The notes under the pieces are model-generated. The model did not search any database. It was not told where the DNA came from and saw only the letters and a list, made by a program, of their open reading frames with translations. Made by a program: the position numbers and the translations under genes. Below are positions 1 to 64,000 of a DNA stretch of 64,000 nucleotides, one piece after another. This DNA is from Azolla caroliniana. Lineage: Eukaryota; Plantae; Polypodiophyta. The DNA is taken from NCBI GenBank assembly GCA_043228905.1, contig JBHGNT010000008.1, positions 7,874,001 to 7,938,000 on the forward strand. Reading direction: 5' to 3'. How positions within the stretch are numbered: the first letter of the stretch is position 1; each line of letters opens with the position of its first letter.

Positions 1-751
1 CTGAAACTCGAAAATATGTTATGTGCACAAAAATGGTTACCTGAACTGAACACCAATGCATAGATTGAATTTCATTCTGCTGCTTGAAAGTATAATTCTC
101 TGCGAAATCTACTACTGAGACTACTACATCATTTGGGAAATCAGATATGCAAGTCTTAAACTGATGGGCCTGCCATGAATAAATGAAGTTGTGTTTAATG
201 AACTTTCCTAGAGATACTACAAACAGAGACACCAAATCCCTTGGTTTAAGCATCTTCCGAACTAGATCCTTTCTTTTACACACCTTTCCTTCGAAATTGG
301 TGTTCACTGACTCAAATAACTTCACAGAGATCAATATTTCACTACTCAATTCATTTGGACACCACCTAAATCTAGTAGGGCCACAATCTTGACATAAACC
401 CATGACACATTTATGAATATGGAAGATAGCGTCAGTTTCTCTCGGACACAATATTGAATCTAATAAATAACTCATGGAAGAGATAACATGCTCAGATGAT
501 TTACACTCCTCTTGCGGGCTTGATCGACAGATTGGGCACCCACATGTGCAAACTGTATTAGTTAGGGATGCGCTATGGTGACGTAGTAGATTAACAGAGT
601 CCTTCAGAAAACCCATCTGTACATGGTAAATGCAACAACATGTGTATCGATCCTTTAAGCGTCTCACAAAGTGTGGCTTAAGAGACTCGAATGTTCGTAG
701 TTGAACTTTGATAGTTGGATGCATTCGTTTGAACCTAATAAATAAATCGAC
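1..751 (-). CDS. Sola2-like DDD transposase, copy 1, exon 2 (runs off left edge)
   Basis: Manual translation from 751 downward gives 250 codons with no stop: VDLFIRFKRMHP..LKPHFVRRLKDRYTCCCIYHVQM..CTCGCPIC..CVMGLCQDC..FIKHNF..VVSVVDFAENYTFKQQNEIQSMHW. A CAG acceptor precedes it at 752-754. It is absent from the ORF track because it has no stop in the window. The Sola2 label rests on recalled motifs. Confidence 0.85.
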
Positions 752-765
752 CTGCGTAATAAAGG

Positions 766-2075
766 GGAATTAGTTATTCTCGTAACTAGCTAACTATCCT
801 AGTAGCTAATTAGCTATTCTAGTAGCTAGTTAGCTATTCTAGTAGCTAGTTAGCTATTCTAGTAGCTAATTAGCTATCATGGTAGCTAATTAGCTGTCCT
901 AGTAGCTAATTAGTTGTCCTAGTAGCTAATTAGCTATCATGGTAGTTAATTAGCTGTCGTAGTAGCTAATTAGCTATCATGGTAGCTAATTAGCTGTTCT
1001 AGTAGCTAATTAGCTATCATGGTAGCTAATTAGCTGTAGTAGTAGCTAATTAGCTATCATGGTAGCTAATTAGCTGTCCTAGTAGCTAATTGGTTGTCCT
1101 AGTAGCTAATTAGCTATCATGGTAGCTAATTAGCTGTCGTAGTAGCTAATTAGCTATCATGGTAGCTAATTAGCTATTCTAGTAGCTAATTAGCTATTCT
1201 AGTAGCTAATTAGCTATCATGGTAGCTAATTAGCTGTCGTAGTAGCTAATTAGCTGTCCTAGTAGTTAATTAGTTGTCCTAGTAGCTAATTAGCTATCAT
1301 GGTAGCTAATTAGCTGCTCTAGTAGCTAATTAGCTATCATGGTGGCTAATTAGCTTTCCTAGTAACTAATTAGCTATCATGGTAGCTAATTAGCTGGTCT
1401 AATAGCTAATTAGCTATCATGGTGGCTAATTAGCTTTCCTAGTAACTAATTAGCTATCATGGTAGCTAATTAGCTGGTCTAGTAGCTAATTAGCTATCAT
1501 GGTAGCTAATTAGCTGGTCTAGTAGCTAATTAGCTATAATGGTGGCTGATTAGCTTTCCTAGTAACTAATTAGCTATCATGGTAGCTAATTAGCTGGTCT
1601 AGTAGCTAATTAGCTATCATGGTAGCTAATTAGCTATCACGGTGGCTAATTAGCTGTCCTAGTAACTAATTAGCTATCATGGTAGCTAATTAGCTGGTCT
1701 AGTAGCTAATTAGCTATAATGGTGGCTAATTAGCTATCCTAACTAATTAGCTATCATGGTAGTAGCTATTGAGAGTAGCCAGTTACCTATGTAGTAGCTA
1801 TCATAGTAGCTAATTAGCTATCATGGTAGCTAATTAGCTTTCCTAGTAGCTAATTAGCTGGTAATAACGAAATAGCTAACTAGCTACCATGATAGCTAAC
1901 TAGCTAGCAGTACAACTAATTATCTGGTAGTACCTAAATTAGCTATTGAGAATAGCTAATTAGCTATCATGGTAGTAACTATTGAGAGTAGCTAGTTACC
2001 TATGTAGTAGCGATCCTAGTAGCTAACTGAGGTAAATGTAACTGATAAGCTAATTAGCTTTTCTGCTAACTGAGC
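766..2075. repeat. Intronic 20-bp minisatellite built on the palindrome TAGCTAATTAGCTA
   Basis: About 48 in-register 20-bp units at 781-1740, mostly alternating agtagctaattagctatcat / ggtagctaattagctg(t)cct, decaying to about 2075. It lies inside GT-AG intron 752-2127. Confidence 0.95.
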
Positions 2076-2127
2076 TAATTAACTTTCCGAGTAGAGTCAA
2101 AACAAATGTTGAGATAAATGTAAATAC

Positions 2128-2877
2128 CTGAGGTACATCAAGAAGATGAATGGGATGCTCCTCGTATTGATTTCTTCCAACACGTTTCCTGCATAAATCC
2201 TTTTTATTGGGTGAAACCCTACTCTCATTAGTCCAAAATATTGTGATTACATCCTTGATTTCAAATGTTATGGGTGTCATTGGCTTACATCTTGTAGTTA
2301 GCTTTAGTAGACTAGTTCCTTCACCCGAGGAAATTATACGGTTCATTGTATTGTACACTGTTTTTCTACTAACACCAATTACCTTAGATAGCTCACTGAT
2401 GTTTATATCGTCAACATCACTATTAAGTAACATCATTAGACTAGACCTTTTTAAGACAAGATCATCTTCTGATCTGCTCATGGATACGAAACTATTACGA
2501 AGATTATTTACTAAAATAGATGATATGTTTGCATTAAGACCATCACAATCAACTAAGTCCTTTATCGATGGATCATTACATATTCCATAAAGTACTACCT
2601 TCTTTTCTTCATTGCTGATGTGCTTGGTTTGAACATTGAAATAGTCTACAACCTTTCTCTCTATGATGGTAGTCGCATTACTTACATTCTCAGCTAAACT
2701 ATCCTTACCTTTACTGAGTGTGGCTTTCGTATCCTTCAACAATTGACGATGTTTCCTTTTTTTTTCTGCCCAATAGTTTCGTATGGCTTGTTGTGTCCTG
2801 ATAACATCATCCCTATCCTTATGATCATTGAGGGGTAATTCTAAACACCCTTCTTCCCCTTCCATTTGGCTAGACAT
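2128..2877 (-). CDS. Sola2-like transposase, copy 1, exon 1
   Basis: ORF 2050..2877 has an HTH-like segment (ISELSKVIGVSRKTVY) and FW...RVSPNKKD. A CAG|GTATTT donor at 2128/2127 splices in phase 0 to exon 2. Homologous to 31105-31416. Confidence 0.8.
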
Positions 2878-3179
2878 GTTAAAACCCTAAATTTCTAGAA
2901 AAAAAAACAAGTATTAAAGATGGCTATGGGCAACAACAATACACAAAAATATTCCACACAATACACAAGATTAGACACAACAATACACAAGATAATCAAT
3001 AGACAGAAAAGTTATTGCAATCCAAGACCGAACAGTAGAGGAATTCACTCTGTTGGATCCAACAGTTGAGGAGGCGATCCAAGACCGACCAATGGCAACA
3101 ACTGAGTGTAGAATGTTGCCATTGGATGAGTGAACTCCGTCAAATCGAAATGTGGAAGCAATCCGGGACTGGACAGTAG

Positions 3180-3950
3180 TGGCAACTGAGTATAGAATGA
3201 TGGCAATGGAGGAGAGAACCCCGTCAGATTGAACAGTTACCGATGATGCTTGAAACGCACATAGAAGGCACTTGAGAATAGAGTGGCATAGAGAAGAGAA
3301 CCCCGTCAGATTGAACAGTTACCAATGATGCTTGAAACGCACAGTAGCGGCCCCTGAGTGAGAGTGGAAAAGAGAAGAGAACCCCGTCAGATTGAACAGT
3401 TACCAATGATGCTTGAAACGCACAGTAGTGGCCCCTGAGTGAGAGTGGAAAAGAGAAGAGAACCCCGTCAGATTGAATAGCTCTTTGATTATGCTTGGAA
3501 CGCACAGTAGCAACCCCTGAGTGTAGAGTGGCAAAGAGAAGAGAACCCCGTCAGATTGAACAGCTCTTTGATGATGCTTGGAACGCACAGCAGCGGCCCC
3601 TGAGTGTAGAGTGGCACAGAGAAGAGAACCCCCTCAGATTGAACAGCTCTTTGATGATGCTTGGAACGCACAGTAATGGCCCCTGAGTGTAGAGTGGCAC
3701 AGAGAAGAGAACCCCTTGAGATTGAACAACTCTTTGATGATGCTTGGAACGCACAGTAATGGCCCCTGAGTGTAGAGTGGCACAGAGAAGAGAACCCCGT
3801 CAGATTGAACAGCTCTTTGATGATGCTTGGAATGCACAGTAGTGGCCCCTGAGTGTAGAGTGTCACAGAGAAGAGAACCCCGTCAGATTGAGCAGCTCTT
3901 TGATGATGCTTGGAACGCACAGTAGCGGCCCCTCAGTGTAGAGTGGCGGC
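3180..3950. repeat. ~83-bp tandem repeat upstream of transposase copy 1
   Basis: About 9 copies of gagaagagaaccccgtcagattgaacagctctttgatgatgcttggaacgcacagtag..cccctgagtgtagagtggca. Degenerate precursors extend back to about 3020. Confidence 0.93.
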
Positions 3951-4240
3951 AGGTGGACTCGATAGGGTTTAGCAACAGTGGTAGCAACTAACCCACAGTA
4001 CTCAACTAGAGATGGCCTACGTGATGTGGCAAAGGATCATGCATAATGGACCTAGGAATTTGATATATAATTTATGGTACACATTTATGGTGCACACATC
4101 AATTTATGTTGCACATTTATGGCACTCATTTACATATGTAATTAAAACACTCTAGTATTTTCAATGGTAGTTTTTTGCATACTTAATTTATTAATGATGG
4201 CTTTTTACTAAAATGACTATTTATCAATGGTAGCTTTTTG

Positions 4241-4300
4241 CATAGCTAATTAGCTATGTCAAGGACATAGCTAATTGTTTCCACTCGCATGCTTTCACCC
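4241..4300 (-). other. Putative 5' terminal region of Sola2-like element 1
   Basis: Contains palindrome catagctaattagctatg (4241-4258) and a second half-site. The minus strand from 4300 reads GGGTGAAAGCATGC, resembling GGCTCGAAGCATGC at 32864 upstream of copy 2. Confidence 0.45.
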
Positions 4301-4681
4301 TTGGATAGAATGAATGATATGTGCATGCACTATCATGATTTAGACAACCAATGAATAGAGAGCCTTTTAGAAAGGCACATCTATTCAAGGGGCCTAGGAA
4401 AAGGTATAAATATGAGGCTTAGCTACCCTCATAGAAAATCACGTCGGAAGGCTGCTGTCGTAGACACCGGTGGTGCGGGCTAGGCTTTCGTCTCGACGAT
4501 CGTGTTTATCTCTTCCAAGGTATTAGTCATCCTAATATCCGGCGGTATGGGACGTTAGTGGTAGGTTGGCTATGTCTAGATCATAGCTCGGGGGTGGTCG
4601 GGTGGAACGGGTTCTTCTATCCAATCTATTTTCTTCCTTTTTACTTGATTTGGTCTATTGATTAGTAATAGACTCTTAACA

Positions 4682-5597
4682 TGTACACCCACTTGTTTCG
4701 GAGTGCCCGCTTTCCTTTCGGCAGCTCCACCAATTCGTACGTATGGTTCTCATGCAGGGAATCCATCTCATCCTGCATGGCACTTAACCATTTGCGGCTG
4801 TGGGTGTCATCCTTCGCTTCTTCAAAGCTTTCCGGCTCCCCTCATCGGTCAGCAGAACATGCTCTGCATCCGGAAATCTCCGGGGCGCCCTTCTCTCTCT
4901 GAGAGGATATCTCCGTCTTCGGGCTTCGGTAACCGGCTCCTCCATTTGCTCTTCATCCGAATCTGATTCAGGGTTTTGGCCGGTTCCGGTTTCAACTTCC
5001 TCTACTTCTTCTTCAGCCTATTCGGTATCCTCACCGTAACCGGTTGGTCCCTCGAGTGCTAACCGGTCTCTTGCCGGTTGGGTCTGCTCGTCGTAGAGTC
5101 GATCCCTACCGGTCGACTCGGAGTTCATTATCTTCTTCTCCGACTCCCAGTCGGCGAGCGTCTTGTCCTCCATGAAGATAATATCTCGACTCCGGAAATC
5201 CTTCTTGTCGACTAGGTCCCACACTCGGTAGCCGAACTCATCGTCACCGTAACCGAGGAATATGCATAACTGGGTCTTTGGATCTAACTCTCCTCTCCGG
5301 TCCTTAGCTACATGCACGTACACGAGACACCCGAACACCTTCAGATGCCGGTAGGATACTTCCTTACCGGTCCACACTCTCTGTGGCGTGTCTCCATCCA
5401 AGGGTACTGAGGGTGATCTATTTATCACATATGTCGTCGTCGACAATGCCTCAACCCAAAACTTCTTGGGTAGTTTTGCAGGCGCTAGCATACTCTGGAC
5501 CCTCTCCATTATGATCCGGTTCATCCTCTCGGCCAGTCCGTTTAGTTCCGGCGTCTTCGGCACGGTAAATTCGAGCTGGATTCCCTTTCCGGTCGTG
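4682..5597 (-). pseudogene. Ty1/copia integrase-to-RT fragment (same family as copia C and D)
   Basis: TPELNGLAERMNR, FWVEALSTTTYVINRSPS, GYRVWD and RALRNKWVY motifs. Near-identical to 25700-26570 in reverse. No LTRs. Confidence 0.92.
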
Positions 5598-6474
5598 CTG
5601 GCACTAGTTCCCTCTTCGTCGCTATTTGTCCCACCGTGCATCTTGCACCACGCATTTGAAAATGCACACATTGTCGCTAACCGCTTTCGGAAACACGTTT
5701 GAACATACGTTTGTTGCGTATCCTTTTGCGACGTCCTCTCGCACAACATCACCGTGTTGCATTCCTCGACCTCGACGGCTTCCAATCAACATCACCATTT
5801 CCCGTACATTGTCCATTTGATTTCTCGCACATTTTGTCGTTGCCATGTCTTTCCCACATAGTATTCTTCGACTTCGTCTCCAAAGGGGGGTTGCCTTAGT
5901 GGTCGCCAAAAAGTGTTGTAGCTTTTTAGGGTTAGGGATGACGATTATGATAGCATGATGATAATGATGGTTGTGATGATGGAGATAAGAATTGTGGAAT
6001 TGATGAGGATGGGATGAGCATCGAGAAGCATTGCGGGGTGGGGGGTGGTGCCTAGAATGGCTCCACTCCCCTCCTAAGGGGGTTCAACGTTAAGGGGGAG
6101 GGAAGAGAGAGAGATGATGAGAGAGAGAGAGAGATTGAGAGAGAAATGGTTATTGTCTTCATTCATTCCCCATAAGGGGTTAAATAGGTACAAAGGGTTA
6201 GATACACAAGGGTGCAAGCCCTTTGGGCATTCACACCTGACCACTCACTCACACCTCTTTGTATCCACCACACTCACACTTACATTCACACCCATAATCG
6301 TATAACATTACACATACATATCAATACATTACATCTTTCACCCTCACTTATCACAGTTATCAATCACTCGTACATCTCATACGGTAACACACCTCACTCA
6401 ATTGAAGAAGGATTATATCACTGAACTAAAGTCACGATATGAACAAGTTTATGATATGAAACATGTCCTAAGCA

Positions 6475-9400
6475 ATGAGGTAGGAGATGTCTTTGCATGT
6501 GCATTTTCATGTGAACTCGATGGTGGCATTGAAGTTGATTAGGAAGATATAGAGGGTCCAACACTACCATGAAGTCTGAGGGTACCTCTCATATTGAAAT
6601 CCCAACTAAGACATCTGTGTTGACTCAACAAATTGCAAAACAAAGAGCCACACTAACAGAAATGCATAAAGAGAGATTGTTGCGTTGTATAGCTTCCATG
6701 TAAACAAAAATGCAAGCATTGCATGCCGATTTGGAAGAAGTTTCATCTGATGAGATGGCGGTAGAGAAACAATTCACATCTATGTGGAATACATACGAAT
6801 GGATTGCATCCACAATCCAAAATTCTGAAAGAGATGTGTTGAAAGAGGAGTTGAAGAAGGAGCTCACAAATATGGGTACTCATCTAGAAGCACAGAAGAA
6901 AAATCTAGAGACATGGAGGTCTTCTCGTTCTGAAATTGATGAACAGTTAAGAATCTAACATGTTTGATGAAGGGTATAAAAGAGAAAGGTTTAGATACTA
7001 TGTGTCTAGACGTAGTTGAGCACCCCGCTTGCATGGAAAGTACAATTACAAGTATTACTATATCACGGTAATGGTTTATATTTTTCCTTTTTGACCTTTT
7101 ATGGTATAAAATATCATTGCTGCTAATATAGTGTATGTTGTTTCTCGTTTCTAAAGGTGTTTATTCTGTGGGATTGGATTCAAGCTTGAGCCTATGGATG
7201 CTATCATTACACCATGCTTGCACACATATAATTTGTTATGCACTAAGTACCATTTCGAGAAAGAAAATATATGTTTGGGCTGTAAAAGTACAGTTGGAGC
7301 TGAATGATACATAGCTTGGGGTTTGAGAGTACACTCCTATGGTATGTGATTAAGCATTATGCAATTTTTATACTACGATTTTATAATTTTACTTTTGGTT
7401 CTGTTCTTATACCTATGAGTATTGTTCCCTCAAGATCCTTTATTCATGATTCAATATTAACATTACCAATTACATTGTACTTTTTGTGTCCACTTGACTT
7501 AGGCTTTGCATGACCAAACAAATAGGGACGAAGGTCTTGTTTGTTTAGTACTAACATTGTTTATTACCACATGAAATATCGACTTTTTGTGTCCATATGG
7601 TTCAGTATTGTGCCCTCAAGTCCTTTTTTTGTTGATTAAGTACTAACAATACTGATTACATTGTATTTCTTGCTGATCAGTTGATTAAGTATTGATTATT
7701 TAATACTAAAGGTCTTAATTGTCCACTAGACTACTTGTATTAGTACTAAATTGTTCATTACATTGTACGTTTTGTGTCCACTTGACTTAGGCTCTACATG
7801 ACCGAACAACACCACATGAAGGTCTTGGCTGTTTAGTACTAACATTGTTCATTACCACATGAAATATCGACCTTTCTGTTTCCAGGTGGTCCAGGTGGTT
7901 CAATATTGTGCCCTCAAGACCCTTTTTTGTTGATTAAGTAATAACAATACTGATTACATTGTATTGCTTGCTGATCAATTGATTAAGTAATTATTATTTA
8001 GTACTGAAGGTCTTAATTGTCTATAATTTGGACTACTTGTATTAGTACTAAATTGTTCATTACATTGTACATTTTGTGTCCACTTGACTTAGGCTCTGCA
8101 TGACCGAACAACACCACATGAAGGTCTTGGTCGTTTAGTACTAACATTGCTGTTTACTGATTATAATGTAGTCCTTCGTGATTAGTTGAATCCGTACTGA
8201 TTATTTAATACTTAAGGTCTTAAATGTCCACTTTATTCAGTACTAATAATATTTGTAATATTGGACTCATGTTATAATATGGACTCTTATAATATGTATT
8301 CTTATAATATGAATGTTGTAGTATCTAGCAACACCATGACAGGGAAGGTAATTGACCAACCAACCCCCGCAATACTACGTACAGAGTTTGCTGCTAATTC
8401 CAAAGTCCACGGTCGTTCCTTAGTGATACCTGATGAAATTTATGATGAAGATGAATGTATGAAAAAGGCCATTAGAACAGTTGAAGATGTGTTGCTTCAA
8501 ACAAATTCTCCTAGCTCGGCACGCCCTGATTGTGTGAATGGTAATGCTAATTGTGTTTGCACTTCTAAGTTCTGAAATGTTGGTATATTTCTAATTTCTT
8601 ATGTTTCTATCATAAAGCCTACGAAGAAGCGTAATGTTGCAAGAAAATTGTATGGAAAGAGGAAGAAATGCAAAGTTGATTGTTGTGGTGGGTCATATAA
8701 ATTCTCACAAACTTTGAGAGTTATAAAGTTATCTTTGTTAGACTAATACCACATACTTTTTTTTTTAGACAAGGAAGAAAAGATTAATGAAAATGGAGAT
8801 ACCAATTCAGAGCCACAATATGAAGAAGAATTTACTCACTTCCAGGTACACGTTCAGAACCCTCTCATCTAATACTTATTTTGACCATATTACCCTATTG
8901 ACAATAATGTACAAGTGTTGTGAAATCTTGGCATGATCAAGAGCCCCAACTTGAGACTGGCACCATCCCAAGCAATAATGATGAGTGTGAGGCCAATGCA
9001 AACCAGGACTTGCAGCACATGGCAAACACAATCATTTGCAAAGACTCATCTACAAAAGATCAGGATGACGATGTAACAGTTGGTAAAAATTTGTCCCTTA
9101 ACCTTAAACATTTGGCTAGGTGCCTTCACTATTTCAGAATGTGAATTGATCTAGTTCTTGTATCCCTCTATTTTATTTAGGAGTAGAAGAACGTGGAGAT
9201 TCCCAAATAGCATTAGATGATTCAGGCAGTTTATGGAGAAATCTTGATTATTCAGACTCAAACGCTACCACATATGAGGAATGTGAAATCACCCAAAAAG
9301 AGGAGCTAGAGTGCACAAAGAATGAGGTGACAAGCAACTTATACGAGTCTGTAGGAATGTGAATTTGACCCAAGGAGAGGATCATGGTTGTACAAAGAAT

Positions 9401-9883
9401 GAGGTGTGTGTCCAGAACACCGCAAGTAGCCTTAACTTATGGCAAGATTGTATCATTAAGGAGACTGTAGCAACCACCCAAGAAGAAGAATAGGGTGGTA
9501 CTATGAATGAGGTGTCTTACCAAAACACCGCAAGTAGCCTGCAGTTGGAGCAAGATTGTAGAAAGAACCAAGTGTCTAGCATCATCAACGAGGAGTTTGC
9601 AATGAAGACGACAACCCTAGAAGAGGAACATGTTTGTACTACTAATAAACAATTAGTGCAGAACATCGGTTCTACCCATGAAGAGGAGCTGGGAAATTTG
9701 AAGAATGAGGTGTCCAATGACTTCCAGGAGATTAATGGTAAGACTATCGACCGCATCCTCTTGGAAGTGTGTGCATCTCAGGCAGTTGCAATAGAGCACA
9801 TTGTTCCCTCAAGCTTGGCTTCCCCCTCCAATGATGAATTGCCACTCAGTATTTTACTATCTCGTGGCTTTAAGATGAAGTAG
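6475..9883 (+). pseudogene. Decayed multi-exon gene of unknown function (coiled-coil, basic and acidic segments), convergent with transposase copy 2
   Basis: Coding-like segments at 6710-6958, 8330-8540, 8618-8690, 8769-8845, 8920-9082 and 9181-9883. Several have GT/AG borders (tttag|ac 8768, cag|gta 8845, tttag|g 9180). In-frame stops are present. Confidence 0.5.
7440..8250. repeat. Three ~290-300-bp diverged tandem units rich in TTAGTACTAA
   Basis: Anchor cacttgacttaggc at about 7491, 7779 and 8081, with recurrent tagtacta. Confidence 0.85.
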
Positions 9884-9974
9884 GGTGTGAAATCTGAGAA
9901 GATAGCTTCCAAAATTTGGAGCATTACAAGATCCAGAAAAATAAAACCAAATTTTATTGTATTTAGATTGTTGT

Positions 9975-10580
9975 CTTTAATTGATTACCTGTTTCTTGAC
10001 ACTACTTTGGTTTACTTATCCAAAATGTGAATTTGATACTATTTTAGAACTCATATATTTGAGAATGATCACATTGACACTTGTATGCACACACATGACA
10101 GTGAGAAGATGAGCGATGAGTGGAATGAACACTCCTATCTTAGATATGTCTAGGTTAGTAAACACTTAACACAGTTTAAGTACTAACTTGATATGCATTG
10201 TAATTAGTTGTCTACTACCTTGTGCCACTCAGTAGTCTGAGAGATTGTTGTCTGTAATTGATAGGAATGCTAAGTTATTGATTACCTGCTTCTTGACACT
10301 ATTTTGGTTTACTTGTTATGCACACATGTGATAGTGAGAAAATGATTGATGAGTGGAATGAACATTCCTATCTTAGATATCTCTAGGTTAGTAAACACAT
10401 AACACAGTTTAAGTACTAACTTGATATGCATTGTAGTTAGTTGTCGACTACCTCGTGCCACTCAGTAGTCTGAGAGATCGTTGTTTGTAATTTATAGGAA
10501 TGCTAAGTTATTGATTACCTGCTTCTTGACACTGTTTTGGTTTACTTGTTATGCACACATATGATAGTGAATTTGATACA
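9975..10580. repeat. ~232-bp tandem duplication with partial extra copies
   Basis: Anchor tgattacctg(c/t)ttcttgacact at about 9982, 10279 and 10512. Blocks 10087-10318 and 10319-10560 are near-identical. Confidence 0.85.
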
Positions 10581-11529
10581 TATGAACTCCTAAAGAGTTA
10601 TAGGCATAACATAGTATGTATACTTGAACAAACCTTTGTATTAGTACTATCATTTAACATGTTCAATCTCCCTCAGGAGTGTACCACACACTAGACAAAA
10701 CAAAGTGGATATAATGAAGGAAAGAGTGTGCTATGAATGATGAGTGTTCCTTACTTTGAACATGTGTGAGACAGTGAGAAGAGGAGTAAAACTTGGAATG
10801 ACCACTCCTAACTTGGATACCTCTAGGTTAGTAAAAACTTAACACAATTTGAGTACTAACCAAAGAGATTTTCTACCAAGCACTAGACATTTTATGTAAA
10901 AGAAAAGTACATATCTAAAGCAAAGAGGGATATCGTTAGATTTGTCATTGCAAACTCATAATAATTCAAAAAGATACATATGAAAACCCAAGATGATATA
11001 TTTCCTTTAATTTGTAAGTCAGAGTTTGAATACATGCGAAAGTTACATATGAAGACCGTGTGCCATTCTAAGCATTAAAGAGGGAGACTTCCCCCAATAT
11101 GTGTTCATGTACCTCTTTGGGGACCTTGTAGACAATGTTGTATCCCTTAATCTTGTGCTTTGCTTGAGTCATAGTGAACTTGATTGAGATAATGGCATGA
11201 ACATAGATTATTGCGATGGGTGCATCTTTTAATAATGCATATGTATTCTTGCATTGTGGCAACTTTGCATAGTAGTTGCCATACATGACAAACTCACCAA
11301 CATTGAACATGTTGCCCCAGCCATCCCTCACGACTTCTTCCAATATTGTATTTCCTTGCTTGCACACCACAATGTAGTAGTCTTCAAAATCTTCATTTTG
11401 AGGAGATTTGAGCACCGCAAAATGATCTCCAACTTCCAATAATATTGCCAAGTCCTCACACTGGTTGTAGTAGACAATATTGTCTGAATGTCCGTTTTCT
11501 TGGATATCCACACATTGTTCTATCTCAAG

Positions 11530-12359
11530 CAAGGTTGTTAGGTACGTTAGATACGGTATGGGTACCATATGTATATAATGTATTAATACACGTATAGTAC
11601 CTCCCAATTTAAAAATACGTTAAATACGTTTTTTAATATGTTAAATACTTATAAAATACATAAAATATGTATAGTAAGTTAAATACTTCTAGAATTTGAA
11701 AATTATTTAGTTTTCTAAAAATATATGTAATATTGTAAAAAGCATCTATGTTTACACAATTTCTACATCCTAAAATGCATATAAGAACATTTGAACATTT
11801 CACATCCTAAACTACTTATAATATGGATGTCGACATTCACTTATTCTATAAATCAGCGTGTGTATCACGATGTTCTACTTCAAATTGTAATTATTTATGA
11901 TTATGCCTTCATAGATTGAGGAATCATCTACGATTATCACACTCAGGATAGGTTTTTGTCTACTTTTCTCTATTGTCCATCTTCATCTTCATCTTCATCT
12001 TCATCTTCTTCTATCTTCTATGATTATCACACTCATAGTCAAGAGAGGTTTCTTTCTTCTTTTCTCTTTTTTTTTTCTTCTTCTTCGTCATCCTCATCAT
12101 CTCTTATGTTCTTCTTTCTTCCATCTTTTTTGCTTCGTTTTCACTAAAATCATTTTTTTCTTTTGCTTTTTGTTTGGGTTTTACTTACATTATTTTATGA
12201 ATTCGTATTATACTTGTTTTTTCAAATGTACGTTACATACTGTATTGGACAAATGTACATGACATTTGACTAAACAACATTGAGGTATAGTACGTACTAT
12301 ACAAATTATGAGGTACTATACGTATTAAAACGTTAAATACGGGTACGTAAACAACCATG
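11530..12359. mobile_element. hAT-like MITE (830 bp) inserted in a transposase exon
   Basis: 8-bp TSD ATCTCAAG at 11522-11529 and 12360-12367. TIRs CAAGGTTGTT / AACAACCATG, subterminal TACG/CGTA motifs and a non-coding AT-rich interior. Removing it restores ..KLQKLEIEQCVD.. Confidence 0.88.
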
Positions 12360-12859
12360 ATCTCAAGCTTCTGTAGCTTCCATGGCTCCACAATTGATAG
12401 ATTGGTGCATTCATCCCACGCTTCATCTAAACACATAGAACAAAAGCACGATAAACTGCGGAATAACAATTGTGTTGTGTCCTTGCGACTAAACCCTAAA
12501 ACACAATGGGACTTCCGCATCCCTTTGATGGTTTTACAGCCATACAATTTACTCCTATCCACCTCATTAGCACGAACCTCAATAAACAATCTATTCTTAC
12601 AATCATTTGACATCTTCCATGTGAGCCACTCCACAACATCATGTGCATTTTGTAACTTAGCACCTTTATTATCCAACTGCTCATTTGTAAGAGCACGCTT
12701 GATCACAGCCCCCGCACCATGGTTCTCTCCCTTTCCATGTCTAGACCCGAAGTAGTTCCATTGTATCCTAATGTTTGTCAATGAGAAGTATCTGGGTGTT
12801 TTGCATGACAGTTAGCCAACAAACATATTTAGTGCATTACTGGAGCGTACAATTCTTAA

Positions 12860-13930
12860 CATGACTTAAACCATAATTATTAAGTCTAATGCACGAGAGA
12901 GGGCAATACTAAGACCCGAATTAGTACAAATGAACGAGAGAGGATAGTACTAATGCACGAGAGAGGACACTAAGTTGGAAATTAGTACGAACAGACAAGA
13001 GAGGAAAGTGGTAAGTTATTAATTAGTACTAATGCATGAGAGAGAACAATCCTAAGTGATAAGTTGGTCTTAATGAACAAAGTTGGACAATACTAAGTTA
13101 TTAATTAGTACTAATGCATGAGAGAGGACAATCCTAAGGTATAAGTTGGTCTTAATGAACAAAGTTGGACAGTACTAAGTTATTAATTATTACTAATGCA
13201 TGAGAGAGGATACTCCTAAGTTATAAGTTTGTCTTAATGAACAAAGTTGGATAGTACTAAGTTATTAATTAGTACTAATGCATGAGAGAGGAAAATCCTA
13301 AGTTATAAGTTTGTCTTAATGAAAAAAGTTGGATAGTACTAAGTTAATAATTAGTACTAATGAACATAGTTGGATAGTACTAAGTTAATAATTGGTACTA
13401 ATGAGAGAGGACAATCCTAAGTTATAAATTAATCTTAATGAACAAAGTTGGACAGTGCTAAGTTATTAATTAGTACTAATGCACAAGAGAGGACCATCCT
13501 AAGTTATAAATTAGTTCTAATGAACAAAGTTGAATACAACTGAGTGATTAATTAGTACAAATGTATGAGAGAGGACAATGCTAAGTATTAATTAATGCTC
13601 GTGCTTGCCGTTCTGCAGTCCAAAGTTATAAATTAGTACTAATGAACGAAAGAGGGTAGTACTAAGTTATTCATTAGTACTAATGCACAAGAGAGCACAA
13701 TGTTGAGATATAAATTAGTACTCATGCTAGCGGGATGACAGTCCTAAGTTATAAATTAGTACTTGTGCATGCGGGATCTAAGTACTTAGTTGTAAACCAT
13801 AGTCAGTATTTGTGCATGTGCAACAGAGAGGACAATACTATGGTGTAAAATAAGGATACATTACAAGGCATGAACCTTAATTAGTACTTGTGCACCTAGG
13901 AGGACAATACTAAGTTGTAAATAATGTCTA
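12860..13930. repeat. Intronic ~41/82-bp minisatellite with TTAGTACTAA palindrome
   Basis: Anchor taatgaa at 13071, 13153, 13235 and 13317 (82-bp period, two ~41-bp subunits). It lies inside intron 12792-14142. Confidence 0.92.
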
Positions 13931-14613
13931 CTTAACACGGTTATTACCATAATCAGTACTAGTGAATCTAGGAGGGGAGAACGAAATGGCCAATCAGTTC
14001 AAATTCACATTTCAAGACAATACTGCTTCATGTAGTAGGATAATTACTAATTGTATTTTATACAAACATTTATAAGTACTATGGAGTATTACCAAAATAG
14101 ACTTCCATTTATAAGTAACAAACATATGGATTATTTCCTCACCTTGCAATGAAGTAGAAGGACCAAGCCACCTTAAATTGCGAGGCAGCACCATCAGACC
14201 AGACCCAATGGCGATTAAAGTTAACACCCAAGGACAATAAATCTGCGTGGTGAAGCTTAAAACAATGTTGAACAAATAACGTATCATGCTTTTTATCATC
14301 TGAAATGTAGAATATTGATTTCATATGTAACTCTCTAGTAGCAAATATGTACAAGTATTGTACATTGGTCATTGTACCAATGCATTGACTGAACCTCATT
14401 TTGAACTTTAAGTGTATAGTTCTCTGCAAAGTCAATAACAGATACCATACTCTAAATATTTCCATCTCACAATATGACAATTATCTACATCAAGCTCCTG
14501 TCCACAAAATAACGGTTGTGGGCATGTTGGCATAAAAGGCCGACTCCTTCCAAATTGTGTCCGTCCGAGTGTGAACTCGTTAATAAGTTAGGTCTTAGTA
14601 TATAAGCAAATAC

Positions 14614-17600
14614 TGTTAAGAAAACGTGAAGAAGGCACTCGAGCTCTTCTTATGTGCGCGGCGGATCGTAGTGTGCTGGATCGTTAGCGTGCTCTAAACA
14701 GACAGAGAAAGGAAAGGGGACTTACCTCTGTAGTAGCAAAATGGTTTTCTTCTATTACATGTAGAGCTCAACTTGCTCTTGTCAGTCTTCTGGTCTCTCG
14801 CTCTCTCTCAGAGTTCTCTGCTCACTATACTCTGTTTTTTCTTACTACTACTTTCTATTCACTCACACTTACTTTTACCTAAGTCATAAGTTATTACACA
14901 TGCAGCTAATTAGCTGTCAGTCGCTAAATAGCTGTTCACTAGCTAATTAGCTGTCACTAGCTAAATAGCTGTTTTACCTTTTTGTTCACTAGTAGCTAAA
15001 TAGCTACTATAGCTTATTTCTCATAAGCATCACATACCATGTTGAGCTTGCTTCTCAACACTCCCCCTCAAGCTCAACTTATTCTTGCTTGAGGTTCTCT
15101 TCAATCTTCTTTTCCATTTTGCTTTTTAGCCATCTCATCAATGTTTACAACTCCCATCATGTTCCGAAACTGTGTATGTTTTTCCACACTCGATCCCTTC
15201 GTAAGGATATCAGCAACCTGCTGATTTGTATTCACATACACCAGATCAACTTCTCCTTCAATCACTTTTTCTCTAACAAAGTGATAATGCACCTCAATGT
15301 GCTTTGTTCTTGCATGGAACACTGGGTTCTTTGCAAGCTGAATGCTGCTCATATTGTCACACCAGATTGTGACAACACCATCTATATATACTCCCAGATC
15401 AGCAAGCAGTCTTCTGATCCATACTTCTTCACATGTGGCTATTGCAGCCCCTCTATACTCAGCTTCTGTACTGGACAATGCAACAGTAGCCTGTTTCTTG
15501 CTACTCCATGAAATTCCTGCACTTCCCAAGGTAAACATGTATCCACTTGTGGATCTCCTGTCTGTTTGGCTTCCAGCCCAATCAACATCTGTATATCCTT
15601 CCAGATTTATGTCTAGATTAGCCCTGTAAAATAGTCCAATGTTCTGAGTTGCTTTTACATACCTCAGAATCCTTCTGATGCAGTCCAAATGTGGCTTTGT
15701 TGGCTGTTGCATAAACTGGCTGACTAATCCAACAACATAGCTCAAATCAGGTCTTGTTATAGTCAAATAAATAAGGCTGCCCACCATAGACCTGTACATG
15801 TTTACATCTTCTATCTTGGCTCCCAAATCAGCCCTCAACTTGCAGTTTTTATCAAGTGGTACAGCAATAGGTTTGCATCCAAGCATACCATACTTTTTCA
15901 ACATAGTTGTTGCATACTGTTTTTGCAACATACATATACCACTTTCAGATCTGATGATTTCAATACCAAGAAAATATCTCAGATCTCCCAAATCTTTCAT
16001 ATGAAACTGCATTTCCAGATTTTTTTCCAACTTTCTTATTTCATCCACGGAATCTCCTCCAATAATCAAATCATCTACATAAATCAGAATAATAACAATG
16101 CAATCATTTTCACTTTTTACATACAAAGAAGGATCAACTTTTGACATTTTGAAACCAAGATTTTTCAGAGAATCTGAAAGTTCTCTGTGCCATGCTCTTG
16201 GTGCCTGTTTCAGTCCATAGAGAGCTTTTTTCAGCTTACATACATAATCAGGATGTTTCTTATCTTCAAAACCTGGTGGTTGACTCATATACACTTCTTC
16301 TTCCAAGTTACCATGTAAAAAGGCATTTTTTACATCCATGTGATGCAAAATCCATTTTCTGGCTGCTCCTACAGCAAGTAGTGTTCTCAAGGTTGCCATC
16401 TTTGCAACCGGTGCAAAAGTCTCATCATAATCAATCCCTTGCATCTGAGCATATCCTTTTGCAACCAATCTTGCTTTATGTCTACTTACATTCCCATTGG
16501 AGTCATGCTTTGTCTTGTAGACCCATTTGCAGCCTACCACATTTTTCTCTTTTGGTAACTTCACTAAATCCCACGTTTTGTTCTCAGCCAATGCATCAAT
16601 CTCTTCTTGCATTGCATCCATCCATTTCTTCTCAGATTTTGCTTCTTCAAAGCTGTTTGGGTCAGGGATCTGTACCACCTTAGACATATATGCATAGTGC
16701 ATAGCCATATATGTATCATACCCAAATCTTTCCACAGTCTTTTTCTCTCTATCTGATCTTCTCAGTTTCTGATTTGCATTCTTTATTGCCTTTTCCGTAC
16801 CAGGGATTTTCATTTCCTGTATTCCAAGGAAATCATCCAAAGACATATCTGAATCTTCATCTTCCATGTTTTTTGATAGGTCATCCGGGATTTCATACTC
16901 TGGCATTTTCTGTTTTCCTTTTTTGTCATCAGATTTTTTCTGTCCAGTTTTTCCACTCCATGAATTTGAATCAGATTTACCATCTGAGCTTTTTGATGGT
17001 CCAGAACATTCTGTTGATGTTGGACTTTGCTGTCCAACCTTGTCTCCATCTCTGTGACAGTCTTCTACATTTTCTGATCTGTCTTTGTCTTCATTTTGAC
17101 AGTCTTCATCAGTCTCTAGATTCTGTTTTGGGCTGTACCAACTAGCCAACTCATCAAATATCACATCTCGACTTGTCGCAATCTTTTTAGTCACAGGGTT
17201 ATAACATCTGTACCCTTTTTGTTCTTCTGAATATCCAACAAAGATACATTTTTCTGCTTTTGGATCCAACTTACTTCTTACTTCTGCAGGCACATGTACA
17301 TATGCAAGGCATCCAAACACTTTCAAGTGTTGTAAGCTAGGCTTCCTGCCATAAAAACACTCTTCAGGAGTTGCCTCATGTACTCCTGATGTAATACATC
17401 TATTTAAAATGTAATTTGCTGTATTTATAGCTTCTGCCCAATAGTATAATGGCATGTTCTTCTCAGTCATCATTGCCCTTGCTATGTTCACCAAAGTTCT
17501 GTTTTTCCTCTCAGCAACTCCATTTTGCTGTGGAGTATATCGGCATGTGAACTGTCTTCTTATTCCCTGATTACACAAAAAATCAGAAAATTCATTGGAG

Positions 17601-20034
17601 AAATACTCTCCTCCTCCATCAGATCTCAAACATTTTATCCTTGTACCAGCCTGCTTTTCTACCATGCATTTAAACTTACGAAAGCAGTCAAATACTTCAC
17701 TTTTCTCCTTCATGAAGTACACCCATGTCTTTCGTGAACAATCATCAATAAATGTAACATAAAATCTGCATCCACCAATAGATGCATTCTTTGTTGGTCC
17801 CCATACATCTGTATGTACCAAATCCAACAGATTTTTGCTTACATGTCTCTCATGAGGGAATGGCAACCTGTTTTACTTACCATATTGACATGCTTCACAT
17901 ACTTTTCCCATTTCACACTTTTTCAAGTTTGGCAGTCCAGCCACTGCATCTTTTCTCAACATATTCTTTAATGTTTGCATACTTATATGGCCAATCCTTT
18001 TATGCCACATTTCCACATCTGAGATTACACTCGTTCCATTTGCAAACATGGCTGAAATCTGTTTGGGCATTTCTACATCCAAGATAAACATTCTTCCTTG
18101 TCTCTTCCCTTTTGCAATGAGCTTCCCATTCTTTTCTATATAGCATCCACTTTGCTTAAACTTCACTTGCATACCTTGCTCTACAATCTGTCCAACAGAA
18201 ATCAGATTCTTAGCAAGGTTTGGAACATGCATCACATTCAACATATACTTGGTTTTTCCTCTTTCTTCCCACAATGGGATATCTCCAACATGTTTTATTT
18301 GGTGAGTTGTGTCATCACCTGTTTGTACATAACCAGGAACCTCTGGTTCTCTTAAACTCTCAAACCAATTTGCATGTCCAGTCATATGGTTAGATGCCCC
18401 CGAGTCTACATACCACGTAAACTCTTCATTACATTTCTGTGAGCTTTCAGCCACTGCTGCTATCTCATGTTGCACTACAAAACCACCTTCCTTTTCACAA
18501 TCTTCACTAGTAGAGGCATAGTTACTCTGTTGTCCTTTTCCTCTTTTCTCATCATTTTGTTTCTTGTAACATTCAGCCTGTGTATGGCCTGGTTTACCAC
18601 AATACCAGCAGCCATCATCATTTACATAAGTTTGCTTACCTCTACCTTGGTTTCTCCCCCTGCCTCTGTTGTTGTTTCCTCCTCTATGAGCTTGTTGTCC
18701 TCTTCCTTGAAAGCCATTATTATTGGTTCTTCCTGAGCCAAATCTTCCATGGCCTCTTCCTCGGCCTCTTCCGGCATTATTATAGAGGGCTTGCCCCTCG
18801 TTCTCTGAGTTTCCTTTATTTGCATCATCCATCTGATTCCTTTCCTCTACCACAAGCATTGAGACCAGATCTGAAAAACTTGGGGTACTATCCCTTGTGA
18901 GCATAGAAGTTTTAAAACTCTTGTATTGAGGTCCTAAGCCTCTTAAGCATATTTCCACTTTGTCATCATCTTCTATCTTCACATTGATAGAAGCAAGTGA
19001 TTCACATATACTCTTGATTTTTAGGGCATACTCATTTATTGACATCTTACCTTTTTCTAAGGTATTTAGCTCAGTCTTCAACTGTAGCTTTCTAGCTTTT
19101 GTGTTTACTGCAAACAGTTTTACCAAACTGTCCCAAGCTTCTTTTGGGAGCATAGCATCCTGTATGTGCCCAAGCATTGAATCTGAGATGCTGAGTGATA
19201 GCCAATGCATTACTTTCCTTGCCCCTTGATTCCAATCTTTAAATGCCTTAATATGTGCAGCTGTTGCATTCTCTTCTGGGATCTCTGGAGCCTCTTCTAG
19301 GTCTCCTTCAATGTAGTCCCAGTATCCTTTCCCCATCAGAAAGTTTGTCATTCTGAATTTCCACGCCGGGAAATTGTTTTTATCTAATTTCTCTGTGACC
19401 ATTTGGCCTACATTCTCTGCAGCCATTTTTTTCCTTCCAAAAACCAGGGTTTTGCTTTAGTTACTTCAACAAGTAACTTTCTGATTTCTGATCAGCAACC
19501 AGAGAAATAACTTTCTCAGATTAAGGCACTGCTATACTCTTCCTTACGAGCTACTCTGCTCTGATACCATGTTAAGAAAACGTGAAGAAGGCACTCGAGC
19601 TCTTCTTATGTGCGCGGCGGATCGTAGTGTGCTGGATCGTTAGCGTGCTCTAAACAGACAGAGAAAGGAAAGGGGACTTACCTCTGTAGTAGCAAAATGG
19701 TTTTCTTCTATTACATGTAGAGCTCAACTTGCTCTTGTCAGTCTTCTGGTCTCTCGCTCTCTCTCAGAGTTCTCTGCTCACTATACTCTGTTTTTTCTTA
19801 CTACTACTTTCTATTCACTCACACTTACTTTTACCTAAGTCATAAGTTATTACACATGCAGCTAATTAGCTGCCAGTAGCTAATTAGCTGTCAGTCGCTA
19901 AATAGCTGTTCACTAGCTAATTAGCTGTCACTAGCTAAATAGCTGTTTTACCTTTTTGTTCACTAGTAGCTAAATAGCTACTATAGCTTATTTCTCATAA
20001 GCATCACATACCATGTTGAGCTTGCTTCTCAACA
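14614..20034 (-). mobile_element. Copia B: very young full-length Ty1/copia inside the copia A 5' LTR
   Basis: Perfect TSD AATAC. LTRs 14614-15060 and 19570-20034 appear identical except for an 18-bp indel. PBS for tRNA-iMet at 19558-19569 and PPT at 15061-15070. Confidence 0.97.
15101..19426 (-). CDS. Copia B gag-pol polyprotein, interrupted by one in-frame stop
   Basis: ORFs 17873..19426 (gag, CCHC knuckle, DSGAS protease) and 15101..17866 (integrase, YVDD RT, RNase H) are in the same frame. They are separated only by TAA in QYGK*NRLPF. Confidence 0.95.
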
Positions 20035-21814
20035 AATACCTAACATTGTAAAGAGTGACGAGTGGAAGAGAGACGAAGAGACAAAGAACTAATTCTCTAG
20101 TTCTGCGTATTGTATCTCTAAGAGAGAGTGAGAAAGAAGCAATAAAGCTTTCCATTAAAGCTTGCACTGTGTAAGTCCACGCCTATTCTATCTTTCTGTT
20201 TGTGTTGTGTGTTGTTCATAACCGATAACAAATCCATACACGTTTCCGCAAAACGCACTCGTTGTCAACAATTGGTATCAGAGCCACCTTGTTGTCCGGT
20301 GGCAACAGAAAACAGAAGAAGAAGCTGAAAGAAAATACCAGGTCAGAAATTTCAAGTTCACAAAAAGAATATGGCTTCAACATCCGGAGCAGGAGTTGAA
20401 ATCAGAAAATTCGACGACAAAACTTTTGCCCTGTGGAAGGAGATAATGCAGGATGTGCTAATCATCTGAAGGCAGGTCGAAGCCACTAGGCACAGCGAAA
20501 AACCTACCTCAATGACAACCAAGGAATGGAGATCAATGGATGAAATCGCACGCTCCACCATCCGAATGTCCATTTCAGCATGGCGAAAGAAATGATAATG
20601 TTCTCATTGTGGGAGAAGCTACATGCCATTTATGAAAAGAAGTCCTCATCTTCGAAATTGATTTTGATCAAACAGTTGTTCAACCTGAAGATGAGAGAGA
20701 CCGATCCGGGAACCTCCCACATCAACACCTTCAGCCGGGTGTTGTTAGAGCTCTTGTCACAAGTGATCAACTTCGAAGAGGAAGATAATTCCCTTGCACT
20801 CTTATTGAGCTTGCCGGTGAGTTGGGAGGTATTCTGCACCACATACGCCAATAGCCGACTGATCTTGAATCTGGATGAAACAATCGGCCAAGTCCTCACA
20901 GAGGACATTCGGCGAAATCGATGGGACTAACTATCGATGAGTAAGCAGAAGCCCACCACTCAACCGAGTTGTTCGATCGACAGAGTCGAACGAAAGAACA
21001 AGCCGACAGAACCGGTCAACATTACAACCGATCGAAAACGAGGGGAGAATGACAATGCTCGAAGTCGAAAAGAGGTCGATCAAGTGAGTACTACACACAC
21101 TACAAGAAAGTTGGCCACAATATTTCCAACTACTAGTCAATAAAGAGAAAAGAGAGTGCTCCACGATCCTAGCGGAATCGGGGACGTTCCCACTCAATCG
21201 ACTCTCCAATCGGCAACCAGGTCAATGTTACCGACACCCGATCCGAAGAAATCCTCTCCCAAGAGGATTCGATGATAAGATAAGTCCTCTACAGTGCACA
21301 AGCTGCACACACGTGGCTACTAGACTATGGTGTCACATTTCAGGTGACCCCGAACATTGAATGGTTTTCGAACAATTCAGCCGACGCCAGCGGCACAATC
21401 CAACTAGGAAACAGACAAGAGTGCAAGATAACAGGAATTGGAGAAGTTCCCATCAGATTACCAAATGGCAACATAATAACCCTGCACCATGTTCAGCACG
21501 TATCCAATCTAAAGAGGAGTCTAGTCTCCATCAACATGTTAGCCAAAGATGGGTACAAAACAACTCTACATGAGTTGACATGGGTGATCAACCGAGGAAA
21601 CCTCAAAGTCGGGAGTGGGTAGAAGTACCATAATCTGTACCCATTGATGGCGATCAACCTTGAAGGGGTAGTGAACATAGCCAAAAAGACCGACCCAAAC
21701 CTATGGCATGGCCGACTCGGCTATATGTCACAAGCCGGACTTGATCGGCTGATGTTGGTTGGCTACATCCCAAAACTCTAGGCAAAGATGAACTTCTGTG
21801 AGCATTGTCGATAT

Positions 21815-22680
21815 GGGAAATAGACCCGAAGTCTGCACTCTCTCCATTACGAGATGGTACGACAGTCCCTAGATCTCGTGCACATAGACATCAATGGGCC
21901 CATGCCAGAGCGATCACTAGGAGGCTCCTGGTACTTCATCACATTTGTAGATGACTGTACACGAAAAGGTTGGGCAAACTCCATCAAGTCCAAAGATGAA
22001 GCACTCAAGGTCTTCATTCGATAGATATCTCGGAAATAGACCCGAAGTCTGCATTCTCTCCACTACGAGATGGTACGACAGCCCCTAGAGCTCGTGCACA
22101 TAGACATCAGTGGGCCCATGCTAGAGCGATCACTAGGAGGCTCCCGGTACTTCATCACATTCGTAGATGACTATACACGAAAAGGTTGGGCAAACTCCAT
22201 CAAGTCCAAAGATGAAGCGCTCGAGGTTTTCATTCGATGGATATCTCGGAAATAGACCCGAAGTCTGCACTCTCTCCACTACGAGACGGTACGATAACCC
22301 CTAGAGCTCGTGCACATAGACATCGGTGGGCCCATGCTAGAGCGATCACTAGGAGGCTCCCGGTACTTCATCACATTCGTAGATGACTATACACGAAAAG
22401 GTTAGGCAAACTCCATCAAGTCCAAAGATGAAGCGCTCGAGGTTTTCATTCGATGGATATCTCGGAAATAGACCCGAAGTCTGCACTCTCTCCACTACGA
22501 GACGGTACGATAGCCCCTAGAGCTCGTGCACATAGACATCAGTGGGCCCATGCTAGAGCAATCACTAGGAGGCTCCCGGTACTTCATCACATCCGTAGAT
22601 GACTATACACGGAAAGTTTGGGCATACTCCATCAAGTCCAAAGATGAAGCACTCGAGGTCTTCATTCGATGGATATTTGA
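21815..22680 (+). repeat. Four tandem 216-bp (72-codon) copies of the integrase N-terminal segment in copia A
   Basis: Anchor gacccgaagtctgca at 21823, 22039, 22255 and 22471. Confidence 0.93.
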
Positions 22681-23189
22681 AGTGGAGAACCAATCGAGAT
22701 ACAGAGTGAAGACACTCCGATCCGATAACGGAGGTGAGTACACCTCTAGAGCAGTCAAAGAGTTCTTGTCCGGAAAAGGGATCCGACACCAAAAAACCGT
22801 TCCATATACACCCAATTCTTCAGCAAGTCGGACTGAAGTTGGAATTCTGAGCCGAGGCATTGTAGACAGCAGTGTACCTAATAAATCTGGCGCCATCACG
22901 AGCAATCAAGCTCGAAGTGCCACAGGCACTATGATCAGGCAAACAGCTGACCTACGATAGGCTCCGTATATTCGGATGCGAAGCCTACACATTCATTCCT
23001 AGGGACAAAAGGACAAAGTTGGCACCTCATGCAACGAAGTGCATATTTCTTGGTTATGGAACCGATGGGGACTTCCGCTACCTGCTATGGGACCCCGAGA
23101 ATAGGAAACTGATCCGGAGTAGTGACGTGGTCTTCAATGAAGACTCTATCTTCTCTCAGAGGAACCAACATAAAATAATTGTTAAGAAG

Positions 23190-26100
23190 TGTTAGGAAAC
23201 AGGTCTCTCCGGATGGGAAGTGAGAAGAACAGTGTTGATGAGCAAACTCGACCTCGGCCGAAACCGGATGTGGAGTACCCGACTACGGAAGACCCGGTGA
23301 GAACCGGATGACGAGTACCTGACAACGGAAGACCCGGTGAGAACCGGATGTGGAGTACCTGGCTACGGAAGACCCGGTGAGAACCAGATGACGAGTACCC
23401 GACAACGGAAGACCCGGTGAGAACCGGATGAGGAGTACCCGGCAACGGAAGACCCGGTAAGAACCGGATGATGAGTACCCCGCAAGAGCCGTATGGTGAA
23501 GGCCCGGTGAGAAGTGCTCACTGGATGAAGGGAGATATTCGTAAATATGTTTTCTGAGAGTCCATCGGGGCTATATTTGTAAATAGCCGAAAAGTCATAT
23601 TAGTATAAATATGACTTAGGGCAAACTTAGTGTGAAAGTAGTTGTCATTCTTGTTGGTGCAAGATTAGAGTGCATTATTGTGTACAGAGAGAGAGAGAGA
23701 GAGGAAGAGGTCGTTGCCTCTGTTGTAACCGCCACCTGTGGCGAATATAGCAAGCTCGAGGTCGTTGCCTCGGTGCTTTACTATTGTACATTGTGAAATA
23801 GTGATAGTTTGCAGTCTGTGGGCTACCGTGGTTTTTCCCTAGTTTGGGTTTTCCACCTTAACATCCTGTGTACTCTTCTCTTCATTGTGTCGTGCGTTCA
23901 TTACCTGTTTTCTGTGTTTGATCTTAGGCCTGGTTGTGGCCGAGCGTTGTTCATCGGGAGCGTGTGTTCCTGAAAAAGTGGTATCAGAGCGAAACAACAC
24001 AGAAAATGGACGAATCGTTGGGAGGCATGTTCAAGCTCACCGGCTCCAACTATTCCGTGTGGAAGTCGAAGATGAGGGACATGCTCGTGGTTAAAGATCT
24101 TTGGTTTCTAGTTCAGTTCGGGGACAAGAGACCAGACAAAATCGACGCCACGATATGGGAGGTGATGCACATGAAGACAACGACTTACATACGGTGCTTC
24201 ATCGACATGAGTGTATACAACAACTTCAATGAAGAGAGCCAGGCTCATGAGCTCTGGGAGAAGATCGACATTATGTTTCAGGTTTCGGCATTTTGGAAGC
24301 TAGTAAGACTCCGTTACCAAGATGGCTCCAGCATGGCGGAGCACATGAATGCCTTCCAGGGGTTGATCCACCAGGCAACATCATTGGAAGTACCTCTCGC
24401 TGATGAGGTACTAGCACTACTCCTGCTCGGTTCCCTCCCAGATAGTTGGGAGACGTTGGTTGTCACTTTGGGCAATGCCGGGCCGGAAGGAAAACGGTTA
24501 TCCCTAGCAAGAGTGAAGTCGAGCTTGCTAGATGAGGAGACGCGTCAGAAAGATAAGGATACGAGCTTCGACTCCAAAGCACTCCTTACCGAATCGGAAC
24601 GCGGAAGACAAAGGAACCGTAGTCCCCAGAACCGGGAGAAGTCGGGGACACGGTCAAAGTCAAGGGGGAGGCCTACCTGCTTCTATTGCGGCAAGCTGGG
24701 ACACTTCCAGAAAAACTGTCGGCACTTCCGAAAAGACAAGGAAACCGATGGCACCGATTCGAAGCAGACACTGGACCGGAAAGGTAAAGACTGGAGGGGA
24801 ACGAACCGGAAGGGAACGACGGCAATCGCGGCAAGTGAAGAAGAGTTGATGCTCATCACCGAGGAGAGTGAGCTAAACCTTGTCGGCGACGAGATGACCT
24901 AGGTGGTCGACTCCGGAGCGTCGTTCCACCTTACCACGGACCGGAAATGCTTCTCATCCTACTCAACCGGTGATCACGGGTGTGTCCGGATGGGGAATGA
25001 AGGTACATGCCGAATTGTCGGCATAGGAGACGTGTGGTTGACAACACCAACCGGATGCAAGCTGCTGCTGAAGGATGGCCGACACGTTCCGGAGGTTCGT
25101 CAGAACCTAATATCAGCCGGTCGGCTAGATGATGAAGGCTACACGGGTAGCATCCGGAATGGTGTTATGAAGTTCAGCAAAGGGAGCCTGATTGTGGCTC
25201 TGGCCCGGAAGGTAAACACGTTGTACCTGATGAATGCCCGGTTATGCCCGGGAGAAGTGAACGTGGCATCCAACACTGCCGATGAGCTGTGGCACAAGAG
25301 GTTGTGTCACATGAGCGAGAAGGGGAGGAAGAGGCTTGCAAATGACAAGCTCATTCCAGTGAAGAATGTGCACTTGGAGAAGTGCACTGATTGTCTTGCC
25401 GGTAAACAAAACCAGACCTCCTTCCGATCGAGGCCACCGATGAGACGTAAAGCACCACTGGAGGTGGTGCATACTGATGTATGTCAAGTGGACACGAAGT
25501 CACATGTAGGATCGCAGTACTTCGTGACGTTCATAGATGACCACAACCGAAAGTTGTGGGCCACACGTTGAAGACGAAGGATCAGGTGCTATCCGTCTTC
25601 AAAGAGCTCCACGCGAGAGTGGAAAGAGAAACCGGTCGGAAGTTGAAGGCGGTTCGAGCAAATAACGGAGGAGAATACCGGGGGCAGTTCGAGGAGTACT
25701 ACCGCTCGAAGGGAATCTGGCTCGAATATATCGTGCCAAAGACGCCGGAACTAAACGGGCTGGCCGAGAGGATGAACCGGACCATAATGGAGAGGTTCCG
25801 GAGTATGCTGGCGCATGCAAAACTACCCAAGAAGTTTTGGGCTGAGGCACTGTCGACGGCGACATATGTGATAAACAGATCACCCTCAGTACCGTTGGAT
25901 GAAGACACGCCTCTGGACCGATAAGGAAGTGTCCTACTAGCATCTGAAGATATTCGGGTGTCTCGCGTACGTGCATGTAGCTAAGGACCGGAGAGGAAAG
26001 TTAGATCCAAAGACCCGGCCATGCATATTCCTCGGATACGGCGATGATGAGTTCGGTTACCGAGTGTGGGATCCGGTTGACCAGAAGGATTTCCGGAGTC

Positions 26101-27207
26101 AAGATATTATCTTCATGGAGGACAAGACTCTTGCCGACTGGGAGTCGGAGAAGAAGATAATGAACTCCGATGAGATTCGGACACACCCGGCTAAGAGCCG
26201 GTTGACACTCGAGGAACCAGCCGGTTACGGTAAGGATACCGAACCGGCAGAAGAAGAAGTAGAGGAAGCTGAAATCAGAATCGGATTCGGATGAAGAACA
26301 AATAGTGGAGCCGGTTGCCGAAGGCCAAAGACGAAGATATCCTCTCAGAGAGAGAAGGGCCCCTCGGAGATTTCCGGATACAGAGCATGTGCTGCTGACC
26401 GATGACGGAGAGCCAGAAAGCTTCGAAGAAGCGAAGGATGACACCCACAACCGCAAATGGTTAAGTGCCATGCAGGATGAGATGGATTCCTTGCATGAGA
26501 ACCATACATATGAATTGGTGGAGTTGCCAAAAGGAAAGCGGGCACTCCGAAACAAGTGGGTGTACAAGTTGAAATCGGGAGATGCCGGCAACCCCCCGAG
26601 ATACAAAGCCAGGATTGTGGTGAAGGGGTTCCAGCTATGGAAGACCCGGTGAGAACCGGATGAGGAGTACCCGGCAACGGAAGACCCGGTGAGAACCAGA
26701 TGACGAGTACCCGGCAAGAGCCGGATGGCGAAGGCTCGGTGAGAAGTGCTCACTGGATGAAGGGACATATTCGTAAATATGTTTTCTGAGAGTCCATTGG
26801 GGCTATATTTGTAAATAGCCGAAAAGTCATATTAGTATAAATATGACTTAGGGCAAACTTAGCGTGAAAGTAGTCATCATTCTTGTTGGTGCAAGATTAG
26901 AGTGCATTACTATGTACAGAGAGAGAGAGAGAGAGGAAGAGGTCGTTGCCTCGGTTGTAACCGCTGCCTGTGGCAAAGATAGCAAGCTCGAGGTCATTGC
27001 TTCGGTGCTTTACTATTGTACATTGTGAAATAGTGATAGTTTGCAATCTGTGGGCTGCCGTGGTTTTTCCCTAGTTTGGGTTTTCCACGTTAACATCCCG
27101 TGTACTCTTCTCTTCATTGTGTCGTGCGTTCATTACCCATTTTCTGTGTTTGATCCTAGGCTTAGTTGTGGCTGAGTGTTGTTCATTGGGTGCGTGTGTT
27201 CCTGACA
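23190..27207 (+). mobile_element. Copia C nested in copia A, with RT/RNase H/PPT deleted
   Basis: Perfect TSD AGAAG. 5' LTR 23190-23975 has a 40-bp tandem repeat; PBS(iMet) at 23979. Decayed gag-PR-IN at 24006-26632 jumps from RT-start YKARIVVKGFQ into the 3' LTR repeat array. LTR remnant at about 26633-27207. Confidence 0.93.
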
Positions 27208-29210
27208 AGAAGGTATCCTTCGAAGAAGACAGAACTGTCGTAGAAGAACCGTCCCATCAGACCGAATCAGAGAGTCAACAAACAGTTCAACTCCAGCTAG
27301 CTGACTACTTCCTTGCCGACACTGAATCGACAAGAAGTCCCATCGTCGAACTCAAAGACAAAGTCATCAAAGACAAAGCTGAATCGACAAGGATCGATAA
27401 AGGCAGAGTCACCAAGAGGCAAGTCAGAAAATTGTCGACAATACCCACAGGGGAGAACAACCAGACACCGCCGAAATCCGAAACTGGGGGTGGGACACCT
27501 AACAAGACTCCTGATACATATGGTTCAACAAATACCAATCTTCTAATAGAACCGATCGAAGGATCCAAACCTAACATCTCAGCACCCTGGAGATCTGGAC
27601 AAGCTCGAAGGAAAACAGAGTTCTATCAACCAGATGAAGTCGAACCAAGCACATATGAAGAAGCTATGGCCGCACCGGACGCTGAAACATGGCTACAAGC
27701 CATGAAATCCGAAATTGACTCGATTCACCAAAATCAAACATGGGAGTTGGTCGAACTATCAACAGGAAGAAAGCCGCTACCTTGCAAATGGGTGTTCTGA
27801 TACAACTATGTATCTGACTTAGAGAAACTCAAGTACAAAGCTTGGCTTTGCGCAAAGGGATTCAAACAGGAATACGGGGTCGACTACGATGAGATATTCT
27901 CACTAGTAGTCAAGATGACCACCCTCCAACTCCTATTAGGAGTTGTGCGATAAAAGACCTAGAGCTCAAGCAGATGGATGTAAAGAAGACATTTCTACAC
28001 GGAGATCAGGAAGAAGACATATACATGTCTTAATCGACAGGCTTCATGGCGACGGGGGAGGACAATCACCTCGTATGTCGACTACAGAAAAGTCTATATG
28101 GCCTCAAATAAGTGGTGAGGATGTGGTACCAAAAGTTTGACTCCTACATACGGTAGCTTGGATACAACAAATCAGACTCTGACCTATGCATGTATGTTCG
28201 ACAACTGGTTGACGAGTCCAGGATCTACCTGATCCTATATATCGATGACATGTTGATTGCAGGGAGCAATCAAGCAGAGATCGGTAAGCTGAAGTGGAGC
28301 CTTCACGCAAAGCTCGCGATGAAGGAACTCGAACAAGCCCGACACATAATGGGCATGAGGATAGAGCGAAATCAGATGAGCAAAAATCACCCACTCTCCC
28401 AGTGTGAATACATCCGCGAGGTGTTGAAGCGCTTCAACATGGAGAATGTGAAGCCAGTACCGACACCACTTTCGACGTCGATCAGACTATCGGACAGAAA
28501 CTCTCCTTCAACGGACAAGGAGAGAGAGCTTAATGGAAAGATACCCTACTCATCGACTGTAGGAAGTATCATGTACGCAATGGTGGAGACCTGACCCGAC
28601 CTAGCCTATGATGTACTAGCCTTTGATGTACGAGTGGTTAGCCGGTACATGTCAAATCCATGAAGGAGGCATTGGGAGGCCATCAAGCACATCATTAGGT
28701 ATCTAAAAGGAACCACAGATGCACATCTGACTTTCAGACTGACAACCTCATCCGAAATCGAAGGCTACACTAATTCTGACTATGCTAGAAATACAGATAG
28801 TCGGAAATCGACATCACGCTACATCTTCACCTATGATGGCAGTGCAATATCATGGAGGTCAAAACTTCAAGAGTGCACGACTCTATCTACCACAGAAGCC
28901 GAGTACATAGCAGCTAAGGAAGCGATTTGGCTGCACCGATTGTCTGCCAACTTCGGAACTGCAAGCCAAATCGACCAACCAGCGCTGACCAACTATTGAG
29001 ACTCACAGAGCGCAATACACCTCATCAATAATCCCGTCTACCATGCGAAGATGAAGCACATTGAGTTGCGGTATCATCATATCCGGGAGCTCGTGACCGA
29101 GAAGAAGCTCGAAGTCTGGAAGATCTACACCGAAGTGAACATCGTTGATTTCCTAACGAAGCCACTCCTAGATCAATGCTTCGGAACACTAAGGACGAAG
29201 ATGGGATTAC

Positions 29211-30057
29211 TGACGGGAATCCAACACCCCTTATGCCCTAAGCTCGGCCACAACCGAGCTTCTTTTCATACACAGAAAGAACAGGTAATGAAACACGACA
29301 CAGAGAAGAGAAACAGTACACAGGAGGTTAACGTGGAAAACCCCAAACTAAGGGAAAAAACCACGGCAGCCCACAGGCTGCAAACTGTCACTATGTATGA
29401 ATATACATAACACTGAGTACTTGGAGGCAACGACCTCGGACTCACGATCTTCGCCACAGGCGGCGGTTACAACAGAGGCAACGACCTCGTCTCTCTCTCT
29501 CTCTCTTTGTACAGTTACACACTCTCTCTTTTCTTGCATCAACAAGAAAATAACAACAACAACCTAAAAGTTTGCCCTAAATCATATTTATACTAATATG
29601 ACTTTTCGGCTATTTACAAATATAGCCACGATGGGCTCTCAGAAACATATTTACGAATATGTCTCTTCCTCCGGTTTGCACCGGGCCTGCACCATCCGGC
29701 TCTCCGTAGCCGGGTACTCCTCATCTGGTTCGCACCGGGCCTGCACCATCCGGCTCTCCGTAGCCGGGTACTCCTCATCCGGTTCGCACCGGGCCTGCAC
29801 CATCCGGTTCTCCGTAGCCGGGTACTCCTCATCCGGTTCGTACCGGGCCTGCACCATCCGGCTCTCCGTAGCCGGGTACTCCTCATCCGGTTCGCACCGG
29901 GCCTGCACCATCCGGCTCTCCGTAGCCGGGTACTCCTCATCCGGTTTGCACCGGGCCTGCACCATCCGGCTCTCCGTAGCCGGGTACTCCTCATACCGTT
30001 TCGGTTCGTCGGCACTATTCTTCTCCCTTCCCATCCGGAGGGACTTGTCTCCCAACA
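29211..30057 (-). mobile_element. Solo LTR related to copia C/D, with six 54-bp tandem units
   Basis: TG..CA ends and perfect TSD ATTAC (29206-29210, 30058-30062). Reverse-homologous to 23190-23975. Array at 29671-29994. Confidence 0.93.
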
Positions 30058-32884
30058 ATTACGACAAGCGACCGAGTAGAAGAAAGCGGAACGAGGGCAA
30101 CAGGTAAGAGCTAATCGACACTCATACTATACTTATGGCGACTCGACTACTTGCCGACAAACTTGTAACATAAAACTTAGTTCAATTTTGTAATGTAGGT
30201 TTATAGGGGAGATAACCCCAAGCACTTGTATATGTATGAAAGAGTAGTCCTTTTATGGAAGAGTTTGTTGACATAAAAGGCCGACTCCTTCCAAATTGTA
30301 TCTGTCTGAGTGTGAGCTCGTTAATAAGTTAGGGCTTAGTATATAAGCAAATACCTAACATTGTAAAGAGTGGCGAGTGGAAGAGAGACGAAGAGGCAGA
30401 GAACTGATTCTCTAGTTCTGCGTATTGTATCTTTGAGAGAGAGTGAGAACGAAGCAATAAAGCTTTCCATTAAAGCTTGCATTGTGTAAGTCTACGCTTA
30501 TTCTGTCTTTCTATCTGCGTTGTTTGATGTTCATAACCGACAACAGATCCATACATGTTTCCGAAAACTCACTCATTGTCAACAGGGAAAACCTTACATG
30601 TTCTTAGAAGACACGTACGATTATGCCATTTAGATGATGTTTTTCACAAACAAAAGACGTCCATAACTTAGAACTTGATGCATAAGTCATGTTGTGCGCA
30701 TTACATTTATTATCACTCCCATTTGGTGTACATACCTCACAAGTGCAAACACACTGATCCCCATGTATACCCTTAGAATCATTACACATAGTGTTCAGAC
30801 CAAGCCTTAACATGTCCATTTTAATGTGGTACACACAACAACATGTGTTCGTTTCTTTTAACTTTCTAACAAAAAACGGTTTCAAACCTTGGAACTTGCG
30901 AAATCCAAGATTGATGCTAGGATGTTGGTCTTTAAAGTTCATGAACAATTCAGCCTACATCACTCAATAAACAGTTAACGTTAATGAAATCCTTGAGTAA
31001 ACAAAAAATATTTAAAACCAAATAGATAAAAAAAAATGAATTACCTCAGTCATCTCCAAGAAGTGTCTTCGGTGAATCTGATACCTACCCCGACTTATAT
31101 GTTGTCAACATACATCTTTTTTATTCGGTGAGACATGTGTGTTTTTTGCCCAAAAGGAATCCAGTTTGTCAATAATATCATGAGACAAGGCATCACATCG
31201 TCGTCTACGACCTAACCCCAACCACTTAAATGGATTTGACCGTATATTTTTCCGATGCTTCCTCAAGTTCCTTCCTTGAATACCAAGGGCTAAGGCAACT
31301 TTAGTATCATTATTTTCTTTTCTTGTACCATTTACAACCATGTGAAGGGTTGCTCTCTTTGCACCAAGCTTATCTATGCTCTCTACCCCTTTCACTAAGT
31401 GTAAGGATGACTTCATAGACTCTACAATCTCCTCCTAAACACATTGGTCCCTAAACTGAATATTCTCCATGTTTTCATTCAAAAGTTGATGGTGCAACAC
31501 TCTAGAGATAATATCCCTACAATCTTCCTTGGTAAATCTCTCAATTACTTCTAGTAAATAATGGACTATGTGAGGAACCACCCGTCTCTTGCTCCTCTCA
31601 GACATCGATTTACGACATGACAACTCACTCTCCTTGACGACTACCATTGTCACTCTCATATATTCTAGCACCTAATTTCTTGTTATTTCAGTACCTAGTT
31701 AATCAAAATAAGTGATTAATACATCGTAGAATAAACATACTTAATATGCCATAGCATAAACATAAACTAGTTTTCGAATAAACATGTATGATTATGCCAC
31801 ACTCATGTATTCCTTTTACAAAACAATTAATTTTTAAGAAAGACAACCATCATTAAAGTTAGACTATTCTGAAATGGATGAATGAAAATGAACCAAATCT
31901 AAACCATAAAACCACGGCTTTAGAGAATCTAAAACATAAAACTGAAGTATCACAAAAAACATATCTCACTTTTCATTTTCATCAGATACTTTGAATTTCA
32001 TATTTCTATGTTGTTATCTCTTCTAGAACCCTAAGTTACCTAAATTACTAGTTTGACCATAACATTAGGCTAATATAAAAGTCGAGTTTTAGGTGTTATC
32101 CACATGTGCATGCCATCATTGGCAGAAGACTATAATCCATTAAGATTAGGAAACAATACAAATAACAGTATGATCAACGTAATATGGTAACGATGAACAA
32201 GTAGATGATGATAATGACAATAATAATCATGATGAAAATGAATACGTAATCTTTTCAGCATAAATTAATCTTAAATTTTGCATTCCAAAGGATAAATTGT
32301 AAATATTAAAGCCTAAAAATTGTTCTGAAATAACCTACGTCATTAATAATAGCTCTAATCAACAGTAGTGAAGTTATGCTACAGAAATGTAAGAGTTATA
32401 CCGAGTGAAGGAGAAGATGGAGAAGACATACCGATGGAAGGAGAAGACATACTGAGGGAAGGAGAAGACATACCGAGGGAAAGAGAAGATGGGGAAGATG
32501 AGTGATGCAAAGAACAACAAAACGATGGGGACATTCGCGTGTTGCGAATACTTGAGATGCAAAGACCATGAAAATGATGAATCTGAGATGGTCCCAATTA
32601 GAAGAAGCAAGAGGAGACGATAGTGAGAAGCGCCACAATCAATTAATGTGGCATGCTAAATTAAAGTGAGGAGGGAATAGCCCCCAAAATAGTCCTGAAT
32701 ACGTAGCAACCTTGTCCCCCCATTCCCTGACTTAAATGCAACATGTACTACCTTCACCCCACTCCCTAAAGAGATTTTCAATTTTTCCGATTTATTAATT
32801 TTTTTTTAATAATTACTTAGTACTAACAATACTAATATGGTTTGACTATAGCATGCTTCGAGCCACACGTAATATACATTTTCA

Positions 32885-34608
32885 AGTAGGTGGGGTAGTT
32901 ATCGCAATTTGGGCGATGTGCCCCTGTGAGCCTCCATTTCACCTACCGTGGGCCGATTGTGGTTGTGGCATTTGTCGGCGAATGGGTTGGGTGGTGTATG
33001 GCCGAGATATGGGTTTAAGTGGAATCCATTAACCCATTTTAGCATGATGTCGTCGGCTAATGTACCAAGCTAGAACGTCCTGTTGAACTCGTCGACAATC
33101 CATAAACTGAGTTTTCCAAGCATCGATCCAATTCGAGTGTGAAAAACCAGGACCGCTTAGCGAATTTCGAATAATTTTTCAATCCCTTTGCGATGGTGAT
33201 CGACAAACACGTCTCCGCTGACCGTGCTCCAATTGGAGTAATTGCGCGAGCCGCTTTTGCTCAGACTCGGTCTCGGGAATTCAATCCAAAATTTGCACTC
33301 GTAGGCTTAGCACTTGAAATTCAATTAGCATCATGGCTTCCAACCTGAATCCCAACTGAAAAGGTGTGGACTTTATACTTGTTTTGAATGTTGTTCGATA
33401 TGCCCAGAGTGTGTTATCCAGCTTATCATCCCAATTGGTGTGATTTTCACTTCTGGAATCAAACAGAAGGATCGGCCGGTGAGGGATTCGTGCTTGCTTA
33501 GTAGGCTGCCCCATGCATTGGCATAGGTCACATTGACGGCAGAATTCGTGAGCATCCTTCTAGGTAGTTGGCTACTATAAGCCGCTTTGCCAAATTTTCC
33601 AAGCTGTTGCGTTTCCAGTATAGTGTCCTCCAACTATCCCATAATGAGCTTCTCAGAGGATGGCTTCCTTCTCGAACTTCCGAATTGCTTGGCGCCAGAT
33701 GCTATCCGAGCCTTTGTGGTAGATTGTGTCGGCCATGAGGCAAAAAATTTAGCTTCTGATTGTCAACCACTTCTTTGCATCCAAGGGCAGGTGCTCGGGT
33801 GGAAGCCCCATGCTAAGTGAACCATTTTGTCTATCCACCCGTCCTCAGACTCGGCATGTTGCATGGCACGAGTGATGCCGAAAAGAGTGGCATCAGGAAG
33901 ATCGTCGAACACGGTTTCAGCTCGCTCCCCCAATTCGAGTCAACTCAGATAGTCGGATGTTGTACCCTTGGCCGATGGTGTATGTCGAATTCCAATTGTT
34001 GTAGAAGCAACATCCATCATGCTAATCTGCCGATCAGTGACTCCTTGGTGACCAAGTATAACAAGACCGAGTAATCGACGTGGAACATAAATTTTCAGCC
34101 AAGTAGATAGTGCTGAAACTTTGTTATGTTGTATATCATTCCGAGTGTTTTGGCTGAGCCGAGCTTGCCCACAACAATGGAGACAGAGACGTAATTGGTA
34201 GAGATGCTCGACTTGTCGGCCGTACACGGCAAAATCACGGTCGTAACTTGTCGAGGAAGACTTGCATGAATGCTGGAATATAATTGCCGAAAATTTTTGC
34301 GGTGATTCTTTGGAATGTTGCCGACGCCATCTTTAACCCGCACATCATCATGACCGCCACGAAAACACCCCATTCTATTACGAATTTTGTCTTTTCTTGG
34401 TCTTCAGGGTGCATGCGGATCTAATTGTAACCGTTGAACCCATCCAGGAAGCTATATCGTTTCTGGCCTACCACGACATCTAACCCACCATCCATAAAAG
34501 GGAGAGGAAATGCGTCGGTGATGGTTTCAGTGTTCAACTTCCGATAACCAACGTAGAGCCTTAATTTTCCACTTTTCTTTGGGACAACCATGATAGGACT
34601 TAACCACG
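32885..34608 (-). pseudogene. Gypsy G: old, heavily deleted Ty3/gypsy pol remnant
   Basis: WLSPIMVVPKKSGKLR, FLDGFNGYN, LWAYRTTFK and NGFHLKPYLG motifs. It is cut in RT by the LTR starting at 34609. Confidence 0.85.
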
Positions 34609-35124
34609 TGTTACCGATTAGGAACACGGTCTACAGTCAGTCCTTCGACCTAGATCTCAAAGTGACTGCGTTGCCACAAATGGTACCATCGTACCGTAAT
34701 ACTTAGTGGGATACCTCTCGTATCCTAGTAGCGTATAAGGGAGACGACTACAACCAAACTCCTTAGGCTGTGCACTAGTAACCACACTGTCACTCACGCC
34801 TACACTCTTATGATTACACTATGCCACCCAGAATCATAGACACATAGTAGATTAACCACAGATATGCACAGGGCTCAGAGAAGATAGAACTCTATTAAGA
34901 TATGCTTTCTACATTCAAAATTACATGCTACCTCTATGAGAGGATTTCTGCCCTTTATATACACAGGGTCTTTTAGCCGTTCACGCTTCCCGCTTGAACT
35001 GTTTACATGCGTTACGTTTTTCCTATATTCTATATTTCTACGCTCCTATCCATCGGTTACTATTCCGGTGAACAACACCTGATATGCTTGTGGGACAGTG
35101 CCATGGCACGTCAAACCCACCCCT

Positions 35125-37965
35125 TTAATCTTCCTCCAAAATGGCCCTGATGTTTGGTTCTGCTCCGGGGACGACGTAGTGTCCGTAGGCGTGTCGTTGC
35201 GTGGTTCCACTACTTGCTTGGTAGGGCTTCCGATGGTGTCGCTGGCTTCTTGTGTGGGCAGTCCAGGCTCTGCTGGCTCATCTTGTGCTATTGTGGTTTG
35301 TTCAGCCGTTGGCGGGCACGTGGTAGGTCGAGGTTTTGTCTTGTCTGTAACCTCGTCCGTGGTGTCGGCTGTAGTCGTACGCTCTAGTGAATGGGGCTAG
35401 GGTTCCTCTTGGTTGGTGGTTTCGCTTTCTAGTATTGCGGGGGGCTCTGTTTGCCGTTCCGTGATGTCCACCGTAGCGGTTATTTCCGGTGACATGGGCG
35501 GAGGTTCCTCTTGTTCGGCAGTATCTGGAATTGGTCTCGCGATGGATTCCTTGTTTGTTTGCGTGCTGCCGGCTTGCATGATCTGGTGAAATAGGCCCTC
35601 CTGTCTTTCGCCAAAATCGTCTAGTAGCTGCGCGAGTTCCTCGGAGTGTTGGTCCGCTTGCATGCGATAGTCCTGCGCTAGGTCCTCGTGTACTGCCGCA
35701 ATGTTTTCCTCATTGAGGTTGACATAGAACCCTCAGCCGTCTTTCCTTCGGTTCTCCCAGTCCGCTCGATATGTATGCAAATCCGCCGCTTGTGCGGCCC
35801 ACGCCATCTAGGCTTTGTCTAGCACCGTTTTTAATTGCGTTGTAAACCTCTCCCGATTTGTTTGAAGGATTATGCACACATTGTCGGTTATTACTTGGCA
35901 ATGGTTGTGTGCTTCTTCTACGGTTTTCTTGAGGTTTTCGATTTCTTGTTTACTAACCGCCGACGCTTCCTCATAAGTGCTTTGCATTCCTACCCATAGC
36001 TAAGATTCCTTCGAATGTAATTCTTCCAACTTTCCCATTTCATTGTTCAGGCGGATTGCGAGTTGATGTCGCCTCTACTGTTCCCCTACCAGCTGCTTGT
36101 CGAACCATGCTTTCTTCTTGTCTAATAACGCCCGTACTCCCGTAATCACTGCTTTCGATTTTTTCGCTTCCTCCCGTAGTCTGGCGTTTTCTTCTTTCAT
36201 GTGGTTGTGCTGTGATGGCTCTGCTACGAGTTTCTCTTCAAGGCTCTTTACTGCCTTTTGGCCGTTGGCCCTGATGTCCTTTTCTCTGTCTGAGAACTGA
36301 CGAAGTTCGGAGTGGAGACAGTCAATCTCTGATTCCACCAGTTGCACGACCCTTTTTTCTTTCAAGTCAATGGCGGTCTGGGCTTCAATTTCTTCTCTCA
36401 GGGCCTTGGCGGCGTTGGCTGTTGGTTGCGCTGCCTACTGCACCGTAGTTGCATTATGTTCAAACTCCACAATGCGTGCGTTGGCCTTTTGTAGCTCGGC
36501 TTGGGTCAGTTTAACAGTCTTCCAGACAGTTTTATTTTTAATTGCCATATCCTTGGCACCCATACTGACCTTCACCAGTTCCCTATGACCTTCGACAAGG
36601 GCCGCGTTTAATGGGGGTAGTTCCATCCCCTTTCAGCGTATACTGGCGTTCTGTTGTCTGCCAACTCTGGCTAATTGCTCCTCATCATCACTTTCCGTCG
36701 TTTGTGTTAGCACATGCTAATCATTTGGCCCTTCGCGTGCTCCTCGGCCATTCGTCGTGAGACTTTTATTTGTTGTGTTGCCAAAAAATTCCATGAGTTT
36801 GAAAGTGGTTCCGAACTGTAACAGTGCGTCGAACTCATGGGCCATGTCCGGAATGTCCGGATACGCCAGGACCTTGCTTTCCACCGTAAATACACCTTTC
36901 CCCCGCTGTGACTAGGCCGTAATGATCGGTCGTGGTTCCCAGATTATTTCGAAGGTGGTGTTGGTCTCTGTAGCTACGGAGCTGTCGACCACGGTTGTCA
37001 TCTCTATGGCCATGAGTGTGTCTTTAACTAACCAGCACCCATCTTTCCTGTCTAGCCTCCGCCGTTTCGGCCTCGGGCTTCTGGCTCCTTCGCACCTTCC
37101 TCGCTGCGCTACGCCCATTCTTCCTGTGTTGTTTGTGTGTTTGGCTACCTGATTTGGGTTCATCTTCCCACTTTGTGGTGGCCAACTCCACTAACCTTCA
37201 CTTTGCGAATCGTGGCGGCGGCATGGGTTTGCTGGGCTGCGGTGCCGGTAGTCCTCGGGGTGGGAATAGTATCGTGAGATACTGTTGTATGATAGGCCTT
37301 AGCTTTTTGCCTCCTTGATACGTGTGCAGGCCTTCCCGTAACATTGGTCTCGTAATGACCCTCCAATCGACCGTGCGCCCTTCAAAGGTATCAATGATGA
37401 TTCCTGCCTTCTACTTGGGCATTCCATATGCATTTATATGTACGCATCCGACCTCCGACAAGAACTTGGCTATTTTGCGGAAAAAGGGGTTAGGGATTTC
37501 CTTCGTTCTATATGCCTTGGTAGACGCTGAATATGGCCCAAAATATCTCTGCAAAGTTTCCGGAGGAGGAATTTCGAAATGCCTTTCTCCTAGTGATGAC
37601 AGGTCAAGCTTTTTCTAGATGGATGTGTTGGTGACCGTGTCGATATTGAGCTTCCTAGCGATGTCCAGTGCGTCAGGGTGGGGAGGAGCCTCAGCGACTC
37701 TGATGTATCCATCCAAGCGTTTCTCCACGAGCCATCGACGCAAGGCGACAGAAATAGGTATTGGCATAGTTGGATGGTTAGGCTCATGGCTAATGGGTGA
37801 GGACTGCTGGCTATGGCGAACTTGAGCTCTGTGATAGGATGGAGAAGAGGCTGAGGGAGGGGAGCGATGAGAGCGATGAGATTTAGAAGGTTGGTTTCTA
37901 TACTGTGCAGAAAACCTTCTATTTCCTTCTTTTTGTGGCCTAGGGTTCATTGGTTGGTGAGCCAT
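35125..37965 (-). pseudogene. Decayed sense-strand extra ORF(s) between integrase and PPT of gypsy E
   Basis: ATG at 37965 (MAHQPMNPRP..). A globular segment (..FEGRTVDW..QQYLTILFP) is followed by coiled-coil segments (36075-36626) and a Pro/Glu/Thr-rich tail ending next to the PPT. Scattered stops. Confidence 0.65.
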
Positions 37966-38155
37966 CGTGGTGCCGCGTTGTCGTGAAGAAAACTGGCCAT
38001 AGGCGGAATCGGAGAAAAAGGCGCATGAACCGGCTCTTACATGGGTGGACGCGAGAATTGACATTTTGTACATAATTCATAATTAGGTCGGCTGATGTAA
38101 ATACTAGGTAGTACATATTTATTAGAGGATTGGTGTGTATCTCTGTCGAAAGGGA

Positions 38156-41100
38156 TGTTGAGAATCAACGCTCCGATTCACCTTCACCGCTCGGCCACAA
38201 CCGAGAAATCACGAATCAATGCAGCAGAAAATAGGAAACACAGAGAAAGACACGATAACACAGGGATTAACGTGGAAAACCCTATACGGGAAAAACCACG
38301 GGAGTGCAAGACTCCAAACCAAAACTATGCACAGAGAAATATACAATGGCGAGCTGCAAGGCGACGACCTTGAGCTCGCTATCCTCGCCACAGGCGGCGG
38401 TATTACACAGAGGCGTCGACCTCTCCCTCTCTCACGCTCTATCTCTCTCACGGCTGCTCTCTCTTCACTCCTCTTGAGTGGAAAAACAGAAAAATGAGTA
38501 GCGACATAAAACTGTTTGCCCTAAGTCATATTTATACACATATGACTTAGGGCTATTTACAACTATAGCCTCAAGGGCCCTTGGCAAACATATTCACAGA
38601 TATGTCCCCACATCCAGATCTCTCTCCGGGTACATTCGTCATCCGGCTCCGAAGCCGGGGTCTTCATCATCCGGTTCCGAAACCGCAACCGGGCTTGTCG
38701 TCATTCATCTCCGACATCCGACCATCCCATCCAAAAGGGACCGTAATCCCAACAAACTCCCCCTTCACTTCGGCATGGGATGTCTCTCCAATCCGATCCT
38801 CTTCCGGCATGCTTCCAGCTTGTCGGGTGTGAGCACCTTGGTCAGCATATCCGACCCGTTCTCGTCCGTGTGGATCTTCGTCAGCACGAACTCCTTGTCT
38901 TCTATCCTTTCCCGTATCCAGTGATATCTTCGCTGGATGTGCTTCGTCCGGGAGTGATATGCCGCGTTCTTCGCAAGGTGGATTGCACTCTGACTGTCGC
39001 AGTAGAGTCGGTACTCCTGCTGCCGGATACCGAGCTCTCTAATGAAGTCCTTCATCCATATTATTTCCTTGCCGGCTTCAACAGCCGCCATGTACTCCGC
39101 CTCCGTGGTTGACAACGCAACCGTCTTCTGCAGCCTCGACTGCCATGAAATAGCTCCCCCTGCATACGTCATCACATACCCTGATGTGGACCGGCTGGTA
39201 TCTGCATCAGCCGACATATCCGAATCGGTGAAGCCGTCGAGTTCGGGCTTACCGGAGCCGAATCGGAGGCACACGTTTGCCGTGCCCTTCAGGTATCGGA
39301 GTATCCATTTGACCGCGTTCCAATGCTCTTTGCCGGGATTGCTCATGTACCGGCTCACCACTCCGACTGCATATCCTATGTCCGGTCGGGTACACACCAT
39401 TGCGTACATCAAGCTCCCGACGGCAGAGGCATATGGTACTTTCATCATGTCCTCCTTCTCAGCCTTTGTCTTGGGGCTTTGCTTGCTGGACAGCTTGCAG
39501 TTTGCCGGGAGTGTCGACCCGACCGGTCTTGCTTCCGACATGTTGAACCGGTGAAGCACCTTTGTCACGTACTTCTCCTGTGACAACCACAACTGCTTCT
39601 TCTTCCAGTCCCGGATGATGTGCATCCCTAGTATTTGCCTCGCCGGACCCAGGTCCTTCATTGAGAAGGTTCGGTGAAGAGCCTTCTTCAGCATCCGTAT
39701 CTTGGCCTGGTCCCGTCCGACGATCAACATGTCGTCCACGTACAGGAGGAGTATTAGAAAGTCTCCTCCTTCGAACTTCTTCACAAACACGCAGTGATCG
39801 GACTGCGTTTTGTGGTACCCTTCGTCTGTCATGAAGGAGTCGAACTTCCGGTACCATTGCCGGGGAGCCTGCTTCAGACCGTAGAGGCTCTTCTTCAACC
39901 GGCATACCAGGTGCTCCTTCCCTTTCTTCTCGAATCCTTCAGGTTGCTGCATGTAGATCTCTTCTTCGAGGTCACCGTGAAGGAATGCCGTCTTCACGTC
40001 CATCTGTTCTACCTCGAGGTCCATGCTTGCCGCTATGCTCAGCACCGTCCGGATGGAGGTCATCTTCACTACCGGGGCAAATATCTCGTCGAAGTCGACG
40101 CCCTTCTTCTGCTGAAACCCCTTCACCACGATCCTGGCTTTGTATCTCGGGGGGTTTCCGGCATCTTCCGGTTTCAGCTTGAACACCCACTTGTTACGGA
40201 GTGCCCGTTTTCCTTTCGGCAACTCCACAAGTTCATATGTGTGGTTCTCATGCAGGGAATCCATCTCCTCCTGCATAGCACTTAACCACCTGCGGCTATG
40301 GGTGTCATGCTTCGCTTCTTCAAAGCTCTCCGGCTCCCCCTCGTCGGTTAGCAGCACGTGCTCTGGTTCCGGAAATCTCCGGGGAGCCCTTCTCTCTCTT
40401 AGAGGATATCTCCGTTCCGGAGCTTTGGTAACCGGTTCTTCCGATTCTTCTTCATCCGAATCCATTTCGGGATCGGGGCCGGTTCCGGTATCATTTTCCT
40501 CTTCTTCGGCCGGTTCTGTTTCTTCACCGTCTTCGGCCGGATCTTCGAGTGTTAACCGGTCCCTTGCCGGTCGGGACTGCTCCTCGTAGAGTTGATTCTC
40601 ACCGGCGACTTGGAGCTCTTCATCTTCTTCTCCGACTCCTAGTCGACGAGTGTCTTGTCCTCCATGAAGATGATATCTCGACTCCTGAATATCTTCTTGT
40701 CGACCGGGTCCCATACTCGGTAGCCGAACTCGTCGTCGCCGTAACCGAGGAATATGCATGGCCGGGTCTTTGGATCTAACTTTCCTCTCCGGTCCTTTGC
40801 CACATGCACGTATGCGAGACACCCGAACACCTTCAGATGCCGGTAGGATACTTCCCTACCGGTCCACACTCTCTGCGGCGTGTCTCCGTCCAAAGGTACT
40901 GAGGGTGATCTGTTTATCACGTATGTCGCCGTCGACATTGCCTCAGCCCAAAACCCCTTGGGTAATTCCGCATGCGCCAGCATACTCCGGACCCTCTCCA
41001 TTATGGTCCGGTTCATCCTCTTGGCCAGCCCGTTCAGTTCCGGCGTCTTCGGCACAATAAACTCGAGCCGGATTCCCTTCGAGCGACAGTACTCCGCGAA

Positions 41101-43467
41101 CTGCCCCCGGTATTCCCCTCCGTTATCCGCTCGTATCGCTTTCAGCTTCTTGCCGGATTCCCTTTCCACTCTCGCGTGGAGTTCTTTGAAGACGCACAAC
41201 ACTTGGTCCTTTGTCTTCAACGGTGCCGTCCACAGCTTCCGGCTGTGATCATCAATGAATGTTACGAAGTACTGGGCTCCACCATGTGACTTCGTTTCTA
41301 CCTGACACACATCGGTGTGCACCAACTCCAATGGTGCGCCACGTCTCGTCGGTGGCCTTGAGTGGAAGGAGGTTCGGTTTTGCTTACCGGCCAGGCAATC
41401 GGTGCACTTCTCCAGGTGCACACGCTTCACTGGAATAAGGTTGTCTTCTGCAAGCCTCTTCATCCCCGTCTCACTCATGTGGCACAGTCTCTTGTGCCAC
41501 AGCTCACCGGCAGTGTCGGCTGCCACGTTCAACTCTTCCGGACACAACCGGGCATTCATAAGGTACAGTGTGTTGACTTTCCGGGCCCGAGCCACTATCA
41601 GGCTCCCCTTGCTGAACTTCATTACGCCGTTCCGGATCCTACCTGTGTAGCCTTCATCGTCTAGCCTCCCGGCCGAAATCAGGTTCAATCGAACCTCCGG
41701 AACGTGTCGGACATCCTTCAGCAACATTTTTTATCCGGTCGAGGTTGTCAACCACACGTCTCCTATACCGGCAATCCGGCACGTACCTTCATTTCCCATC
41801 CGAACACAGCCATGCTCACCGACTGTGTAGGATGAGAAGTATCTTCTCTCCGGGGTCAGGTGGAACGATGCCCCGGAATCGACCACCCAGGTCGTCTCAT
41901 CGCCGGCAATGTTTAGTTCACCTTCTTCGGTGATGAGCATGATTTCTTCCTCACTTGCCGCGAGTGCCGTCGTTCCTTTCCGGTCCTGCCCTCGCCGATC
42001 CGGACCTCTCCGGCCAGTGGCTCCCCGGTATGCACCGTTTCTCTCCGGTGACTTCTTCGAATCGGTGTCGTCGGCTCCGTTGTCCTTTCGGTAATGCCGA
42101 CAATTCTTCCGGAAGTGCCCCGGCTTCCCACAGTGGAAGCATGTGGGTCTTCCTCTTGACTGCGACCGGGTCCCCGACTTCTCCCGTCTTTGCGGACTCC
42201 GGTTCCATTGTCTTCCCCGTTCCGATTCGGTAAGCAGCGACTTCGAGTCGGAGGCCGGTTCTTTATCTCTCCGATGCGCTTCTTCGTTCAAAATACTTGT
42301 CTTTACCCTTTGTACGGACAAGTTATCTTCCGTGCAGGAGGTGCTGAGAGTCACCACCAAGTTCTCCCAGCTTTCCGGCAATGTACACATCAGAATGATG
42401 GCTTGCATTGCATCCTCCAGCGGGAACTTGATCGCCGCAAGCTGGTTCACGAATCCCATGAACGTGCTTACGTGTTCCACCATACTCTCGCCGTCCCGGT
42501 ACTTGAGGTTCACTATCTTCCTCATCGGGGAGGTCCGGTTCAACGCATTCTTCCTCTCGTAGGGGCCCGACAGCTTCCGCCACATCTCATATGCGTTGAT
42601 GTCGTTCGCCACATGTTGTAGAACGCTCACGTCGACGTATTGCCGAATGGTTGCAACGGCTTTCCGGTTCAGAAGCCTCCATTCCTACTCAAGTACCCCC
42701 TTCGGTATTTCCGACCTGTCAATCGGTTCGTACAGGTCCCGAACAATCAGAAGATCCTCCATCTTGATCTTCCAGTCGGCGTAATTCTGCGCATTCAGCA
42801 CCATCATCCCCGGCTGCCCGCTGCCGCCGCCTTCCATTTTCTGCAGCAGCCTCGCTCTGATACCACTTTGTTGAGAATCAACGCTCTGATTCACCTTCAC
42901 CGCTCGGCCACAACCGAGAAATCACGAATCAATGCAGCAGAAAATAGGAAACACAGAGAAAGACACGATAACACAGGGATTAACGTGGAAAACCCTATAC
43001 GGGAAAAACCACGGGAGTGCAAGACTCCAAACCAAAACTATGCACAGAGAAATATACAATGGCGAGCTGCAAGGCGACGACCTTGAGCTCGCTATCCTCG
43101 CCACAGGCGGCGGTATTACACAGAGGCGTCGACCTCTCCCTCTCTCACGCTCTATCTCTCTCACGGCTGCTCTCTCTTCACTCCTCTTGAGTGGAAAAAC
43201 AGAAAAATGAGTAGCGACATAAAACTGTTTGCCCTAAGTCATATTTATACACATATGACTTAGGGCTATTTACAACTATAGCCTCAAGGGCCCTTGGCAA
43301 ACATATTCACAGATATGTCCCCGCATCCGGATCTCTCTCCGGGTACATTCGTCATCCGGCTCCGAAGCAGGGGTCTTCATCATCCGGTTCCGAAACCGCA
43401 ACCGGGCTTGTCGTCATTCATCTCCGACATCCGACCATCCCATCCGAAAGGGACCGTAATCCCAACA
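38156..43467 (-). mobile_element. Copia D: young full-length Ty1/copia inside the outer gypsy 5' LTR
   Basis: Perfect TSD AGGGA. 599-bp LTRs at 38156-38754 and 42869-43467 with about 5 differences seen. PBS(iMet) at 42854-42865, PPT at 38757-38764. Confidence 0.97.
38765..42837 (-). pseudogene. Copia D gag-pol
   Basis: Gag, CCHC, DSGAS protease, integrase, YVDD RT and RNase H. Stops at 42685, 41731 and 40639, plus a frameshift near 40600. Confidence 0.93.
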
Positions 43468-43560
43468 AGGGACAGGGAATAAAGCGATTTGACTAGGGAA
43501 GAACGGTCTCCCCTTTGCGAACTATTTAAGGAGGAAGAGAAGGGAGAAAAGGGATCGCGT

Positions 43561-46500
43561 TGTCGCGTTGTTACGCCCGTACGTGTAGAAAGGGGCGGGA
43601 CCACGGGGGTCTTGGACCGAGGGGCGAGAGAGAGAGAGACAGAGAGAGAGATTCACCGACACGTAGAAGCGAGAAAGAGAGATATAGAACGTAACACTTA
43701 ATTATAATGGCAAGAGATAATTTACAAACTCCGACAGTTACAACCAACAAAGCGGCGACGGGCCCGACACGGGGACCCTACTCACGCACACCGACGACAG
43801 TCACAGGACTCAAAGAAACAAAAGGGGAAAGGGAGAGACTCTGCTGGAAGCACACGGGCTGTCCATGAAGTAGAGGCAGCGACCTCCCGACAGCCGCAGA
43901 GAGCGACGATCCTAGTCGAAGAGAGAGCTCCGCCTTCTGTTCTGCAGCAACACTTTTCTTCCTCCTCGCGCGCGATACCCGTTTTCCCTTGTCCTCTTTC
44001 CTTTATTCCCTGTCCCTCTTTCCTTTATTCCCTGTCCCTCTGATCGGGATATGCACAATCCCCCCTTATAAAATGCGCGTGGCTTAGTATTTACATCCAC
44101 CGGTTCGTGTACAAAATATCAAGTCACGCGTCCATCCGTGTAAGGGTCGGATTACGCGCTTTCTCTCTGATTCCGCCTATGGCCGGTTTTCTTCATGACA
44201 TCCACCCCCACCAAAGCACGCATCCACCGGTATGCGCCAGAGACGGGTAGATATTGAAGAAACCCGGCGTCACTCGTTGCTCTCCGATTCTCCGCCGGAC
44301 CCGAACTGATTGTCGTTGTCGCTCCGGCTCGCAGGCTCCGGCTCGTCTTCGAACCGCTTTTTGAAAGATTTGATTCGCTTTCCGGCCACCGGCACCGCTA
44401 ACTGTGTCCCTTCGAGTTCCGCGAGGTGGTACGTGCCATTGCCGTTTGCGCTCGTCACCATGTAGGGCCTGAACCATCTCCTACCAAACATTCGCACCGC
44501 CTTGTGCTGATTGTCGAGGCTGCTGTCGTATACCAAGACCCAGTCGCCTTCCTCGATCTTCTTTGGTTGCAACTGGTGCGTCCGGTTGAACTGGGTCTTG
44601 TTCCGCTCCCTTGCCGCTCGCAGCTTTTCCTCCGCCTGTATCACGTCCTCCAGCCTCCGCTCGAGTTGCCGAATCCGCGCCGCCAGCAACTCCTCCCGGC
44701 TCATTTCGTCCTTCCAATCTACCGCCGCCCACGAAGAAACTGTCCGTTCCACCGGCATGATCGGCTTTTGTCCATACATTAGCTCTGCCGGCATAAACCC
44801 TGTCACCGAACTATGCGTAGTCCGGTCCGCCCATAGCATGCACGCACCAACGCCTTTACAATCAGTCCGTGCCCGCATTCCACCTTTCCGTTCGCCTCCA
44901 GATTGTACACCGTGGTGAGGGAGAGTTTGACACCTAGCCGGTCGAACAACTCCTCGGCCTCCCGCGCATTCAGCTCTCCCCGGTCTGCCACGATCCTCCC
45001 GACGCACCCGTACCGACACACTACTTCTTCGATCAGGAACCGGCATACCGCAGCGGTTGTCTTGCTTTGCAGTGCACGGCCTTCCACCTGGCTCGTTAAG
45101 TCTTCCCATGCAAGCACCAAGTATCGCATCTGTCTTACCCCCATCGGCATCGTCACCAAGTCCACCATCCACTTGAAATGGACCGTAGGCGGGTAGGTCG
45201 GGTGACGCTCGTCCCGGTGTCGGACTACAGAGTGTATCTGACAGCTTTTGCAAGTCGTTACGAACCGATGCATGTCCTAGTATAGCCCCAGCCACCAGTA
45301 CTTCTCCTTCAGCTTCTCGAACGTGGCCCACGTTCTGTGGTGTCCGGCCCATGGGCTCTCGTGGAATGCCGCCAATAGTTTCCCCTGTTCTTCTTTCTTT
45401 GCCACTACTCGGAGTGGGATGCTGCTTCTCTTCTTTGGGTGTTTCCATATGCACCCGTCCCGTAGGAAGAATCGGTACGCCTTCCTCCGTATCCGGCTCG
45501 CCTCCTCTCTCGCCCATGCTGCGTCCGGCGTCATCGTCCGTAGGAACCGCCCGATTTGGAGCCACTCCTCGTCGTACCTACTTTCGTCAAATTCGTTAAG
45601 CGCTGGAGTGTTCCCTTCCCTCGTCGTTACATTAGCCGACCTGAAGAAGTCCTCGCCGACTTCTTCGTCTTCCGAAACCATGCCGTCTTCGTCATTGAAC
45701 CTTGCCCTCGAAAGCATGTTGGCCATGGCATTGTCCTTTCCGGAGATGTGCCGTATCTCCGGGTTCAGGGACTTAATGTACGCTATCCACCGGAGCATTG
45801 CTAGGTCCGGCGTCGCGCATCCGGAAACCATGCCGAGTATCGGCAGGCAGTTCGTCTCGATAATCACCTCCGTCCCGATCAGATAATCCTTGTCGGCCTT
45901 GATTGCCGAAATGACACCCCAAAGTTCGCGCTTAACTTGGGCGTACCCTCGCTGCCGCTCGCTCAATACCTTTGCCCCGAACCGGACCGGGAATTGTATG
46001 CCACCCTTGTCCTCCTGACTGATTACCTAGCCGATCCCGGTTGGGCTGGTGTCCACCGTTACGCAGATGGGAACATCCTTGCCGTACACCCCTTTACGGA
46101 GAGCCGGCGCTGCCGTAAGCGCCTCCTTTAGTCTCCGAACCGACTCCGTGTGCTCCGTCCTCCACTCAAAGCTATGCCCCTTTTTCAATAGTCCGTAGAG
46201 GGGTTCTGCAACATGTGCGTAGTGCGGGATCCAGATGTGCTAGAACGTGCATGCCTCGAAGAATCTGCGGACCTCCGTGACCGACCCGCAAACGTTCCTC
46301 ATCGCGGAGATGGCCTCTACCTTTGCCAGAGACGGTTTCCTACCGTAAGGCCCGCACTGGTGTCCGACCACCAAGATCTCCGACTGTCCGAAGGCCGACT
46401 TTTCCCTAGAGAAGGTGAGCCTCGCGCGCTCTAGTCTCTACAGCACCTTCTCGCAGTCATTGATGTGGGACGCCACGAAATTCCGACATCCGTCCGGCCC

Positions 46501-49500
46501 GATTGCCTCGTCCCTTTTCTCCACCAGGCATCCCTTGATCGGGATCTCGTCTAAGAACGGCATGGTGATGTCCGGGATACAATCCCTGAGCACTTTGTTC
46601 ATCGCGTTCACCATGTGAGCCACTGAGTTCGTCCCTCCTTGTGGCAGGGTACACATCCGCACCAGGCCGAGAGGAGTCCGCATCATCGTAATGTCTCTGC
46701 TCTCCACGGCTAGTTGGAACTGATCGTACCCCAAGTACAGATCACCGACAGAATAGATCGACCTTCCAGCGAAGGCCTCCGCGAACTCGTCTATGGTCGG
46801 TCTGATCCCTGCATTACGGATGGTCACCTTGTTGACCAGTTGTAGGTCCTGGATGAAGCGCAACGTGCTGTTCTTCTTCGGCACCGTAAACCACCAATTC
46901 GAGTACGGGGCACTCGACGGTTTGAGGACGCCCATCTCCACCTTTTGCTTTAGGAGCTCCATCAACTTCGGGATGTAAGCTCTTGGCACCGGAATCGGCT
47001 TGAGATTCCACGGTACATGCGGTACCGTGAAGATCACCATCAGTTCGACAACTATCGGGTCTACGCACCCGATATTCTCCGGTGAGAATGCGAAAGCCTT
47101 CTCGTGCCTCCCGAGCATTCTCCGAAACCGGTCCTCCTCCGCCGGCAGTAGGAAGTCGCCCCCACCGACCTTGAGCTCCCGTAGCGTTATGTCGGTGAAC
47201 CGGTGCCGTATGCTAGCCGGATTTCGTAAACTTGGGACCGACACGACCCCTTTTATCCGCTCCTCGCTGCCCTCCGGCAAGGGTGCCGCGACTGGCCTCA
47301 CCTTCTGGTCCACAGTCTTGTATTTCGTATCCACGCGGGCCGTCCGATCCGACCCGATCCTTTCCCCAAAGTCTGCGATGACTTCGTACATTCCCATTGA
47401 CCCCACCGGAATGGTCCAATCTTCCCTAAGGTCTTCACCGATCACCTTTCGTAGTTCGCCCAAGGTGTCGTCAAAAGAGACCGCTTCCACGGCGCCGCTG
47501 ATGTCCTCGTCGGGGAAGAGGACTCTACATCCCCTGAGCCGCTCCCCCGCTCGCTTGCTCTCCCGGCCGTTGACGCCAGTCATAGTACAACCTCCGTAGT
47601 CGGAGAACCAAGACTTCCTACCAATGGTACAAGTCTTCTTCCGTACTGTACATTTGTGGGGTTGTTCCCGGGAGTTCGGACTATCGCGGCCCCACGCCTG
47701 GATAGCCCTCCCTAAAAATCCCCTCGGGTTTCGCTGCCGAGGGCCTCGCGATTACGCTCGTGGTTTGGTCGCACCGTTAGGAACTGGACCGAGTGACGCC
47801 CGTCCTGGATTTTGACTCTTGCATAGGCTGAACCGTTGTCCAACACCTTGGTCTCCATCCGTGCTGCCGTGATATATGGCTCTCCTAGTATAACCGGATG
47901 CGAGGACGTCTCCTGCACGAAGAAGTGCTGGTCGATCTCGACATCGCCGATTTTCACCCGTACGTTCGGACCGGCCCCAAGTAGTTCTTCCATGGCGCGC
48001 GTCGCTGCCCGTATCTTCCAGCCATGCTTGGTGTTGATCGGCCATTTACCCTTCTTGTAGAAATCCATGGACATCTGGTTGATTTCGGATCCATGGTCCC
48101 AACACCACCACCGGTTCCAGAACGTTGCCGATCTGTACAGGGGTTTCCGTAGTCGCCTTGGCCCAATGCGGCTTCGTGTAGTGGCTTCCCGCCAGCTCAT
48201 CTTCCAAGGCTCCGTCTTCTAGGTGCGTGGTCCGCACTTCCACCGGCTTCTCCGGTTCCGGCTCCGTCGAGAGCCTCTTCCCCTTCACCAAATCTACGAT
48301 AGAGTCGTGGAACTCCCTCTTGGCGATTCCCAGCACCTCCTGCAATGACAACTCCACTTTGCTGTAGAGGATACGTTCCTCCAAGACCTTTCGCAAGTCT
48401 GTGGTCCTTTCGATCTCGGTGCTCAACCGAAACCCTGCCTCCTTCTTTCCGTCTGGTGCGCCCGGGTTGCCGGCACGGATCGGTTTCGGTCCGAACTGGG
48501 TCTCATACCTCGGGGGGCCAACCCCTCCGGCCTTTCCTGCCCGTTTGTCCTCCACCAGAAGCTCATAGTTCTGGCAAGCGGCTTCTACGAAGCCCGTGTT
48601 CTCTTCGACCGAATCGTCCCAACCGGTGACCTCCTAGACTCGCTGTTCCGCGCGGTCTGCCTCTTCCTTCCTCAGCCGAACTCCGGAGAGGCCTTCTAGC
48701 ACTAGCGGGCAGAATCCGGAGTCCTTCGCCTTTCGGGTCTCATCACCCCCGACCCGAATTCCCGCCGATATTGAGTAGTTAACGGCTTCGACGTGCAGTG
48801 CCGCGGCCTCTTCCATCAATCTCTTCATTCCGCCGCGCCCCGTATTCAGTTCCAGGGCTCTCCGGGTCTCGCTCGTGTGCACCCGTCCGTTCCAGAGGTA
48901 CAACACGTTGGTCCTGAGCGCGTCGGAGAAATCCGCGCAATCCCTCCGAATGTGACTGATCGGGTCACACCACATGCACCGCTGCCTCTTCGGGCCTGTG
49001 CGATCTGCAGGTCGCGCACCATCTCTGTTAGCTCCTCGAGAACCGCTCCTCTGGATAGGTCTCTGACCACGTCGTTCGATGCCGACCCCGACTCCGGCCA
49101 GATTTGGGTCTCTTCCTTCCTCCCAGTCGGCACCAAAACCGGCTCCTCAAGCCTCCTCCCCGGAACCGGCTCCGACCCCGACGTCCTTCTGTCGCTCCAA
49201 TCGCGCCGTTTGTCGAAACGGATGCAAACCCGTTTTACCACGGCCCAGTCCGTCGTGAGCCCTTCGTCCGTTTCCAATAGGGGCCCCACCTTTTCCCTGT
49301 CGAGCGCAACCACCGACTTGACAAACAACAGTACTCGACTTGTTTCGAGCACCGTCCGGTCCAGCGTCGACAACCGCGCGAACCCTTTTCCGGGGCTTTC
49401 CACCCACGCCATGAAGTCCCGCCTTGATAGCCGGAGCGAGTCGTCAAACCCGTACTTCTCGAGGAGCTGCAACTCGAACTCCTCCCAAGTCTGGCATCCG

Positions 49501-50442
49501 GGCAACACCTCGAGCACCTCCGCATGGATGCCCGGCGTCACCACCCGAGGGAATTCGGACAGCTACCTGTGCACCGAGATATCCCTCATGATCATTTCGG
49601 CCCGGTAAGCCTCCAAATAACTTGTGGCGTCTTTCCCTCCGAAACGGCCTATAGATCCGACGATCGATTCAATGGCTCTGTCGAGCGTACCCGTTCCCTC
49701 ACGAGCGCTCACCAGCCGGTCGACGGCCACCGCCATTGCCTCTGCTAGCTCCGATCCCCTCATCTTTCGACTCCTTTGCCGCCCTTTCATGTCGGGTTCA
49801 CCAAATATGTCGCGTTGTTACGGGCGTACGTGTAGAAAGGGGCGGGATCACGGGGGTCTTGGACCGAGGAGCGAGAGAGAGAGAGACAGAGAGAGAGATT
49901 CACCGACACGTAGAAGCGAGAAAGAGAGATATAGAACGCAACACTTAATTATAATGGCAAGATATTACAAACTCCGACAATTACAACCGACAAAGCGGCG
50001 ACGGGCCCGACACGGGGACCCTATTCACGCACACCGACGACATCACACGACTCAAAGAAACAAAAGGGGAAAGGGAGCGACTCTGCTGGAAGCACACGGG
50101 CTGTCCACGAAGTAGAGGCAGCGACCTCCCGACACCCGTAGAGAGCGACGATCCCAGTAAAAGAGAGAGCTCTGCCTTCTGTTCGGCAACAACGCTTTTC
50201 CTCCTTCTCGCGCGCGATACCCGTTTTCCCTTGTCCTCTTTCCTTTATTCCATGTCCCTCTTTCCTTTATTCCCTATCCCTCTGACCGGGATACGCACAA
50301 TCACCCCTTAATAAATGCTCGCGGCTTAGTATTTACATCCACCGGTTCGTGTACAAAATATCAAGTCACGCGTCCATCCGTGTAAGGGCCGGTTTACGCG
50401 CTTTCTCTCCGATTCCGCCTATGGCCGGTTTTCTTCATGACA
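43561..50442 (-). mobile_element. Inner tRNA-Trp-primed Ty3/gypsy, inserted antisense in a relative's 5' LTR
   Basis: LTRs 43561-44200 and 49808-50442 (TG..CA). PBS tggtgaacccgacatgaa at 49786-49803 and PPT at 44201-44210. Decayed gag-PR-RT-RH-IN at 49763-44270. Flanks GCGT/GTGC. Confidence 0.95.
47678..47721 (-). promoter_or_regulatory. Candidate -1 ribosomal frameshift signal (inner gypsy)
   Basis: G_GAT_TTT at 47721-47715, then TAG within a 6-nt spacer, then stem GGGCTATC/GATAGTCC. The -1 frame is open into RT ORF 46438..47583. Confidence 0.7.
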
Positions 50443-50843
50443 GTGCGTTGGCGAGGACGAAGTGTTGCTGTAGAACCAAGTACCGAGCTATCTCTCCTCC
50501 GATCGTCGTTCTTTGTGGGTGTTGGGAGTTGGCTGCCTCTGCTTCGTGGACAGCCCGTGTGCTTCCAGCAGAGGCTCTCCCCCCCTTTTTTTTGTTTCTT
50601 CGATTCGAGTTTCGCGTCGTCTGTGTGCGTGAGTAGGACCTCGTGGCAGGTCCATTACCGGTTTGCCGGTTGTAACTGTTTGAGTTGTAAGCTACGGATT
50701 ATAGTAATCGGATTCCTGTTTCTTGCTCTTGTTTTCCTTTTGTGTATCTGCAACTCTCTCTCTCTCTCTCCCTCTCTCCTTGGTCCAAGACCCCCGTGGT
50801 CCCGCCTCTTCCTACACGCGAACGCGAAACTTCATGACATAAT

Positions 50844-50861
50844 TGGTGAACCCGACGTGAA
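50844..50861 (+). promoter_or_regulatory. Primer binding site complementary to cytosolic tRNA-Trp
   Basis: TGGTGAACCCGACGTGAA lies 4 nt after the LTR end. It is the reverse complement of TTCACGTCGGGTTCA-CCA, the plant tRNA-Trp(CCA) 3' end as recalled. Confidence 0.85.
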
Positions 50862-52979
50862 CAAGCGGCAAAGGAGTCGGAAGATGAGGGGTTCGGAGCT
50901 AGCAGAGGCAATGGCGGTAGCCGTCGACCGGCTGGTGAGCGCTTGCGAGGGGATGGGTACCCTCGACAGAGCCATTGAATCGATCGTCGGCAACATAGGC
51001 CGATTCGGTGGTAAGAATCCCACAAGTTATTTGCAGGCTTACCGGGCCGAAATGATCATGAGGGATATCCCGGTGGACAGGCGGTTGTCCAGATTCCCTC
51101 AGGTGGTGACGCCGAGCATCCACGCAGAGGTGCTCGAGGTGGTGCCCGGATGCCAGACTTGGGAGGAGTTCGAGTTGCAGCTCCTCGAGAAGTACGGGTT
51201 TGATGACTCACTTCAGTTGTCGAGGCGGGACTTCATGGCGTGGGTGGAAAGCCCCGGAAAAGGGAGGAACACGTCGGCGCTCCTCCAGGAGTTTGAAAAA
51301 CGATTCGCGTGGCTGTCGACGCTGGACTGGACCGTGCTCGAAACGAGTCAAGTACTACTGTTTGTCAAGTCGGTGGACACACTCAACAGGGAAAAGGTGG
51401 GTCCCCTATTGGAGACGGATGAAGGGCTCACGACAGACTAGGCCATGGTAAAACGGGTCTGCAGCCGTTTCGACAAACGACGCGAGTGGAGCGACGAAAG
51501 CTCGTCGGAGTTAGGACTGGTCCCGGCGAGGAGGCTCGAGGAGCCGGTATCGGTGCCAGCCGGTAGGAAGGAAGAGACCCGAATTTGGCTGGAGTTGGGG
51601 TCGGCGTCGAACGACGTGGGTAAAGGCCCATCCGGAGGAGCGGCTCTGGAGGAGCTGACACAGATGGTGCGCAACCTGCAGATCGCACAGGCTCGGAGAG
51701 ACAGCGGCGAACAATCTCGCGACCGGAGGCCACCGGCTGGGTAACGGTGCATGTGGTGTGACGCGATCAGTTACATTTGGAAGGATTGCACGGATTTCGC
51801 TGACGCACTCAGGACCAACGTGGTGTACCTCTCGAACGGGCGGGTGCACACGAGCGAGACCCGGAGAGCCCTAGAACTAAATACGGGGCGCGACGGAATG
51901 AAGAGGTTGATGGAAGAGGCCGCAACACGGCATGTAGAAGCCGTTAACTACTTAGTGTCGACGGGAATTCGGGTCGGCGGTGATGGACTCCGGATTCTAG
52001 CCGCTAGTGCTAGAAGGCCTCTCCGGAGTTCGGCTGAAGAAGGAAGAGGCGGACCGCGTGGAATAGCAGGTCCAAGAGGTTAGTGGATGGGACGATCCGG
52101 TTGAAGAGAAAACGGGCTTCGTAGAAGCCGCTTGCCAAACGGTGGAAGACAAACGGGCAGGAAAGGCCGGAGGGTCAGTCCCCCGCAGAGGTACGAGACC
52201 CGGTTCGGACCGAAACTGACCGGTGCCGGCAACCCAAGCGCGCCGGATGGGAAGAAGCAGGTGGGGTTTCAGTTGAGTACCTAAATCGAGAGAGCAACAG
52301 ACCTACGGAAGGTCCTTGAAGAGCGGACCCTCGACAGTAAAGTGGAGCTGTCGTTGCGGGAGGTGCTGGGAATCGCCAAGAGGGAGTTCCACGACTCCAT
52401 CGTAGACTTGGTGAAGCGGAAGAGGCTCTCGGCGGAGCCGGAACCGGAGAAGCCGGTGGAGGTGCGGACTGCGCACTTAGAAGACACGGCCCTAGAAGAA
52501 GAGTTGGTGGAAAGCCACTACGCGAAGCCGCATTAGGCTAGGGCAACTACGGAAACCCTTGTGCGGATCGGCGACGTTCCGGAACCGGTGGTGGCCTTGG
52601 TAGACCATGGATCCGAAATCAACCTGATGTCCATGGATTTCTACAAGAAGGGTAAATGGCCGATCAACACCAAGCATGGGTGGAAGATACGTGCGGCGAC
52701 GCGTGCTACGGAGGAGCTACATGGTGCGTGCCCAAATGTACATGTAAAGATCGGTGACGTCAAGATAGATCAACATTTCTTCGTGCAGGAAACATCCTCG
52801 CACCCGGTGATTCTCTGCGAACCGTACATTACGGCAGCACGCATGGAGACAAAGGTGCTGGACAACGGTTCGGCGTACGCGCTCGTCAAGAGCCAAGACG
52901 GTCGACATTCCGTCCAGTTCATGACCGTACATCTGAACCATGAGAGGAATCGCGAGAGCCTCGGCGGCGAAAACCGAGG

Positions 52980-53023
52980 GGATTTTTAGAGAGGGCTATC
53001 AAGGCATGGAGCCGTGGTAGTCC
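52980..53023 (+). promoter_or_regulatory. Candidate -1 ribosomal frameshift signal (outer gypsy)
   Basis: G_GAT_TTT at 52980-52986, TAG at 52987, stem GGGCTATC (52993-53000) / GGTAGTCC (53016-53023). The -1 frame is open into ORF 53190. Confidence 0.7.
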
Positions 53024-56000
53024 GGACGTATCGGAAGAACCCCACACATGTACAGTAGGTAGGAAGTTTTGGTTCTGCGAAAACGGAGGTTGTACTATAG
53101 CCGGCGTCAGCGGCCGGGAGAGGAAGCGAGTAGAGGAGCGGCTTAGGGGATGCAGAGTCCTCGCCCCCGAAGAAGAAATCAACGACATCGTGGATGCGGT
53201 CTCTTTTGACGACACCTTGGGTGAGTTGCGAAAGGTGATCGGTGAAGAACTTAGAGAAGACCAGACCGTTCAGGTTGGTTCGATGGGAATGTACGAAGTC
53301 ATCGCGGACTTCGGGGAAAGGATTAGGTCGGATCGGACGGCCCGCGTTGATACAAAGTACAAGACTGTGGACCAGAAGGTGAGGCCAGTCGCGGCACCCT
53401 TGCCGGAGGGTAGTGAGGAACGGATAAAAAGGGTCGCGTCGGACCCAAGTTTACGGAATCCGGCTGGCATAGGGCACTGGTTCACTGACATAACACTACG
53501 GGAGCTCAAGGTTGGCGGGAGGACAGGTTTCGGAGAATTCTTGGAAGGCATGGAAAAGCCTTCGCGTTCTCGCCGGAGGAGATCGGGTGCGTGGACCCGA
53601 CGATCCTCGAACCAATGGTGATCTTCACAGTACCGCATGTACCGTGGAATCTCAAACCGATTCTGGTGCCGATAGCTCGCATCCCGAAGTTGATGGAGCT
53701 GCTGAAGCAAAAGGTGGAGATGGGCATCCTCGAACCGTCGAGTGCCCCATATTCGAATCGGTGGTTTACGGTGCCGAAGAAGAACGGCACGCTGCGCTTC
53801 ATTCAGGACTTGCAACCGGTCAACAGGGTGACCATCCGTAATGCAGGAATCGGACCGACCATAGACGAGTTCGCAGAGGCCTTCGCTGGAAGGTCGATCT
53901 ATTAGGTCGGTGACTTATACTCGGGGTACGACCAAATCCAGCTAGTCGTGGAGAGCAGGGATATCACAACGATGCGAACTCCTCTCGGCCTAGTATGGAT
54001 GTGTACCCTACCACAAGGCGGGACGAATTCGGTGGCACATATGGTGAACGCAATGAACAAGGTGTTGAGGGACTGCATCCCGGACATCACCATGCCATTC
54101 TTGGACGACATCTCAATAAAGGGGTGTCCGGTGGAAGATGTGGACGGAACTGTCGGGCGAGACAGATGCCAGAGGTTCGTCGTGAACCACATCAACGACT
54201 GCGAGAAGGTGTTGCAGAGGCTCGAGAGCGTATGACTCACCTTCTCTGGAAAACAATCGGCGTTCGGGCAATCAGAGATCTTGGTGGTCGGACACCAGTG
54301 CGGGCCTTACGGTAGGAAACCATCTCCGGCAAAGGTAGAAGCCATCTCCGCAATGAAGGATGACTGCGGGTCGGTTACGGAGGTCCGCAGATTCTTGGGG
54401 GAGTGCGCGTTCTACCACATCTGGATTCCGCACTACGCACATGTTGCGGAGCCGCTCTACGGGCTATTGAAGAAAGGGTGTAGGTTCGACTGGAGGACGG
54501 AGCACACAGAGTCAGTCCAGAGGATGAAGGAGGTGCTTGTTGCGGCATCGGCTCTCCGTATAGCGGTTTACGGCAAGGGAGTCCCTATCTACGTGACGGT
54601 GGACACGAGCCTGACCGGGATCGGGTGGGTCATCAATCAGGAGGACGAGAATGGTGTATGATTCCCGATCCAGTTCGGGGCGAAGGTATTGAGTGAGCGG
54701 CAACGAGGATATGCCCAAGTCAAGCGCGAACTATGGGGTATCGTTTGGGCAGTCAAGGCCGACAAGGACTATCTGATCGGGACGGAAGTGATCATCGAGA
54801 CGGATTGCCTGCCGATACTCGGCATGGTTTCCGGATGCGCGACGCCGGACGTAGCAATGCTCCGGTGGATAGCATACATTAAGTCCCTGAACCCAGAGAT
54901 ATGGCACATCTCCGGAAAAGATAACGCCATGGCCGACATGCTTTCGAGAGCGAGGTTCAACGATGAAGACAACATGATTTCGGATGACGAAGAAGTCGGT
55001 GAGGACTTCTTCAGCTCGGCTAACGTGACGACGAGGAAAGGGGACACTCCGGCGCTTAACGAATTTGACGAAAGTAGGGACGACGGGTATTGGCTCCAAA
55101 TCGGAAGGTTCCTACGGGCGATGACGTCGGACGCAACGTGGACGAGAGAAGAGGCGAGCCGGGTACGGAAGAAGGTGTACCGATTCTTCCTACGGGACGG
55201 GTGCATATGGAGGCACCCAAAGAAAAGAAACGACATCTCGCTCCGAGTAGTCGCAAAGAAAGAAGAATAGGAGGAATTAGTGGCGGCATTTCACGAGAGT
55301 CCTTGGGCTGGGCACCGCGGAACGTGGGCCACATTCGAGAAGTTGAAGGAGAAGTACTAGTGGCCGGGGCTATATCGGGACGTGCATCGGTTCGTAATGA
55401 CTTGCGAAAGCTATCAGATGCACTCCGTAGTCCGACATCGGGACGAGCTACACCCGACCTACCTGCCTATGGTCCATTTCAAGTGGATGGTAGACTTGGT
55501 GACGATGCCGATGGGAGTAGGATAGATGCGATACCTGGTGCTTGCGCGGGAAGACTTAACGAACCAGGTGGAAGGTCGTGCACTACAGAACAAGACAACT
55601 GCGGCGGTATGCCGGTTCCTGATCGAAGAGGTATTGTGTCGGTACGGGTGCATTGGGAGGATCGTGGCGGACCGGGGAGAGTTGGATGCGCACGAAGCTG
55701 AGTTGTTCGACCGGCTAGAGGTCAAACTTTCCCTCATTATGGTGTACAATCCGGAGGCGAATGGGAAGGTAGAACGCGCGCACGGGCCGATCGTAAAGGC
55801 ATTCGTGCGTGCATGCAGAGGGCAGGTCGGGAATTGGCCGCGGCTCCTTCCTTACGCACTATGGGCGGACTGAACTACGCACAGTTCGGTGACAGGGTTT
55901 ATGCCGGCAGAGCTGATGTATGGACAGAAGCCGATCATGATGGTGGAACGGACGGTTTCTTCGTGGGCGGTGGTAGATTGGAAGGACGAGATGAGCCGAG

Positions 56001-59000
56001 AGGAGTTGCTGGCGGCGCGGACTCGGCAACTCGAGCGGAGGCCGGAGGACATGAAACAGGCGAAGGAAAAGCAGCGGGCGGCAAGGGAGCAGAACAAGAC
56101 CCGATTCAACCGGACGCACCGGTTGCGCCCAAAGAAGGTCGAGGAAGGCGACTGGGTCTTGGTATACGACAACAACCTCGACAATCAGCACAAGGCAGTG
56201 CGAAAGTTCGTTAGGAGATGGTTCGGGCCCTACACAGTGATGAGCGCGAACAACAACGGCACGTACCACCTCGCGGAACTCGACAGGACACGGTTAGCGG
56301 TACCGGTGGCCGGGAAGCGGATCAAAGCGTTCAAGAAGTGGTTCGAAGACGAGCCGGAGCCGGCAAGCGAGAGCGACGACAATGATTGGTTCGGGCCCGG
56401 CGAAGAATCGGAGACTGATGAGTGAAGCCGGTTTTCTTCGGCATCTACCCGTCTCTGGCGCATGCCGATGGATGCGCGGTTTGGTGGGGGTGGCTATCAC
56501 GAAGAAAACTGGCCATAGGCAGAATCGGAGAAAAAAACGCATGAACTAGGTCTTACATGGGTGGACGTGAGAATTGATATTTTGTACATAATTCATAATT
56601 AGGTCGGCTGATGTAAATACTAGGTAGTACATATTTATTAGAGGATTGGTGCGTATCTCTGTCAAAAGGGACAGGGAATAAAGTGATTAGACTAGGGAAG
56701 AACGGTCTCTCCTTTGCGAACTATTTAAGGAGGGAGAAAAGGGATCACGCATTGGTGAGGACGAAGTGCTGCTGCAGAACCGAGTGCCGAGCTCTCTCTC
56801 GTCCGATCATCATTTGCTGTGGGTGTCGGGAGTTCGCTGGCTCTGCTTCGTGGATAGCCCGTGTGCTTCCAGCAGAGGCTCTCCTCCCCTTTTTTTTGTT
56901 TCTTCGAATCGAGTTTCGCGTCGTCTGTGTGCGTGAGTAGGACCTCATGTCACGTCCATTACCGGTTTGCTGGTTGTAACTGTTCGAGTTGTAAGCTACG
57001 GATTATAGTAATCAGATTCCTATTTCTTGCTCTTGTTTTCCTTCTGTATATCTGCAACTCTCTCTCTCTCTCACTCTCTCCTTGGTCCAAGACCCCCATG
57101 GTCCGGCCTCTTCCTACATGCGAACGCGAAACTTTGCGACATCGTGTTCTTGGCCTAGAAGTCTGTGCATGCCTTAAGTCATTTTAATAGTGTCGCTATC
57201 TTCTCTTTTTTCTTTTTTTCTTTTTTCATAACGGTTACATAGAATATTCTTTTTACACTACTCCGAGGATTTCCCGGCTTTGTCTTGCCCGACGGAGAAC
57301 GGGTTAGGTGGCATAGGTCCCAGATAAGGTTTAAGGTGAAACCCATTCAGTTTTTGTTGTAACACTTCCCCGCCCAACGTGCCAAGTTGAAACATATCCT
57401 GTTCCGCGCCCACTATCCAGTACGGGCCTGTCCAGCAGAATCTTAATTTTCCTGGCATATGCCCCATGCGTGTTTGGAAAACTAATACTGCTTTCCCAAC
57501 CGTAAAATCTTTTTCCCGCGCATCCTGGGGTTAGTCCACAAATGCTTTGCGTCGCTGCTGTTCCTGCTCCAATATGGCCATACTGCGCAACCATGTTTCG
57601 CCTAGCTCTAGCAGTTGTTGTAGCCGTATTTGCTCAGATTTGCCCTCTAGTAGCCGGGCTCGTACTTGAATCCGCAGACTGGGTACCTGGAATTCGACTG
57701 GCATCACGACCTCCAGCCCAAATGCTAGCTTGAAAGGCGTTGCTTGTATGCGAGTCTTATAGCTGGTACGGTATGCCCATAACACACTATGCAATTTGGT
57801 ATCCCAATCCATTCTGTTCTCATTGACTATCTTTTTTATGATAATTTGTAAGGTTTTGTTCGTGGATTCTGCCAAGCCATTTGCCTGTGGGTAATATGAC
57901 GTACTTTATTTGTGAACCAAAGTGTAATGTTGGGTTAGTTCGCTGATGACCGTATTCAGAAAGTGACTCCCTTGGTCACTAATGAGCCGAAATGACACCA
58001 GATGTGTTCGTAAAGGAATTTTGCCATGACTCTCGCGGTATTCTCGTGTAGTGGTTTTGCTTCTACCCACTTGGTACAGTAATACGTGGCCACCAAGATA
58101 TACTTATTGCCTATTCGAGCGGTTGTCGGGGTGAAGGGTCCCACAAAATCTAGCCCCTAGTTTCGGAAAGGATCCATTAGCAACACTGGTTGGTGTGGCA
58201 TTCTCCCAACTTCCGTGGCATGGCCCAGCCATTGACATAAATCACACTGTCTACAATATTCATACGCATCCTTTTGCGTAGTCGGCCACCAAAGTCCCGC
58301 TTGCTAAATTTTCTAGGCCGTAACATCGCCCGCGTAATGTCCTCCCGCTGTTCCATAGTGGGCTTCGCGTAGAACCCACGTCCTTCTCATCTTGCCGTAT
58401 TCCGTGCCTCCCGATGTTGTCACTCTCTTTGTGGTATAGGATGTCTTCTACTAAATAGAAGTTTCGACTTCGTATATATTCCCCCAAAATTGCATAAAGG
58501 CCGGTATAGATTCCCCAAAAATCTTTGTGATTGTCCGTTGAAATGTAGCCGACGCTATCTTTAGCCCGAACATCATGACGATTGCGATATAGACGCCCCA
58601 GTCTGTCACGAACGTCGTCTTCTCTTGGTCGTCGTGGTGCATGCCTACTTGATTGTATCCACTAAAGCCATCTAAACAGTTGTACCTGTCATGCCCTGCG
58701 ACGACGTCCAATACGCTGTCAGGGAACGGTAAAGGAAATGCATCGGTAATGGTTATGGCATTCAATTTCCGGTAGTCCACGCATACACGTATTTTGCCAT
58801 TTTTCTTTGGGACAACTACTATTGAGCTTATCCATGTAGCTTGTTTGACTGGTCGAATGAATCCGGCCTTGAGGAATTTGTCAATTTCTTCTTTTACGCG
58901 AGCCGCGTAATTCGGATTCATGCGGTATCAACGCTACTGGACTGGTTTCGCATCGGTCACTAAATTGATCTTATGTTGATGGAAATTCCGATCCAACCCC

Positions 59001-60329
59001 TTCATGTCCTCATGGGACTAGGTGAACACATCTTCATACTTCCTGAGTAGTGCTATTATCGCGTCTCTCTGATCTGGCAGTAATTCTTTTGCGATGGAGA
59101 GGAATCGGGGTTCTGACGTCGTACCCACGTTTACTTCTTCTAGGGCTGAGGCCATGACTCGTCGTGAAATTTCCATTTCCCTGTCAAACACTACCCGTGC
59201 TCTGCTTAGTTCTAATATTGACTCCGGGTCTGGTTCGTAAGCCTCGTCGTGGAGCGCAGCGGGCGTGGCGTATTCCGTCACGGCTTCTATGACGTTGATT
59301 TTGAATAGCGGAATGATCTGGGGGTGCTCGTCTAAGTATACTTCTAATTCTGTATCATCCAAGCCAAGCAGCATATTTATATCTTCCGCATATAACGGTG
59401 TGATGCCCTTGGGTTGTGCTGCAAATTCCTCTGTTGGTACGTGAACCTCGGTGCGTCCGTGTCGAAAGCTGATGCACTTATGTTGCCAGCTCTGTTTGAT
59501 ATTCGTTGAACGAAGCCACGGTCTACCAAGCAGCATAGGATACGCTCTTGGGGCGTCGAGGGCGAGGACCACCACTGAGATGTCGAAGCAATGTCCTCCA
59601 ATGATAATGCTTAACTTGCATATTAAGCCTAAAGGCCTTACGGAGTGGGTATCCGCCATGTGAAGCCAAAATGGCCAAGCTTCCCATTCTGAAATTCCCA
59701 ATTGTTCGCATGTGTTGGCGCTAATTACATTGACGCCAGGGCCGTCATCGATTACGCATCCTGTGATTTCCTCACTATGTAATATCAACTTAATAGCCGG
59801 ATTGTGGTGATCCACCATTGATGGTCCGGGTTGATGTCTGTAAAATTGGCGAAGACGCCTACCCTAGGTTTGCCCGTTATGCGATTCTCCACGGCCTGGC
59901 GGAACCGTGGGACTAGTTGCAGTAGCTTCTACATGGTCAATGTTATCTCGCAGCTTGCAGTGCTTGCCATAAGGAATCTAGAGATATAACATCTTCCTCC
60001 GAAGGCTCCACATTGTTCGCAGATTCCTTCCGCATGCGTTCTGTATTTGCCACGTTCGCTTTTTCTACCCATGCTTGGGCCGTCTGACGTAGCTCATCTT
60101 GCGCGGCCCAATCAACATTTTTTGTTTGCTATCGTGTTGTGACTTGCTGGACTTCCGCCATAATCGTATTGACGGTGGGCCCCTTGCCTTTGCGTAGTGG
60201 ACATTGTATGGCATAATGTCCTAGCTATTGGCAAACAAAGCAATGGACGCTAGATTCGCCTTTCTCGGCAACTGGTGGTGCGTTCCAATCCCTAGGTGTG
60301 ACTTGCTCCTCCAGGTCCTGATTCATTCT

Positions 60330-63300
60330 TGTTGAGCGGCAAGCTCAACCGGATCCAGATCGGCATCCAGAAGGGTGAGCCGGTGAGCAAGTGAGCCGGT
60401 TAGCTGGATCAAGCAGTAACCGGAAGCCAAGTAGCAGCTAGTCTATTAGGGAGTTAATATGTCGTAGTTAGTGTCAGACGTCCGTGGGAGCATTGAAGTA
60501 CACTGTACTTCTATCAGTTCGGATGGACTTGTATAAAAGTGTTGATTGAACACATACGGTGTACAGACTGAGTAGTATTTTTTGAATTGAGTTTCTGTGT
60601 GCTCTCTTCTCTCGTTGTCTCTGTCTCTCCCGCGTACTGTTAAGCTCTCCATTAAACCTATTTTCTACTTTCTGTTTTCTATTGCTTCCGCACGCTATTT
60701 GTTTTTACATGGTATCAGAGCGCGAGGGTTGAGAACCTCTACAGCTGACATTCGCTTTCACAAGAAGAAAACCTAACCTTTGTAAAGAACAAAAATAAAA
60801 AACAAATGGATAGAGGAATGGCTAGCTCGCTCCCGGTGGAGAAGCTCAACAGATCCAACTACACATCTTGGTCATACAAGATGCACCAGTACCTGCTTGG
60901 GCATGGTTACTGGAGCTATGTCGATGGAGCTAATGACACAACACCTGATGCGGCACACAAGGACTTCCCGGTGTGGGAAGAATCGGCAAGCAGAATGATG
61001 TATTGCTTTGTGTCCAGTGTCGGAGACCAGCTGCTGAGCCACCTCCGAGATGCCAAGACGCCAAAAGAGGCCGCAAGCATTACAGCTCAGAAGCTGCAAC
61101 TCCGACAGGAGTTTAGCAATGTCCGGCAAAAGGACATCATCTCCTGCCAAGACTAACGTTCTGTGCCGGCCCCCATACATCGGAATGTATCAAGTCGAGC
61201 TTCTTCCGGCTCCGGTTACACTCATTGGGGAAAGGAAGTCGGTGTTGCTTCCCTAGCTGGCAGGCTTCACAAATTTGTGCCTTCTGGCTACTAAATTTGG
61301 GCAATCCGAACACCACATGTCTCGATTGCAGGTCCTGAAGCCATTGATAGTTGATGTGGCCTATCCGCTTGTGCCATAAGTTGATATCCGACTCGACTTT
61401 TTGTCCTTTCGTGAACATTGCAGTGCCACCATCACTAGAGTCGAGGATAAACATCCTCCCGTCTTTGCGCCCTTGCGCAATAACTCGGCCTTCTTCCTCG
61501 ATGAAGCTCCCGAGACGCGTGAACCGGACTTGCATCCCCTTTCTTTTATTGTTTTTTTGAATGTTTGGAACATAGTTTTAATTTCTCTTGATGTAATTTC
61601 ATCATGAACAATGTAATTTTTTTGATCGGGATTTTGACCTCTATAGAAAGCGCACTTAATAGAATGGTGCACTTAAGTGGGCACACACTTAACCGAATGG
61701 TTACTGTAAATCCAAGGTCTTAGATACCAATATATGTACGTGTTCAATTGCGTTTGAAAAAATCATATTCAAACCACTTCCTCAACCATATCATGATGGG
61801 ACACTTATCATTGTATCTTCAACAAAACATCATGACAAACACACATAATATAAGATGGATCGTTTATTTCAAGTCTTTTGTTTCTTATGTTTCTAGATAG
61901 TGAGACAATCTATGGCTTTATATCTAACCCAAATTATGCGCAATTGTTTCAAAGTTGTACATAGGTAGCTCATGACACATTATGTCTAAATAATAAAATA
62001 GTGGTGGAAAGATAATTTTAAAGTGGTAATCAAATTTTTCAATAGAAGTGGTTGCAAAAGAAGTATTGCATTATTTAAGGTCTCCATTTATTTACTCCAC
62101 AAGAATAAAGTCGACTATCATCTATTTGTAATTGCTCATTCATGTATAATTATGTGTATGCAATTTCAACCCTTTGCAAGACATGTTAGCGGCTGATTAC
62201 ACGGCCTGAATCAAAGAGATCTGTGACTCACTTGCCTCTATCAATGTCACAGTAGAGGAAGACGAGATGGTACAGGTCTGTCTTGGGGGCCTGGCATCTA
62301 AGTTCTGAGCTTTCCGGACAGCAATATGAACGAGGGAGAATACACCGTCATTTTTCGACTTACAATCAATGCTCCTTGTAGAGGAGAACCACGCCGGTGC
62401 ATCAACAAGTGCACCCACCGACAACCGGATGCTGTACACGGAGGCGGATCGGCCCCATGGGTGTGGTGGACGAGGCGGGTCAACACACAATGGAGCTGGC
62501 CGGCAAGGGCAAGACCGATGACACAGAGACCGTGCTAACAGCCGTTCCGAGACCTCCACAACCAGGGGGAGTCAAGGTGGCGTTGGAGGCCGGCAAGACA
62601 AATCTGCCACGGAATGTTGGTACTGTAGCAAAAAGGGTCATAGAGAAAGCGAGTGCTGGAAGAAGCACGCTGATTCGGACAGATCTGGATCCCGCAAAAC
62701 CGGTCGGGAGAACCGGCAAAACTCGCACTACGCCCAAGGATCGAAAGGATCCAGAACCGGGAAGACCGGTAAGGGGCCAGCCTTGGTGATGAAGCACTAG
62801 GAAAATTCGATGAAGAAGACCACTTCCAAATCGGCGAAAGTGTGGCATGTTGATTCCGGTGTATCAAATCACATGACGAACCACAAAGAGTGGTTCTCCT
62901 TCCTGGAGAAACCAGAACAACCGGGAGTTGTCGAAACTGGAGACGACACTCCTCACCCAATCGTGCATATCGGTGAAGTCCCTTTGAGCCACGTCGCCCA
63001 GAGGGGGAAGCTGATGAACGTATTAGACATTTCGACTATCACAAAGAACTTGGTGTCGGTCGGACAGATCGTCGACCAGGGAATGCAAGTGCAGTTTACG
63101 CACCTCGGGTGCTTCATCAAGGAGGAGGGCTAGATTATTGCGCAAGGGCGCAGAGACGGGAGGATGTTCATCCTCAACACCAATGACGCCGGCACCGCTT
63201 TGTTCGCCAAAGGACAGAAGATTGAATCGTACATCGATATCTAGCACAAGCGGATCGGCCACGTCAATTACCAGAGGCTTCAAGACCTGCAAACAAAACA

Positions 63301-64000
63301 AATTGTTTTCGGTTTGCCGAAGTTCAGTGGCTGGAAGGCCCAAGTATGTGAAGCCTGCCAACTCTGGAAGCAACACTGGCTTCCATTCCCCACCGAATGA
63401 AACCGCAGCTGTAACAAGGTCGACCTTATTCATTCGGATGTATGGGAACTGGCACAGAACGTGAGTCTTGGCGGGAGTCGATACTTCGTCTCCTTCATCG
63501 ACAACTATAGCTGGCACACATGGATCTACCTCATTGAGCGGAAGAGAGAAGTCTTCGACTATTTCTGGAACCTCCAAAGCATGGTGGAACGGGAATCAGA
63601 GAGGAAGATCAAGTGCTTGCAGTCAGATGGCAGAAAAGAATATTTTTCCGGCCAATTCAACAGTTATCTACAACAAACAGGAATTCGGAGAGAGTTCAGC
63701 TCCAGATACACACTGGAGCAAAACGGTGTGGCCGAAAGGAAGAACTGGTTGCTTGTCAATGCGTCAAGGGCAATGCTGGAAGAGAAGAGCATGCCCCATT
63801 TCTACTAGGCGGAGGCGGTCTGGACGACCGTCAACATCCAAAACCGGATTGGTGACAAGGTGTCCGCGCATGAGTTGTATTTCAGGCGCAAGCTGAATTT
63901 GACACACCTTTGGATTTTTGGCAACATAGCATATGTGTATGTGCCAGATGAGAAGCGGAGGAAGCTGGATGCCAAATCAGAGAAGTGCATCCTCGTTGGC
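60330..64000 (+). mobile_element. Copia F: degenerate Ty1/copia (lineage like copia B), runs off right edge
   Basis: 5' LTR 60330-60709 (TG..CA) with an adjacent PBS tggtatcagagc at 60710. Gag from 60806, DSGVS protease at about 62850 and integrase to the window end, with many stops. Confidence 0.92.
61138..62179 (-). other. 1-kb insert in copia F gag: inverted copia pre-integrase fragment plus AT-rich DNA
   Basis: 61138-61539 is reverse-homologous to about 63078-63480. 61540-62179 is AT-rich and non-coding. GACAT occurs at both junctions (61133-61137, 62180-62184), and gag resumes colinearly. Confidence 0.75.

Follow-up and report, generated by a model that had tools for sequence, protein, structure and literature searches.

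Sola1 is the type of Sola transposon reported from moss, Sola3 elements insert at TTAA target sites, and the terminal inverted repeats (TIRs) of Sola2 elements carry 5'-GRG ends. Sola2 elements are further marked by an AT-rich 4-bp target-site duplication (TSD) without fixed sequence (available parts of PMC3627910 and PMC10741241). The VANC proteins of Arabidopsis VANDAL transposons bind short motifs that recur in tandem within introns and towards the element termini, and they combine conserved parts with repeat-rich variable parts (PMC5735166, as far as its accessible text describes them). Sola elements have been little studied in plants. Superfamily-level annotations of Sola already exist for moss and ferns, and the novelty of the locus described here is therefore lower than its initial annotation implied. 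We analysed a stretch of 64,000 nucleotides of the Azolla caroliniana genome (the window) and the stretch to its left (G000:C8:7864001-7874000, L031). With a probability of roughly 0.55, we interpret the locus at the left edge of the window as a complete Sola2 element with a facing second gene, whose product likely binds palindromes and counteracts silencing, and the window's own copy as likely inactive.

A 12-kb transposon and the state of its copies

The locus comprises a full-length cut-and-paste transposon of 12 kb that dates from a recent burst (Table 1). Extension of the sequence to the left completed the transposase frame to 863 residues and uncovered the 3' TIR and the second copy of the CCAA TSD, which the initial annotation had suggested seeking to the left of the window. 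The element measures 12,012 bp between 24-bp TIRs and has GGG..CCC ends, which are common to its own family (A) and a second family (B). Among copies with both ends in the stretch examined, a 4-bp TSD flanks 19 of 19 in family A and 9 of 9 in family B; the TSDs of both families are variable 4-mers with 78-79% A+T. Family A comprises at least 150 copies that are 97-100% identical, with a transposase intron varying from 716 to 1797 nt, and 65 of the 107 differences among copies are G>A or C>T. Both genes are open in some natural copies. Since there are at least 150 near-identical copies with defined ends, including copies with both genes open, an assay of Sola2 transposition is feasible.

The copy in the window had been described as possibly active and notably undamaged, a view that finds little support here. 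Its transposase frame is open, but this is not exceptional (13 of 20 copies examined), and it carries 9 private amino-acid changes, the most among the 17 copies compared. One of them, G584D, alters the HGK motif, where glycine is found in 19/19 other copies and 14/14 published Sola2 rows and aspartate in 0/114 aligned homologues. D513N is a second change at a conserved site, and both changes lie left of the window. Judging from its sequence, this copy is therefore likely inactive, the altered HGK motif having probably disabled its transposase.

Table 1. Features of the family-A element and of the decayed family-B element (positions in the window unless preceded by L031)
Feature	Position	Strand	Remarks
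Family-A element assigned to Sola2, 5' 4,300 bp of 12,012 bp	1..4300	-	remainder in L031, ending at L031 2289
5' TIR, 24 bp	4277..4300	-	23/24 identical to 3' TIR
TSD, 4 bp, CCAA on element strand	4301..4304	-	CCAA flanks both ends
83-bp tandem repeat, 9.3 copies	3173..3947	.	upstream of transposase start
Transposase exon 1	2128..2877	-	750 nt, 250 codons, ATG to CAG/GT; HTH-like segment aa 147-186
Transposase intron	752..2127	-	1376 nt, phase 0; 20-bp minisatellite at 768-1859, palindrome TAGCTAATTAGCTA as unit core
Transposase exon 2, first 250/613 codons	1..751	-	starts CAG/GTC at 751; stop at L031 8910
Copy 2, one decayed element assigned to Sola2 family B	6402..32864	-	split by 16-kb insertion nest, 14525-30588
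Copy 2 transposase pieces	31635-30589, 14524-14111, 12823-12362, 11508-11060	-	
Family-B accessory remnant	6402..7348	+	N-domain, coiled coil, RING at 7155-7346; convergent on its transposase
41-bp tandem array with family-B palindrome TAGTACTA	12945..13763	.	in copy 2 transposase intron
Accessory gene exons 1-6	L031 2540-6981	+	N-domain, coiled coil, RING-H2, acidic linker; 618 aa if ending there
Second array, 20-bp palindromic repeat	L031 4710-6382		intron after RING exon
Last frame, likely last accessory exon	L031 7146-8282	+	13-aa repeats and NIF/FCP1-like domain without the first of the catalytic Asp residues

The transposase and its assignment to Sola2

The phase-0 join between exon 1 and a stop-free exon starting at 751, proposed in the initial annotation, holds and yields 500 codons without a stop within the window, including Cys clusters and DFAENY..QNEIQSMHW. 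Because exon 2 extends beyond the window edge to 613 codons, the single-intron gene encodes 863 residues, with its own later motifs, WSDGAASQFK and HDKG, left of the window. The later motifs had been supplied from copy 2, where WSDGAASQFK and HGKG are indeed present at 14.1-14.5 kb and 12.2-12.8 kb; copy 2, however, belongs to the different family B, whose transposase shares 41-68% amino-acid identity with that of family A, depending on the segment. As for the splice, an alignment with a Klebsormidium nitens protein reaches the exon 1 junction and is gap-free by eye beyond it, and the GT donor lies at the identical codon in 17/17 homologous loci where the motif was found. A third, weak line is one contig in a guessed-RNA run of a relative, in which the intron is skipped (depth ~4, short side of 21 letters).

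No Pfam model matches the transposase; the HTH_11 match of the exon 1 segment (E 5.7e-5, 23.4 bits) stays below the 25-bit cut-off. Exon 2 encodes Cys/His clusters, an RNase H core with D465, D548, and D589, which are conserved at 98-99% in a 131-row alignment, and a C-terminal BAH-like domain (approximately aa 737-854). In the predicted structure (pLDDT 90.7), the RNase H core reaches Z ~10 against integrases (rmsd ~3, 142-154 aligned residues) and Z 9.5 against Mos1, and no solved Sola structure was among the fold-search matches. The BAH-like tail, which has no support at the sequence level, scored Z 6.0-6.7 in the fold search, a range graded as middling.

The element is very probably a Sola2 transposon, as the initial annotation had proposed. 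The motif series and the D-83-D-41-D spacing agree with the 14 published Sola2 rows (PMC3627910 Additional file 10), a comparison made by eye against the printed alignment. In a quick tree, for which 100 of 160 candidate proteins were kept by coverage, proteins of Klebsormidium, Calypogeia, and the A. caroliniana genome fall into the same clade, in keeping with the plant lineage suggested earlier. Membership of the transposase in a different DDE/D group, such as Sola1, Sola3, or CMC, is very improbable. Such a placement could draw on the reliance on a printed alignment and on the absence of a Sola2 label from any transposase homologue, but it conflicts with the motif series and catalytic spacing and with the TSDs, which are variable rather than fixed (TTAA in 0/28). 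The GGG..CCC ends fit the GRG rule. The abundant DUF7869 transposase of the same genome, which we take to be of Sola1 type, also differs from the present one: the DUF7869 domain has no match on the transposase exons, and the DUF7869 loci are devoid of DFAEN and HGK and gave no tblastn match below E 2.

The second gene and the palindrome arrays

The conserved second gene within the TIRs, the main feature of the element, was overlooked in the initial annotation. It is spliced, convergent on the transposase gene, and located outside the window. Its introns 1-3 are bridged in two guessed-RNA runs of a relative and not in a DNA-like run; exon 6 has a conserved phase-2 donor at L031 6942, and no read crosses the junction to the NIF frame. 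The accessory gene is under purifying selection, with a dN/dS of 0.35-0.43 for the N-domain and coiled coil and a pN/pS of 0.30 for the NIF domain against an older subfamily. The C3H2C3 pattern of the RING is complete in family B (zf-RING_2, E 4.5e-5, 24.1 bits, below the cut-off of 27.3), and the family-A match is weaker (E 0.043). The NIF/FCP1 domain exceeds the Pfam cut-off. Family A and its older subfamily have E-L-D-K-V in place of DxDx(T/V), the catalytic consensus of NIF/FCP1 domains, and two metagenome relatives have D-L-N-G there; by these motifs, the domain is of the pseudo-phosphatase type.

The N-domain, roughly 105 residues long, found no useful match in Pfam families or PDB sequences, nor that of family B a usable one in the Atlas search, and the NIF region matched no longer protein in the protein search. 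Fold searches with the accessory model returned generic coiled coils alone, which swamped the N-domain. A suspected link of the accessory protein to PMD/Transposase_32 could not be demonstrated; Pfam and PDB sequences gave no match, and searches of the own genome were blank, with the controls silent too. Complex prediction for the transposase exon-2 product and the accessory N-domain, run without alignments, scored 0.00 and gave no verdict either way.

In family B, the RING lies downstream on the opposite strand in 10/10 copies; NIF was not found in this family. Among 14 distinct metagenome clusters that extend 5 kb or more downstream, 9 carry the N-domain or RING, and 5 gave no accessory match; NIF occurs in 2 further clusters. 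All 25 metagenome accessory matches at E<0.01 are downstream on the opposite strand. Some of the metagenome E-values stem from profiles iterated on their own matches; the independent ones are 3.5e-6 to 4.7e-3 for the RING (9 loci), 0.004 and 0.024 for the N-domain (2), and 1.5e-15 and 1.6e-11 for NIF (2). A strict GRG-plus-TSD search found no TIR/TSD pair at the metagenome loci, leaving the element limits there unproven. The transposases beside the accessory gene are ~38-61% identical over the core. The second gene is very probably a functional part of the element.

Palindrome arrays occupy the introns and ends, with a different motif in each family. The top 8-mer palindrome has 110 occurrences in family A and 19-21 in family B, compared with a shuffle maximum of 3-4. 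Copies just inside both TIRs lie at element positions 45, 11942, and 11968. Of 19 metagenome loci tested for a palindrome excess, only 3 showed one, in one case marginally.

Possible roles of the second gene and comparison with known systems

The transposase is predicted to recognise the TIRs with its N-terminal HTH and Cys/His regions, to cut with D465/D548/D589 in the RNase H fold, and to integrate at AT-rich sites through cuts staggered by 4 nt; its BAH-like tail may read chromatin marks. The N-domain of the accessory protein would dock on the palindromes of the subterminal regions and introns, and the protein would oligomerise through its coiled coil; the RING-H2 could ubiquitinate a chromatin or silencing factor, and the NIF domain might serve as a non-catalytic phospho-protein binder. 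By analogy with VANC, we tentatively ascribe anti-silencing to the second gene, at slightly less than even odds. Any such protection would be at best partial, because the excess of G>A and C>T changes among copies is as expected if the copies are methylated.

The second gene might instead encode a transposition co-factor, for which En/Spm TnpA and the Harbinger Myb protein are the models; it would bind subterminal palindromes and pair the ends or deliver the transposase, with the RING tuning transposase levels. We regard this as possible but doubtful. The palindromes immediately inside both TIRs, the fixed orientation of the gene beside distant transposases, and the two tail-to-tail genes of Harbinger elements (PMC12477816, in its available part) speak for it. 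On the other hand, nearly all palindromes are intronic and kilobases from the element ends, and the domain content after the RING differs between families. Moreover, the published Sola2 elements in the accessible part of PMC3627910 have other cargo (Fanzor) or none described, and Sola2 transposases therefore seem independent of this partner. That the gene is captured host cargo of no service to the element, and the arrays neutral minisatellites, is improbable. RING and NIF domains occur widely in host proteins, 3' cargo is swapped among Sola2 elements (PMC3627910, same part), and array length varies by copy, as seen in the intron. Yet the gene, its strand, and its domain order are constant beside the divergent transposases, its dN/dS is well below 1, and spliced contigs occur in a relative; this conservation largely refutes the cargo explanation.

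The sequence evidence is best read as a Sola2 lineage of streptophytes whose helper, of putative function, resembles VANC. A wider proposal is speculative and rather unlikely in full: an ancient, still-expanding two-gene Sola2 lineage of seed-free plants and algal relatives might carry its own counter-silencing kit. This kit would combine an undescribed DNA-binding domain, which recognises palindrome arrays of the element's own making, with a RING-H2 ubiquitin ligase, optionally a phosphatase decoy, and a BAH domain at the tip of the transposase that reads histone marks. Its anti-silencing would act via ubiquitination, independently of VANC and TnpA, and would be exploited in trans by a Copia element whose LTRs contain the same motif. 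The conserved accessory gene and the family-specific arrays offer a direct test of whether sequence-specific anti-silencing arose outside flowering plants with different chemistry, and the modelled BAH-like tail suggests that targeting may be chromatin-guided.

The published Sola2 alignment (PMC3627910 Additional file 10) shares with the present transposase S-R-x-x-P..K-K-D; F..L-[RK]-P..C-x-C-x-Y-H; H-x-F..Q; DFAENY..Q-x-E-I-Q-S-x-H-W; I-S-D-D..H-D; S-D-G-A-x-x-Q-[YF]-K; and W-x-F-F..H-G-K..D-G-x-G. The catalytic spacing, short TIRs, AT-rich 4-bp TSD, and length of ~860-890 residues are also shared (PMC3627910, available part). The Sola2 rows of Additional file 10 come from animals and amoebozoa, whereas the clade described here comprises Klebsormidium, Calypogeia, and this genome and is set apart from the Sola2 elements in the accessible part of that paper by a conserved intron, by a BAH-like tail, and by a convergent RING gene, likewise conserved, in place of Fanzor cargo.

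Among elements with a second gene, Sola1-1_Ec32 of Ectocarpus is likewise a large Sola element whose accessory gene, on the opposite strand, has been proposed to modify the chromatin of the element itself, but that gene encodes ParB and a DNA methyltransferase rather than N-domain, RING, and NIF (PMC12477816, available part). As far as that source extends, Sola1-1_Ec32 and the DUF7869 elements of this genome belong to a transposase group other than that of the Sola2 element. En/Spm TnpA is also a second element-encoded protein acting on element-specific motifs, but it has transposase-derived tandem HTH DNA-binding domains, for which the accessory protein gave no such match (bioRxiv 10.64898/2026.08.24.746577, available part). 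VANDAL elements resemble the present one in being DNA transposons that carry an accessory gene, in having family-specific tandem-repeat motifs in introns and termini, and in encoding an accessory protein of conserved domains and repeat-rich variable parts. They are Mutator-like, and VANC contains DUF1985 and DUF287, neither of which was detected here in the Pfam and PDB-sequence searches, whereas the RING-H2 and NIF domains of the accessory protein, with its putative anti-silencing role, go unmentioned for VANC in the accessible text (PMC5735166).

The transposase gene and its assignment to Sola2

The initial annotation proposed a spliced, stop-free transposase at the left edge of the window, and we could bear this out. 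The window corresponds to G000:C8:7874001-7938000. After an intron of 1376 nt, the reading frame resumes and continues without a stop as far as the window edge. Extension into the adjoining 10-kb stretch (L031) completed the ORF, giving a second exon of 613 codons and a protein of 863 residues. Two comparisons support the splice: alignment with the homologue from Klebsormidium nitens, and the donor position in other loci. Of 82 homologous loci examined, the motif could be located in 17, and each of these has its GT donor at this codon. Splicing across junction 2128/751 is also weakly seen in a single bridging contig, from a sequencing run of a relative whose RNA status is guessed.

The transposon is, with high likelihood, a Sola2 element, as had been suggested: the motif order and the aspartate spacing of 83 and 41 match the published Sola2 alignment (PMC3627910, Additional file 10). 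That paper also ascribes short TIRs and AT-rich 4-bp TSDs to Sola2. The sole Pfam match of the transposase is a below-threshold HTH in exon 1. We modeled the exon-2 product of sister copy L001 with AlphaFold2 (pLDDT 90.7); its residues 199-391 match integrase and mariner cores with Z up to 10.0 and weak Foldseek agreement. The modeled residues 487-604 may resemble a BAH domain, matching nine BAH-containing chains at a middling Z of 6.0-6.7 without sequence support. The transposase shows no sequence relationship to the DUF7869 transposases of this genome, which form a separate, very abundant family (L231-L233). Many of the long open frames in that family are identical (150 of 1179 candidates scored).

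The proposed plant lineage was also supported: in a quick tree, families A (the window element) and B fall into a clade of 14 rows (SH-aLRT 100), most of them unnamed, that includes proteins of Klebsormidium and Calypogeia and is separate from the clade holding Lineus and Mya. A transcriptome of Klebsormidium subtile is the source of one plant-clade member. Among proteins entered without a name or as hypothetical host proteins, P0003 and P0005 (Calypogeia fissa) and P0004 (K. nitens) are plant-clade Sola2 transposases; the P0004 gene model fuses the transposase to a leucine-rich-repeat region.

Features of the window and of other stretches of the same genome
Feature	Stretch	Position	Remarks
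Transposase exon 1	window	2877-2128 (-)	ATG at 2877; 250 codons; ends CAG|GT at 2128
Transposase exon 2	window, L031	from 751 (-)	
Tandem duplication	L031	8431-8944	perfect, 255 bp; spans transposase stop and 3' region; apparently absent from several other copies, which align there in two pieces
Repeat in accessory intron 2	L031	2839-3247	AT-rich, 13/40 bp; telobox-like AAACCCTA words
Gypsy-type retrotransposon	L031	3-2183	adjoins or hosts the element insertion; pol frame still open, 727 codons seen
Accessory N-domain			about 105 residues, conserved; pLDDT near 90 in family B
Accessory coiled coil			
Accessory RING-H2 finger			
Accessory acidic linker			
Accessory NIF/FCP1-like domain			last frame; above Pfam cut-off
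Family-B element ("copy 2")	window	32864 to about 6400	decayed; interrupted by a 16-kb nest
Copia-type retrotransposon	window	14614-20034	long open frames
Its near-identical LTRs	window	about 14614-15060, 19570-20034	
Dense nest	window	4680-5900, 20000-64000	decayed Copia- and Gypsy-type retrotransposons
Large inverted pair	window	43.8-57.0 kb	
Older family-A subfamily	L041	1-1600	
Older family-A subfamily	L121-L150		

Family A and the condition of the window copy

The 3' TIR and TSD sought beyond the window were found, defining an element of 12,012 bp with 24-bp TIRs and a 4-bp TSD. We fetched 20 family-A copies by taking the top-ranking matches to exon 2, which biases the set towards intact copies. 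All 19 with both ends within the stretch start with GGG, end with CCC and carry perfect 4-bp TSDs (A+T 79%), whose terminal base is invariably A or T. Protein identity was 97-100% in all 150 matches scored, among 1092 candidates, and mean pairwise divergence of the 20 copies was 0.19% over 750 nt. An open transposase frame is present in 13 of the 20, and seven have both genes open (accessory gene unparsed in three). Family A is therefore a recent burst. The older subfamily shares about 80% DNA identity and has many stop codons (509 candidates); it keeps the NIF domain.

The window copy, initially regarded as possibly active and notably undamaged, is probably crippled and inactive, because G584D and D513N alter conserved sites. 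G584D falls in the HGK motif, where glycine occupies the position in 19/19 other copies, 100/114 aligned homologues (aspartate in none) and 9/9 plant-clade proteins. Residue 513 is invariant in the nine plant-clade proteins, and asparagine occurs there in 8/113 wider homologues. The copy differs from the family majority by 13 nucleotides and nine residues, the most among 17 copies compared.

A second gene shared by two families

Left of the window, an accessory gene of at least six exons lies on the opposite strand, convergent with the transposase. Contigs of two runs, X1 and X2, from a single study (a relative, RNA status guessed) lack introns 1-3, which have GT..AG ends; the DNA-like run X3 shows no skipping. 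In the NIF/FCP1-like domain, Glu replaces the first catalytic Asp, as in the older subfamily.

"Copy 2", which had been taken as the source of the later motifs, is indeed a Sola2 element but belongs to family B and is decayed and split. Intact family-B copies measure 12.2-13.1 kb with GGG..CCC ends, and 4-bp TSDs flank 9/9 with both ends. The facing RING gene occurs in all ten family-B copies examined, and NIF in none of them. Among 80 metagenome loci (51 clusters), 14 clusters have at least 5 kb downstream; nine of these carry the N-domain or RING, and five long ones gave no accessory match. NIF appeared in two other clusters. All 25 accessory matches at E<0.01 lie downstream on the opposite strand, with the N-domain most distal.

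The two-gene Sola2 form of the streptophyte clade is a new variant. As to whether Sola2 was already catalogued there, earlier reports place Sola in Physcomitrella (PMC10741241), Azolla and Salvinia (PMC6786969) and a Ceratopteris table (PMC6890710), that is, in moss and ferns at superfamily level, without subgroup or structure; the supplements of PMC6786969 gave no match. From Ectocarpus, both a Sola-2 family and a Sola1 with two genes have been described (PMC12477816). The literature covered showed no paper in which a Sola2 element of plants has a RING accessory gene; plant Sola2 entries may be listed in Repbase, in the founding paper of 2009 or in the supplements to bioRxiv 2021.09.26.461848.

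Palindrome arrays and the possible role of the second gene

Family A contains an 8-mer palindrome core 110 times, against a shuffle maximum of 3, in two intron arrays and immediately inside both TIRs. Family B has a different 8-mer palindrome, 19-21 times against a maximum of 4. Of 19 metagenome loci, only three rise above the shuffled level, one of them marginally; arrays may be hidden by short-read assembly or decay, or may not be general. Within the window, the family-A 12-bp palindrome is confined to the family-A element and the Copia LTRs, each bearing 2-3 copies, possibly by hitch-hiking on the accessory protein or as a captured minisatellite piece.

Cut-and-paste with a staggered cut is the established chemistry of RNase H-fold transposases. 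Since the ends and TSDs are also in hand, the DDD enzyme would move the element by cut-and-paste with a 4-nt stagger. The accessory gene is under purifying selection, with dN/dS of 0.35-0.43 for the N-domain and coiled coil versus 0.09-0.39 for the transposase exons, and pN/pS of 0.30 for NIF; passive cargo fits poorly. A role as transposition co-factor is the main rival to the one we propose, which would resemble that of VANC, the VANDAL anti-silencing protein of Arabidopsis, because the array layout equals that of VANC targets. Pfam and PDB-sequence searches with the accessory N-domain gave no useful match, neither to VANC nor to PMD. The short motifs that VANC binds have been multiplied into tandem repeats, which lie in the introns and terminal parts of elements of its own family (PMC5735166). 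Family A shares this layout, with its motif in intron arrays and just inside both ends.

Follow-up and report, generated by a model that had tools for sequence, protein, structure and literature searches.

Two transposable elements in a window of 64,000 nucleotides from Azolla caroliniana (the whole stretch of DNA analysed here) each repeat a short motif of their own in introns and again near a terminus, which raises the question of what reads these arrays. We tentatively propose, at a probability of roughly 40%, that the arrays act as binding platforms for an accessory protein encoded by the element itself, by which the family would be kept active against silencing in a VANC-like manner.

Both elements are Sola2 transposons, an identity proposed in the preliminary description and borne out by transposase motifs, TIRs and a 4-bp TSD. 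Members of both families measure 12-14 kb with TIRs of about 25 bp, and the 4-bp TSD, a Sola2 feature (PMC3627910), was present in all eight complete copies found. In a by-eye comparison the transposase protein of element 1 fits the Repbase Sola2 alignment motifs; DFAENY, QxEIQSxHW, ISxDxxHD, WSDGAASQFK and the G(H)xKGxxDGxGxxxKR block as well as short TIRs and the 4-bp TSD are common to the present elements and the Sola2 elements treated in PMC3627910. The transposase model, checked for an RNase H-like fold, reached a pLDDT of 82, and its best Foldseek matches were integrases, transposases and NurA, none at E<=0.001. Amoebozoan Sola2 elements carry Fanzor as cargo whereas the present ones carry a different gene, and the available parts of that source make no mention of motif arrays (PMC3627910). 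The Sola1-1_Ec32 element of Ectocarpus is likewise a Sola element whose accessory gene lies on the opposite strand, with a product proposed to bind the element it comes from; however, it belongs to Sola1, its cargo is a ParB-methyltransferase, and the text as available nowhere uses the word "palindrome" (PMC12477816).

Table 1. Coordinates of the two Sola2 elements and the nested Copia element in the window.
Feature	Position	Strand	Remark
Element 1, Sola2 family 1, 5' part	1..4300	-	TIR pair and TSD CCAA
Element 1 5' TIR, 25 bp	4276..4300	-	first base 4300
Element 1 subterminal motif 1	4243..4277	.	full palindrome 4243-4256, half site 4268-4277; within larger dyad
Element 1 5' leader, 83-bp tandem repeat	3173..3947	.	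without motif 1
Element 1 transposase exon 1 (HTH)	2128..2877	-	Pfam HTH_11 E 5.8e-5, under curated cut-off
Element 1 transposase intron, 20-bp array of AGCTAATTAGCT	752..2127	-	GT...AG
Element 1 transposase exon 2, catalytic region	1..751	-	runs on into L011 to 8910
Element 2, Sola2 family 2a, decayed	6390..32864	-	truncated at 3' end; broken up by nested LTR retrotransposons
Element 2 5' TIR	32840..32864	-	agrees with family termini; first base 32864
Element 2 subterminal motif 2 (TTAGTACTAA)	32817..32826	.	exact match
Element 2 transposase exon 1	31045..31620	-	start approximate
Element 2 transposase intron, 90 bp	30955..31044	-	position of family-1 array intron; without array
Element 2 transposase exon 2, first part	30584..30954	-	
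Element 2 transposase exon 2, second part	14143..14524	-	DFAENY to WSDG region
Element 2 transposase intron, 41/82-bp array of (T)TAGTACTA(A)	12792..14142	-	GT...AG
Element 2 transposase exon 3	11069..12791	-	interrupted by insertion at ~11531-12360
Element 2, region between the two gene ends	10079..10860	.	233-bp repeat with four AGTACT
Element 2 accessory gene, broken	6390..9883	+	convergent with transposase
Element 2 predicted accessory-gene intron after RING exon	7341..8300	+	contains 7440-8250 repeats with motif 2
Ty1/Copia nested in element 2	14614..20034	-	LTRs 14614-15060 and 19570-20034; motif-1 cluster in both

The claim of the preliminary description that each element amplifies its own palindrome in introns and near its terminus was confirmed by exact counts, arrays and GT...AG boundaries, and the two putative termini proved to be real, each being the first base of a 5' TIR (Table 1). 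Element 1 is a complete copy of 12,012 bp, which continues beyond the left edge of the window (L011 2289-10000); 17 of the 19 other fetched copies of family 1 end at the same 5' terminus. Its transposase intron holds 54 units of 20 bp with 37 exact copies of AGCTAATTAGCT (53 at no more than one mismatch), and TAGCTAATTAGCTA occurs there 21 times exactly (46 times at no more than one mismatch) and once more at 4243. Two further motif-1 copies lie at the 3' end, and a second array occupies the intron that follows the RING exon in the accessory gene (L011 4700-6440). All 81 exact motif-1 copies of the element fall into non-coding segments, none into its 5,320 bp of exons.

The array intron of family 1 is bounded by GT...AG in 22 of 23 rows, and the alignment of intronless homologues spans the junction; among RNA contigs compared with positions 1-775, the exon1-exon2 junction of the element 1 transposase was not found. 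Between invariant splice sites the array changes rapidly in length, from 1,166 to 1,797 bp in 20 copies which all show GT...AG and are about 99.9% identical in exon 2.

In element 2, TTAGTACTAA was found exactly seven times in 13023-13674, five times in 7545-8135 and once at 32817. The repeat unit of the array in intron 12792-14142 is 41 bp long, with a dimer of 82 bp, and family 1 has no intron at the corresponding codon. Family-2 intron boundaries were recovered in 10 of 20 rows, as the search pattern fails on divergent or broken copies. The accessory gene of element 2 comprises an N-domain and coiled coil (~6390-6990), a RING exon (~7150-7340) and low-complexity exons (8303-9883). The repeats at 7440-8250 sit in a predicted intron of this second, convergent gene, which had been missed earlier; the intron matches in position the second arrays of family 1 and of family 2b.

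Among Sola elements the motifs are specific to their families, and both are far commoner than chance predicts. Genome-wide, AGCTAATTAGCT occurs exactly 27,017 times vs 15 times for the reversed control, and TTAGTACTAA 15,095 vs 3,515 times for its control. The family 1 motif AGCTAATTAGCT and the family 2 motif (T)AGTACT(A) are each located in the transposase intron, in the accessory intron and 25-75 bp from both ends. The family specificity claimed earlier holds among the Sola families: motif 1 but no AGTACT was detected at 13 of 13 family-1 termini and the reverse at 10 of 10 family-2 termini, with no crossing among the 23. The intron motif also co-varies with the terminal motif across families, a check suggested in the preliminary description: the intron array fits its own terminus in five of six array-bearing families (p 0.002-0.003). 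Three of these five come from other organisms and have other motifs (p<=0.003). Given the small number and the relatedness of the families, these are not independent trials.

The array of the family 2b transposase intron has no 8-mer match to its own terminus (p 0.19), the distant families L179 and L168 show neither an array nor an intron-terminus match, and the family-1 intron matches the terminus of L153 off the diagonal (p 0.016). The families L153 and L154 were not found in this genome (best 75-78%), and a TSD-based TIR search gave no complete element among the matches listed. A common core recurs in unrelated repeat units of 41/82 bp (2a) and of 123/146 and 52/104 bp (2b); in L153 a core recurs in units of 177 and 14 bp.

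The preliminary description had considered that the motifs might be generic satellites. They are not equally abundant outside the elements; however, they are not exclusive to them either, as two LTR retrotransposon lineages carry them too, in compact clusters within the LTRs rather than scattered like satellites. Among 102 exact motif-1 sites at sampled loci, 94 lie in family-1 Sola elements, seven in Copia LTRs and one elsewhere, whereas motif 2 outside Sola was located in chromovirus elements at 12 of 12 hand-picked loci. The nested Copia has its clusters at 14903-15006 and 19859-19980, and a single 18-bp motif unit is the only difference between its LTRs. Motif 1 is present in the LTR of 14 of 20 sampled members of this Copia lineage and motif 2 in 23 of 30 of the chromovirus lineage; relatives of both are without them, and the chromovirus tree fits gain or loss alike.

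Each element carries an accessory gene convergent to the transposase and encoding an uncharacterised N-domain, a coiled coil and a RING domain, followed in family 1 by a degenerate NIF-like C-terminal part. The gene is homologous between families 1 and 2, and both have an array in the intron directly after its RING exon. With omega values of 0.26-0.55 between subfamilies the accessory gene is, as judged from codon comparisons, under purifying selection; transposase exon 1 of family 1 gave 0.39 against a subfamily copy (rows with fewer than 35 aligned codons, being wrong-strand or spurious, were left out). In a relative's accessory gene a 78-nt GT..AG intron is spliced out in three presumed-RNA runs of one study. 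Pfam recognised only RING and NIF in the accessory exon pieces, with no match to the VANC domains DUF1985 and DUF287. The N-domain model is weak (pLDDT 65) and had no usable match in the ESM Atlas; its best fold hit, the DNA-binding domain of pSK1 Par (Z 4.1, rmsd 2.7, 46 aligned), lies below the meaningful level, with several MerR-like domains among the near ties.

On the accessory-protein reading, the introns, the intergenic region and both ends of each Sola2 family build up copies of a single short motif, palindromic in most cases, and the arrays would be candidate high-density sites for this protein. Its N-domain may read the motif, and the RING and degenerate NIF-like domains may act on chromatin or transcription proteins. 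Arrays would be tolerated in introns because they are spliced out, and the two LTR lineages may have acquired the motifs to exploit the same factor.

The architecture is not undescribed, as had been assumed earlier: VANDAL elements with their VANC proteins carry motifs in tandem arrays, both within introns and in the regions near the termini (PMC5735166). The introns of VANC21 and VANB21 contain motif arrays, VANC possesses peptide repeats, and an unrelated TE carries VANC6 motifs (PMC5735166). Both systems combine a family-specific motif, repeated in tandem in introns (including the accessory's own) and terminal non-coding DNA, with variable copy number, a fast-evolving accessory protein with peptide repeats, which are also present in these Sola2 elements, and the motif in unrelated TEs (PMC5735166, PMC10398659). 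Unlike the Mutator-type VANDAL (VANA), the present elements are Sola2 with a 4-bp TSD, mostly palindromic motifs, convergent genes and LTR retrotransposons as sharers; VANC is built from DUF1985/DUF287, the Sola2 accessory protein from a novel N-domain, RING and a NIF-like part. Binding and demethylation have been demonstrated for VANC (PMC5735166, PMC10398659); motif binding by the Sola2 protein is a proposal. Spm/TnpA and AtMu1 offer a proposed parallel, an element protein which binds densely clustered motifs of cognate elements and activates these elements; their effects are mainly subterminal or at the TIRs, whereas kilobase intronic arrays dominate here (bioRxiv 10.64898/2026.08.24.746577).

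Sequence-specific anti-silencing by transposon proteins has been described for Arabidopsis Mutator and Spm elements (PMC5735166; bioRxiv 10.64898/2026.08.24.746577); if a further superfamily, in a different plant lineage, is organised in this way, the strategy would be a recurrent one, and several natural protein-motif pairs would be available for joint testing and might serve epigenome editing. In the literature searched, which excluded bioRxiv supplements and subscription journals, we met no account of motif arrays in Sola2 or of LTRs that make use of a factor from a DNA transposon. The more specific scenario, in which Sola2 of seed-free plants evolved anti-silencing independently of VANDAL (with a new DNA-binding domain, RING and pseudo-phosphatase) and was hijacked by Copia and chromovirus LTRs, seems unlikely. 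If LTR lineages do exploit such factors, DNA-transposon bursts could drive bursts of unrelated retrotransposons.

The lack of a VANC domain and of an established DNA-binding fold counts against the accessory protein as reader, as do the family 2b mismatch, L179 and L168, the off-diagonal match, the GTAC (SPL core) within motif 2 and the motif position 25-75 bp from both ends. This is the usual binding zone of transposases. It is doubtful, though best placed among the alternatives, that the transposase itself reads the motif, with subterminal sites assembling the transpososome and internal arrays activating or titrating the enzyme. In both families the motif lies no more than 75 bp from either end, in L159 even inside the TIR, exon 1 encodes an HTH, and the AtMu1 transposase alone activates cognate copies, although its binding peaks at the TIRs and not at internal arrays (bioRxiv 10.64898/2026.08.24.746577). 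The transposase as binder, favoured in the preliminary description, is weakened because the conserved accessory gene is left unexplained and because HTH recognition helices that are nearly identical (starting GVSRKTVY, GVTRKVLY and GVSRKVLY) accompany three different array motifs. L153 furthermore amplifies a different motif despite its family-1-like TIR-proximal dyad. Other regions of the protein (zinc-binding, C-terminal) could be the reader.

An independent gathering, by several transposons and for the sake of their expression, of host transcription-factor sites, SPL at GTAC in family 2 and the chromovirus and homeodomain-type factors at TAAT in family 1 and Copia, appears unlikely. It would directly account for the motifs in unrelated LTRs, and GTAC is the part common to the 2a, 2b and L158 arrays. 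TAATTA and TTAATGG we take to be homeodomain/WOX sites. SPL proteins recognise a core of GTAC, the moss protein PpSBP2 recognising GTACT (PMC3617394). However, the sequences flanking the core are particular to each family and differ between close families, a single exact motif-1 site of the 102 lies outside Sola or Copia, and the accessory gene again finds no explanation. On this reading, too, class I and class II elements would converge on one cis code.

Neutral amplification, by which terminal palindromes were copied inward through repair or slippage and tolerated in introns while the LTR copies are passive captures, is distinctly improbable. The quick change in array length agrees with it, palindromic units may favour slippage, and capture would leave what was found at the LTRs: flanks common to the Copia U3 and the family-1 3' UTR (p 0.002-0.007, in a region chosen after viewing) and an exact 18-mer common to the chromovirus LTR and a family-2a 3' end. 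It is opposed by the recurrence of the core in unrelated units and in a number of introns, across five families whose motifs differ, by conservation of 94-100% at core positions vs 49-87% at four spacer positions (the units not being independent), and by other tandem repeats of the elements that are without the motif.

That the arrays act as RNA, their self-complementary introns forming long hairpins for small RNAs or splicing tuning, is very improbable, since the subterminal copies stay unexplained and seven other arrays gave z of -4.9 to +0.9, although for the family-1 arrays folding is much stronger than in shuffled sequences (z -17.9 and -11.0) and inverted arms reach 370 nt.

As the preliminary description had proposed, the family-1 palindrome (motif 1) is located both in an intron and near the end of element 1, the Sola2 family-1 copy at the start of the window: a motif scan detected TAGCTAATTAGCTA in 21 exact copies within 752-2127 and in another single copy at 4243. 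The placement of motif 2, the family-2 motif with an AGTACT core, was likewise confirmed in element 2, a decayed copy of family 2a, where TTAGTACTAA occurs seven times in the intron array (13023-13674), five times in the repeats at 7440-8250 (7545-8135) and once at 32817. The 7440-8250 repeats lie downstream of the RING exon in element 2's accessory gene, the second, convergent gene that both elements carry. Motif 1 was also found in both LTRs of a Copia element nested in element 2. Exact counts over the genome (523 Mb) were 27,017 for AGCTAATTAGCT vs. 15 for its control and 15,095 for TTAGTACTAA vs. 3,515.

The assignment to Sola2 also stands. The predicted element-1 transposase (864 aa) contains the Sola2 motifs of the Repbase alignment, as far as the consulted part of PMC3627910 (Additional file 10) shows, and its named homologues are from a liverwort, ferns and conifers, which makes a seed-free plant the likely host. 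The window's element-1 copy is complete (12,012 bp, 25-bp TIRs, TSD CCAA), its 5' end at window 4300 is common to 17 of 19 fetched copies, and four-base TSDs were present at all eight complete Sola2 copies found. Exon 2 has 549 candidate matches in the genome, with about 99.9% identity among the 40 scored. About 250 bp spanning the transposase stop and 3' UTR are duplicated in the element-1 copy (L011 8910-8440), and L065 2761-3057 is a MITE-like 300-bp family-1 derivative retaining both termini and one motif. The family-1 leader contains a tandem repeat of motif-free 83-bp units (window 3173-3947); family-2 leaders carry other repeats (53 or 210-213 bp) or, in L196, a TGATTA-type array. Two family-1 copies on contig C14 (L021, L022), in opposite orientation 134 kb apart with identical flanks, likely represent a segmental duplication or an assembly repeat.

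Element 1 holds 37 exact copies of the motif-1 12-mer in its transposase intron and 36 in the intron that follows the RING exon; five more lie between the gene ends, one and two at the termini, and none in the exons. The transposase array intron has GT...AG borders in 22 of 23 rows and measures 1,166-1,797 bp across 20 young copies, 16 of which have an open exon 2; in the intronless homologues L177, L202, L205 and L211 the alignment is continuous over its junction. Family 2 has a motif-free 90-bp intron at this codon, its array being located in a later intron absent from family 1, with 5-20 AGTACT in every row whose boundaries were found (10/20). The younger subfamily 2b shares the core of 2a in unrelated units of 123/146 and 52/104 bp.

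The motif-array architecture is real and reproducible over families. A shared TIR pattern was used to draw 30 loci in genome order. All 13 family-1 ends among them contain motif 1 at up to two mismatches (12 at up to one) and none AGTACT, and all ten family-2 ends contain AGTACT and none motif 1; of the seven other sequences one is a family-2 end with an insertion. Based on 8-mers and 1,000 shuffles in eight families with both 5' end and intron, the own terminus was the best match of the intron in families 1, 2a, L153, L154 and L159 (each p 0.002-0.003), the array motifs of the last three being ACCATTAAT, CTAATAGTGCT and TAGGTGAAA. Co-variation of intron and subterminal motif held in five families; it was not significant in 2b (p 0.19), and L179 and L168 showed no clear array. 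At k=8, five off-diagonal cells were below 0.05, of which three pair related families. The 80 related metagenome loci examined yielded further families, with arrays of different motifs in the same transposase intron. TAATGGCTA-like arrays occur near distant Sola2 relatives in host-associated metagenomes (L179 12810-14275, L219 3378-3904, L224 18557-19111).

Co-variation with the N-terminal HTH was not observed: the HTH helix is almost identical in family 1, L153 and L154, yet their array motifs differ. In four families the 5' TIR is followed by a dyad whose arms vary by family (Table); this, as opposed to the array motif, may be the site read by the transposase.

Table. Coordinates of motif-bearing features and of the accessory gene.
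Feature	Location	Description
arm-TGTC-NNN-GACA-arm dyad	window 4243-4277; L153 82-108; L154 about 1815-1845; L159 about 65-90	
Copia motif-1 clusters	window 14903-15006 and 19859-19980; sampled loci L248-L267	in U3
Motif-2 chromovirus lineage	L232-L243, L268-L297	abundant; 2-5 motifs in last 115 bp of LTR
Element-1 accessory gene	left of window	convergent; N-domain (no Pfam match), predicted coiled coil, RING finger, peptide-repeat region, NIF/FCP1-like domain

The convergent second gene of element 1 lies left of the window. Its NIF/FCP1-like domain (Pfam, E 2.7e-7) looks degenerate in the catalytic motif. The family-2 gene encodes a homologous N-domain and RING; the N-domains of the two families are no more than 16-18% identical. 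Between subfamilies the accessory exons gave an omega of 0.26-0.55, the transposase one of 0.15-0.39. A 78-nt GT..AG intron of the accessory gene is skipped in contigs of three presumed RNA runs (one study, relatives about 95% identical) and not skipped in a fourth run, probably DNA.

In both families an array occupies an intron of the accessory gene itself, this gene shows conservation and splicing, and motif differences are not mirrored in the HTH; for these reasons we tentatively presume from the sequences that the accessory protein is the motif reader with an activating role like that of VANC, the VANDAL anti-silencing protein (probability about 0.4). It would bind its own family's motif and thereby relieve silencing, and LTR retrotransposons with matching motifs might hijack it. 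That the transposase itself reads the motifs seems doubtful given its nearly invariant helix. Reading by host SPL or homeodomain factors, the latter at presumed homeodomain sites, appears unlikely. The GTAC core is an SPL site according to the part of PMC3617394 consulted. The distribution of the motifs agrees with selection favouring dense motifs in non-coding DNA. Neutral amplification is considered quite improbable. A function of the arrays as RNA hairpins is hardly to be expected.

The claim that this architecture had not been described does not hold, as VANDAL elements show the same layout, with tandem motif repeats in the VANB21 and VANC21 introns and upstream of VANA21; AT9TSD1, unrelated to VANDAL, carries VANC6 motifs (both from the part of PMC5735166 consulted). 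However, the elements studied here are not members of that system, since they encode a Sola2 transposase and lack VANC domains. Spm/AtMu1 (bioRxiv 10.64898/2026.08.24.746577) and Ectocarpus Sola1-1_Ec32 (PMC12477816) are related systems. The literature searched, which includes few subscription journals and not the first Sola paper, gave no account of Sola2 motif arrays or of LTRs that use a DNA-transposon factor. The value lies in a putative protein-motif code open to direct test and in the unexpected sharing with retrotransposons.

Dispersed generic satellites do not account for motif 1, as family-1 Sola elements contain 94 of the 102 exact sites in the loci that span the first matches listed for contig C1 (7 in Copia LTRs, 1 unassigned); however, the motifs do extend to Copia and chromovirus (chromodomain Ty3/gypsy) LTRs. 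The initial 21 bases of the Copia LTR have 583 exact matches; of 20 LTRs sampled in this way, 14 carry a motif-1 cluster and six relatives do not. Copy number differs among copies, even between paired LTRs of a single insertion, and the two LTRs of the window Copia differ solely by one 18-bp motif unit. All 12 hand-picked loci with clustered non-Sola motif 2 resemble chromoviruses. In 30 chromovirus loci selected by LTR end and primer site (2,111 matches in total), 23 contain 2-5 AGTACT in the final 115 bp of the LTR; six of the seven without it group in a single related branch (99/100), and the seventh is an unrelated long branch. Flanking sequence in the Copia U3 resembles that of the family-1 3' UTR (p 0.002-0.007, post hoc), and an exact 18-mer of the gypsy LTR recurs at a family-2a 3' end. 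These flanks hint that the LTR motifs may have been captured from Sola elements. In the window an older LTR element (14525-30583) interrupts the catalytic exon of element 2, and the motif-bearing Copia is a later insertion in its left LTR (TSD AATAC).

Follow-up and report, generated by a model that had tools for sequence, protein, structure and literature searches.

How is pol translated in a retrotransposon whose Gag-protease (Gag-PR) frame is closed by a stop codon ahead of reverse transcriptase (RT)? The question is raised by two copies of one family in the window, the stretch of 64,000 nucleotides of Azolla caroliniana DNA that was analysed. The conserved Gag-PR/pol junction of this Phygy-like lineage very probably works as a programmed −1 frameshift, stimulated by a predicted pseudoknot. 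Copy B is nested in the 5′ LTR of copy A, which makes copy A the outer copy, and the two are homologous, with 81% identity. Their features in the window are as follows.

37979–50839, + strand: 5′ LTR of copy A, split by a copia element (38156–43468) and copy B
50844–50861, + strand: primer-binding site of copy A, complement of the tRNA-Trp 3′ end
50881–52989, + strand: Gag-protease frame of copy A, a single frame broken by stop codons
About 52537–52911, + strand: protease domain of copy A
52980–56425, + strand: pol of copy A (linker of ~120 codons, RT, RNase H, integrase), beginning in the −1 frame, broken
52980–52986, + strand: slippery heptamer G GAU UUU of copy A, in the last two codons of the protease frame
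52987–52992, + strand: 6-nt spacer of copy A, with the Gag-PR stop TAG at 52987–52989
52993–53000, + strand: 5′ arm of predicted pseudoknot stem 1 of copy A, with covariation
53006–53011, + strand: 5′ arm of predicted stem 2 of copy A, within the loop, retaining 4 of 6 pairs
53016–53023, + strand: 3′ arm of stem 1 of copy A, with covariation
53040–53045, + strand: 3′ arm of predicted stem 2 of copy A, beyond the region given in the sequence-only reading
56495–57141, + strand: 3′ LTR of copy A, 91–92% identical to the pieces of the 5′ LTR
43561–50442, − strand: copy B, an entire nested element of the same family as copy A, LTRs 94.6% identical
47656–47721, − strand: frameshift cassette of copy B, heptamer at 47715–47721 and stop TAG at 47712–47714
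47701–47708 and 47678–47685, − strand: arms of stem 1 of copy B
47690–47695 and 47656–47661, − strand: arms of predicted stem 2 of copy B, 6 of 6 pairs

The heptamer, the stop codon, the 6-nt spacer and the 8-bp stem, first noticed in the sequence-only reading, are present in both copies. The A/G difference in the stem does keep its pairing, with U-G in one copy and U-A in the other, and is a one-sided change. Gag and PR of copy A were said to share one frame, and the Gag-PR of an unbroken relative indeed aligns over 50881–52986, with stop codons. The −1 frame was also said to be free of stops into RT. This holds fully for copy B, whose pol ORF (46438–47751) carries Pfam RVT_1, and partly for copy A, where the −1 frame stays open through the 125 codons up to the pol anchor and from there to about 53519, the point at which it is broken, ahead of the RT core.

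Both copies are dead relics of the frameshift design. Within the window alone, the 11-mer motif is seen twice, compared to 1.27 occurrences expected with one mismatch, which is not above chance. As the two copies are also homologous, the evidence was drawn from other families. Pfam did not recognise the decayed protease of the window, and relatives were therefore used for protease identity. A 22-mer of the site has 628 exact matches genome-wide.

The elements appear to be Phygy-like Ty3/gypsy, with Phygy compared by its REXdb description. The LTRs have TG...CA ends, and the domains are in the order Gag-PR-RT-RH-IN. Pfam Asp_protease_2 is found in 13 of 23 members, below the curated cut-off (best E 6e-05), and the protease has a profile match to Ty3 Gag-Pol, with E 0.003. 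The primer-binding site at 50844–50861 matches genomic genes called tRNA-Trp(CCA) by ARAGORN. Exact 4-bp NCGN target duplications are present in 15 of 40 fetched loci, the remaining loci being without an LTR pair, with unresolved ends, or mismatched. A search of one unbroken pol (1199 aa) found no chromodomain or additional RNase H at E ≤ 0.05. Phygy is alike in its tRNA-Trp primer site, its 4-bp NCGN duplication, the lack of an extra domain and an interior filled by the coding region (REXdb; PMC6317226). The element length is 6.7–8.1 kb, compared to 7.7–10.0 kb for Phygy, a range that comes from another species. The nearest named homologs are in Riccia, Calypogeia and Adiantum. REXdb lists the polyprotein organisation of Phygy as not determined (PMC6317226).

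The break between PR and pol could stem from an old indel that inactivated the element and was passed on to dead copies, and both window copies are decayed. However, the same break is found in recently transposed copies with unbroken frames and LTRs that are 99–100% identical, and in relatives down to 41–46% protease identity. In two other families of the same genome, PR and pol are in the −1 relation in 58 of 60 loci (a count in which some places were fetched twice), with the other two lacking an anchor. Among metagenome relatives, mostly from one sample series, the relation is −1 in 61 of the 65 loci having both anchors, with 15 of 80 loci without an anchor and outside this count. The window's own family shows it in 32 of the 41 anchor-bearing loci (of 60 decayed loci). 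These own-genome, metagenome and young-copy loci refute an inherited indel. A search for unbroken copies that keep PR and RT in the same frame found none. Other frame relations in L138 and L187, which have indels and stops, were read as decay.

A set of 34 dereplicated junctions was compared, which omits the 15 anchorless metagenome loci, L193 (junction deleted) and L200 (removed by a name filter); the tree omits eight representatives in which an anchor is missing or the motif filter failed. The heptamer is GGAUUUU in 25 junctions, GGAUUUC in 3, GAAUUUU in 2, GGUUUUU in 2, GGGUUUU in 1 and AAAUUUU in 1, a count biased toward the motif because the heptamer was placed by pattern in 12 loci with a non-adjacent stop. 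Canonical variants are found in L177 and L194. G GAU UUU itself is non-canonical, allowing full re-pairing for the A-site tRNA only, and is also the −1 site of RCNMV. The stop codon directly follows the heptamer in 25 of the 34 junctions (TAG 12, TAA 8, TGA 5) and is not directly adjacent in the other 9. The heptamer is read in the 0 frame and falls where the two ORFs, in the −1 relation, overlap. Upstream of the heptamer, the pol frame is closed at distances down to 3 nt (L136, L147, L166), which confines the crossover. In plant viruses, G GAU UUU has been tested as a −1 site, and it is helped by a stop close by (PMC4737148).

The stimulator had been described as a simple stem. The 8-bp stem is better read as part of a predicted pseudoknot, the second helix of which had been missed. 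The family alignment bears out both a conserved heptamer and a covarying stem. In a sequence-only MAFFT alignment of the 34 junctions, 94.9% of the stem 1 cells are paired, compared to 81.9% in shuffles, and there are 36 two-sided changes, compared to 9.2; none of 500 shuffles reaches either value. Two-sided changes are seen in 7 of the 8 pairs, and slid controls are 26–43% paired. Stem 2 is formed by the loop and a local tract 10–16 nt downstream. Its score is 15.7 with its own partners and 12.2 with swapped partners (0 of 20,000 permutations), though both this and the shuffle counts overstate the significance because the families are related. The stem 2 helix is changed throughout in L175, L178 and L194. 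Stem 1 and the covarying helix between the loop and the downstream tract together predict an H-type pseudoknot. In a strict contiguous-helix search, 9 of the 34 junctions did not exceed their own shuffles. Plain folding, which cannot show pseudoknots, gives stem 1 and an inner 3-bp helix. Rfam has no match at E ≤ 1 for the four loci searched.

A real shift might also come from the U-run and the stop codon alone, with the pseudoknot serving packaging or dimerisation, and the PEMV slippery site alone gave a basal shift (PMC4737148). This is very improbable, as the spacer is constant (6 nt for the −1 families, 5 nt for the +1/−2 clade, see below) and within the 5–9 nt range typical of stimulators. 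Moreover, the pseudoknot is retained in families without an adjacent stop.

From the heptamer to the RT anchor, the pol frame is stop-free in 29 of 31 junctions, compared to 0 of 62 for the other frames, which have a mean of 10.5 stops. The third codon positions of the linker are the most changed in 10 of 10 sister pairs. These observations bear on splicing, in which an intron would join Gag-PR to RT in some transcripts, with the U-run and UAG as the 3′ splice site. Ogre splices at this boundary (PMC6317226), UUUUUAG is acceptor-like in the window's family, and in several liverwort gene models PR is fused to pol and the junction is left out. On the other hand, the position of the AG ranges from +2 to +7 and covers all phases, 4 of 31 junctions have no AG within 7 nt, and 13 of 34 have TAA or TGA as their stop. 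The linker evolves like protein in the pol frame; an Ogre-type non-coding spacer with stops and conserved splice sites was not found among these junctions, which have no fixed AG and, in 29 of 31, an open pol frame. Roughly 32–36 RNA reads of a related organism span the site, and neither a joint nor an indel is listed for them, a weak argument because the depth is low and the reads are on both strands and mostly less than 90% alike. One joint on copy A (53221–53289) has non-GT..AG ends and lies away from the site. On a young family the reads cover almost only gag, leaving the junction uncovered. Overall, splicing is highly unlikely, and the comparison suggests that liverwort and moss gene models place false introns at the junction.

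Separate translation of pol, starting at an internal AUG or using a subgenomic RNA, is if anything even less likely. The ORF is long and self-contained after its start, but the first pol-frame Met is scattered, from codon 3 to codon 111. Moreover, the heptamer, the fixed spacer and the openness of the frame up to the heptamer would be left unexplained.

As far as sequences can tell, a programmed −1 shift is the only reading that accounts at once for the frame relation, the heptamer, the covariation of the structure and a −1 frame that stays open in diverged families, and the same features support the earlier proposal of Gag-PR plus Gag-PR-RT-IN as products. Ribosomes would pause at the predicted H-type pseudoknot, which lies six bases downstream of G GAU UUU. 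The majority would end at the adjacent stop codon and release Gag-PR; the remaining minority would move back by one base and produce Gag-PR-RT-RH-IN. We infer the folding of the pseudoknot in the cell, the shifting of ribosomes at this site, its efficiency and the contribution of the stop codon.

There is one departure from this arrangement. In a nested sister clade, with one family in the same genome, pol is in the +1/−2 frame (24 of 30 loci, picked by protease similarity), and LTRs are up to 100% identical. The octamer AG GUU UUU, present in 25 of 26 scored loci, lets the A-site tRNA re-pair at −2. The spacer is one base shorter, and the pseudoknot is the same as in the −1 families. In the own-genome family, a stop is met at once in the −1 frame. 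UUU U in L171 would allow a +1 shift; in the own-genome family the sequence is UUU G. Because of this UUU G and the 3′ pseudoknot, backward slippage is favoured over +1. One branch has probably switched the same pseudoknot from a −1 to a −2 shift, with the loss of a spacer base and a change from GAU UUU to GUU UUU. In vitro work predicts a shorter spacer for −2 shifting (PMC3458567). The octamer is shared with the arterivirus nsp2TF −2/−1 site, where shifting depends on proteins, not on an RNA structure, and yields an accessory product, whereas the sister clade has a pseudoknot downstream and its shifted frame is the essential pol (PMC7618472, PMC5009743).

In contrast to retroviruses, the element here is a plant Ty3/gypsy without env. 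The layout is that of RSV gag-pol, where the protease is inside Gag and a single shift follows it. The view that retroelement shifts usually lie between gag and PR should be qualified, as at the pro-pol junctions of MMTV, HTLV and MPMV a pseudoknot also stimulates a −1 shift that lies between protease and RT. Two shifts are needed in MMTV and HTLV, and the heptamers and hosts differ from those of the plant element (PMC12789967). The same G GAU UUU heptamer is found in PEMV and four other umbraviruses (PMC4737148). In umbraviruses, dianthoviruses and luteoviruses (PEMV, RCNMV, BYDV), as here, a stop lies at the site or 3 nt after it and the ribosomes are those of plants. Their stimulator, a bulged stem-loop that makes a long-range contact to the 3′ side, follows a 5-nt spacer, whereas the H-type pseudoknot predicted here is local and its spacer is 6 nt long (PMC4737148).

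Among plant elements, Ogre and Retand (Tat) also have their expression break after the protease, with GAG-PROT followed by RT-RH-INT. The break is a spliced spacer in Ogre and a single in-frame stop in Retand, and both have an extra RNase H, unlike the elements here. In the REXdb table, Gag-PR and RT frames overlap in none of the plant lineages listed, and the frame overlap of Tcn1, Selgy and SIRE is placed between GAG and PROT. Plant retrotransposons are described as mostly single-ORF, with splicing or stop codons setting the Gag:Pol ratio (PMC5580714), and according to a 2016 recoding review the plant cases reported by 2003 were all in the +1 frame (PMC5009743). Searches of the open-access literature found no description of this frameshift.

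A specific signal would fill the 'not determined' entry of REXdb for a high-copy bryophyte lineage, and 34 natural variants of one pseudoknot are supplied. If the switch in the sister clade is true, an essential retroelement polymerase would be expressed through a −2 frameshift that is natural and driven by RNA structure. The change from −1 to −2 would then be an evolutionary test of the mRNA-tension model, which can be tested on the natural cassettes because the spacer that is one base shorter goes with the change of frame.

Two decayed copies of a Phygy-like Ty3/gypsy retrotransposon in the window (copy A, + strand; copy B, - strand) share one arrangement at the end of the protease frame, and the layout described in the sequence-only reading is confirmed in both.

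52980-52986, +, heptamer G GAU UUU of copy A
52987-52989, +, stop codon TAG of copy A, followed by a 6-nt spacer
52993-53000 and 53016-53023, +, arms of stem 1 of copy A
47721-47678, -, cassette of copy B, with the same layout

The two copies are 81% alike. The LTRs of copy B are 94.6% identical and the LTR pieces of copy A 91-92%. The 5' LTR of copy A contains copy B and, beside it, a copia element (38156-43468, -; LTRs 99% identical, 5-bp target duplication). The Gag-PR of an unbroken relative aligns to copy A in a single frame, consistent with the earlier placement of gag and protease (PR) in one frame. The pol (RT-RH-IN) of this relative follows the -1 frame of copy B all the way from the heptamer across RT. 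In copy A this frame is broken near 53519, and the claim of a stop-free -1 frame into RT therefore holds in full for copy B only. The 11-mer of the site is not above chance when counted within the window alone, and as a result two decayed homologues prove little.

The window also holds a young copia element (14614-20034, -) with LTR stretches 100% identical and a polyprotein split only by one in-frame stop (ORFs 17873-19456 and 15101-17872). A distant gypsy-type RT remnant (58454-59863, -; Pfam RVT_1) has 23% identity to the pol of this lineage. Tandem arrays are located at 668-2064, 3099-3947, 12886-13795 and 21811-22758 (units of 20, 83, 41 and 216 nt, respectively), and an ORF adjoining the first (2050-2886, -) gives weak helix-turn-helix matches.

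In the 523-Mb genome, a 22-mer covering the heptamer, the stop and the first stem arm is found without mismatch at 628 sites, and its reversed control at 0. Gag-PR is followed by RT-RH-IN, and a scan of one unbroken pol shows neither a chromodomain nor an additional RNase H. The domain upstream of the site is recognizable as an aspartic protease, with a D-x-G motif, Pfam Asp_protease_2 matches under the curated cut-off in 13 of 23 members, and Ty3 Gag-Pol as the best PDB profile match (E 0.003). Upstream of it, Gag-PR shows a weak DUF4100 match. The primer site corresponds to tRNA-Trp genes, and 15 of 40 loci are flanked by exact NCGN target duplications of 4 bp. Pattern matches to this tRNA, the lineage's primer, number 50 genome-wide and include tandem arrays spaced ~1.2 kb (G000:C8:17801960-17818959 in the genome containing the window; also contigs C5 near 10.11 Mb and C16 near 5.0 Mb). 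Among named proteins, the closest relatives come from Riccia, Calypogeia and Adiantum. The element shows the marks listed for Phygy in REXdb, and the clade is assigned from these marks rather than from REXdb reference sequences; the coding organization of Phygy is given as not determined in that supplement (PMC6317226, file 3, in the portion available).

With two diverged pol proteins as queries, searches recover two young families of this genome, whose pol ORFs span 1241 and 1158 codons. Pol is in the -1 frame relative to the protease in 58 of their 60 loci (the other 2 lack an anchor, and some positions are represented twice). The protease frame ends with G GAU UUU and TAA or TAG in nearly all of them, and several have LTRs 99-100% identical. 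Among 80 metagenome loci, 65 have both anchors: pol is -1 in 61, +1/-2 in 3 and in frame in 1, and the exceptions L138 and L187 bear indels. The -1 relation also applies to 32 of the 41 loci that could be scored in the window's own decayed family (19 of 60 lack an anchor). Intact copies with protease and RT sharing a frame, which would speak against a shift, were thus not found in these sets.

The 69 junctions were reduced to 34 representatives at 85% identity. The heptamer is GGAUUUU in 25 of these, GGAUUUC in 3, GAAUUUU in 2, GGUUUUU in 2, GGGUUUU in 1 and AAAUUUU in 1 (positioned by pattern in 12 loci without an adjacent stop), and a stop follows directly in 25. In L160, L164, L174, L177 and L178 the protease-frame stop lies 1-21 codons beyond the heptamer, with the structure still ~6 nt away; these families offer natural controls for what the stop codon contributes. 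Among 30 copies of the window's family, the heptamer is kept in 25 and stem 1 in 29.

Stem 1 is aligned almost gap-free in a sequence-only alignment of the 34 junctions. Its cells are paired in 94.9%, compared to 81.9% for shuffled and 26-43% for slid controls, and two-sided changes occur in 7 of 8 pairs (36 cells vs 9.2 shuffled); the pairing controls are inflated by relatedness of the families, and the metagenome loci come mostly from one sample series. The proposed stem is thus borne out by covariation, but as part of a predicted H-type pseudoknot instead of a simple stem. In the second helix (stem 2), a purine tract in the loop pairs with a tract 10-16 nt downstream of stem 1. The pairing score is 15.7 with a junction's own partner, a value attained by 0 of 20,000 permutations, against 12.2 with swapped and 10.2 with shuffled partners, and the helix is fully replaced in L175, L178 and L194. 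At least 5 of its 6 pairs are kept in 27 of the 30 family copies; copy A keeps only 4. A strict search for contiguous helices places 25 of 34 junctions above their shuffles and 9 not. Rfam gives no match (E <= 1) for the cassette in four loci.

Over the 120-156 codons that separate the heptamer from the pol anchor, 29 of 31 representatives have no stop in the pol frame, compared to 0 of 62 open for the other two frames, and third codon positions are the most divergent in 10 of 10 sister pairs compared. Upstream of the heptamer, the pol frame meets a stop within as little as 3 nt, which confines the crossover to the heptamer. The first pol-frame Met lies anywhere from codon 3 to 111. Splicing across the junction would also join the frames. 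AG dinucleotides 3' of the heptamer are fixed in neither position nor phase. Poly(A) reads of a related organism cover the site on both strands at a depth of ~32-36 (three runs, one study) with no joint or indel listed, which argues weakly against splicing; reads on a young family did not cover the junction. In four Riccia gene models (P0015, P0018, P0031, P0115), protease is fused to pol and the junction region is absent, perhaps because introns were predicted across the frameshift. The linker of ~100-130 codons between pseudoknot and RT anchor (window 53050-53350 and homologues) evolves like protein and has no Pfam match. With frame relation, heptamer, covarying helices and open pol frame together, the shift proposed earlier is supported, and the junction very probably carries a programmed -1 frameshift.

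In a sister clade, pol is in the +1/-2 frame (L171:2498-2569, L172, L201-L240, L264-L293). The L171/L172 pattern has 118 matches in the genome at no more than 1 mismatch (control 0). Of 20 loci chosen by pattern, 17 are +1/-2; of 30 picked by protease similarity alone, in a set overlapping the first, 24 are +1/-2, 4 lack an anchor and 2 are broken, with AG GUU UUU in 25 of 26 scored. LTRs are at least 98.6% identical in 10 of 20 full-length loci and both frames (about 736 and 1154 codons) are unbroken in 4 of 20, and the family with this layout has therefore been mobile recently. In a tree built from 30 pol segments, the clade (L201 + L171, supported at 100/100) branches from within the -1 families. 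Both helices are kept, with a 5-nt spacer, and the family in this genome has a stop in the -1 frame after two codons. AG GUU UUU is the arterivirus -2/-1 site (PMC7618472, in part), and the spacer length that most favors -2 shifting is 1-2 nt below the one for -1 (PMC3458567, in part). The A-to-U change would be what the A-site tRNA-Phe needs for re-pairing at -2. A switch from -1 to a candidate -2 shift is the somewhat favored reading, and the clade may use a +1 shift instead.

Pseudoknot-driven -1 shifting is an already known mechanism, and in RSV the shift lies after the protease. The same position is known for MMTV, HTLV and MPMV (PMC12789967, in part). Unlike the element here, no lineage in the REXdb plant table has overlapping frames at the protease/RT boundary, and the only post-protease breaks listed are those of Ogre, with a spliced spacer, and of Retand, with a single stop. 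In the sections available of a 2016 review (PMC5009743), the plant elements with separate frames in a 2003 survey were +1, and the -2 cases named are phage Mu, arteriviruses and Trichomonas virus 1. No description of the signal was found in the open-access literature searched, including the available parts of PMC7466625, PMC12786077, PMC5580714 and one Chlamydomonas preprint.

Ribosomes translating Gag-PR would most likely pause at the heptamer, with GAU in the P site, UUU in the A site and the predicted pseudoknot at the mRNA entry channel. The majority would terminate, giving Gag-PR, and a minority would slip by -1, giving Gag-PR-RT-RH-IN. In pea enation mosaic virus, G GAU UUU has been tested as a -1 site and is aided by a nearby stop (PMC4737148, in part). 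Under a shift of this kind in the retrotransposon, the protease would be made in the same amount as Gag, with scarcity limited to RT and IN.
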